From contig OZ260661.1 of assembly GCA_965285935.1 (NCBI GenBank), positions 88,226,001-88,290,000 on the forward strand: DNA of 64,000 nt, read 5' to 3'. A model generated the notes under the pieces. It did not search any database. It saw only the letters and a program-made list of their open reading frames with translations, and was not told the origin of the DNA. Below, in pieces: positions 1-64,000 of the stretch. Within the stretch, counting starts at the first letter, position 1. The number at the start of each line of letters is the position of its first letter. The DNA comes from Ophelia neglecta (taxonomy: Eukaryota). A program made the translations under genes and the position numbers.

Positions 1-3000
1 TGTTAGTAATTCCGTTCCTTTCATTTTTAATTGTACGTTTTTGACTATTTATCCCCTGTCCATCCTTTTCGGAATAACGCCACATGTTTTAAAATAATCT
101 CGTTTGCTTTCAAGTATCATATCAGATGATTATGAGATAATAGAAAACATTATTAGTTGTAGACGGGCTTGGTGCTTATCGGGCTTTTTAATATCAAGCG
201 TTGTTTCAGGCCTGTTTCACTCCCACGCCTACATTCCGTGGAAATTTTACAATATGTTAATGAAACAATGTGGCTGTGCATGAAGATAAGACCAAGCCTC
301 ACACGTGCTTTTAACATAAAACATGCCCATTCATACACGCTTACAAGCTCTGCCTGTCTTTACTTCATTTATGAATGTCATCGGCTTGTTGGAAACGGTA
401 ACAGGAAGCCACACCTATGGAAAGAAGAGAAACCTCCATCATGTAAACACGTAGTCATCTGTAATAATACAATATGTCTGCTCGTTTGTTAGGTAATGTG
501 GGTACCTCTGAAGCGGGTGTGGTTGTCTTTGTTACGTTAGGCAATCCATACAGATGCTGGTATTGCTCCTTTGTATAACTGCCGGACCCGTATGCCGCAT
601 CATATATGTATTATTACCGCCCACATGTGTCTGGGGATTATATGTACCTGTACTTTTAAAGGTGACGCCTTGCAAGTAAACATTTTTACTAAATAGGGCT
701 TAACCGGTGGATGCAATTCAAATTAAATGTCTGTGTCCTATAGACTCTAATCCTATTCCCTTTAAATGGTTAGCATCTCAGATTAAATCTGATCTGACTG
801 AGTAAAATATCATCCTTTTGTATAAAATTAAATCTTTTATGTTTCCATTGCATCATTATTGGCATTGCCCGCATTGGGCAGAAGCAGATGTTAGTAGAAA
901 TTCCCAAAAAAAATTAATGATTCTTTCTTGGCTAATTTTCAACTCTTTTTTATCAGATAATGGCAAAGCATGTAAGCTTGTATTATCGCCAAAGCGTGTG
1001 GTGTATACCTAGCTATACAAGATAACGACCGCAGCTTATTCACATGATTGTATGCATGGAAAATGAAGTTTTTAAACAAAAACAGTTATAGAGTGTCAAA
1101 GTTTAGCTTGTAATAAATTACTAGCATTTCATTTATTTCAATAATACGCCGTTCAATATATTTGCAGTTCAATAACCGTAGCCCAGTTTAAAGGCAGTGG
1201 ACGCTAGTGCAAAGCGTTCTCAGATATGTATGGTAAGAAAAACCTTGAGATTTCGCAGGCGCGACGCCTGCACTGGGCAAGGTCGAGCTGACATCTTTAA
1301 TACTAAGGTTGGGTTGTGTTTTCACGTAGACCCGATACCAGGAGACAAGCTTATCTTGGCGACCGAGATGGCACCACCCAACGTTTCAATAAATCTCTCT
1401 ACAGTGGTTGTGAAAGACCATTGTGTAGTTTGCACAAACACAATATATATAGGCTGCTAGCTCAGGACCCAAACAATACAAAATAGGTGACCCTTATAGC
1501 AGTTTGAAACCATTATCCAATTAAACAAATTAACTAGGCTCGAAAGGTCTTTGATTATAAACACAACTACATGTATACAATTATCATTTTGTTTAATCAA
1601 TTGTTTTATTGAACAATGGGAATTTGGCCAAAGTCCGTAGGGGCCGTTGTTTATTTCAGGTAGGCTTTTAGGCCTTTGTACAGGGTGAACATGGCATCTC
1701 AAATATATTATTCGTTAACACTTTTTTTTCAAGTCAATAATAAATAAACTGAATATTAAAATCTCTTTCAGATCGTTATAAAACTGCGATTGCAGCATTG
1801 CTCTTTCAATTCGCTGCATTCATTGGGGAAACGTCAATCAGAGGGAGAAGATGTTCTCGCCGAACAATGCCTCCGACACAATGCATGTTCCGAAGTGAAA
1901 CAGTCTTTCTGTAAGTGTGTTTAAGGCGTAACTAAATGGTAACACATGGTGAAACACATTTCAATGCAGTCAGCCCGGCTACCAACAAAACCATCCAGGC
2001 CAGATCCAAGGAGGATGAGGTGGGGGATGGTGTGGGGGTTTGGGTAGGGCCGGGGCTAACATTTGATCAATTCTTACTAATGAATGGTCGGCCATGTGCT
2101 TTAGTTATTATTTCTAATAACAGGAATCGTCACCTGATCTAGTCCACTTGTATACAATTATTCAGTTAATAAAATTTGCACTGGATCCGGTTTGTACCCG
2201 GGCAGGACTTGTTTTAATTTATATCATAATACGTCACTTTTAATGGCATTTGTAAAATATAATTCGCTTGTCAGTACAAATAACTTGCGGAACTCCCTAT
2301 AGGTGTCCCTTGTAAAGCAAGCATATGATTATATAAGATTATAGTACGAAGAAACTTAAAAAGACACCGACGTAATATTAATGCTCGATTAATCAAAGGC
2401 ATCCGATTCGCCATATTCCTTCCAAAAACGCTCGCCTCTTATTATCAGCTTATCGAATTTGAGATTCTATCCAAGGTATCAAATTTGAGATTTTATCTGA
2501 GGGGTAAAGCCTTGCATTTATACCGTCCGACAGCCAACATCCTTCCGTGTAAAGGTATATAAAAGGTCCCGTCAAGATAACCTTTTGCAAATTGACAGTT
2601 TGGTTTCTTTGATTTCTATACCCTTTAGAAGGTCCTTAATTGTCTGCAGACAGGCTGGTTTGGAATATTTAACAGGATGTGATACGTTTCACATGCCTCC
2701 CTTTATGTTTATGACAAAAGACAAATAAAACCACACAACTCCTTACCGCATCGTACAGACACGACTCGGGTTTGGTATTCATGCTTGCTATCTAGTATGT
2801 TTATCGTGTAACCTGCCCGAGGGCTGTCTCAACAAATGCCTTGTTCAAATTCTGCATTCATTTGCGCGGGGGGGGGGGGGGGGGGGGTATTAAGTGGCTT
2901 AATGATAAAGTTCGATTAGATCTAACAGTCCGGAGGTTGATTCATATGTCTTGATTAACTTATTTAATAGCCTCTATTTTATCAATCACCCTGCTACTTA

Positions 3001-3423
3001 TTAATATAAATACGCTGTAATGTAGAGAGTGTGGTTGGGATGGGGAGGGTGGGGGGGGGGAAGGGGGCCAGGTTACAACAGCAGGTTATTATTACTGATT
3101 TATCATTTAGCTTATTCTTAAAACAAGGCAATGATACATAAAAGTGTAAAACCATCGATTAAAAAATAAGACATATATCTGGAACAAAAATGGTAGATAT
3201 TTTGAGGCCTGACAACGACGAGACAGCTTCTATAGCCATCGTGTTTAATGGTCTCATTCGGGTGTCTACTTCGGCTGATCCGGCTTGTCATGCGCGCCGG
3301 GCTGCCCTTGCCCTGGCCTTGACTGCATGGTCACTGCAGACAGCCGAGACATCTGCTGTCTCAGGGGCATGTTAATGATGTGGAATGGGGCCCGGAATGG
3401 GAATAATGACCGCGTGAACGATC

Positions 3424-3437
3424 AGGTCAGAAGGTCA
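3424..3437 (+). promoter_or_regulatory. Perfect nuclear-receptor DR2 element
   Basis: AGGTCA-GA-AGGTCA within a GC-rich, apparently non-repetitive block. Confidence 0.45.
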
Positions 3438-6400
3438 GTTCCTTGCCGATGATATGGTGATGACATTAGTTTGAGGGTGAGGGTGAGAAAAGTAGTCCCG
3501 TCTATGGAACTTCCTGCAGAACCACGTGAAGCCCTTGGAATATGTGCCACGTGGTTGGTTGGGCGGGGTTCGGTTTGGCGCACTGGGGAAGCTGGTTTTG
3601 CAGGATGCATATATATTTACGGATACCTTCCGCATTTCTAAAATAATTTAAATGCACTTTGCATAGTAATTCGGGCTTGATCCTCAGCCGCCAATGCATT
3701 TAGAAAGAATCATTTACGGGGCAGAAAATAATAATGACACCAATAAGGGCTCAGGATTAGGGGTCTTTAGGTTTATTTCATTAAATAATTCCACGAGAGC
3801 TAGAGAAATAGTAGAACACGCTTAGTTAGACTAATCATAAATACACAAGTCTAATTATATATAGGCGTATAGGTATATTTGGTGCCAACGGTACAATGTC
3901 GATAGACTGTACTTGTACTCTGTTGAGTTGTTCAAACTTATCTGTACTCAAAGCTTGGTCACGTCAGAATAAGTGTCTTAAAAGGTATGTTCTTTTCATT
4001 TATTCATTTTATGCATTGCACGCAACTAGGGCATATTGCAAAAGGGCATGTCTAAATAAGTAAAATAAGTTGATAAATAGTATATAGGCCTAAATTCAGT
4101 TCTATTGTCGTAGATTTTAGGCCTAGCCTAGACGAGAATGTACAATGAGGTCGCCCGGCGCGTCTCATTGTACAGCGAGAGCCGGCGTGCAGACAATAGG
4201 CCCATTGGAATGTCATAGTAATTCAGCCATTTGCCCATCAGCAAACTATAGGTATTTAAAGTCAGATTTGAATTAGTACGGGTCAACGAGTATGCAAACA
4301 ATTAAAAGGGCGTTCAATTATAAAGTCCGGGGGGTTGGTTATTGGATTCAATGCCGGGAGGTTTAGTTTAAACGTCGCGAAATATAAAGAATACGGAATA
4401 CATAATCGAATGCCATACATTGTTGAATTGAATGAAGCGCGCATACGCTCGTGGAAAGGGCGAATCGCGCGATAAGTGTACCGAAACGCGCATATCACAT
4501 GGGTGATTAAATCCAATTAGATAATCAGCATTTGGAAATATGATATATATGAAACATAATCGTGTGGAAATACATCTATGGGTATAGCGCAATTGAATGG
4601 AGACCGAACATGAAAACATGGCTTTGATAGTTATATAATTCATTCAGACTAACTATTAATGTCCGTCGACGAACTTGACCGATAATCATAAACCAGAATA
4701 TATTATGTAGGCAAGCGGACCGAAGATCAAACTGTTGCATTTGATTGTCACGTGATTTCGGTTACTGGCTGACAAATAATCCGCAGACATACGATATGCA
4801 GGCCTACATACAATGTCCATTGTTAGCACCAGTTACGATTTTTACATAACATGTCTGGAACTTGACTCGCCCATGTGCATGGTGTGGTCATAGCTGGCGG
4901 TAAGCCATAGGCCATTAGGCCAATCGTCTGCTCGACCCGTATAGGCCTAAATGTGTCAAGTTTGCTCTGACAAAAGTATAGCTCCTTCTCCAAGCGTTCA
5001 TTTAAATAAATAAAAAACCGACAATGAAGTAAAGTCGAAATTAAGCAAAATAATTGTTATAATGAAATATATATGGGTTAAAATTGAAAACAACCCGCTG
5101 CACAGAAGTTGAGATTTTAGAAGGGTCAGTTCAGTGAGCAGGTACAGTGATATATCACTCAATTTGCACCCGTTTGGGAGCAGTGGTGTAGACGAGATTA
5201 CTTAGTGTACATGAGTATATTTGTTCCAAAATCATTTATAGTTAACCAAAAGCCTAAAAGTGTTGGCCATTGTCAATGTATATGAAATATCACGAGCTAT
5301 GTTAAGCGTTAATCAAGAATGTTTGTAAAAATGTCACTTCATAATGTCACTTTATTATGAAACAATAGGCTATAATGCAATTGTAAATTGATTAACACAG
5401 CTTCTTGTCCAGTTTATTTATCATTGTTATTGCAGTATGGACCCTTGGGCTATTTTTAGGACATAAATTAAAGCAACAGAAATTGTACTGAATGACATCT
5501 ACATACAGATAACGTTTAAGGAACAATTAAGTCGTGAATCGCACGATAGCTTGTGTGCCCTTCCCGCGTTCATTAGACCAAACAGTGATGCATTCTTCAC
5601 CTCAATCAGAGGGCTTCACACTTTGTACCTTCAAGTGTTGGTATATTGTTACATTGTACCATTATCCCGTGTCTTCAATTGGCATGTAATAGTTTGGTCA
5701 GGTTTAATCAGTACATGATCTACTGTAACAATAAAGACGCATCCTTATCTTAATGGACGCGACCAGAATCCTTTTGTAGAAATACACAACAGTTCCCCCA
5801 CACGTATTGTAGTTTTTCTCTTTGCACAGGGATGTGCATGTCACCCCATGAACAATCAGCGTCTTCCCCCCCCCCCCTGCCCGACAACCTTCGTCTAAGC
5901 CGTATCTGACACCTGACATCCGCAGCAGCCCTCGGGCATCGTTGTCTACTTTATTAATACATTGCGAAATCTAGCTACAAAATTGTTGGGTTTATTGATG
6001 TCAGTTTTTAATGATTTATTTAATAAAATCACACTGAACCTAGGCCTATATACATGCCATATTAAATGCTAAAGACTAGGCTCACTGCCATAGCTGGACT
6101 TCATTCCCCATGGTTTAGTATAATACCCGGTGTAATAATTCCCCTTTTTGCCCTCAGTGAGGTAAGTAAACATGATTATATCTTAAGCCAGGGAAACTCA
6201 CTGTAAGGCACGAATGACGCTAGAATGAGGGTGACCCTCTACTTGAGTGTAAATTAATGAAAATGACAGAGGTTAAATAAATAAATAAAATACATGGTTA
6301 AATAAGTGGATAAATGAATAGAGTTATTGGATTGCTAGTAACCAATTCAGTTCGAAGGGTGAACTTATCTCAAAACAATGAAAAATGAAATGTAGAATAA

Positions 6401-9400
6401 AAGGCAAAAGGGGAAAAAACAGTAAAAAGAAGCAAGCAGGCGTAGTTCTGGAAATAGTGCTGATAATTAATTTAAAGACTGTGTACCGTGTTCATATCCT
6501 AGATCGACTACCAAAACTTGATAGGCTATATATACAGTAAGGTCAATGAGCCGCACAGACCTTGAAACTTGTTGTTCACCACATTAGGAGTTGACAAGGA
6601 GTTAAATCTAGGAGTATTGCCTTTACATGTATTAACAATTACTTCAGCGGCATATACCTACAGGCTCTTCGTTATAGTACGATGCCGGTGATATATAGTT
6701 GGGAAGGTTTCCTTCCTTACCCCCCCCCCCCCTGCCCCTATAATTTGCAAAAGGCCGGTGTATTCACATTTCTGTGACCCTTCGTCTTCCTTCCCGAATA
6801 CTCCCATTAGAGGGTTGCCGTTCTGTAAACCAACTAGAGCCCCCATCCCACCCCCATTCAAAGTCACTCATAGTTATACATGATGCACGTACACCTTATT
6901 CACCTTCTATATAAAATGACCTCTCTTTTAATTGATTTATCCCATGGCACATAGGCCTGAGTCTCGAGACCCATACGTCGCATAATTATACACTCATGTC
7001 ATCATTATCCGTTTCGATTAAGGCATTAATGTATAATTAAATGACAACAAGGCGTTTAGAAACACCCCCCCCCCCCACAGCCACACCTATGGAAAGGGAC
7101 AATAAACAAGTCTGTTGCAGTGTCCATTCCGAACAAAGCCTAATTAAGAGTCCATATATATCAAAGTAAGTTTTTCTCTCAAATAAATCACTTACAATTT
7201 CCATAAATGCCAAAAATGGAAAACTATTGTGCACACTCCCACTATACTACCCCCCCCCCCCGCCCACCCCCCTCCTGACTCATGTTTTGCCTCCTTTTTA
7301 ACATTTGACCTTGAACGAACCATTCAAGGTCAATCTAATGGCACAATCGGAAGCGCCATGCTGGATTTCATATATCATATTTATTCTTTTTAAACGTCCC
7401 CCCCCCCACCCCCCGGTGCAAATTAAAATGTTAAACCCAATATTGACATGAATATGCAAATAGGGAAGCCCGAAAATGTATGTGAGCGGAAATTTATTTC
7501 AGGCTATATACATGTCATATAATTTGATATCATATACCATACACACACGAAACAATCTGTATGCATTGCGGTATCTGTCTCACAGAACAGACGTCTAGAT
7601 CTAAGCAACAAAATACAAGGAAGGAATAATACTTCTATATATTCTGACCCTGTAGGTGCTAAAGGGACATTTTTTATGATAATTGCAACCAATTTGTTAA
7701 ATTGTGCATACGGAAGGACAATGAAAATCGTAAAGAGACACATTTAGTTGAGTCAATAATTGTTAACAATATACCGCTGTAATGATGTACGCGAAATATT
7801 TATTTATATACCAATGTCAACTTAAATGTGGTGTTCGGCAATAAGTGTACTTTCAACACAGTTTACAGGCCAATTGGATGAGGTTTGGATGAACAAGGAA
7901 ACCGCTATCTTCTATATTATTATTACCGAAAGCATCTCTGGAATTTTATTTTCACGTGCAAACATAATACCCAATTAGGACATTTGATATGATCCACCGC
8001 GGTATGTGTAAACAGAAAACATTCTCGTCAACACTAGATCTAAATCGTAATAAACCACGAGTTTATTCTTTTCTTGGCACAGATCAATATATTTTGTAAA
8101 ATTAATGCCTCCTTAGGGAGCTCATGTTTGGGATTATGCCTGGGACGAGTCTCTCCGGAATGGCAAGGATTAATGCAGAACATAGTTTGCCTAGAAACAT
8201 ACAGACCTACTCCACGTTCTTGGCAGTGGCCCAACACTATTTATCAGTTTATGCCAAATGCGCAATCACGCTTTTGGCGAACAGTCTGGAAAGGAGGGTC
8301 GGGCCTATTGCGCAGTTGCACCAGTCCATATTTTTTATGATAATGTTTACGTTAGAAACAGAAAAAAAACTCTGAAAAATGATTGTTTGTCATGGCACAG
8401 ACACAAATCACCTGGCTACCCTTTGTGTCTGCTCTTTAGGTCGGATAACGAATAATAACTTATCGGAACCAGTTGTCGTACTATTGACTCCAATACTCAA
8501 TAAAGCATCCTATAACGCATCATGGTATATAGTCGTAGAATATAGAAAAAAACAAGCACGTGGTTAACGCGAAAATGAAGTTTCCCAACCCCATATCCGA
8601 ACATCTGCACTACCCTAATATACCTTCAGGTGAATCACACTTTACAAACTTTAAGCCCCTATGATTATGACAGATATAGTAAAATCCGGCTCCATTTGTC
8701 CAAAGAAAAAAAAAAACATGTCGCAAATTCTTTATGACACATTCAGTTTGTCTGCCTCGTTGTAGAATGGATACAGAAATTGCGTTCTTGGCACTCGCTA
8801 ATAGAGTCGGAATATTGCCAACACCCATTGATTTGGTATAGTACAGTACAGCTACTTAACGTTACAATAAATGTCTGGTCTAAGGGTTTATTGGTTTGGC
8901 TGGGATGAGCTATGCTTGGTATTGGCTAAAGGAATCACCGTGTTTATTTGTCACATGATGATGACGGACTTGTCACGCGCTTAGTGACGCAGTTAGCTGT
9001 TCTTGTCATGTGTTTCGAAATCAGCACATGGTTTGTCGGTGTCATAACCAATGAACGATGTAACAGAATATATATAGGTCCTAGAGCCAGGCATGATGTT
9101 TGTCTCGTCTACTGCTGAAAATCATTTCCTGGAAACAAAATTAGTTATGACTATGTGCGTGTCTAATTGATTATTACAGGCAGCTCCTGTCTATGGACTG
9201 TAAACAATTATTACAACTGGCCCCTTCATTTATAACTACCGCTACTAGGAATGTCAATCATAAATTTAAAAAAATTGTTTCCCTTGAACAAAATGATAAA
9301 GATGGTATTAAACATTTCAAAATGCTATGAATTAAGCCATACGTGGGAATCCACTTGTTGGTGATGAAAAGTGATATTTGAAATTATACAATGAGCTTAC

Positions 9401-10389
9401 CGGTATCTTATCTACATAAGCTATAGGTTGTATTTATTGTTAAAAGGACATTGTGGATGAAATTTAGAATTTTTTGATTCACTGAGTGTTCAAAATGTTA
9501 ATTTGACATCCAGATCGATAATGCCCCGGACGGCTCTAGTTTTAAAAACACCATAAATAAATTTGTGGGGATATTAAACCTCGATCGAAATCGAAGCTTC
9601 TGTGACCTCACGGAATTTGCTAGCAGCTAAGCATAAGTCTTTGACGGTCGTTGCCACCATTGCCACCATTATTGCTGGCGAGACTGCCAAATCTTGCAGA
9701 CTTGGCCGACTGCCAATTCCTGCGGCACTCTTCTGCTGCAGCAACGACGCAGTAAAATTGCTGCGTAGTAGACCTATGCTATTAATAGAAGTTCATCTCA
9801 GAACTGTTTGTTTACGAGTCTTGCAGCCGCAAATCGATATTATAAAAATGTTAGGCTTTTACATGGGACTTATTCCGTTGACATGATTAATGGGAATAGG
9901 AACCAGGAACGCGGTTTAGTCTTTGATATCAGATGCCTATTAGTCATTAAGATTTCATTTCCAGCGTCAGGCAACTAGACCCTACCTAGTTTATGTCTAA
10001 ATAATGGTTGTTAAAATAATGGCATATACTTAGACCAATTAGTTTGTGAGAACATGAATATGGGGACTAAAGTTTTGTCATTGTCATTATCTAGCAGACC
10101 TACTGAGACTGAATTCGGAGGAGTTATGCTTATGTCTGCTAAGAAATAAACGGCCCGAAAAGAATAGCTCCTCCCCTTCAAATTACAAAGTGCAACGGAA
10201 AATTCTTTATTTTTATTTAAAGCTTCGTCCATTAGATTACACAGAGTTTGGGGGTTTGGTTTCCTTTTGCCCAAACTGGAGTTAAAGAACTTTGATTTAA
10301 AATGCGTGCTTTTATTTTACTGAAGCCGACGGTTTAGGAAACATACGGCAGGTGGGGTTGATCACACAAGATCGTTAAATGCCGCTGAG

Positions 10390-10458
10390 GAAACCTACCT
10401 TAAAGAGCACTTCTATATTATGACCACCTGTCAATTAAGACCATTAATGTGAAGACCT
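10390..10458 (-). mobile_element. Fragment of the CAGTG MITE family (right end)
   Basis: AAACCTACCTTAAAGAGCACTTCTAT...GACCACCTGTCAATTAAGACCA matches the reverse complement of ~39865-39931. Confidence 0.65.
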
Positions 10459-10934
10459 TTCTTAACATACCAGGAGAAAAAAGAGAACAGGTATTGAGTC
10501 AACGGAAGACCTGGAGAAAATCAAATGCCAACCTCAAGATGGAGAGAAAGAGCAGGGATTTAAAGGTGAAGAGACGGGTATAAAAGTCACTGGACATGCT
10601 CAGAAAAAAATATAGGCTATATATATATATATGTAGAAGGCTTATAAATATATTTATATTTAAGATAGAAAGATACGACATGAGCAGGTAGTGCATCAAC
10701 TATGTTATAATATTATGCAAGCAATTAATCACTATCTTGCTTTAAAAGGGGTGTGACTATGCCCTTTTAGCCTTTATAAATATGCATAAGAAGTTCATTT
10801 ACATGTATATACAGACGCCATTAACACATCTGTTCATTAAATACACTAGGAAATCTGAACGGGTAAATAAGAGGAGATCTCATGAGTGTGGATTTGACAA
10901 AGACCGACTTAATTCACGCCAAGGACTATATAGA

Positions 10935-11348
10935 CACAATGCCGGCCATTGTGACAGTAGTGGTGCTGATCTGATGCTGGAGAAGAGGCTCTTGTCTAGA
11001 CTTTCACATGAAGCCTTCAGGCACCGTTCGTCGAAGGCCACGTAGACGCAACAGTTACGCTGATATTACAAAATGCAGACATGTTAATGGTATGCACCAA
11101 CTCAGTCAGACCATCGTGCCCTTGCCCGAGGTAATTACATCGCCGTTTCCGAGCAGCGACCCCTTCTGTGCGAGTTCTCTGCCAGGCTCAGGAAGGCCTT
11201 CATCTCACCTCCCACGAGTCCGACATAAAGGGGGTTCACGTGGGAAGGAAAATCGATTTTCTGTGGCGACAGAGCTAAACCTGCAGAATGACGCTCGCTA
11301 TGGAATTTTCCCGCCAACTCTTCGGCTCTCTGACGTTTCTATGGCAAC
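10935..11348. promoter_or_regulatory. Candidate enhancer: paired Sox site, E-box and RFX X-box
   Basis: CACAATG-CCGGC-CATTGTG (10935-10953), CACGTG (~11237), GTTTCTATGGCAAC (11335-11348). Confidence 0.4.
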
Positions 11349-12120
11349 CCCATATCTAATGAGCTACGCATTTATCAATTATTAAGCACACATTGCGCAT
11401 GATTTCCTCGTGTTACCACTACACCGATTTTTGTATTACGATGGAACGTCTGGCGGCTGTTGACTTTGTCCTTCAGCCTTCAAGGACAAACTCCCAATTC
11501 TCTCGGAACGTGGCTCCCACTCAATCAATAGAAACACTGTACGTGCACGTCAACCCACCCACACAAACTACACGGCACATCTTTGATGACTATAAACAGA
11601 TAAAGCTTTGTTTGGGTAAAGCAGCTCTTTTCTTAATAATAAAAATATATATTTCACAGTATGGGAGCGTACACTGTACGGGCAATATCGAAAAGTAAAT
11701 GGAAAATTATTGAAAAATATTACATGTATGGGTAATTTTCTGTCACGTGAATTGGTAATTGCTGGGTAATTGCATAACATGCAGTTTGGCTGTACGTAAC
11801 TGAAAGCGCAGTATACTGTACACCTGCTCCCATACTGTGTATATGTGCAAAATGGCGAAATGAAATCTATGGACCTGTCTTGTAATTAAAACGGTTTTGT
11901 TCAGTCTTATCACTCCCAGTAAACAATTCAATGTTTCCCATTTCAATTTAATTTGTTTATACATATAGGAAGACTATTTTATATGGATCATATGGCTCTT
12001 GTTCTCTTAGCTTCACTGCAAAAATATGGTCGTGGAAATATTTTTGTTTCTTTGTTCTCTTCAAAAAATAGCATCTAACTTATTATATGACACTCCTCAC
12101 AGGATGATATAGTTTGTAGA

Positions 12121-12220
12121 GAATGGACGAGTAACAGTGGATTCGTCGATCCGAATTGCCGAGGGGCGAAAGCGCCGAGGAAATTTGGTTCTACGAATCT
12201 ATCTGTTTACGAGTCAATTC
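12121..12220 (+). repeat. Imperfect ~100-bp hairpin, probable end of a non-autonomous DNA element
   Basis: GAATGGACGAGTAACAGTGGATTCGTCGATCCGAATTGCCGAGGGGC-GAAA-GCGCCGAGGAAATTTGGTTCTACGAATCTATCTGTTTACGAGTCAATTC folds on itself. Confidence 0.75.
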
Positions 12221-12797
12221 TGTTACTTGAAATATTTCGAAGAAGTCTACATATAGGCCAATCACTGTGTTCAATTGTATGTTATATAACTTGGCCTCTC
12301 TTGGCTAGGCACTCCAGACAGTACTCATGGATTCGTACATATATAGTGTAGGCCTATGTCTGCTTGGTCAAGCACAATCTTGCTATACTGGCCCGCCGTT
12401 TCATATGCAACTTGCAGGTAGGTGAACGGATTACGTCTAGAATATCTGCTACAAACAATTAGAAGCCACTCCCAACTTATTATTTTGATATGGTGGCAAA
12501 CAGCGGCAGCAATTTGATGCTTACCCAAATTAGCCCTTGGAATAAAACCTGCCCTCCAGCGTTTTCCGATATATCCGACGCCTAACTGCTCGCATCGTAC
12601 GAAAAAGGAGTCTGACATGCCTATACTGACTATTGCTCGATGATCCCCTTTTAGAGTAACTGCTCTACCTGACCAGGAACTGAAAATTTATAAAAAGCTA
12701 AACTACAAATTCTATTATTTTTCGATTATATAATTTAGATAGAAATATCTTTTAAAACTGTGTATTTTAAGGCCAACTGACACTAAGACCAACGCCA

Positions 12798-13142
12798 GAA
12801 TAGGTAGGCGATGGTAGACGGTTGGTTTAGGCGATGGTAATAAATAGTAAGAGGTGGGAGGCGATAGCTTAAAAAGGAAGGCGGTGCTAGATCGCTGTAA
12901 AAAAACGTAGGCAGTGGCAGACGATGGTAAAATAAGCAGGTGATGGTAAAATTTGCGATGGTAGAATATGGTAGGAATGTAGACTATTGTATCAACTGGT
13001 AGGCTGGTTAAAGCCGGAGGTGGTAGACAAAGGTGAATAATTGTAGGCTGTGATAAAAATGGTAGGCGATGGTACGCGATGGTGAGAAATGGTAGGCGGT
13101 GGCAAAATAGGTAGGCGGCACGTAGTAGGCGATGGTAAGACA
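12798..13142 (+). repeat. Degenerate ~21-bp minisatellite (GGTAGGCGATGGTA core)
   Basis: The core motif recurs throughout with A-rich linkers. Confidence 0.85.
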
Positions 13143-13395
13143 TGGTTGTAATTTATGATTGTAGTGTTCCAAGTGTCAATTGGCTTCATATACAGTAATT
13201 CCAGCGTTTTACGCAAACGTATTTATGTAGACGACTTCTTTCCTGGTAAACATCCACTCACTAATTCTTGTGTTTGTTTAATTGCAGTGTATCAGCTTCC
13301 ATCGACAGAAGTGTAAATGAGGATTGCGGCTATTCATTGACAAAAAAAAAACTCTATGGTGATACCTAGAATTCTATTTCTATTTGTCTTTTTAG

Positions 13396-13504
13396 GCAGT
13401 AGATTCTTATGCGCAAAATAGATTCGTCTCTACTGGGGACTCTCTACTGGGGACAGTTTACGAATCTATTGTCTGCAGAAGACTCGTGCTTCCGAATCTA
13501 CTGC
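13396..13504. repeat. Related palindrome GCAGTAGATTC...GAATCTACTGC with an internal 14-bp tandem duplication
   Basis: Inverted 11-mers flank nested ATAGATTCGT/ACGAATCTAT and TCTCTACTGGGGAC x2. It shares the GATTCGT/ACGAATC motif with the 12121 hairpin. Confidence 0.6.
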
Positions 13505-15799
13505 TTGTGCATAAACAATGGTATGAAGTCACAACAATATTATAAGGCGCAGGAGCAACCAGAGAGTCATTGAAATCACTTCCATGGCAAGGCTACATGT
13601 TTGGAATGCTGTATTCTCTATATACCAGGGTAGGTAAGTTTTTTGAAATCAAAAGGGTGAGTGCATTAGCTGAGAGAAATGAACACTGCTGGTTAAAACT
13701 GATATTTTTATCCACACAGATAAAAAAAATCCGTATTTCAGAATATATGATACTGAAGGCTGATCATCTAATGATAGATGATCAGTATTCATCCAACGGT
13801 GTATGATCAATCATTGATGATACATGATATATGAGGATATATGAAATCGAATAGGAAAATAACCCCCAACTGCCGCATAAAGATTCTGTATCCCACCAAT
13901 GACTCGTGCTCAAAACCTCATTATTTATTGCTTAAACAACATAGAAATTAAAAACGGCATTCGAATAAATTCCTAAACCATTTTAGTATACCACAATCCG
14001 AATTATGTGCCCTTAGGGGGGAACTGTCATACTGACTTCTCTCTTCATGATCAATATCATTTTGTTTCTTTTAATGTCTTTAAAGAACTCTCTTATTACG
14101 CATTGTTTCATACCACTTCACATCTTTCCCGCACTGCAGTACTTAGGCTATGTTGACATAATAGAGTAACACAATAATTAACACTTATCAATAAATCCGA
14201 CATGTATTGGGTTATCGGTATTATATTGTGATATGATAATTATCATAAACTTGCATGCTTTTGGCGAAAACTATTTCAAGAGATTTTTTTTCTATTCCCG
14301 GGTAAATTGACTTCCTAAAACCAATTAAAAATATTGCCAATTACAACATAATATACATGTAACCCTTTCATCGTTCTCGTTCTTTTATGATTACGGCTAT
14401 AAGCTATTTTGTGACACATTCATACAAAGGATGTTTTTGGTATTCTGATTATTTTTTAAACAGAGCCAATCCATTGTCAAAGCGTTTAAGTTTAATTAGT
14501 ATCTAAGGATTGCAGTGAACATAGTAACATAGTCTGACAGTTTTCCAAACTTTCCGGTCTCTCCCAATTGGCAATATACTAAGTCTTGTTTTTTCTTCAT
14601 TGGTTCATAGTTGTAAAAGATGCATGGTAATATTAGTGATTTTGGTTAGGAAAGATGACATTTTGAACATTGTTCTTCTTTTGTCAGTTGCTTACTCACC
14701 AGAGTAGATAGGCCTATGCCCCTACCAAATTCTACTGCAACATAATGGATGAGTGCTGAGCCTTTATGATATAATTATGCGAATCAAGGGTAAAATCGTA
14801 CTAGTCTCCTAGCAACCTCACACATTTCCATTATTGAACAATGATAGATAATATATTCTTACCTCACCACATTTGAACCTGTTGTGGCGTGGGGGGGGGG
14901 GGGGGTATTTCCCCAAAACACATGTGTACTAATTTATCAAAATACATTCGTATATAATGGTACAAATTAATGTTATTTAACGTTTAATTTATGTTTTTTT
15001 TTCACAAGTTTGAGTAATTCTGGGTCATATGCAGACTCAGCGCACCGGAATGTGCAATCTCGAATCGGAAAGAAAAGTAAACTTGCAGGTTGATGATTTG
15101 GCATCTAGCCAAAATATGCATGGACTTCCATGCGTTGAAACGAACGCGAGGAAAATTTTTCTCATTTTGTGAGTAAATAGGAAAGGAACACGTCCAATGC
15201 TATGACGCACAATGACTCTAAAAATAGGATAGACCATCTTCGTTTGTCAGACGAGTTGCTCAGTCTTATTTCTCAGCACACTACACCGACGCTATTCAAG
15301 ATGAAGCAGACATTCACAGTAATCTCCTATTAAACTGCACTGTTTTTATGTGAATGTCTGTCAGATACACAGATACATCTGAGTGCGTGTCTTTTATGCT
15401 TATAGTTTCTATATTGAAAGAGCTCCCAGTTGAAAACCCCACGCATAAGAAAATTTAACCCTAATTTATATAGTGTTACAGACACAGAACTTGTATACCT
15501 AACACACCCAAGAAAATGAAAACCCTTATTCATTTTATCTTCCAAAAACTGAACGAATATGGAATTAATACTTATTGATTAACTAGGACAACATGTTTCA
15601 GTGCAAATAATGACAATTTTAGGCGATCGGGTTACTTAAATTTCACACTTAGGGTCGAAATTCGAACAAGTAACTGGCCAATCCAAGGGCTGCCAACGTT
15701 CGTACTTGACACCATTCGATGCCAAACGACACTTTAAACACGTTTAATGCATTAATGCAAAATTAAGACTATTGGGTTACCCAAACTTCGTTTCTTAAG

Positions 15800-16530
15800 T
15801 CAAACTTTAAAAGGCTTAAAATGCACTTTTTAGACGTTTTAGCTTACGGGGAACATTTTGAAGCCACAAGTTTTGCCTTTCAGTTGTTAATGCCACCATA
15901 AATTTCAACTAAAATTTGCTGTGGATACTATGGACGGAAGTTGTGCAAAAAAGGTTGAAAAGAGATCTAGCGGTCGAAAAGGGATGATTTATTCACTGTT
16001 AGTTTCCGAAAATGGCCCAATTGACAAAATTCCAATTCGATTTTTCAACAGTAATTCAAAATTTGACTTAGATATTCGCCTTAAATAGAACCAAAAAGGC
16101 TTGAAATGACTTCCGGTGGTCTAAAGTTTTCTTGATTCCTTGTTACTCGACCGAAATGGCTGAATTGGCCAGCTGCCAATTCGATTTTTCGATTACAGGC
16201 ATTCGAGTGGTATAATCGTCTTATGTTGGATCAAAAATGCTAATAATTAGTCCAAGTGGTCTAAAATTGTTGCCCTGAATGATTGTTATTGCTCTTTGAG
16301 CAAATATTTGATTGTTCAACTGGCAGATGAATTAGCAGCTGGCTTTTCCTTTCAGCTGACATTTCTATTTTGAAAGTTAACTAAAGTTTTAGTGAGATAA
16401 TTATCTTTCGTTTTACAAAGTGGCTTGAAATGAGTTGCAGTGGTCTAAAATGATTGATAGAAGTCACTGTTACTGTTGTAGGAGATAGTCAACAGGCAGC
16501 TGGAATTGGCAGCTCCCAATTTAATAATCC
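15800..16530. repeat. Old degenerate tandem array, ~140-185-bp period
   Basis: GGCTTGAAATGA...GTGGTCTAAA-like motif near 15950, 16097, 16235 and 16422; CCAATTCGATTTTTC at ~16032 and ~16176. Confidence 0.6.
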
Positions 16531-18485
16531 CTAGCTCGTATTGTTTACCCATCAATGGCTGACAATACATGCACTGGGCGAAGTGGATGGTGGAAAATAG
16601 GCAAGTTTTATCACACTTCGCTCCATAGTTTTTATACAATGCTCTTAAATTGAGTGCCTTTCTTGCTCCACCGCTGTAGGCTTTCTATTTTTTCAATGTT
16701 GCATTTAGCCATTTTTTAATAATATCATGCACAGCTACAATGTCAACAAGTGTGTTCTTTAACAACAATTAGTGAATGCTAGAAAAATAAAACCCAATTC
16801 AAGGTAGTTTAATCCTTGCACATGTGACCTTATCAAATCAGAGGTACAAAAGAAAGGAGTATTTTTTATGTACTAGAGAGAGATAAGGCCCAACCAAATT
16901 GATTGTAACGACCCAATTTAACCCGCCAAAAAAGCTATTCACTATAAAAACCGTGTTACAAAGTAAACTGTTTTTTTCTGCTAAGTTCAACATCAGGTAG
17001 CTTGCACGTGAATACTTCAACTCTCGAACTTTGACTGTTGATTAATTCAAAACCTAGTCCATAAATTAGCTATGATTGAATTTGCTGTACCTCGAGACCT
17101 GTACTCAATCACACCATAATTTCCTCTGCAGCTTTAAACTGCTTTTCCCGCCCTTTGTGTAAAAATAGTAATTAAAATCGGCTAGTTTGATGGCCAAATT
17201 ACACCCTTTGTCATGTTCATGTAAATTATAAAGTCAGTGCCTCTCTATTCCCCAGGCGTATGTACTCGGAGACAGGTAACATCTGCCAGGCGGAAGTGCA
17301 AACAGACACGTGCAAGGGAATATGTAATGTTTTAAGGTTTAATAATTCGCTTATACCCATTAAGACGGAAGTGGTGACATGATTCGTGCAAATGAAAATC
17401 TATACAAAAAAGAGCGTGTAAATTTAAACAAGCATAAACCTTCTTTAGTTTTCTCTCAAGAAATTCGATGGCAGTCAATCCTGCCAAGATAAAAGTTTAG
17501 GAATTGCGTTTAAAGCATAGATACGGTTCTTGAAGCGAAACATAAATTTAAACAGCTTTTAAGTCGACCAATGATGAATTTAAAGCACGAATTCAACTAT
17601 ATAGCCTTCTGAGTAATTACATAAATTGGCATTTAAAAAACTCATATACAATTAAATGTACTAAAATTAAATATGAAAAGGGTAAAACAGGTAATCAGGG
17701 TAACGAGCAATTTGGCCGGCTTGTTCCGGGCGTATCGTGGTAACCAAGCACTGACAGGAATGTCGGGCATGCAGTTGATAAGGTCGTTGTCATGAAACAT
17801 ATCGATTTTATCAATCTGCGACGGGTAGGAGCGTTTTCCAAGCAGTCGATGGTATGAACCGCCTGGCACTCGCTCAAATGCGTGTCGGTCGATGTAATCT
17901 TGTACCTGGTAGTGTTGGAGACGGCACACAAGCCCATATCGCATCAAAACAAAACCTCCAAATCAATACATATACCTGTCAATGATTGAATGAGAACTCG
18001 AGCGTGAGAAACGAACCGATGGTAAAAGTAGTCCCGGTTTATGGAAATTCGGTCACGACACTGCCATTGCCAACAGCCAAGAGGCAACAGTTTGCATTCA
18101 TAAATGTTGGCTTTAAATCAAGAAAGGTAGGAAAGGTAAATAATGGGTCGTACTTGCTCACTCGTGTACCGTGTACTGGTGAGTTGCATGCAGTTAGATC
18201 TATACAGTGGCAGAGCTACAAAAATGAATCAGAATCATGTAGCAAAATAAGGGGTGATTCATTCTCACTACACACTTGGATGTCATATCTCATCATTAAT
18301 TTCTTTTCAAGAAAAGATTCCTAGTACGAATTAACGTATCGCATGTGACCCAAATAGGTGATATCGATTACATAATGCCATACAAGACACGGTTACGCGC
18401 GATTGTTAAATATATTTAATGTGATCTGCGATCAGTTTGGATTGCATTCGACGGGCCCAAACAATATGCCTAAGCTCTTTCCAAA

Positions 18486-18638
18486 GATAACGAAGTGCAA
18501 ATAAGACCTCTGTTTCTTAAGAACAGAACTAACATCCCCCCCTCCTTGGGGGGGGGGGGGGGTTAACGATAACGAAGTGGAAATAAGACCTCTGTTTTTT
18601 AAGAACAGTATTAACATCCCCCTCCCCCCCCCCCAAGG
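18486..18638. repeat. 82-bp tandem duplication with C/G tracts
   Basis: GATAACGAAGTG(C/G)AAATAAGACCTCTGTTT...AACATCCCC at 18486 and 18568. Confidence 0.85.
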
Positions 18639-19309
18639 TGACAGCAGATTTTTTCTGGCCATCTGATTGCCCTTTAAGGGTTTAGACCAAGGTCATGACC
18701 TACAATATGGCAAAATTCGACATTGATTTCATGAAAAAGGGTTTTTTTCTCAGCAAATATCCACAGGTAGACATTGATTGAATTCATTTTATTAACATTG
18801 ATAAAACAGGAGTTAACTTGTCTTTATTTGGAATGTTATAAGAAAAGAAAAACTAATCAAGTAATCAGGGCTGACCGGTCTTATTTTTCAGATAGTTACC
18901 TTGAATCTAGCAAAACCCGAAAGACCGGCAATATTGAGCAATTATTAAAGTAATTGTGCGCTTTTATTCTTAAACATATACTTTTATCTAAAATCAATTA
19001 CAATCTAACATGGTATTATTATTGACTCCTACACTAACGTTTAATATTATAACTCATATTTTGGTTCCGAATTGATCCAATTCTGTAAATTTTCGTGACT
19101 TTATTTTTATGGAGCTGGCCGTGTTATAGATTGCATGATGGCTCCATATGTTCCAAATCCAAGGAGCCATGGTCTTTTAATCATTAGGCCTACACAGCCA
19201 GAGGCCTCACGAGGCCTATAGTCATGTTGATCTACATGTCCTTACGGGCACAGCTCGGTCAGCGGATCCTAGTTACTGAATGAGTCGGAGTGAAACACAT
19301 GGCGTGAGT

Positions 19310-19890
19310 GGTGTGTGGTGACGTATGGGTGGTGGAGTGGGATGGGGGGGGTGATGGGGGTGGGTAGAGGTATGGGGTGGTGGAGTGGGATGGGGGGTGA
19401 TGGGGGTGGGTATAGGTATGGGGTGGTGAAGAAGGATGGGGGATGGGGGGGGGGGGTGATGGTTGTGGGTAGAGGGATGGGGTGTGGTGGGGGTGGGTAG
19501 ACGTATGGGGTAGTGGAGTGGGATCGATGGGGGATGGGGGTTGATGGGGGTGGGGTGAGGTATTGGATGGTGGAGTGGGATGGGGTGTGGTGGGGTGTGG
19601 TGGGGTGTGGTGAGGTATGGGGTGGTGGAGTGGGATGGGGGATGGGGGGGTGATGGGGGATGATGGGGTTGGGTAGAGGTATGTGGTGGTGGAGTGGGAT
19701 GAGGGATGGGGGGTGACTGAGGTGGGGTGAGCTATGGGGTGGTGGAGTGCGATGGGGGTGATGGGGGAGGGAGGAGGTATGGGATGGTGGAGTGGGATGG
19801 GGGTGATGGGGGAGGGAGGAGGTATGGGGTGTTGGAGTGGGATGGGGGTGATGGGGGTGGGTAGAGGTATGGGATGGTGGGATGGGGTGC
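19310..19890 (+). repeat. G-rich minisatellite, ~45-bp unit
   Basis: Unit approx. GAGGTATGGGGTGGTGGAGTGGGATGGGGGTGATGGGGGTGGGTA, roughly a dozen diverged copies. Confidence 0.95.
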
Positions 19891-22800
19891 CGAGTCTTTC
19901 TAAATTACTACGCGTAGTATACAATTATGAGGAAAAAGCTGTTTTCGCTAAACTTCTGACGCTAGCTCTATAGGCCTATAGTGAAATAATAAAAGTGTCA
20001 TTCTTGATTGGTATGTGTTTTTCTTCATATCGTCTGTACATAGTACACAGTAAATGGCCTTTCAATGAAAATAGGATCGAAATATGCTCTAATCTTCTTC
20101 GTTTAGGCAATTCCTTTGTCAACAGGACTAGTAAAGATTAAATTAAGCTAGGGTCGAATGTCAAGTTTATTAGGAAAACTAAATAGTATGCGGCAATGAT
20201 GCTACAGAAAATAAATAAAATTAATCACATTATTGACATAAGAAAATAGAATAGGGCAGGTTTCACCGTCACGGTTTTATAAAGCTAAGGGCATAAAGGC
20301 CGAATGTTAGAGCACTTACCATAAAGGCTGGGTGGTTTCTGTTTATTTTGTAAATGTTTTTTCATTTGCAGAATAGCGTCACGTATGGTGTCTGAGTATT
20401 ATCACTGTGATATTACACGCTCAACCTCACTGAGTTAATGTCATCAGGTCATGTCCATTTAATATAATTGATCGTACGTGACTAGGACGCACGGCTATTC
20501 AAATTTTTACTTCGGTACACAGAGAAACTATGTAGAAACAAACGCTTCAAATCAATAAAATAAGTGCAAGAGGACAGTCAAATATTCAAATCACGTACGT
20601 CATCACAAAAACACATGCACAGTAAACGCCCATCCCAGACAATATAATATTGATTTGAATTAATATATTCTCGGCTCCACCTGTTCACGTGCAGCTGCTG
20701 TTACCATTCATCACAAAATCGACCAGAAAAGAATTTGTATTGGCCATTTCTCTCACTCCCACGCTATTTACCTAAGGATGTTAATCGGGGAACATGTGTT
20801 CTCGATTACAAAAAAACTGTCTGTGTAGTGTTCTATTGAAATGTGTTATTTTTAGATTAATCAGTTTCTCCGCGCTTTGATAATACCATGGAACATTGAT
20901 AATATAGAAACAAGGAAACAATTGACTTCCGATCTTGTTTGTATTTCGGAGAGAATAAACTAGATTAATGAATTTTGCTTGTTATGCCCATTAGAGTAAG
21001 AATAGGCAATGTTTAGAGTCACAATCAGGACGAGTCGGGTCGGAGAGTGCGTCAGCCCTCGCTTGGTTTCTCATTCATGCATGCCTTACAAGTGTGCACT
21101 GAAGAAGCAGAACATAATGTAAGTGTTATGGTTGGCCTATCACGTAATCTGGTTATCTCCAAAAAGAAACCTACCCATACTAGCATCCTAGCAAGCCAAT
21201 CAAGTTCTAGATGCATGATGGTATTCAAAATTATATAAGTACATATTCGTTTGAATATACAGAGAGCAAACTTCAGTGAAGACAAATTACATTAATTTTT
21301 TGACTAAGCACTTTTATTTTGCCCTTTCCCACTATCTAACAAACTTTATTCTCTCTCCAAATGTAGACGACAAACATTTCTTTTACAACTACCCCCCCCC
21401 CCCCCCGATATATCTATTCATTAGGAGCGTGCGAACTGATAAAAGTCGTCGTTTCTGCATCAGGCAAGACGGGATTGTATTAGTTTCTAATCAAATCAAT
21501 CAACTAGAACTGAACCTTAATGAACAAATTCATTCGGACAATTATTTTCAGCCCATACTCTCGTATATGTGGCATCAAAATCAGTCTTCACAAGTTGTAT
21601 GAGGCGGACATAGCATATGCCTATGTTGGAAAAGTATATGATTCAGCTAACATTTTGGTGTCTGGAAAAGTCAGTATACTACCTTAGAAACGAGAAAATA
21701 TACTGCGATAAATGTTATGTATACAGGGTAGCTCTTTATTGATACTAGCACTGCAAATCAACGAGGACAACTACACTAGAGGATGAAACCCTCCGCTATG
21801 TTGTTTTACCTCACAAAATATGCATCCAGATAGTCACAATAACGACCTGACTATGGGGCGTGTTCGTTGTTAGAACCGACCGGTTAAGGGGAGAAGTTAT
21901 ATTTGTTCTCAGCAGATGGCAAACAGACATAGCAGACTATGTCGACTATTCTGTTTGTTTTAATTGTGAAGATCTGCCCCGACAGGGTTGACCATACGCC
22001 GGGAGCGGCAGTCGGTTTACTCTCAGCGTTCGCTTGTCAAAGAAGACGTGCCGAACACAAAACAGAGAAAATGAAAACCAATGAGTCCAGTTCGGTTTAG
22101 TATAGACGAGATCGTGTGTAAATAGACTGACTGTGTTCTCACTGCCCTAATATCAACAGTTTTGGCCGCTGGCACCAGACCTCACTTGACCGGAATATGC
22201 GGACTAGGCCTGGTACATATATACTCCATAGTTCACCTTTTTACACCCGGGAAGAAGCTGTCCACCGGCATGCACTCAGCTTTACCTTTATATATAGCAT
22301 TGTGTATATGACACTCACTTTTTGAATGAAAGCAAAACGAGGCGCGATAAAAAGTCAAGCTTCAATTTGAAATCGTCCACCCAGATAATTAAAACACTGT
22401 ACATCATGTCTTGGTGAATACGTCGATATTTTTTTTTGTTATTTTGAAAATATTCCTCTGTTAGTCCTACCCCTATACATTTTGCTTCATAGAAGAAATC
22501 TTTCGATATCTTGGATCGATCCATCACCAGATACAAGTATCATCGATGTGGACGATATGGTTTTGTTTACTCGACCTTGAAGAAGGGGTCAAGTTCACTC
22601 TGTATTTCATACATAAACTTCTGCACCTTAAGAAAAATAAATGTAAGAATTTTGACGGACTAACTGAATTCATGTTAATAGGATGACATCCAACCGGTAG
22701 ATGACACATTTATAAACATAACTGTTTTTTTCTGACACTGGTCGATCTAAGGTGTGAATTAAAATGCTCCCGTCCGACGCTAACTTGCCTATTTCCATCT

Positions 22801-24649
22801 GGTTCCTGCGCATTAACGAGTTAATCCTGAATATATTTATTGAAAAATAGTTCTTCTAAAAATAATCAACGAAATAAATGTTCCCTGAGGCAGATTATCA
22901 TGGGATCATCTGTATTTGATGTGCGTGATTTCGGTCGCAGCAGATATTCTAGTTTATTTTCTCAGCAATAATATTGTGCGTCATATCCATGATGTTGAGA
23001 TCAGTAGCCCGTGCTTAAAAGAAAGCACGTGCCGTGTTAGTCTGGTTGATGATAACGTATCAGAGCTTTATTGGGCCAAATAATTAATGACTAGCCGGCT
23101 CAGTTATGAATTTCAGTGAACCTGGCGTTATCGCTCAGATAAGAGCATCGGAATTCACTGGCATGCCTCAGAAACTATGTCAGGAATCCTCGGATACACC
23201 AGATTCGATGTGGACCTGTACAGCCCATAAATCGTGTGCAGGATTAATATGAAATACGGCGCCCCCATGCCACAAAGTGATCATATCGAGCAGACGTTCA
23301 TCAACGGTTATTATCGATTATATATTTTTGTGAAAAATCTTTGACTCACTGAACAGATGCTGACATTTGCACATCCATTTAAATTACTACCAGAATGACA
23401 AGTTATGTACACCTCACGGCTTACACAGATATACATGTATGAGATGCTTGTTTATTCATTTCTAAAGTTCCTTTTTTTTAATTGGTTAATACAATGGTTG
23501 AGGGCGTGTCCGTTGCTGGTCCACTATGTAGAGACTGGACTTAGACTGCACTAGTATATATTCTGTATCAAATTTACATCATTAAATGTCCAGTGGACAG
23601 ACCTAAATGCACTGAGATATTGACCGTATGATCATATACTCGCAGAAGTGACACCCATGACATATAGAGAACAGATAGTAATTAACACTTAAATGTGAAC
23701 ACAAGAGATAAATGTACGCTACAGGGAACAATTTAAACTTGCTGTGCCTATTGGCATAATGTACTGAGGTCGTATGAACTCAGTGGAGTAAGGTCACACA
23801 TTCCAGACGGCGGCATCGGTGTAAAACGTGTATACCACCGAGGTTTCACTCTACCACCCTGGAATGTCGGAGCTGCGAAAAAACTTCATTATATACAGCA
23901 AAAAACATGCCTCGTTAAAACATTCAACTGATGTTTGTTCTTAAAAAATGTAGTGAGTAAAGTGTTTCAGCTCCAGTATTTTCAGGTCACATATAGGTTA
24001 ACTTATCAGTAGGAACATTGTTGATGACCCGCCCTCATTCAACAGACACAGACAGCTATAGCATAATATGTCGGGTTTGATAGGGCTTAAAAAGTCACTT
24101 AGTCCCAGAGGAAAAGTTTGATCATGTCATCTTGTTTGGCATTGCATGAACTCGTGGTGTGTGCAATGTTTGTATATACATGTACATTCAAAGAGCGCAG
24201 TTCACTAGATGCTATAGCTCATCATCTATATCATGTTGTGGCAACATCTCTGACATAAAAGTTCACAAAATATACTATAGCTCTAAATGTATCACTGCCA
24301 CAATTCACTCATCCATGTAGGCACTACACATATTAAATAGAAGTTTGTGAATGGTACCACTTTAATTAATGAATATTGTTTTTTTTTTTTTTATAAATGT
24401 GAAGTATCGCCATTTTTGTCATTGACATTGCTTAATGACATGCCATCTTGACATAACTATCTTGACTTGTTAAAGGGTTAAAGATAAAAAGGGACGGAGA
24501 TAAAAAAAACGACAGTCATTCCCGACCATGAAAATATATCTTAAGCCGCGCGGTAGAATGAGCAGGACATGGCATTGTTTAATTTCACTTCTCCCTGGCA
24601 ACTCATACATATATCTGATATAGATATATGTATCTATAGGCCTACCTAT

Positions 24650-24710
24650 TTCAATGTAAAATAACCTGTCTAAGCAGACGACCTCCATAATCAGGCTCAA
24701 TTCCCAGTTT
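24650..24710 (-). mobile_element. Fragment of the CAGTG MITE family (internal/left part)
   Basis: TTCAATGTAAAATAACCTGTCTAAGCAGACGACCTC is nearly identical to 44856-44891. Confidence 0.65.
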
Positions 24711-27546
24711 TTACTTTTATCACATTGTGCTACATCTACAACCCCATATATATTTATATATGTAACATGTACGTATACTTTTGCGTTGCTGATGTACATA
24801 TTATTTACAGTCTTTATATTCTTTTCGCCACAATAGGCATGTACTTAATTAGCTAATATATAGGGTATATATATACCATTCCTTAAGAGTAAATATATCA
24901 ATCCTTTTTAACCATTTTCATCGCTATCGTGATGAGATGAGACATGTTGAGCCACGATATTATTTTTATTTAGTCAATTATCTTAGAAAGCAGACGCAAC
25001 TATTTCCCAAACTAAACTTTCAGGTATATCTAAACAGAAAGTGAGAATATACGGAATTAATGTAAACATTGTGACGCAGGGGGCCAGTATATTGCAGTTA
25101 TTTACGTCTTGATTATTTATACCACGAGCCAATGATATTATTAGTTTTGGCGGACCATTGGTTTGGGTTCTGCTCTCGGTTTACAGCATACTGGGAGGCT
25201 CGAGACCTATTAACTTGCACTCGACAACCTAAGTCTGGCATGACAAGTCAAATACTGGTAGCTTACATTCCACAGTTAACCAGATAAGGATCCTCGCCGC
25301 CCATGAGGTCTTATATCCTCCTTTAACATATCTTTGAATGCCCACAAAGCGAAAAATGACAAACATGACTGTATAGTATTTGAATGTAGTAAAATGCTTC
25401 TTGACAACGCGCTAAATTATTCCAGACCGCGGTCGATCGGTACGGGAAACCGATAAAAAAAGTCTCACCGTGCTTTACATGCGAAGCGTGAGTCGACTAT
25501 CTGTTTGTAAAAAACCTGCATAGCTACGAGAGTGTCTATTCACACTCGTGTTTGCTTTACCCCACCTGAATTCGAATCTCTCATAGAGACTGCCACTCGG
25601 CAATGTAATGGCATTAAACGATCATTAGACTGGCTGATCGAGGACAATTTAAAAGACAGTACATAGGCCCATGTATATGAAACTATATACCGGTCTTACT
25701 TTGCTGGAGAAAGTTAAAATCCTGCGACTCACTAGCTAAGACCACATTCTATAGACACACAGAACAGGACATTTTCTAAAAACGAAGATAAAAAGAGAAG
25801 CGTAATATTTCTTTTTTAAATATAGGTACAAGTCATATAATTATATTGTTATTTTGTACTTTCTGCGCTTAAAGATTTTCCCTATACACGTGGTGGTTTT
25901 GATGTCAAACCAGGATATTGGTCACAACTTCCTGAATTAGAATATCACAGCTGCAGGACTCTGCAAAGCGATCACTATAGAAATCGAATAAAAATCAAAC
26001 GAAGGGGACTTGTATTAAACCTGATCATGATTAAGTGTTGGTCACGATATGTCCTAATTTTGCCTATCTTTGACTAATTATTCTTTGTGAAATTAAATCG
26101 AGATCAGTAATGACATTGGTCAGTTGGTCATCGCTATTGTAATTATCAAGCATAGACCCGACATAAAGTATGTAGAGACGTGAACGAGATTACCCCGTGG
26201 CGTCCACCACGCCCTTCGCCATCCTGTCTGGGCCTAATCCCCTGCCTACAAAGACACTTGTTCAGGGCACGCTGACGAGTTCGAACTCGCTGTATTCACC
26301 AAGGTAAATAGCATTATAGTAGACCTACTTAGAGACCTCCCCGATAGCCGCTTTAAAAACTAGGATGGTGGTAGCTTCAACGAGTCACCACATGCCTATA
26401 TCTATTCAAGATAGTGCTATTCATAATTGTATTTGGTTAAGATATGGAGGGCAAACTGAAAATCCGTTTACCAACCCACTCTATAACCCCGTTAGCTATA
26501 AACTGCCACACTCTAACCGCTTTTAAATGAACGCATTTCTGTATACCCTATAAAGGTTACCTGGAATAAAGCAAAATTAACGCTTGCAAGAAAAAAACGC
26601 CGTGGCCCTTTAAAAGAAAGCCATAATAGGATGGATTATCAATAAACGTTTAAAAAATATATTGTGGAGCTTCGTTTCCTAGACACGCCTTTAGGCCTCT
26701 ATGATCAAACAGGGATGTGCCGAATCATTTGATAGGCTTATCAGTTATCATACTAATCTCATTAATCCATCGGAACAATAGGGAAATGTAAGCCTCAATT
26801 TTTTAAAATATTTCTCGGAGGTTCATCATTATTTTTTTTTTAACTCAGTGAATGTTGACAGATTTTTTAACCCCAAAGCAGTTAAAACAATGGCGGGAGT
26901 CTCGTGTTGAGTTTTCCTGGTTGTTTGCTTTCTGGGACGGTACAGAGTGTAATGGTAAAATGTGTCTGGAAAATTACCGCTTTATACTCCCAAATCAAAC
27001 AGAGATAACTAAAGGAGACACTTCGGGGTGACTTGCACATTCTTCAGCTAGTGGGTAGTTCAAACACTTGTCCGAGCACTTAGTTTGCTTGCTTTACTCT
27101 TTGTTGAAGATTAACACACATTCTCACACCTAGCATCTCTAACTCACTGGCGTCCGAGGGAAAACGTACTTGGTTGACTCGCTTTTTGTAGGCATTTCAC
27201 TTCAAATTCAAATTCAAGACGACGCTGGTTGATTTTGAAAATCGTTCGGAGGCACGCAACTTGACAAGCGCATTTTAATTGAAGTACAAAACACTGCCGA
27301 GGAGGCTTGAATATAAGCAGACATACACTTATATTTGTAGTCAACTGGCTATATAGGCCAATATGTTTCAAGTGAATCAACCCTATATATGTCTGATGTG
27401 TATAAAGCTTACAAGTGTGCTTCATAATTTTCCACTGTGGCTAAGTGTCTATTTACTTTTCTTTATCGCCTGGGAATGAGGTTTGGTATGTACAATGTAT
27501 ACATCAGGGTATGACGCACATTCATTCATTCATCTTCATGTGTTAG

Positions 27547-27879
27547 CTACGGAAGCCCATTAGGCCGACCAGATTTTTTAATTTTTAATATTTCAAGATA
27601 TTTTTCATAAATATTTAAAATAGTATATTCAATATTCATTTTATATTAAGAATTTTTAAGTTAGTATGTTTGATTTTTATATACAAATTTAAGATGTGTT
27701 TTTGAAAAGCATGATGCCATTCTTAAATTTCAACAAATTAGCTTAAAAATTTTACACACTAACTTAAAAGTCCAGATATTAACATGAATAGTTAAAATAA
27801 TATGTTAAATATTATGATGAAAAATATCTTGAAATATTAAAAATAAAAAAATCTGGTTGACCCTAATGGGCTTCCGTAG
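27547..27879. mobile_element. Fold-back MITE with long AT-rich inverted arms
   Basis: Termini CTACGGAAGCCCATTAGG / CCTAATGGGCTTCCGTAG are perfect 18-bp inverted repeats, and the arms continue imperfectly for ~90 bp. No clean TSD (TTAG vs TAAG). Confidence 0.85.
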
Positions 27880-29056
27880 TAAGCATTTAGAAACGCAGGC
27901 TATCATATTTGGATCGCTGCCAAGGCGGTTATCTTGGAAAATTTCGGAAAATTGAACGCAGTTTCCTGGAAACTAGAACTGTTGGTGAACCATGGTACTG
28001 ACTAAAATCACAATTACAGAATCACTTCAGCAACCTTACTTTTCGGCTTCGGCCTAATTGATAGGTTATTAAATAAGCTTAATTAGTATGATTTCACATT
28101 GTTTGCATCTAGTTCTATAATATGACAGTTGAAGCTTCAGCGTTAAACTTGCTCTTTGGTCGCGATCCCAGCTTATACCATCGGACATGTGTACTCTTGT
28201 ACAGTAACACATCTGTCCAGACACTCCAGACATAAGGTCTTATCAGTCATAAAAGCATAACATTAACATTGGTTTTAAATCAAATTCTTCAATAAAATCC
28301 ATTTCAACAAGCAATTTTAACAAAACTATTGCCTATATGCATACAGCTGCCCATCCCATTCAAAATGTCTACTTTTGAATGTTTTTATGTCTAGAACCAA
28401 CACCTCCATACAAAATGTAACAGCTGATGGAACAGAGGGTGGATAAAAATCAATAATAAAAGCAAATCTGTCGATGAATGGGGCTAGCCAGTTATTACAC
28501 AGCTGAAACACATATGGAGATATGCATGTACAAGTTACATTACAAGGGTTTTCAACAGACGGGGCTGAAAGCGAAGGCAGTAATGTTTCATTAGGAAAAC
28601 CCAATGAAACACATGCTAATGTCGAAACGTGTTTGCAAAATAAAACTTTGTCTTTGCATTTCCAATTTTAGTGTACACAGAAGTCCCTTCCACATTGTGA
28701 TAAAAAGGTTGGTGAAAGTTAGAGAACTTCCTGGTCGAGCAGGATCAATACTGTAGTCTCGTGTGCCCTGTTCAATAAAACAGTGTGAATAGCATTAGCT
28801 GTTCTATACAGTTAGGTCTTGAGAAATGACCGTACTGCATGTTATCAAGTCATTTTTTATAGTTCAAGGGTAAGATTAACAGATATAAACATATTGCATT
28901 TGGGCCTGTTTTCATTTGTAAATACTGATTTGTTATTCGTTTGACAAATCATCTGATGCGAAGCTTATAGGAAGAAAATCGTCGATTTAAAATATAAAGT
29001 TAGAGTTACATGTGTGTCATGTCACATGATCTCTGCCTGGTAGGTAAACACAAATA

Positions 29057-29182
29057 TCACAGGTAGGCCTACTTGTATCAGGATGGTAGCTAAAAAAACG
29101 CTTAGAAACTCTCGACTTATTTTTTAGTATAGATGTTTTTAGCAGTATTTCTCCTCAAACATCCTGATACAAATACCTGTGA
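29057..29182. mobile_element. Short MITE/inverted repeat whose left arm carries an extra GGCCTA
   Basis: Left arm TCACAGGTA[GGCCTA]CTTGTATCAGGATG (29057-29085); reverse complement of right arm TCACAGGTATTTGTATCAGGATG (29160-29182). Confidence 0.75.
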
Positions 29183-30619
29183 CAAATATAGGGGAAAGCA
29201 CGTCAAGACCAAGTTTATGGACTGACACAAGACCTGTATTATTGCATACTTTCTATATGCTTCCTTTAAAGCAAAACTGTTCGTTAGTGTTCCTTAATAA
29301 TAATAATGACAACCCTTTATAATGTCCTTAATAGGGGGAAGGCCAAGATATAGTTTCCCCTCTGCCTGTAGCAAGGTCACAAGTATATAAACACTGAGTA
29401 CTATGATAACAGTGCGAGACCAGGAAGGTTTGCTGGCAATTCTAAAAGGGATTTCCCCGAAAAAAGCATAGCTTGAAGTCTCTTGTCACGTGAACTAGCA
29501 ATTAGTTGAGTAGTGGCGGGTTGGTCACACTAAAAAGTAGAATCCTGTTTTCGCTTTCTCAACGCCGGAGTGAAATACGTAGAATTTGGTTTATTCATAA
29601 TTGCCTGATTTCCGATTCTATTTATGCTTGTCAAAATTTCCTTGTTTTCCATTATTGTCAGGTCTATAAGCCTCATGCCACATCCTTGTGCTGGGGCACG
29701 CCGTTAAAACGGTTAAAAATTCAATGAAGGTTTCAAAACATATTCAAATATAATTATACATCAAGTATAAATAAATGGCATATCCCTTATAATATTGTTG
29801 GCCTATATGGTTATATGCGGGGATACCAAATAATAGTAGGTGCAAAATAGCCAACTTTATGTAAATTTAGGCCAATAGGCCTACATAAAAGCCAGGAGAG
29901 ACGGTTCTCATAATCCTTGCTCTTTTCCTTTCATCATAAACATTCACTATAGGTTCAGGGATGTAGCCTTTTAATGTTTTCTACGTGCATGTTACAGGTT
30001 TTACCCGTCACAGAAAAGGGCAGGATTTCATTTTTTAATGATCCCTCTTATAAGTGTTAACTGTATATATACAGATTAACTGTATGTCAACTATCAAACT
30101 ATCTATCTATCTATCAAACTACACGTGCACTGTATAGTAAATAAACAACATTATGCTGTTATCTTCGCGCGCAAAGCTCATGAGCCGTATATGATAAATA
30201 TATTATTAAAACTACAGTACATTTCTTTTACTATCACAGTGCTGGAACGGATAAGCGTACCGTATGTTACGGTAATCAAACATTGCGCATGTCAAAGCGC
30301 TGTCGCAGGTAATGCCTGATGTTAAGTCTGTTAAAGATGGCACAGTCCAAGATCCTCGTGCTCCGTAGCAATAAATACAGAACAAAATATGCAGCCGTTC
30401 GTTAACTCGTATTAGCGAATTAAATGGATAAATGTTGCTCATAAGTTGGCTTGATAAGCGTAATGGTTTTTGCCCAAATGGACAAAATAAGCATAAAGGC
30501 ACCAGAATGCATCTTATATGACTTTACAGCATAGATCAACTGGGCTTTATCTTTTCCGTCAATTTATAGTTATTAATATCTAGTAGTACGTCCTCTGTAG
30601 ACCAAGCATATACTCAGAC

Positions 30620-31260
30620 TGAAGCACTTCATGGAGGCCATGGTCGCACATACATGTTTAGAGAGCCTCGCTGCATCTAATCTCTGAAGGAGTCTTCCAA
30701 GGACACAAATTCAAGGTCACTGACTTGTCTATCATTCAAATATCCAATGCAGGTTTCTTCGACAGGGGGTGGCAGGGCTGCTTTTGTTGTCCCATCTGAG
30801 ACCTGCCCAGACTAGAGCGTTGACTAAATTGTATTCACGATAAGCGCAAGGTTCACATCAAGTGTACCCTTGAGAAACCACGATGGCACGGGATCCAGCG
30901 AGTAGCTTTATGTGATGATTTGTTGATGGTCCTTATTTGTTAGAGTCAGTGAGTCAAAGAAAACAACAGGGATAGATGTACATATCAAATATGAATTTGT
31001 CTAATTCTGGCAAAGAATATTTTAGTTTCTTCTCTATTTTCTCCTGGAAGAATGATACAACGACCTAGAATCAGAGTCAGCTTCCTTGATTTCAGTGTTA
31101 GAAAGGGGTATGCTTTGCTCTACCAAGCTAATTATTGTAGGCCTTTTGGTCGAGTTTATGGAGAGTTTCATCACATAACGGTTTAGATCTACGCATGACA
31201 CGGTCGAACCTGCGACGTTCACATCTAGAAATCGTTTTTAAACAATGAGAACATGGCATT
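30620..31260 (-). mobile_element. Decayed L2-clade LINE ORF2 fragment (pre-RT region)
   Basis: Minus strand at 30898-30869 reads LDPVPSWFLK, followed by SKKPALD and RQVSDLEFVS. This matches the L2 signature LDPIPTxLLK...LLKKPxLD...YRPVSNLxFxSK. Stops and frameshifts present. Confidence 0.8.
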
Positions 31261-31292
31261 ATTTATGAGATATAAAACTTGCATCTGAGGAT

Positions 31293-31440
31293 GTTGTTGT
31301 TGTTGTTGTTGTTTTACGTGGCTTTCAACACTTATCGGTCATATCGCCACTGTGCCCACCGGTGACAGTGGGCTCAATGCGCTCTTTAGAGTGCTGCCTT
31401 ACTGGAGTACCTGCCGTAGACACCTGACAGGGAACCCCAC
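31293..31440 (-). mobile_element. 5'-truncated SINE (V-SINE-like body) with (CAA)n tail and 13-bp TSD
   Basis: TGCATCTGAGGAT is duplicated exactly at 31280-31292 and 31441-31453. The insert begins with (GTT)n, i.e. a (CAA)n 3' tail on the minus strand. The minus-strand body CCAGTAAGGCAGCACTCTAAAG...GATATGACCGATAAGTGTTGAAAG resembles invertebrate V-domain SINEs (family name from recall, less certain than the structure). Confidence 0.85.
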
Positions 31441-34400
31441 TGCATCTGAGGATATTAGATTATCATTTTAAAAATTATTGTAGCGCCAATGCTCCTTACA
31501 TTTGTGGCAGGCAAAATGTGATAAAAAAACCCCACTATTTCGACTATGTTAAATCTATAAAAACCAACCCAGCAGTGAAAGATGGTCTAGCATATCATTT
31601 TACTTTTCATTTATATGTCATTCCATTTTAAAACAAGACCCAGGGGACTATGCAGGCCCCCTGACCCCCATATGGGATTTATCGTAAAATTCTAGTAATG
31701 CCCCCCACCCCCATAAGACATGGCTAAAAGCCTGCTATTATATTACTGTAAGTCCCACAACGATTAACTTTTCAAGCCAAATATTCCATTACTAAATTCT
31801 CTCCAGTGCGCTAGCGGCGGCCAAAGAACTGATAACGATGATTTGGGACTACTTAGAAAATAATGTAATCAGGCATAACCTGCCCCGTTGATTTCGGCAT
31901 GAGCCATTTAAAAATCTTCGTGAAGCATGCGTTACGCTTATCCGTGTTCACACATTGGTAGGAGGCGGATCATTGTGACTGGATGTTCCATTTCAGGCTT
32001 ATAGCTTTTCGGGAAAGACTTAGGTGCATCAATACCTACGTTTGTTTACACAAAAATAATTAAATGCACGATGACTTCACGTGATTTGCCAGTGAAACCA
32101 GTCGGACTTTGACAAAGTGTCACGACAGTTCCACGAAACAAGGATAGAACGGCAGCACTCTAGACATACAAGTTCATTTTTCCCCAAGGAGACCATGTTT
32201 CGATGAACAACAAAGTGTTCTCCACATTGTTGAGCTAGACGACAATATATTATTATTCCTAAATGGTCGATATATTTAGCCAATATTTACGTTTTGGTCT
32301 TTTTTTGATATTATATTTATCTAATTTACAGTGAGATCAACTTACTTGTTTGCAACCTTTCATCTATAACTATAATATATCTGATCTCTGAGCTGATACC
32401 GGAATTTCTTTGTGTACAGTACTATAGTAATTCATCCGTTTATTATAGGATGTGACCAGCAACGAATTCTCCCCTTAAAAAACTGTGTGTACATAAGTAA
32501 AAATTAATATTAAATATGTGTATCTGCATAGACAAGACTTTTATAAGTTAAAGGTTGCGTGAAAAAATTCAAATACCCCCCACATGATGTGAGCACGGCA
32601 AATTCAACAATGCGTTCTGTGTAATTAAAAATAATAGTCTCATGTGATTAGAGTCGGTTCCGTGACAATTATACGGCCTAATATAAACAGTCATGTTGTC
32701 ATCGGATATTATGAATTGGGACAAAAGACTTGTATATCAAGTGAAGAAAAAATTGAAGCAGTTGAAATCGCTGACTGTCTTGGTCAATCAAAGAAGTGTT
32801 GTTTTTGTCTCGTGTTCGGTGGAATGGCTTGGTAGATGGTCTATTAATTGGCAGATGTCATATTATTCCCGTACTGGTTATATAATTTAAAGTCCATGTC
32901 TATTACCAAACATTCCTGTTGATTGAAAACAATAAATGTCAATGAATTAAATTTATTTGTTTTCTGTCTCTATAGCCTTTATAAAACAGCGTGTTGGCAC
33001 AAACATTATAGTCTCGCCAAACACCAGCCGGTGCCAAAAGTTGTGAAATCAGCCAGACGACACAGCCATGGTAATGTGGGTGTTATGGTTGTGTAATAAC
33101 ATGGCACGCTTGACAAACGCAATAATAACGCTAGTTACACTTAGGGAAAATTGTGTAATGAAATCCGACAAATAAACTGACTTCTATAAATGAACGTCAA
33201 GTGCAATTACAACTGATTCCCATGCAGTCAACAAATAACACGTTTTCGTCACATTACATAATCTCATAAAATTTAATATAAATGCAAGAATTAACGTCTT
33301 TGCGGATTAATTCTATATTGGAAAACAAGCACTTGATCAGATTTTTGTTCTTGGTGGGTTGCCATATATAGGCTCATACATTGTTGTCACTGCCGGATTT
33401 AGATTTTCAGTGATGGGTGGGGGTGGGGGGGGGGGGGGTGCTATTATGTTGAGAGTGTTGGTTATAAGGTACCCCCTCTGGGAGGAGGCTATGAGCACTT
33501 GCCTCAAAGCTGCACACCGCGTGTGTTTTGACCATTTACATGCCTGTCATACGGGCCTACTCCTTATTTGTTTGTTAAAGCGGTTTCATCATAATAGTAA
33601 GACCATCAGTTGATAGCTTTAGTCATATTTACAGATTATAAACTGTAACAACAATAGGTTAGTAGCTGGCGGTTAATACATTATGATGTTTACGCGAAGC
33701 CTAGTAGGTAGTGAACTTTGGGACAGACGAGCTGCGTCAATGGACAAGTATATTACGCCTAGTTGCATTCTATTGATTACGGCTAACGCAGTCAATAAAC
33801 ATCTCATAAATATTCCGGAATGAATTATGCCAAATCTATGAATGCCATTGTGTTTTGTAGACGAATTGAACTTTACAAAGCAGCTTGGCACATAGGAACA
33901 AACATATTCATTGATCTAGTATTAACTGTATTAATGACCCAGACAGGCAAGTTTAACTTGATTCTACTTGTCTAATCTTACATCAACACTTTACATGGAA
34001 TGTAAGCTTTATGGCTTCTGAAAAATGAAAAAATGAGCACACTCCTTGTTTGATGGGATTTTGCAAAGGACTCATTATTTAATAAACTTAAAGTGACTTA
34101 CAAGACTTGATACTCGCGATTTGCTATACGTACTTTATATCTTAATATTTCATCTCTGGTTGTGCATAGCTTGTAATATAAATTTTGGGCTTTGATTATT
34201 TTGCAAAACACATTTGAGCGGAACACAATTTATTTATCAAACCCTGGGTGTAAGGATAAACATCCTCGATAGTAACGCCACAATGTTAATGGTTTGACAA
34301 ACATATAGGCCTATATCTTATAATTAATTTGTGATTTTACAATATTATGAAAAATAGAAACAGTTCTAGCAGCACGGTCGGGGACGTGAATAGAATATAA

Positions 34401-37267
34401 TTATGCCTAGATTCGGTATTTATCTGCAAGGAATCGTAAACAAAGGTGCCAGGTCTTGGCATGGTGATATGGTATGTAGCCAGGAAAACCGATCAGTGGA
34501 TTAAACTGGTGCCAGGAAAAAGTCAAGACGGCTTGGCCATAGTCGTGATATAACGACCGGTTGGCGTGCCGTAACCCAGCTAATTAAAGTATTTTTCACC
34601 ACAGATCTAGGCCCTTGATAATCCTAAATATATTCCACCCGAATGAGAAGGAACAAGCGGCTTCCGGAATCAACATCCGGTTCTCAAGGTGATTAATATT
34701 AATAGCTTGCCAACCAAATATTTTAACCGGGTATTGACACGAATTGGTTTGATGTTAATAGGCTTGAATAGTCTTAATTGATGCAAAGATTCCCGGACCC
34801 TAAATTGAAAATTACCAATGAAGAGGCCCCGAGGACATAATAATCAGAATGTCAGGAAATAGGGCGATAAAGACAATACCCATTTAGCCTATTTAGGCTG
34901 GTGCAGGTTCTACTCATCTTTTGAAAGAAAAAGAAACACAGATATCTGCCAAGATTTAATGCGCATATAAAGTAGTGAAAATAAAAAACTGCCAAAATGT
35001 GGTGCCGCAGAATTTTCTATAGAAAATAAGTACTCCAAGATTGAGATACAGGCTTATAGTATTTACCTCTATTAAGGAATACACTAAGTAGCTTTCTAGG
35101 CCTAGACACGTCAAGTCCCATGTTAGACTCGTTTGGCTAACTGAACTGAAGCCTGGTTATGATGCATGCACCAACAGCGAACCTCTTGTACCTTATAGGA
35201 ACATGTAATTAGAACAATGAGGGGAGCACGTGAAAAGTTGTGCTGGGTAGGGAATTTTTGTTATTATAGATAATCGTTTAATGTAGAAAGATGGAAAATT
35301 AGGCGGTTTTCGATTTTACCTCAAAGTGGCACATTTTAAGGGTTAAATGTTAGCGGATTTGTTGAAAGGGTGTACCTAGGCCTGATGACTTATTCATAAA
35401 ACTTATTAATATCTTTTCAAAATGGCACAGGAAATGTTGGCGGTTTCAGGTTAACTATGTGCACCGAATCAGCCAACTTTTCCTGTCGGCCAACATTCAG
35501 GAAATTTCTGGCTGGCTAAAGAAGCGTTCCTTAGCTATATGGCACACGTATGCTACACAAAACTAAATCTGGCCCGGTCTGCTAGAAAGACTAACCCAAG
35601 TTTTTTCTTTGCTGACAAATGTATCTTTGTTTCCTGAGTCAAACTTAGACAATATTTTCTAGCTTCAAACCCCCCTATGAATGTTTTATCATTACCTCAG
35701 AGTCACGGAATATTAGGCATCATACAGACATAGATATCTAACTATAGGCCCGCCCTTTAACATCGACATATAGGTGTACTTGGCCTTAATGTTTGAAAAT
35801 AATTGACTTGGGGGGGGGGGGGGGGTAGTACACTATGCACTGATAGGTAAGAAGACCGTTAAGTGTATGATTATAGCTAAGGCACGATGACAGTTAAATT
35901 AATTATCTTTTAACAAGCAACCCATCAGTCTTTCATGTAGTTTATCCATAGAAATGCAGGAAAGCGGTTGACTTCTTATATATTACTTCTTAATACAGGG
36001 AACACCGATTGGGACTGTGGCCTCTAAGTTCGGACGCTATTTTTGTGCAGTCTTCTAGTGTGTCACAAGTACACTAGACAACTTTCTATTTGCTACTTTC
36101 CATGATAAATCTATTTTGAGACATCTATTTTAGTCTCTGGCCTAGTGATCTGAACTATGAATCTAGTCATAAACACTAATAACTGTCTTCCTTGTCACCT
36201 GGCAACACACTTATATACATTAACATGCAATTTATTATGGTATTTGCCTTTATAAACGGTTCGCCCGGTACACCCAAACCGTCTCGATCCACGTTTTATA
36301 CGAGTTCGCTGCGAAAGGCCTACAAAGGTTTAAACCATGCCGTGAATTTTGCGTTCTGGGGTGGGGTGGGGGTGCTAGAGTGAGAGGGAGGAGGCAGGAA
36401 GGAATACGAGAGAACTAAGGTGGTGAGCAGGAGAGGGGTTAGTGGCGGTTGGGCAGGAGTGGAGGAAGGCTGGGTCCATGGGGGGTATATATAAATGAGT
36501 AGACTGGCGATAGGACAGTAAATGTTGTGCTAGGTAGAGTCGTTTTATGTTTTTTTTAGCACGAATCAAACATGCATCTACTTTCGTCTTGGTGACTTTA
36601 TTACATGTACATGTTTTTTCAACCAGGAGAGTTGGAGAATCGGGTCATATGTCATTCATTTTAAACTTAAACTGTACGTGTTGCCGCAATTTATATTTTC
36701 ATATTGCGACCGTGTGATTTATATATTTTTCTCATACACTACTTAATTGAAATGGAATAAAGTAAAATGTCAACTTTAATGAATTATCGTTTCATGGTTT
36801 AACACCTTTTTATTTTGCTTTCGCCCCAAGTTAGTCGCTAATGAAAAATTCTATTCTCAAAAACACTTCCAACTTAAAGCGATGCTGCCCAATTCACCTT
36901 GATATTCACGGGTCACTGCTAGTATCTCTTATAATACTGAATTATAGCCAAATGATAACAGCTGATATTATACAATAAGAAAACAGATCCTGTAATAATT
37001 CACAATAGCTAATACTATCAAATAACGATCTCATCACCAGTCAGTCAGCCTCCTGCTAATAGTTTACAATATAAATATATGAAGGAAATATCGCAATATT
37101 ATTCATATCCGGCTGTTGAGAGTTTTCTCCCTGAATTCCTCCTCGTTCTCCTCGGCATTTTAAGATCTTCAGAACACAGCCTGACAAAATTTTCCACAGA
37201 CGTAGCTAACTTGATCTCTCATAGCATGGCTTGTTCAGAATATGTCGGTAGTCTTGGCCATATCATA

Positions 37268-37795
37268 ACCATGTTGTCACCGTGACCATGTCGATGGTCG
37301 TGACTAAGTCGTCACCGTGACCACGTAAATGGTCGTGACCAAGTCGTCACCATGACAATGTCGATGGTCGTCACCAATTCGTCCCCGCGTCGATGGTTGT
37401 GAGCACGTCGTCACCGTGACCATATCGATGGTCTTAACCACGTCGTCACGGTGATCATGTCGGTGGTCGTGACCATTTCGTCACCGTGTTGTTATTCGTG
37501 ACCACGTCGTCACCATGACCATGTCGGTGGTCGTGACCATTTCGTCACCGTGTTGTTAGTCGTGACCACGTCGTCACCATGAGCATGTCGGTGGTCGTGA
37601 CTATTTCGTCACCGTGTTGTTAGTCGTGACCACGTCGTCCCCATGACCATGTCGATGGTCGTGACCATTTCGTCATCGTGACCACACCGATGGTCTAAAC
37701 CACGTCGTCATTGTGATCATGTCGATGATCGTGATGTCATCACCGTGACCATGCGATAATCGTGACCATGGCGCCACGGTGACCATGTCGATGAG
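37268..37795. repeat. CpG-rich minisatellite (~35-bp unit) with a 64-bp higher-order repeat
   Basis: Unit CGTCACCGTGACCATGTCGATGGTCGTGACCA(CGT/TTT). The variant TCACCGTGTTGTTA recurs at 37481, 37545 and 37609. Confidence 0.95.
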
Positions 37796-37939
37796 TCTCG
37801 GTAATAGCCAGAGCCATTATTTTCCCCACTCAAATTTCCCTTATTTCGGTTAACAAAAAAAAGCCTTGATGATGTCCTATCAATGTTTATTAGGCCTATT
37901 TTCATTAAATATGATTGTCAACGTTTTATTTGGGTTGGC

Positions 37940-38020
37940 GGGACCATTATGTCTGGGACCAGTGTCCGGGACCAGTTTGTCCGGCTCCATTCTGTCCAGG
38001 ACCGTTTTGTACGGGTACCG
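37940..38020. repeat. Short GGGACCAxTxTGTCC (~15-bp) tandem, probable MITE end
   Basis: About five diverged units ending in GGGTACC. Confidence 0.6.
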
Positions 38021-39759
38021 CCGAAAAACCATGAACATTTCACAGTGTGTGGCTGATTTTAAACAGCCAATGCCTAATAAGAATGATATCAGAGCTAATT
38101 GTCCTGGGTTTTGTCCGTGCAGAGTCAACTAATAAATTATATAATAAAGACGTCCCGATCTAGGCCATACACACAGTGAACCAGACATGTATATCACAGA
38201 TATTTTGTCAGCCAGACACCATCAATCAGAAAACTCACAGTTTATCTGTTGAGGCAAGACTTTGTGAAGGCCCTGCATCCCTGGATGGAAATCAAATACG
38301 GCAAAAACCGTAATAAAATCGTACAGATGGGGTTTGTTTTAAGACCCCCCTGCACACCTTCTTCATCGGTCTTGGTGGCCCACTCACCATAAGCACAGGG
38401 ATGTCCCACAGTTTATACCATTGCATGCTGTTGCCTCTCGACTGAAAAAAGCTGCAAAGGGCAGTGGCAGCTGCAGGCAGACCCTCTTCATAAAAGCCTC
38501 AGTCTGTCACCCAGTCAGCCTCATAGAAATAATCAGACCAGCTGTCCTGGTCCCTGGAAACAAGGCAATTGCATGGGGTAATAAGAATCTGTACTTTGGG
38601 CTGTCAGCATTATATTAGACTACTGCCAAAAACTGACCATTACAAGTTATTGCCTTCTACACAATCTAGAATTTACGTCTAGTTTAGTTGGTTAATCGCT
38701 TATCTTGTCCTAGATTACAGACTTCTCCGTGCCATGTTCACACTTCATCTTGACATTGTCTGACTATACCGTCCCTCTTGCCATTACAGTAGCCTTTCTC
38801 GACATATCCCCTTCGGATAGTCATTTAGAGTTTTCCAACGCCTGCCAACCTCTCTTCCCTTCCCGTCCCAGTTTGTCTACTTTTCTCTTGGCAATATGCC
38901 TCCTGTAGGAGCATTTAACCTATATTCTCTATATTTCAGTGTGAGTTAACTATTCTTTTCATATTATCTGATTATGCAGACCTCGCCTATTATTCTACTC
39001 TGTCGATTTCTCTTGTTTTTTTGCCACATAATCAGTCAGTGCCAATCGTGACTATTAGCAAATAGTCACGATATGCATTGACAGATTGTAAATGGCGTGT
39101 ATTCTTTTCTTTGACCCCCGATCACTGACTTCTTTGCTTCATTTTAATTTTTCCCTGGCCTGTTCTTCGCGTAGCCCGTGTTCTCTGTCCACTTCACTTG
39201 CCCTTTCCATACACAGGTGACCTAAACGACACTGGAATAAAAAACGGGAATTATGCCGATACAAACAGCTTACAAATATGGTTATCGCCATACCCAGTAC
39301 AAGATAAACAACACGATAACCGAAGGTGAATTATATAAAAGGCCTACAAAACTCAGTTTAAATTCCACTTATTATGAGGTGATAGCGGCTATCATCATAT
39401 CAAAATAACACAGTTTAATGCCACGTCCTCGAATGATCGTGATAAACACTGCGTTATATAGTTGTCATAAAACACCAAAAATACCGAGGCTATATGGTTA
39501 ATAATTCCGACCATTTTCTGTTATTATAAGCCAAAGCTATGAGTTCGGGATATTAATAGCGATATTATAATTCTGTAAAGTTAGACTTGCGCTGTACATA
39601 ATGTATCTGTTGTGTGTAAACTATTCTTGTTTCTCAATCTTAGTGTACCGACTTCTGTTCGGCCCAAATCTGATTTTTTTTGCCATAATCGACTAGTCCT
39701 CTCTGCTCACCTTGGTCCCGAGTGTCTACAATATACATACTTATTTATATATAGGCCTA

Positions 39760-39936
39760 CAGTGAAACCTGTGAATTAAGACCACCTAAGGGACTGGAAA
39801 ATACTGGTCTGATTATACAGGTGGTCTGTTTACACAGGTTATTTTACATCCAAAGCGTACATTGGGTCTTCATATAAGTGGTCTGAATTGACAGGTGGTC
39901 TGGTCATAGAGGTGGTCTTTAAGGCAGGTTTCACTG
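39760..39936. mobile_element. Complete Tc1/mariner/pogo-type MITE (177 bp), TA TSD
   Basis: TA|CAGTGAAACCTG ... CAGGTTTCACTG|TA: perfect 12-bp TIRs, TA on both flanks, internal GACCACC/GGTGGTC repeats. Confidence 0.9.
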
Positions 39937-40065
39937 TATATATATATGAATAGATATAATTTTATTAGTCAGATTTTCTTCTCCGTGCAAATGGTGTGTC
40001 CAATTCTTTTCTTGCCATATTTTTCCCTTTAACTTTAGAACATAGTCTGCCGGTTCCAGTCTTTT

Positions 40066-40122
40066 CCAGTCTGTTGCCTCCAGTCTGCTGCCTCCAGTCT
40101 GCTGCCTCCAGTCTGCTGCCTC
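40066..40122. repeat. 14-bp tandem repeat CCAGTCTGCTGCCT x4
   Basis: Directly visible; the first copy has one substitution. Confidence 0.9.
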
Positions 40123-53614: not shown

Positions 53615-53710
53615 TATAGGCTTATAGGCCTATAGGCTTATACCTTTAGGCTATACCTATACCTATAGGCTATACCTATACCTATAGGCTATACCTATAG
53701 GCCCATAGGC
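53615..53710. repeat. Compound microsatellite of TAGGC(C/T)TA, TAGGCTA and TACCTA units
   Basis: TATAGGCTTATAGGCCTATAGGCTTATACCTTTAGGCTATACCTATACCTATAGGCTATACC... Confidence 0.9.
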
Positions 53711-54942
53711 TGCTGCTAGGCATTTAAGGGCGGCGACCTCCATTTTGAGCGTATGACTTTACTTGACTCGACATTTCATGAGCAGTAACCCTTCAGTTAA
53801 ATTTCTTTTTCATTCGAAGTATATTGATGCGTTGATAAAAGTGTAGCAGGGCTTTATAAAAGTCATATATGATTCTGTACAAGAGTAAATGTTTTTTTTT
53901 TAATCTTAAGATAATTGGGTCTATTGCATTCATCGTTTTAAGGCTTTCACTCAATTTAATTCTAGGAGCGTTTCTCTCTTAATTGGTTTAATCAATTTAT
54001 AAATCGCATGACATACAATATGTTGTCACAAGAAATAGTCCAATGTTCATTGCCTGGTTCTCTTCTCGGTTTTTTTTACAGAAGGAAACTAAAAACAATG
54101 GCTTAAGGTATTATATAAAAATCGCTCAAGATAATGAGTCTATATAAGCTAAGTGCATGCAAGCCCTCCGAGAAAATGCGCACATCCCAAACAATAGGCC
54201 TCGTCTCTCTCTCTCTCTCTCTCTGTGTCTCGAGGGATGACATTGTTGTTGTTTATGTATCGCGACCGATAATTCGCTAATAGCTTATGTTAGATAAATA
54301 TGTAAACATGTACCCAATGACAGGTACCAATTAACACCGTATATGTCCTGGAGAAATATGTCAATAGTTTGTACGCTTAGTGCATCGACAATCCTTACGC
54401 TATAATATTCTAAGATGATAGTTTTTGTACACCCAAAAAAGTGTATAAATTCTTGACAACACACTTTGGATATTTAGGCAGTGTTCGGAAATTGCGCAGT
54501 TGGCAAATCACCAAACTGTACTACTTTGAGAGCAGCAACAATTCCCGAGAACTGCCAAAATATCCATAAATGGCACATATTCTTACACCCTATTACACGC
54601 ATATTACCAAATATAATCTATAATCAAATTAATACATCAGCCCATATGGCCGCTTTAAATTTTAATGTACACGACTTGTCAATATGAGCAAGGTCACACG
54701 GCTAGCGTGATGTCGTATTCGTCAACTTTCTCGTACACGACCTTGTTTACTATTTTTTCATGGAATTAATGTTGAGTCGACGAATATCGCACATCGTTTA
54801 ATTCCGCGCAGACTGTCGGATAACTCCGCTCAGGCGGGAGGCTTATTTCGCGCAAAATGTCGAGTAAGCAGTTTTTCATCTGGTTTTGTTTTTCGCAGTA
54901 AGGAGCCTTATTCGGCTAGCAAGCTAGGCCTACGTGGAATAA

Positions 54943-55483
54943 GGCTACTTGTTCGCGATATAAGGGTAATAAGAGATCAGTTCCGTTATGTTCGCTAGGT
55001 GGCGCCTTATGTATCACACCGACCCACCATTTCTGGAAGGGTTAAAATTCAAAATGGCGGAACGGAGAAAGCGGACAGCGAATGTTATAAGTAAACATGC
55101 TGATATATCGAAGTGGACAGTGACCGATTGCCGGAAATGTATGAAGGAACGGGATTATAACAATTTAGAATTGCGAAAGGCAGAACTTTTGAACCTAATA
55201 GCCGAGGTGATTGCGCCTAAATGCGCCAGTGTTCCAGGCAGATGACCACCTGCGTCTTATAACTGAACTAGATACATGTGATGATGGCCGTAGATTGCTG
55301 AGTTTTCGAAGACGATCACCACGATCACCGCCACAAACCTCAATATTCATACATCCTAGTTCAGTAAAATTGTATGACCTTAAAAATTATAGTACACGGC
55401 GATTATAGGCTTACACTTCCATAACACATCATGTGGTGCTTCATACAGCTGATTTTATTAACCCTACTTTCTCGCAGATAGCG
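54943..55483. mobile_element. Putative internally deleted DNA transposon enclosing the SAP ORF
   Basis: Left GGCTACTTGTTCGCGATATAAGGGTAATAAGAGATCAG vs reverse complement of right end CGCTATCTGCGAGAAAGTAGGGTTAATAAAATCAG: degenerate inverted similarity. TSD not readable. Confidence 0.35.
55054..55390 (+). pseudogene. Frameshifted SAP-domain ORF, probably the N-terminus of a transposon accessory (YqaJ-type nuclease) gene
   Basis: ATG at 55054 gives MAERRKRT...DISKWTVTDCRKCMKERDYNNLELRKAELLNLI, which fits the SAP pattern (LxxLTVxELKxxLKxRGLxxxGxKAELIxRL). It appears to continue in the overlapping frame (RLNAPVFQADDH...VKLYDLKNY). Assignment to ISL2EU/IS4EU or KolobokP is inference. Confidence 0.55.
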
Positions 55484-58400
55484 GTAATCGTGCGCGATTA
55501 AGACTCGACTTGGTGGCGGTGCCTAGCAGCGGCTACTGTGTTACCTAGTAGTTAAATTATCTCCGGGGTCCCCTATTAAACGATGCGTGAATGTTTCCGA
55601 CATCAGACTACATTTATTTTGAAGTCAGTTATTGGTGACGTGTGGATAGGCCAGATCAATAACAATAAGTCGGACATGAACATTCGATGTTTACGGTGCC
55701 TTCCATCCAACGAATGAAATTACAAAAACTAAAATGCATCGAGTCGGATTGCCCATTGATGTCATGATTGTGGTCAGCCGGTGCAGATTAAAATGCCTTG
55801 ACTCTTGGCCGTAAAGATCTAATCGATATTGAGAGAGCTTGTTGATGAGCCAAGATGGTTCGTGATTAACGTAATTGATCAATAGATCAGTATTGATTCT
55901 TGGGCCTAGTTTGGCCTGTTTTCTGGACAGGCAATTGCGAAAACAGTGATGATGTTTAGCCTCTGTAGCCTTTTTTGGCAAAGGTATGAATGACGGAACA
56001 TTTATATTATAGAAATGAAATATTTCTATAAATTCAAACTATAGTTATATAACGATTATATCAATCGAAAAATGAGAAAGCTTTAATACAGGATTTTTAA
56101 ATGTACTAAAATCTGACGTGGAGGCCTTTATCGAACGAACCAAAAAGATGGACAACTGACAGTTCTTGGAATTGACGCCGCCGGGTGAACCCACGGATGT
56201 AATCGTCTTCCTGACCTTTTGTTTGACCTTTGATCTACACTAATGGAAGACGAGGCCTTCAACTTAAATCAAAAACATAGAGCTAAGCTCTCTCTGAAGA
56301 ATGAAAGCGAGTAAACAAGTAAACTGATGCCCTTCACAGCAGGGTGGCTTATTATTGGCGGCCTATGGGGCGTTTACTTGTCTCAGATAGCATATATTCT
56401 TATTTTCTTAGCGAAAGTAAATGCCAAGGTTTCATTACTCGTTATGAGCTCATTATCTTAATGGTCTCTAAGAGCGCCGGGCGATCCATTCTACTCAATT
56501 ATCGCCACCAGTGGTCTCGTATAGCGCCATAATATGAATCGTCTCCATTATCAGAATCGTGTTCAATAGAATTAACGAAGTGACCAAAAACAGTGAAAAT
56601 TGTGAGTTGAGACCACCAATGTATGTGACTGGATCCTGGTCTGACTTGGAGATGGTTTGGTTATCATTTGCATTGAAAGTGTACAGTTTGTTCTATATGA
56701 GGGGTCTGATTTGACGGGTGGTCTGATTATCATGATGGCCTTCAAGGCTGGTTTTGCTGTAGGTCTATTACCGATGGAGCTGTCATAGCCACGAGACAAT
56801 AGGTCATACTAATATGCTACAAGACTGTTGAGATGGAACCACTCATTTAGCCTATTAATAAACGCGCTCCGAGTGAAGTTACGGGCGCACGAAAGTATGC
56901 TTAACGGACTAAGTGCGGACTTATAATGAACATCCTCAGGCATAATATGGGCTTATATATGCCTTGTGATTTCTAAACCTCTAGCTCTTGTAAATGGACC
57001 AGAATGGAGCGTAAACTAAATGAAACTTCTTTAACTATTTTATAATTTTAAGTATTGTGTAATAATTATCGCTTAAAGAAAGAGTAACATAAGGGACTAT
57101 TGTAATTGTTGATGTGACAAACATTGCCCCTTTAAAGGGTCTAAAGATTAATTGGTAGTCTGTGGTCTTTTGGTGGTATCGAAGTGGCGGACATCTCATA
57201 TTTATTCCCGTCGGCCACATTATCAAACTAAATAACTCTACCATTCGCCTTCCATTAGGACGAGATAATAATAGCTCACCGGATCAAAATCACTGTCCAT
57301 TCTTTTTCCAGCCTGTTAAGATTAGGCATATGAGATGAGCCAGGTGAGCCTTTTGATGTTAACATAGAATTACAATATAAAGCCCCGTGAACAAAAAATT
57401 ACGGTAAAATACTGCGTGTTTGAGTGAAATTAACCAGCACCTATACCATGCTCCCATCCCATAAGCTGTCTGTGTGTTGTTTAACGAAAGAACTCGACAA
57501 AAAAGAAAGGACAGCCGGGATTCTACTGTCAGTTTCTTTAAATTAGATTTGATAGTGTATATTGATCATTTTGATATTGTGATCATGAAATACTAATTAT
57601 TGACGTTTTACATGTTTGTTTGAATTGCTCAGTGGAATGATTCGCAGCAGATGGCCGATTAGTCCATCATCTGGGTTTGTCTCAAGTCGTTGAATTGTTA
57701 GTTGTCTGAAAAATAGTACATACGTATCGACAAACTGTGAATCGAAAATCAATTTTAAAACAACCAATAATGAACAGACAATAAATATGGTAATCACCAA
57801 TGACAAGGATCTGTTGTGATCAAGGTCACTGACATGGGAACTCAATATGTCTCTAGGCCTATAGATGAAAAATTGCATTTCTGGGAAAATTGTGCGCGTT
57901 GGCCATAAAACCTATAAATAATGACGTGGAATAACTTCATGACTTCATTCAAATCTGCACATCATGTTCTTTCGCCGTATCAAGTTTCAATGAAATCTAT
58001 GCATCATAAAAACCTATCTGCTAAAGGAAAAAAAGTTAAGATAGGCCTGAAATTCTTTTACGTTGAGCGATAATATGTCATAAAGATCGATAATCTAATA
58101 TTCAGCTGACTAAATTATTATTTCATTTGGCGTTGGTAACACTTCCTCTCAGTCTCTCAGTTACCTCGCTGTTATAATGCCATCGCGCTTGTTGTCCAAA
58201 TTCGGCCAAGAGAACTTGTATACGTAGTGTTCAGCATCTCAAATTGTACCTGTAGAAAAATATTGCCACGTCTACAATCTTATTGTTTGAAAAAAGAAGA
58301 CCCTATGCTGAGCTAGAGCCATTGGAATTGAATCCGTCGCCGTTGACGGCGCGGGAGGCGGACCTGCTAGGCGAATATATGTCTTCACCGATTTCTTCAC

Positions 58401-59069
58401 CTAATTAGTGAGGCAATGGTTTTGTAATTGTACTAACTGTACTAAACGTTTGAGATCAGTAAAAAATCTAAAACTAGATACCTGAAGGTTCGCTATTCAT
58501 TTGGGAAGTACTAGAGCGTCATCTAACGGAAATATGCATCCGGAAATATAGAATCTTGCGAAACTATGGTCTATATTTTATATAACTTAACCTAGCATTG
58601 AAGATCAGTTTTATTATCAGCATATGTCCGTATGAAATATTCGATTACATGTAGGCTGGGAGAGAATCTTCTCGCATTGGCACATACAGCTGACACATAA
58701 ATCGATTTGTGTGTCTTGTTGTTTTCATGAATGGAAACTGAAGATGATAAACCCGTAAGCTGCATGCAGGTGGGAGAGACAGCCGGCGATCCACACAATA
58801 ACTATAGGGATAATCATTATTTTTTAGTTATTCGTAAACATATTTGCTCCGACTTGTTTTCTTGTAAACATACTGGCATTTAAATGGTCGATGCACTGAC
58901 GCAGTGAACAACCTCAGCCAGACACCATACAAGAGGCGTCTGGCTGCTGCACTGAGAGGCATTGGCATTATGGTCGGAATGCTTCCTACGTCATTGAGTC
59001 TAAAATCTTCACCAAGTCAGTGAACTACCTAACATCCAAGAACTTGTTGATCGTCTGCCAGAAATCTAT

Positions 59070-61370
59070 ATACTAAAGAAAAGGAAAATAGCACACGTGT
59101 AGTTTGTGATTGGTGAAACGCATGCGTTCTTATGGCATGTATAGTTGTCTAATAAGAAATAGTCCGTCTCAATTTTCTGAAAAGGATTACATGTCTCAGA
59201 GAACCCCGAAACAATTATCCTAACTAGTAGGGGTATTTGGTTTAGAAACCGTATTTGGTACAATTTAATTTTCAATAATGCTTGAGAGCCGTTGGGCTCA
59301 CCACCACAACCCATATATACTTCATACCATTTGGAAAAAAAATCTTCCGATTGGAAATTAGAATTTGGTTTCAGTAGTGTACAGGAATAAATAAAACGTG
59401 AACTTAAATGATATAAAGTAAAACATCGAATCAGTTAAGTGTAATCGTAATTTGTAAGCCATTTACCTTAGCTAGGACAAGGTTCATGTATTTATTTTAT
59501 GATTTGACTACACTTCTGTGGATATTTCGGACGGCTTCAGGAAATAAAAAGTTTTATCCAAACCATGTTATAATGAAAAAGATATAGTTTAATGAAAGAA
59601 TAGTATAGTGTTTTGACATTGTCCCTATAAAAGATTGTCTTTGCCTTATATAATATACCAAGGCCTCGGGAAACCTTGCCCCTGGAAATGTTGTTGTAGG
59701 TAACTGTTTAATAATTTTACCTTTAATGACTAGGTCATTTGTTGCTAGGTTTATCTTCTTGGAGGAAGAAAAAGAACATAAACGGTTTTTAAATATTCAA
59801 CTTCCAGCTAAAGTGAAATATTGACTATTTCTCCGGTCATAATTGTAATCAGGTCGTTTATATCCTTTCCAGATAAAAATGAATTTGAATTATCTGCAAA
59901 CAGAATAGTATAAAGATGTTCAGAAACATTTACTAAATCATTGACATACAATAAGAATAGAAGTGGGCTAAGGAAGAACCCTTGGGGAATTCCATATTTA
60001 AAGAATTGACGACAATATTTATAGTCAAAGTCAGTATACTATTCCCTTTTCTAAAGATGATGTTTTACATAATTAAAAGTTTCCCCCTGATTCCTTAATG
60101 ATGTAATTTTATAAGAAGAATGTGTCAAAGGCCTTTAAATAATCAAAAAATAGGCCTAAGACACATTCACCACGGTCTTGTGCAGGGAAAATTTATCGAT
60201 GAACACAATAAGAGCCAAATTTGTTTAATGATTGTTCCTGAAACCATATTGGTTTGGATAGAGAATATTATTTTTCTGTATAAGAGAAATGAGTCGATTA
60301 TACATAAATCTCTCAAATAATTTCCAAAATTGGTAAAACAGAGAGAGGATTATAATTTGTAAAGAGTATTACCACTCTTAAATATTGGCACATGCTGGCA
60401 ATTTTCAGCTCACGAGGAAAAATCCCTCGGGCGAACGATAAGTTTAAAATATGCACAAGTGAGTCAATATACAAATTTCCTGAGAGTTAAAACATTAAAC
60501 ATCAATTGAAGCCCAACCAACTCTGCTGTTGTTTCCCAAACCTTGAATAATATTAAGTAATTCCTGTGTAATTGGTCTCCGATTTTTTGCTTATCACATG
60601 TAGGTTGACCAGTATCCTAAAAGATGCTACAGGAGGAACGTGGCATAGTTTTATTAATGACATTCCTAATTATTTGCCATAATTTTCTTAAATTGTTTCT
60701 ATTAAGTTCAATAAGGTTCTGAAAATGAAGCTTTTCTGCATGGTCTAAGGGAGAATTCAATTTCTTTTTGTACACCTTGTAACGTTGTTTGTGTTCCGAA
60801 ATTTTGTTACTTTTTGAAACCGCCTGTTTGTACGGCCGGGCTCTAGACGTTTTTTTAGAAACTCAGTTAGCCAGGGTTTAGGAATGTTATTATTGGATTC
60901 AAGGGTCTCCTCCGGAACACATTTGTGATAAAACTGTGTCAATGCTAGCTGTGCATCATTAATTTCTAGCAAAGAGGTCAAACTTAAAACCCGAAGCCAT
61001 AATATCCAAGAACTAACTGGTTGGTCGATGGGAATCTGTATTCAAATAGTTTATATTATAGTAGATCCCAAATAAATTACATCTTTTTCTTTCAGTTACT
61101 ATTTTGAATGCAATGTCTGTATTTTGGGTGTGGCCATTAAGTCATTAAATAATCATACATCGGTATCTTGTGGCCGATATATAGCCCCTTACATTACTAC
61201 ATTACAAGTTTTTGCTATTAATATGCTTGCGACTCACTTCAATATATAAGCTTTCAATACTTTTGTCACTCATGTTCAAATCCTGTCTCTCAGTTTATTT
61301 AACACTGTCCTTGATAAACAACTTATACCCTTGTAAACTTGGGCAAAATATATAACGTTACACATATAAT
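59070..61370 (-). mobile_element. Decayed CR1-type non-LTR retrotransposon ORF2 (endonuclease + reverse transcriptase)
   Basis: Minus-strand translation gives GISVFIKDSVK*TERQDLNMSDKSIESLYIEVS (~61330-61230, APE endonuclease), GAIYRP (~61185), VLGLFFDYLKAFDT (~60160-60120) and YGIPQGFFLSPLLFLLYVNDLVNVSEHLYTILFADNS (~59997-59885, RT core, FADD decayed to FADN). Many stops and frameshifts; ends approximate. Confidence 0.9.
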
Positions 61371-63340
61371 ATTGTGTCAATTTGGGCATTCGGAGTAGGG
61401 TTAATTTGCAAGAGCGTAGTAGGGAGATGGAGGCCACGGCGGTAGCTGATTGGGGGACAAGAGCCGGAATGATGATTAAGTCAATGCCACTTCTACCTGT
61501 CCCGGCCTCTCTAACTCCTTTTCTTATACATTTTTAACCAGATTTTGTCTTTCCTCCTATACGGGCTTAGGAAAATTGTCCTTATTTTTCATTGTCCTAC
61601 CGTGTAAATAGCGGGAAAATAGCCCCATTCATGTATGAAAGTAGGTCACCATATATGTTAACCGGCACCTAAAAACCCACCGATGTGGAAAAAAAACACC
61701 CATATATTCTAACCACGGTCTTAAAAGACTCCGTTTATTTTACATTTGAAGTTAAGTAATTTACAGATGAATACTCCCAATGAATATGTTGTAGTGATAA
61801 CTACCGAAGGGTACTGACTTCGCTTAGTCAATTCGAAATTTTATATAGGCCTATAGCTAAAGGTAAAAATAAGTCCAAAAAGTAGCTAAATATACATTGA
61901 GTAAGATATCAGTCTGATTTAAACGTGTTGTTTTTCGCAGAAAGTAGTCCTGGCATGTGATTTATTGCCCCAGTCATGTGCTGAACATAGCTGCAGCCTA
62001 GGCAAGGCCAGCTGAGGTGTTAACTTACAAATTAATGACAGTTACTTTTCATCGGACATGTAGGTGAGAGGCCCAAAGTGCAGATTTTACCGAAGCTTAA
62101 CTCACAAACATCGGGATCCGTGCCAATACAGTAAAGAACCTTTTAGAATGTAATTGGTGCTCATACTAAGGGTCCATGGACTATAATATACACGAAGAGA
62201 TTTTTTTAATAAAAAACCCTTCCTTCCAAAGTAATTGCTGATTCGAGACTGTTTTATACAAACCAATCATGGGAAAAAAAGAAATGTGTATTTAAATAAC
62301 GCATGGGTAAAAGATGAAATGACTGACCATTACTTGCAAAATAAAACTTAATGAAGGACATCGCATAATAACTTGCAAATAAATAAATTATACAGAGATA
62401 TTCATTCATCATTGATATTCCGTTCCTTGCATACTGCACATTCCAATTACATTAACAGGTAAGAAGACAAACCTGTGATTTTGTCATCTCCCAGCCTGTC
62501 GGATGTTATTATGCGCATGACTTGTATTAACCCTCTGGTCCATCGTGATAAGCATTGCGGGGGTAGGGGTGTTGATATTGAAAAAAGAGAGATATGTATT
62601 TGTAAGCATCTTTTCCGCTGTGGGCTTATTGTAGGCGGAGACAAATCCGTCAATGTCCATCAGTGTTTACACTACAGGTTGCAATTTTTTGCTTTGATCG
62701 CCCTGATATATACTTGACGTGTGTATGGCAAAAATTGTCGTTTGAAGCTCAAGATAATAAGCAGTACCGGAAGTCAGATTTTATGGGCAGAAAAACGTCG
62801 TTTTCGGAAAATGCTGCCAAATTGTAACTAAAATAGCTAGCGACTGCCGGTTAGCGTCCAAATGTTCGTCAGGCCAGGGCCAGAGCTCGTCATCTACCGG
62901 CACGTCCGGGAGTCCAAATTTGCCGCCATGACGTCACGAGCATTGGTTTTTATTTCAAGAAACGGAAATAGAATTCTGACATAAGTTGAGGCAAGTTTCC
63001 GACTTTCGGTTAGTGGGCGCCGTCTACAGAGCGTCAGAAAGAAACAAAAGAAAAACCAGTAGCGTAACTTCCTCTAGTCACCAATTCGCAATTAAGCATC
63101 GCACACAAAATTTACCGGCAGCAATTTGTTGGCCATCGACAAAATAGGGTTCGCAGTTATGTTTGAAAAATAATTCGTCCGTTTTGCTTTTCTTAGCGTA
63201 TAAACAGCCCAAATCTCGTTCAAGTCCCTTAATTGCTTAAATCTCCGGAACCGGAAGTTACAACGACATCCGGTCTTCAAACGGACTGTGTCTCTCTACA
63301 TTAATGAAGGTTGCAGTGGCGTAATAGGACTTTCCCCATG

Positions 63341-63362
63341 CAGTGGCGCCCCCTGTTGGGCT
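63341..63362 (-). promoter_or_regulatory. Strong CTCF-like motif
   Basis: Minus strand AGCCCAACAGGGGGCGCCACTG closely fits the bilaterian CTCF core CCASYAGRKGGCRS (one mismatch). Confidence 0.55.
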
Positions 63363-64000
63363 GTTCTAGAGCTTTCAGGACCGATAAAAAAAAGCTAGAC
63401 GAGCTGTATAACATGCTGGACTATGTGTTATTTATAAAATAGACTTAAGGTCTTATCATTTAGGAATAATTGATAGACGCATACTGGTATTGTTGGCGCA
63501 ATGGTGGCCATGGCAAAGACATGTCACACTTTTTGCGCGGGCCATTTTTGGAGGCCGGCAGCCATTTGGACGTAAAGAGGGAAAAAAATGATCATTTCTT
63601 CAAGCTCACGTAGAAAAAAATTTGCCAACTAATGCTATCCTCATATTTTGATATGTTGTTGCCTTAACTGGTGTCTTTCAGCGACACACATCGGCTAAGC
63701 CCGAGCCATATCGTGAATAGGTGAAAAACGACCAGCTAGGCACGCGATTTAACATGTAAGAGATAGGGATTTTAATTACGTCCCTGCAACCTGAAGCAAG
63801 TATAATATAGTCGCATAGGACGTTGAACGTTTTAGAGCTTAAAGTAACCAAAATATCGCCTGTCAATATTATGAGTTTAAATATCGTATGTCAGAAAATA
63901 CAATTTTCAGGGACTTATGCATGTTCATTTCACATAACGTTGGTCTACCAACATCTTTGGCTCTTTTATGGCAGTTTCGTTGTTAATATCAGTAAAGACC

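Follow-up and report, generated by a model that had tools for sequence, protein, structure and literature searches.

The window, a 64-kb stretch of the Ophelia neglecta genome (G000:C1:88226001-88290000 of 762 Mb), contains 24 copies of the palindromic 8-mer TAGGCCTA. They lie at exactly the positions given in a preliminary description, which had counted at least 24, and no further copies were found. Probable scars are the copies at 4085..4092 (for which no paralog occurred among the fetched loci), 4942..4949, 6041..6048, 12349..12356, 14709..14716, 19185..19192, 29064..29071, 29876..29883, 35097..35104, 37891..37898, 45470..45477, 46105..46112, and 57854..57861. The copy at 4118..4125 is directly followed by GCCTA, resulting in a stacked TAGGCCTAGCCTA, and those at 19971..19978 and 34306..34313 are embedded in a TATA..TATA context. 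The copy at 24637..24644 borders a fragment (24645-24709) of a CAGT-ended MITE, and the one at 54925..54932 lies immediately to the left of an old, AT-bordered MITE of ISL2EU type (54960-55577). The final TA of the copy at 39752..39759 was duplicated as the target of a CAGT-ended MITE (39758-39938); the scar presumably came first and only later became a target. A tandem array at 53615..53702 is composed of TAGGCTTA, TAGGCCTA (at 53625), TAGGCTA, and TACCTA units and represents scar-like words that were amplified locally. The copy at 60151..60158, present on both haplotypes, lies within a decayed LINE reverse-transcriptase frame, the minus strand of which reads CVLGLFFDYLKAFDT, taken here to be the reverse-transcriptase motif LGLF. 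As the preliminary description had proposed, this copy is probably native LINE coding sequence and not a scar.

Dinucleotide shuffles of the window (n = 100) contained TAGGCCTA 0.66 times on average and three times at most, and Markov models of order 1-3 predicted 0.8-1.7 copies. Once runs of G and C were set aside, TAGGCCTA was the most enriched 8-mer of the window. Genome-wide, 69,501 copies were counted versus 3,592 of the reversed control word, which includes a CpG and thus underestimates the chance count. When the order-2 expectation from 464 kb was extrapolated to the genome, chance was estimated to account for ~10,000 copies, leaving an extrapolated excess of ~60,000. The strong over-representation claimed for the word was thus borne out in the window as well as genome-wide. 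TATAGGCCTATA was found 3,520 times in the genome versus 42 times for its control. The density of TAGGCCTA in the window is 4 times the genome mean (24 versus 5.8 copies), and its distribution is patchy, with 53 copies in 264 kb around the window and 13, 3, 2, and 0 in four other blocks of 50 kb. Periodic spacing was looked for and not supported, the observed spacing being compatible with random placement. The TATA context that had been reported for many copies applied only in part (TATAGGCCTA for 10 of 24, TAGGCCTATA for 6 of 24). Two 7-mers had likewise been described as frequent. This held for TAGGCTA, with 11 copies in the window versus ~3.5 expected (p = 0.001; 3 of the 11 within the array at 53615-53702), but not for TAGCCTA, with 4 versus 3-4 expected. 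In 464 kb of unselected blocks, the pair of 7-mers was enriched 1.5x versus 12x for TAGGCCTA.

A six-base difference at TA

The preliminary description had taken the motif to alternate with bare TA as an indel, and both the second haplotype and paralogous copies were found to agree with this. At 61846..61853, the word is heterozygous: contigs from all three runs lacked exactly six letters, leaving a bare TA on the other haplotype. The haplotype state was read at 4 of the 24 window sites, all in one individual, and the remaining three sites were bridged by contigs without a six-letter gap. Besides the LINE copy, these are the copy at 44151..44158, apparently common to both haplotypes (contigs that span it carry the alternative SNPs at 44045 and 44174 and have 0 gaps), and the copy at 53061..53068, probably common to both (three bridging contigs with 0-1 gap letters). 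One of the three informative sites outside the LINE was, accordingly, an indel. Among the contigs listed, none bridged the copy at 57854. Some copies are thus present in both haplotypes and one is heterozygous; two scar events separate copies that are 97% identical.

Paralogs were compared for 309 TAGGCCTA sites in 1.84 Mb of fetched DNA, 153 of which had a spanning paralog. Of these, 130 were identical, largely redundant copies of young elements, and two differed by substitutions. A clean 6-bp gap was seen in seven rows (six events), and one of the 14 rows classed as other proved clean when inspected by hand, giving seven independent pairs of TA versus TAGGCCTA. For 11 non-palindromic TA-nnnn-TA control words, none of 131 spanning sites showed a clean gap, and 44 showed a difference. 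The palindromic control TAGCGCTA had a 6-base gap at one of five spanning sites, and paralogs with a 6-bp gap were also found for TAGATCTA, TACCGGTA, TACTAGTA, TAACGTTA, and TACATGTA. Local empty-site tests over 264 kb and 969 kb yielded no informative pair; the pairs were supplied by more divergent repeats. Wherever an empty copy was compared, TAGGCCTA differed from a bare TA by six letters.

Where many copies allowed the polarity to be tested, the alignments indicated insertion. In an old MITE (L163), TAGGCCTA was present in one of 29 copies, and the consensus lacked it. In a high-copy MITE, one site had 13 matches that exceeded the consensus by six bases and contained TAGGCCTA, TAAGCCTA, and TACATGTA once each; judging from the control, ~3 of 18 total matches at this site are due to chance. 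At a second site of the same MITE, the four six-base-longer matches included TACATGTA twice and TAGGCCTA not at all. A deletion between the two TAs, instead of an insertion, would also be compatible with the indel between haplotypes and with five paralog pairs.

TA-duplicating transposons and the palindromic word spectrum

The spectrum of TA-nnnn-TA words was determined in the same 464 kb, in blocks not picked for transposons and with tandem repeats masked. Among the 16 palindromic words, enrichment was highest for GG (12.1x), followed by CA (5.6x; TACATGTA, the second most enriched word), GA (4.7x), CC (4.0x), and AC (3.3x), and was lower for TA (2.3x), TT (2.1x), and CT (1.9x). The 120 non-palindromic words had a median of 1.07, and the top two were transition neighbors of TAGGCCTA; enrichment of such neighbors, for example TAGACCTA and TAAGCCTA, is expected from scar decay. 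The filler GG+CC is identical to the terminal bases of resident TA-GGG...CCC-TA families, and related resident families end TA-GAG, TA-CCG, TA-CTG, TA-CAG, TA-GTC, and TA-TCG. Four of the five top palindromic words (GG, CA, GA, and CC) have counterparts among the ends of TA-duplicating families resident in the genome. For the fifth, TAACGTTA, no family with AC ends came to light, and the words matching the GT- and TC-ended families were unenriched (1.2x and 0.7x). A three-base overhang for GGG ends was rejected, as TAGGGCCCTA was absent from the 464 kb and TAGGGTA stood at 0.95x; TAGGGCCTA showed a small excess (8 versus 2.9). With three-base products unenriched, two bases appear to be kept from each element end.

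The preliminary description had named ISL2EU/IS4EU-like families as candidate parents. Such elements are present and active in the O. neglecta genome, and according to passages of PMC4482050, their terminal inverted repeats (TIRs) often begin with GG. Among 15 HTH_Tnp_4 family groups (40 loci), however, most resolved ends were AT-bordered and none was TA-GGC; group H had an ambiguous ATAGGGG end, and the ends of group M were not resolved. The AT borders fit the A-AT-T target and AT duplication given for ISL2EU (PHIS superfamily; Han et al. 2015) in the same passages of PMC4482050. Duplication of AT makes a symmetric TA-GGCC-TA insertion impossible, and on the evidence of these 15 groups, ISL2EU/IS4EU was discarded as the parent.

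A TA-duplicating class with GG ends does exist in the genome, as had been anticipated. Terminus finders detected no TA-GG family in 0.55-1.07 Mb, and no GG terminus was found in the window plus 200 kb of flank; the candidate parents surfaced only via transposase searches, in a survey that covered ~1.9 Mb, two transposase families, and one protein query. After a DDE_3 search, a TA-GGGTGA...TCACCC-TA family was recovered as four copies with 94-99.7% identity and unrelated flanks, to which further copies were added later. Its catalytic exon, used as a query, led to further families ending TA-GGGGAATG and TA-GGGGAGAG. There are at least four GG-ended pogo families, and they are young. Every one of them ends GGG, and neither the terminus nor the transposase surveys contained a TA-GGC family, so that the GGC...GCC ends of the preliminary description were not supported; with at least four families, neither was its single source family. 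For L300 and L217, duplication of TA was evident from paralogous empty sites that have just one TA. A strict GG terminus pattern occurred at 338 places versus 4 for the control and included non-autonomous elements of 410 and 600 bp. For a GG terminus common to L331-L334, a second end was looked for and none was found.

The proteins of the GG-ended families contain DDE_1, and HTH_psq was above cut-off in L272, L300, and L303; HTH_Tnp_Tc5 was weak. The spacing between the last two aspartates is 35 in L272, L300, L303, and L277, and L303 (G000:C12:72686700-72694700) has an uninterrupted frame of 671 residues. Some elements measure 4.5-6.2 kb, and two encode a deubiquitinase-like domain and a PHD-like finger. 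The elements thus combine the DDE_1 catalytic domain, TIRs, and TA duplication of the pogo superfamily with the DD35D signature and the HTH_psq and/or HTH_Tnp_Tc5 domains of Fot-like elements. Domains, spacing, and TIR layout place them as predicted Fot-like members, and in an in-genome transposase tree, the GG rows clustered, without further resolution, with GA rows and a single CA row. GG-ended Fot1-like animal repeats exist in repeat libraries. The elements resemble the Fot-like pogo group as described in sections of Gao et al. 2020 (PMC7386202; compare also passages of PMC7325037) in possessing DDE_1 plus HTH_psq, DD35D, TA duplication, and short TIRs in which positions 10-13 form a GGGG tract, the latter being shared with several of the listed animal Fot-like TIRs. 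They differ from the 13 animal rows matched by label in these sections, which start CCGT, CAGT, or CAAA; GG starts were confined among the matched rows to an amoeba and two oomycetes (PMC7386202, supplement 3). The DD35D spacing is common to Fot-like and Passer elements.

Excision as the probable origin of TAGGCCTA

The over-representation of TAGGCCTA is real and is explained as transposon scars, with a pogo parent being probable. Most likely, and in our judgment with good reason, TAGGCCTA is the excision scar of resident GG-ended pogo (Fot-like, DD35D) transposons. The indel at TA, the young TA-duplicating GGG...CCC elements, and the match between word and ends are observed directly; the link from the GG families to the scars is circumstantial. 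According to passages of PMC6943129 and PMC2874221, Tc1/mariner transposases place the cut in the non-transferred strand a few bases within the element, and after end joining, the first or last 2-4 bases stay between two TAs. By analogy with this chemistry, from which the cut position and the repair route are inferred, insertion of a pogo element would duplicate the target TA, and excision, with the non-transferred strand cut two bases in from either end, would leave a GG on both flanks. If both overhangs were then filled during end joining, TA-GG-CC-TA would result, and a one-base overlap at joining might give the minor TAGGCTA/TAGCCTA forms (1.5x). Several GG families may have fed the one motif over a long period. 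Published footprints comprise 0-4 bp, with the 4-bp ones at the rarer end (passages of PMC9976928 and PMC7913693). Among the few testable loci, none carried an element in one copy and TAGGCCTA in another, and two known insertion sites of GG elements were searched for a scar, with 0 matches. The ~60,000 excess scars compare with 338 GG termini counted by one strict pattern, a ratio of ~200:1, implying either that elements turned over rapidly for a long time or that a source was left uncounted; in the CA class, a similar number of scars is accompanied by a MITE with thousands of copies. Two other readings of the indel were also considered. Duplication of AT (AT-AGGC-CT-AT) was rejected, as A precedes the motif in only 47% of cases, and a reading without duplication (T-AGG plus CCT-A) would formally account for the indel, but no family of this type was encountered.

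The same ratio near 200:1 would also fit a different source of the scars, a TA-duplicating family with GG or GGC termini that has become rare, has died out, or was overlooked, with the resident GGG pogo elements as a minor contributor. GGC ends with a three-base overhang could yield TAGGCCTA via GC microhomology, and the parent survey was restricted to the ~1.9 Mb and the queries given above. Against this stand the lack of a TA-GGC terminus in the terminus and transposase surveys and the fact that the rule of two bases from each end also fits the CA, GA, and CC words and families. Moreover, the very recent scars (between 97%-identical copies and at the heterozygous site) could only be made by a source that is active, and the GGG families are young. 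We regard this origin as rather unlikely. The scar excess, as well as TAACGTTA with its missing family, would also be accounted for if host repair or replication, or a transposase that did not go through complete insertion and excision, wrote GGCC between duplicated TAs. The fillers track resident transposon ends, however, and the filler is always the same whatever the flanks, which excludes slippage as well as hairpin repair templated by the flanks; such a process is considered very improbable.

Irrespective of its origin, TAGGCCTA might bind a protein in unmethylated or open chromatin and be maintained by selection. Dimeric factors typically recognize palindromes, and such a role was argued for TACATGTA in Phytophthora in passages of PMC3520976; TAGGCCTA is enriched in CpG-rich bins, and up to five copies occur in 1.6 kb of one young element. 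Nevertheless, the word arises as whole 6-bp indels in neutral repeats and is heterozygous as an indel at 61846, the top non-palindromic words are its transition-decay neighbors, and its spacing is compatible with random placement. Selection for binding is therefore given hardly any weight, and excision of GG-ended pogo elements is retained as the preferred explanation.

Tc1/mariner footprints (Tc1 TACATGTA in C. elegans; Sleeping Beauty TACAGTA/TACTGTA) have the same duplicated TA around end bases, and TACATGTA is named as a Tc1 footprint in passages of PMC3520976. In O. neglecta, by contrast, the filler is GG+CC, the four-base filled form outweighs the three-base form, and the scars are fixed or segregating at tens of thousands of genomic sites, whereas the known footprints come from assays. 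TAGGCCTA as a whole word was not found in open-access text; it forms part of longer strings in 283 papers, and the titles of the 40 listed suggest no connection. Mass footprints of this type were likewise not reported in the open-access text searched, including passages of PMC3520976, PMC7913693, PMC9976928, PMC12730594, and PMC10045372. The chemistry is known, but open-access text yielded no precedent for the scale, for a GG-ended pogo parent, or for the partition between domains. A top-ranked palindrome that would appear as a binding site to motif finders would here be a mutational scar. As a scar keeps two bases of its element at each end, word counts could date and map past transposition by family, scar maps could show insertion relative to methylated domains even where few elements survive, and excision could be quantified as a source of small indels in natural populations.

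Scars and CpG domains

CpG observed/expected was bimodal over 90 bins of 5 kb, and its value in the window is 0.78. Low CpG is established as a sign of methylation in invertebrates, and CpG serves here as a proxy. TAGGCCTA occurred 52 times in 204 kb of CpG-rich bins versus 13 times in 183 kb of CpG-poor bins; for TACATGTA, the numbers were 24 and 52. Circular-shift tests of the two contrasts gave 0.025 and 0 of 80 shifts, respectively. With class-specific expectations, the contrast of TAGGCCTA between CpG-rich and CpG-poor bins was kept (17.9x versus 6.3x), and that of TACATGTA shrank (4.0x versus 6.7x). The scars concentrate in CpG-rich, probably unmethylated domains like this window, a signal that comes mostly from the C1 block, the CpG-rich C2 block having 0 copies of TAGGCCTA in 50 kb. 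Flanks of GG elements were CpG-poor at 5 of 34 loci (5 of 29 without shared-flank copies; background 63 of 162; p = 0.034), and those of the CA MITE at 13 of 29. An AT-duplicating MITE was equally biased (4 of 29), showing that this flank preference is not specific to GG elements.

Only tentatively can these observations be joined into one reading, in which the palindromic TA-nnnn-TA spectrum would be a family-coded record of transposition. A low-copy, high-turnover GG-ended Fot-like clade, some members of which carry a deubiquitinase-like domain and a PHD finger, would target unmethylated chromatin and would have written ~60,000 intact scars, and CA-ended elements would scar methylated domains. 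If true, transposon excision would rank among the leading sources of 6-bp indels, and in many invertebrate genomes, the most frequent "regulatory" palindromes would map past target preference.

Additional domains in pogo elements

Two of the GG-ended, Fot-like pogo elements regarded as candidate parents of the probable TAGGCCTA scar, L272 and L300, which were fetched from elsewhere in the same genome, carry a deubiquitinase-like domain of the viral-tegument type 3' of the transposase (L272:3089-4327 and L300:4679-5860). This domain matched PDB 8ADD, the viral-tegument-type deubiquitinase of zebrafish Helitrons, with an E value of 9e-8, and was assigned by Atlas to Herpes_teg_N with very high confidence. 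Domains of this type are described in Helitrons in PMC9741609, in passages that do not mention DDE elements. In L272 and L300, the domain was followed by a PHD-like finger scoring below the cut-off. A GA-ended pogo element encoded a HIRAN domain in its second ORF (L287:5037-5435).

Clusters of TAGGCCTA and possible Tc1-like elements outside the window

Five copies of TAGGCCTA lay within 1.6 kb (L136:7123-8738) inside a young HTH_Tnp_4 element of more than 9 kb (a lower bound), and the run was the same in three copies of the element. The genome-wide count of 69,501 is inflated because tandem arrays with a period of 36-40 bp at G000:C1:557,000-664,000 and 4,605,000 hold TAGGCCTA in many units.

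Loci L201-L236 included numerous DDE_3 elements, 2-6 kb long and multi-copy, in which the profile matched in short open frames only, suggesting Tc1-like transposases with introns.

Repeats and haplotype differences in the window

A very high copy number MITE of ~185 bp, TA|CAGT...ACTG|TA, was represented at 24645-24709, 39758-39938, 44655-44965, and 56580-56767. An old, AT-bordered, non-autonomous ISL2EU-type element of ~620 bp (54960-55577) had dozens of copies at 73-84% identity. Tandem repeats comprised a G-rich, strand-biased minisatellite (19323-19880), a CpG-rich 35/64-bp array (37268-37793), and a 118-141-bp repeat (42063-42818).

Contig-span and gap arithmetic suggested that the other haplotype carries an insertion of 6 bp within 45588-47031. 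At 62212-62397, a heterozygous deletion of 184 bp, with TT in its place, was seen in all three sequencing runs.

What the first reader, a model, noticed from the sequence alone, without database searches (positions are those of the whole stretch)
29057..29182. Internal evidence that TAGGCCTA is a transposon-type scar: extra GGCCTA at a TA in one arm of an inverted repeat
Seen: the arms are TCACAGGTA-GGCCTA-CTTGTATCAGGATG and (reverse complement) TCACAGGTA-TTTGTATCAGGATG. They match at 22/23 once GGCCTA is removed, so TA and TA-GG-CC-TA are alternative states of one site. Established: cut-and-paste elements with TA TSDs leave TA+end bases+TA footprints (Tc1 TACATGTA, Sleeping Beauty TACAGTA). 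Inference: this is the excision footprint of a TA-targeting element with 5'-GG...CC-3' termini.
Basis: partly seen in the sequence, partly recalled or inferred. Interest (0 to 1): 0.8.

Follow-up and report, generated by a model that had tools for sequence, protein, structure and literature searches.

The report
Recurrent GGCCTA scar at TA sites
One arm of a small hAT-like transposon in this annelid genome carries an extra GGCCTA at a TA, and the same 6-bp insertion arose independently in other copies, so the genome's ~70,000 TAGGCCTA sites look like insertion scars, probably left by a cut-and-paste transposon that I could not find.

Summary
Window 29058-29181 is a 124-bp MITE with a perfect 8-bp target-site duplication (ACAAATAT). 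Its arms match at 21/22 once GGCCTA (29066-29071) is removed.

About 170 related arms occur genome-wide, and their consensus has the plain TA state. Eight arms carry exactly GGCCTA at this same TA, and four carry close variants. Bearing arms include both left-type and right-type arms and one divergent subfamily. They sit next to TA-state arms in a tree, so the events are independent.

A second TA six bases away has no such insertion, so this is a sequence-level hotspot.

TAGGCCTA occurs 69,501 times in the genome. In my sample it is about 19-fold enriched in high-CpG (germline-unmethylated) DNA (44 sites against 2.3 expected) and at chance level in low-CpG gene-body DNA. One-mismatch variants imply roughly 15% decay per site, so the sites are old and not conserved.

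The transposon-footprint reading fits the polarity, TA duplication, uniformity, symmetric flanks and nested re-insertion. However, no TA-GG...CC-TA donor turned up. The two resident pogo-like elements whose ends I could read finish in CAGTG.

Other first-stage readers of this scan noted the same motif elsewhere in this genome.

The parts
29050..29057 (.). Left copy of the 8-bp target-site duplication ACAAATAT of the host MITE
   Evidence: Read directly; identical to 29182-29189.
29058..29085 (+). Left terminal inverted repeat of the MITE, carrying the 6-bp insertion
   Evidence: The genome-wide arm consensus is CACAGGTACTTGTATCAGGATG.
29064..29071 (.). TAGGCCTA octamer: the original TA plus 6 inserted bases. 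The insert can be parsed as GGCCTA (29066-71), AGGCCT (29065-70) or TAGGCC (29064-69).
   Evidence: It is absent from the right arm and from about 95% of related arms. It is present in contigs of 3 short-read runs from one sample.
29086..29159 (+). Internal region of the MITE; the two ends differ (left-type and right-type interiors)
29160..29181 (-). Right terminal inverted repeat, in the unmodified TA state
29182..29189 (.). Right copy of the 8-bp target-site duplication ACAAATAT

Best explanation
The GGCCTA in the left arm is a derived 6-bp insertion at a TA: TA became TA-GGCC-TA. The most likely cause is a cycle of insertion and excision by a TA-targeting cut-and-paste transposon of the Tc1/mariner/pogo kind. 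On this reading, insertion duplicated the TA. Excision left the element's terminal bases on both flanks as 3' overhangs, and end joining sealed them.

Shown here:
- the polarity (TA is ancestral);
- the TA duplication;
- recurrence at the same TA in independent copies;
- a sequence-level hotspot;
- genome-wide abundance, confinement to high-CpG DNA, and neutral decay.

Inferred, not shown:
- that the agent is a transposon;
- that its ends are 5'-GG...CC-3';
- my own suggestion that the ends are 5'-GGCC...GGCC-3' cut with a 4-nt stagger. Those overhangs would be self-complementary and could simply be ligated, which would explain the unusual uniformity of the scar.
For: Polarity and frequency:
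- The arm consensus in about 170 arms is the TA state.
- Exactly GGCCTA sits at this TA in the window copy and at C1:61883616, C7:13607239, C8:68718789, C12:24342662, C7:55704857, C8:49576456 and C7:63889860.
- Variants at the same TA are TAGCCTA (twice), TAGAACCTA and GGGCCTA.

Independence of the events:
- Bearing arms have different flanks and include both left-type and right-type interiors.
- A divergent subfamily with outer repeat ..GACGTTA again has GGCCTA in one arm only.
- In a tree of 36 arms, bearing arms are scattered and pair with TA-state arms: L026/L002 at 93% and L024/L035 at 91% bootstrap.

Site specificity:
- There are 0 such insertions at the second TA among about 89 good arms, against 4-5 among about 60 at the first TA.

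Features expected of a transposase:
- Flanks show a symmetric T(-2)A(-1)/T(+1)A(+2) preference, about 47% against 35%.
- Flanks are more palindromic than at control TA sites, p=0.003.
- A nested TAGGCCTAGGCCTA exists.
- Tc1/mariner elements cut the non-transferred strand a few nucleotides inside the element, and end joining then leaves element-derived footprints between the TA copies (PMC8151067).

Other routes are not favoured:
- In a family whose consensus is TAGACCTA, change to TAGGCCTA (4 of 100 copies) is no commoner than other transitions, so there is no substitution drive toward the motif.
Against: No donor was found:
- There is no convincing TA-GG...CC-TA inverted-repeat pair in about 330 kb.
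- No recurrent sequence follows TAGG or TAGGCC.
- No element is trapped at the hotspot.
- Two candidate ends were single-copy.
- The two pogo-like elements whose ends I could read finish in TA|CAGTG. The mariner Pfam model gave no hit, but its control also failed. The Tc1 model gave only 8 hits.
- From memory, I know of no Tc1/mariner family with GG termini.

Other difficulties:
- One-sided scars (TAGGTA, TACCTA) are not enriched, and end-joining footprints are usually more varied.
- No TA/TAGGCCTA polymorphism was seen at 3 sites.
- After correcting for decay, the local density is about 1 event per kb, which is very high.
- The complete absence from low-CpG DNA needs an extra assumption.
Confidence: 0.55

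Rival explanations
1. A sequence-specific insertion process that is not a conventional transposon footprint. For example, an unknown nuclease, integrase or repair activity could open TA (or cut T|A) in unmethylated germline DNA and write in a fixed AGGCCT/GGCC.
For: No donor element was found despite several directed searches. The product is extremely uniform: 45 exact sites against 6 with one extra base between TAGG and CCTA. The motif is strictly confined to high-CpG DNA, 44 against 2.3 expected there and 1 against 0.9 in low-CpG DNA. One TA is a strong hotspot while a neighbouring TA is not.
Against: I know of no precedent for such an activity. TA duplication around a short palindromic insert is the classical signature of staggered transposase cuts. 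My sample covers only about 0.04% of the genome, so a low-copy or extinct donor would easily be missed.
Confidence: 0.2
2. TAGGCCTA is a functional palindromic motif of unmethylated intergenic DNA, such as a binding site for a dimeric factor, kept frequent by selection whatever its mutational origin.
For: It is an 8-bp palindrome. It is about 7-fold over base-composition expectation genome-wide (69,501 sites, against my estimate of about 9,500 scaled) and about 19-fold in high-CpG DNA. It is regionally patterned and absent from a gene-body block.
Against: The excess of one-mismatch variants (98 against 38.8 expected, beside 43 perfect sites) implies about 15% decay per site, so there is no visible purifying selection. 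There is no substitution drive toward the motif from a near-cognate consensus. Another 60 kb of high-CpG DNA is at chance level. Sites lie inside transposon repeats.
Confidence: 0.1
3. The shared GGCCTA reflects common descent. One MITE master copy acquired the insertion once and its descendants inherited it, so the 'recurrence' is an artefact.
For: The arms are short and diverged (median end branch 0.34 changes per column) and the tree is weakly resolved.
Against: The insertion occurs in left-type and in right-type arms, and always in only one arm of an element. It also occurs in a subfamily with a different outer repeat. Variants are found in the CAAGATG subfamily. Bearing arms pair with TA-state arms in the tree. 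Even if this rival were true, TA would remain the ancestral state.
Confidence: 0.05

Closest known systems
Tc1/mariner/pogo excision footprints (e.g. the Sleeping Beauty CAG footprint between TA copies; Tc1 TACATGTA)
   Same: The target is a TA that becomes duplicated. A few fixed bases sit between the two TA copies. There is a dominant canonical form with rare variants, target hotspots, and a symmetric AT-rich flank preference (mechanism from PMC8151067).
   Different: The scar bases are GG/CC, whereas the two resident TA-targeting elements whose ends I read finish in CAGTG. No donor was found. The scar is much more uniform than usual. It is abundant enough to be the most over-represented non-simple octamer in the window.
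piggyBac-type seamless excision through complementary TTAA overhangs
   Same: If the donor ends were GGCC cut with a 4-nt stagger, the overhangs would be self-complementary and could be ligated directly. That would give one uniform product, by the same logic as piggyBac (inference).
   Different: piggyBac restores the target exactly and leaves no extra bases (PMC8151067). Here 6 bp remain.
Highly iterated palindrome HIP1 (GCGATCGC) of cyanobacteria
   Same: An 8-bp palindrome far above expectation across a genome (PMC4390886 appeared in the hit list; I did not read it in full).
   Different: Here the motif demonstrably arises by a 6-bp insertion at TA and decays afterwards. No substitution drive was seen. 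The host is an animal.
hAT-type MITEs (the host element only)
   Same: It has an 8-bp target-site duplication, short terminal inverted repeats, a length of about 120 bp and many copies.
   Different: The terminal pentamer is CACAG in most copies and CAGAG in some, so it fits the usual hAT end motif only partly. I looked for no autonomous partner.

Membership tests
Tc1/mariner-type excision footprint | The empty state of the site is a single TA; the scar is TA + a few bases + TA | tested here: met
   The other arm of the same element and about 170 related arms have TA. Bearing arms have TA-GGCC-TA.
Tc1/mariner-type excision footprint | The scar bases equal the terminal bases of a TA-flanked inverted-repeat element present in the genome | tested here: inconclusive
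   No TA-GG...CC-TA element was found in about 330 kb or at the hotspot. The two pogo-like elements read end in CAGTG. Only about 0.04% of the genome could be read.
Tc1/mariner-type excision footprint | Minor variant scars occur beside the canonical one | tested here: met
   TAGCCTA (twice), TAGAACCTA and GGGCCTA at the same TA. TAGGGCCTA (three times) and TAGGCCCTA (once) elsewhere. However, TAGGTA and TACCTA are not enriched.
Tc1/mariner-type excision footprint | Symmetric target preference around the TA | tested here: met
   T(-2)A(-1) and T(+1)A(+2) at about 47% against 35% background. Flanks are more palindromic than at control TA sites, p=0.003. The effect is modest.
Tc1/mariner-type excision footprint | Presence/absence polymorphism, or orthologous empty sites | tested here: inconclusive
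   Contigs of 3 runs from one sample show GGCCTA present at 29064 and no indel at the sites covered. No related genome was available.
hAT-like MITE (host element) | 8-bp target-site duplication, terminal inverted repeats, small size, many copies | tested here: met
   ACAAATAT on both sides, arms 21/22, 118 bp without the insert. About 170 arms genome-wide with different flanks.
Iterated palindrome kept by selection or repair bias (HIP1-like) | The motif is created by substitutions from near-cognate sequences and is conserved | tested here: not met
   In a family with consensus TAGACCTA, change to TAGGCCTA (4 of 100 copies) is no commoner than other transitions. One-mismatch decay products exceed perfect sites.

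The most novel reading that the evidence does not exclude
An agent not yet described writes a fixed hexamer (AGGCCT into T|A, equivalent to GGCC with TA duplication) into germline-unmethylated DNA of this annelid. It could be a TA-targeting cut-and-paste transposon lineage with GGCC termini and self-ligating excision ends, or a non-transposon insertion activity. It has acted on the order of 10^5 times and leaves methylated gene bodies untouched, so the scars would form a readable fossil map of past germline chromatin state.
Probability: 0.25. Interest if true: 0.85.

Novelty: new variant of a known kind. Interest (0 to 1): 0.62.

Why it matters
If these are excision scars, this genome holds a very large and unusually clean fossil record of cut-and-paste transposition. 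There are about 70,000 intact octamers, and probably several times more events once decay is allowed for. That record would let the number of events, the target choice and the regional activity be read directly from one assembly.

The near-complete absence from low-CpG (germline-methylated) gene bodies would be direct evidence for one of two things in an invertebrate: either DNA methylation or its linked chromatin shields gene bodies from this kind of insertion, or it channels repair away from end joining.

If no donor exists, the motif points to an unknown insertion mechanism. Either way, TAGGCCTA is a practical marker for annotating unmethylated compartments and for dating repeats in this species.

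Tried and rejected
- Sampling for paralogues: an all-against-all BLAST of 270 kb gave no paralogue for any window site because the sample was too small.
- Apparent counter-examples: at 12349 and in L016, paralogues carry TAGACCTA or TAGACCCA without a 6-bp gap. The family consensus is itself TAGACCTA, and A>G changes are no commoner than other transitions, so this is ordinary background.
- Candidate donor ends, all rejected:
  - ...GTCGCC|TA at C2:21649776 is single-copy.
  - CACAGGTAGGCCGGGG... is an internal part of another repeat.
  - The truncated-looking copies at C7:55704857, C8:49576456 and C7:63889860 have no partner end within 9 kb. One of them turned out to be a divergent subfamily.
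  - The pair at window 19971-24644 consists of two full octamers, not element ends.
- No excess of TAGG-N(2-40)-CCTA spacings, so there are no small deletion derivatives.
- ISL2EU elements were considered as donor, but their duplication is AT, not TA (PMC4482050).
- Untemplated G addition is unlikely because the 2+2 form dominates.
- Local templating is excluded: TAGG and CCTA do not occur in the arms.
- Sequencing artefact is excluded by short-read contigs.
- Literature searches on the octamer found only primers and unrelated uses.

Full report
**What is at the coordinates**

Window 29058-29181 is a 124-bp miniature transposon. It is flanked by a perfect 8-bp target-site duplication, ACAAATAT (29050-57 and 29182-89). 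Its left arm reads CACAGG-TA-GGCCTA-CTTGTATCAGGATG. Its right arm, reverse-complemented, reads CACAGG-TA-TTTGTATCAGGATG. With the six bases removed the arms match at 21/22. The 8-bp duplication and short arms make the host element hAT-like. It is only the substrate of the event.

**Which state is ancestral**

Gapped pattern searches of the whole 762-Mb genome print the matched letters. They found 191-194 related arms against 28-58 for the reversed control. The consensus is CACAGGTACTTGTATCAGGATG, which is the plain TA state.

Exactly GGCCTA at this TA occurs in eight arms: the window copy, C1:61883616, C7:13607239, C8:68718789, C12:24342662, C7:55704857, C8:49576456 and C7:63889860. Close variants at the same TA are TAGCCTA (twice), TAGAACCTA and GGGCCTA. 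Other insertions at this TA are single, unrelated cases.

**Are the events independent?**

I fetched 24 copies to check this.
- Their flanks all differ.
- Where both arms are recognisable, only one arm carries the insertion.
- Bearing arms include left-type interiors (window, C7:13607239) and right-type interiors (C1:61883616, C7:55704857, C8:49576456).
- The copy at C7:55704857 belongs to a divergent subfamily whose outer repeat is ..GACGTTA instead of CACAGGTA. One of its arms has GGCCTA at the homologous TA and the other does not.
- In a tree of 36 arms built without the insertion site, bearing arms are scattered and pair with TA-state arms (93% and 91% bootstrap for two pairs). The tree is otherwise poorly resolved because the arms are short and old.

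I take at least four or five independent events as established.

**Specificity of the site**

The same arms contain a second TA six bases further in (TTGTA|TCAGG). Among all arms with up to two mismatches (about 89), none has GGCCTA there. At the first TA, 4-5 of about 60 do. The first TA sits in a near-palindrome, ACAGGTACTTGT.

About 5% of arms are hit, against roughly 0.1-0.5% of TA sites in general. This is a real sequence-level hotspot.

**The genome-wide picture**

TAGGCCTA occurs 69,501 times, against 3,592 for the reversed control, which contains a CpG and is therefore biased low. Base composition predicts about 9,500 (my own estimate, scaled). In the window it is the most over-represented octamer that is not a simple run, and the 24 contexts are unrelated.

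The density is very patchy and follows CpG content.
- In the contiguous 164 kb around the window, blocks with CpG observed/expected of 0.7-0.87 hold 2-6 sites per 8 kb.
- A 40-kb block at 0.26-0.53, which holds a Nup93 gene, has none.
- Pooled, high-CpG DNA has 44 sites against 2.3 expected. Low-CpG DNA has 1 against 0.9.
- TACATGTA, by contrast, is enriched in both compartments.
- High CpG is necessary but not sufficient: another 60 kb of high-CpG DNA is at chance level.

Low CpG observed/expected in invertebrates is the usual mark of germline gene-body methylation. That is established knowledge; I did not measure methylation.

**Age and selection**

In the dense 122 kb there are 43 perfect sites (1.5 expected) and 98 one-mismatch variants (38.8 expected). 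That implies about 15% change per position since insertion. Both transitions and transversions are in excess. The sites are therefore old on average and decay without visible constraint.

Contigs from three short-read runs of one sample span the finding's site with GGCCTA present. They show no presence/absence difference at the sites covered.

**Other routes to the octamer**

Two repeat copies carrying TAGGCCTA have paralogues with TAGACCTA or TAGACCCA and no 6-bp gap. A sample of 100 copies of that family shows the consensus is TAGACCTA. A>G changes to TAGGCCTA (4 copies, two of them linked) are no commoner than other transitions. This is ordinary background and not a drive toward the motif.

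**Mechanism**

The signature is a duplicated TA around a short fixed palindrome. There is a dominant form with rare variants. Flanks show a symmetric T-A/T-A preference and are more palindromic than at control TA sites. There is a nested TAGGCCTAGGCCTA and a target hotspot.

All of this is what TA-targeting cut-and-paste elements leave when the non-transferred strand is cut inside the element and the ends are joined (PMC8151067).

My own inference is that ends of the form GGCC cut with a 4-nt stagger would give self-complementary overhangs. These could be joined by simple ligation, which would explain the uniformity.

**What is missing**

The donor is missing.
- I found no convincing TA-GG...CC-TA repeat pair in about 330 kb.
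- No recurrent sequence follows TAGG or TAGGCC.
- There are no deletion derivatives.
- No element is trapped at the hotspot.
- Two candidate ends proved single-copy or internal to other repeats.
- The genome is rich in pogo-type transposases, with at least 150 hits and many open frames. The two elements I could read end in TA|CAGTG.
- Tc1-type hits are few. The mariner model found nothing, but its control also failed.

A low-copy or extinct donor is quite possible, because I read only about 0.04% of the genome.

**Verdict**

The observation and its polarity are confirmed and extended. The footprint reading is the best available but unproven, and I put it at about 0.55.

The confinement to high-CpG DNA and the hotspot are new facts that any explanation must cover. 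Possible reasons for the confinement, all inference, are:
- integration is excluded from methylated chromatin;
- elements that land there are silenced and never excise;
- breaks in transcribed gene bodies are repaired by recombination rather than end joining.

Other first-stage readers of this scan flagged the same octamer in other parts of this genome. I treat those notes as leads only.

Noticed in passing
window 1-64000 plus L003-L012 (C1:88226001-88390000): CpG observed/expected is bimodal: 0.7-0.87 in most of the stretch and 0.26-0.53 in a 40-kb block (about 80-120 kb from the window start) that holds a Nup93 gene. TAGGCCTA is absent from the low-CpG block.
   Followed up: yes
window 39752-39780: A pogo-like element end (TA|CAGTGAAACCTGTGAATTAAGACCACC) abuts a TAGGCCTA and uses its second TA as target. 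Further copies of this repeat lie at window 44670, 44948 and 56591, and in L003, L010 and L018-L019.
   Followed up: partly
window 53617-53700: Three octamer-like units in tandem (TAGGCTTA-TAGGCCTA-TAGGCTTA), followed by a repeated TAGGCTATACCTA motif. This may be re-targeting or slippage of the scar.
   Followed up: no
G000:C1:639363-664293 (not fetched): Tandem arrays with a 40-bp period in which each unit contains TAGGCCTA. Part of the genome-wide count therefore comes from satellites.
   Followed up: no
L004:807-2729 (-): A 641-codon open frame without introns encodes most of Nup93. The best matches are polychaete annelids at 65-69% identity, which places the genome among annelids.
   Followed up: partly
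window 19259-19924 (-): A 221-codon open frame of proline-rich low-complexity repeats with no Pfam match lies between two TAGGCCTA sites (19185 and 19971).
   Followed up: partly
L056 (C2:40216900-40220700): A young pogo-type element family longer than 3.8 kb has six copies at 96-99% identity. It contains two TAGGCCTA sites (2392, 2533) and a nested 728-bp repeat (2716-3443) with more than 20 copies.
   Followed up: partly
window, whole: Runs of G (GGGGGGGG 88 times) and G-rich words such as GATGGGGG (22 times) are strongly over-represented. This points to a G-rich repeat that I did not examine.
   Followed up: no
L028 (C12:24342660-24342693): One MITE arm reads CACAGGTA-CTGCAGG-TA-GGCC-TA-CTTG. 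A second insertion bounded by TA sits next to the GGCC scar.
   Followed up: no
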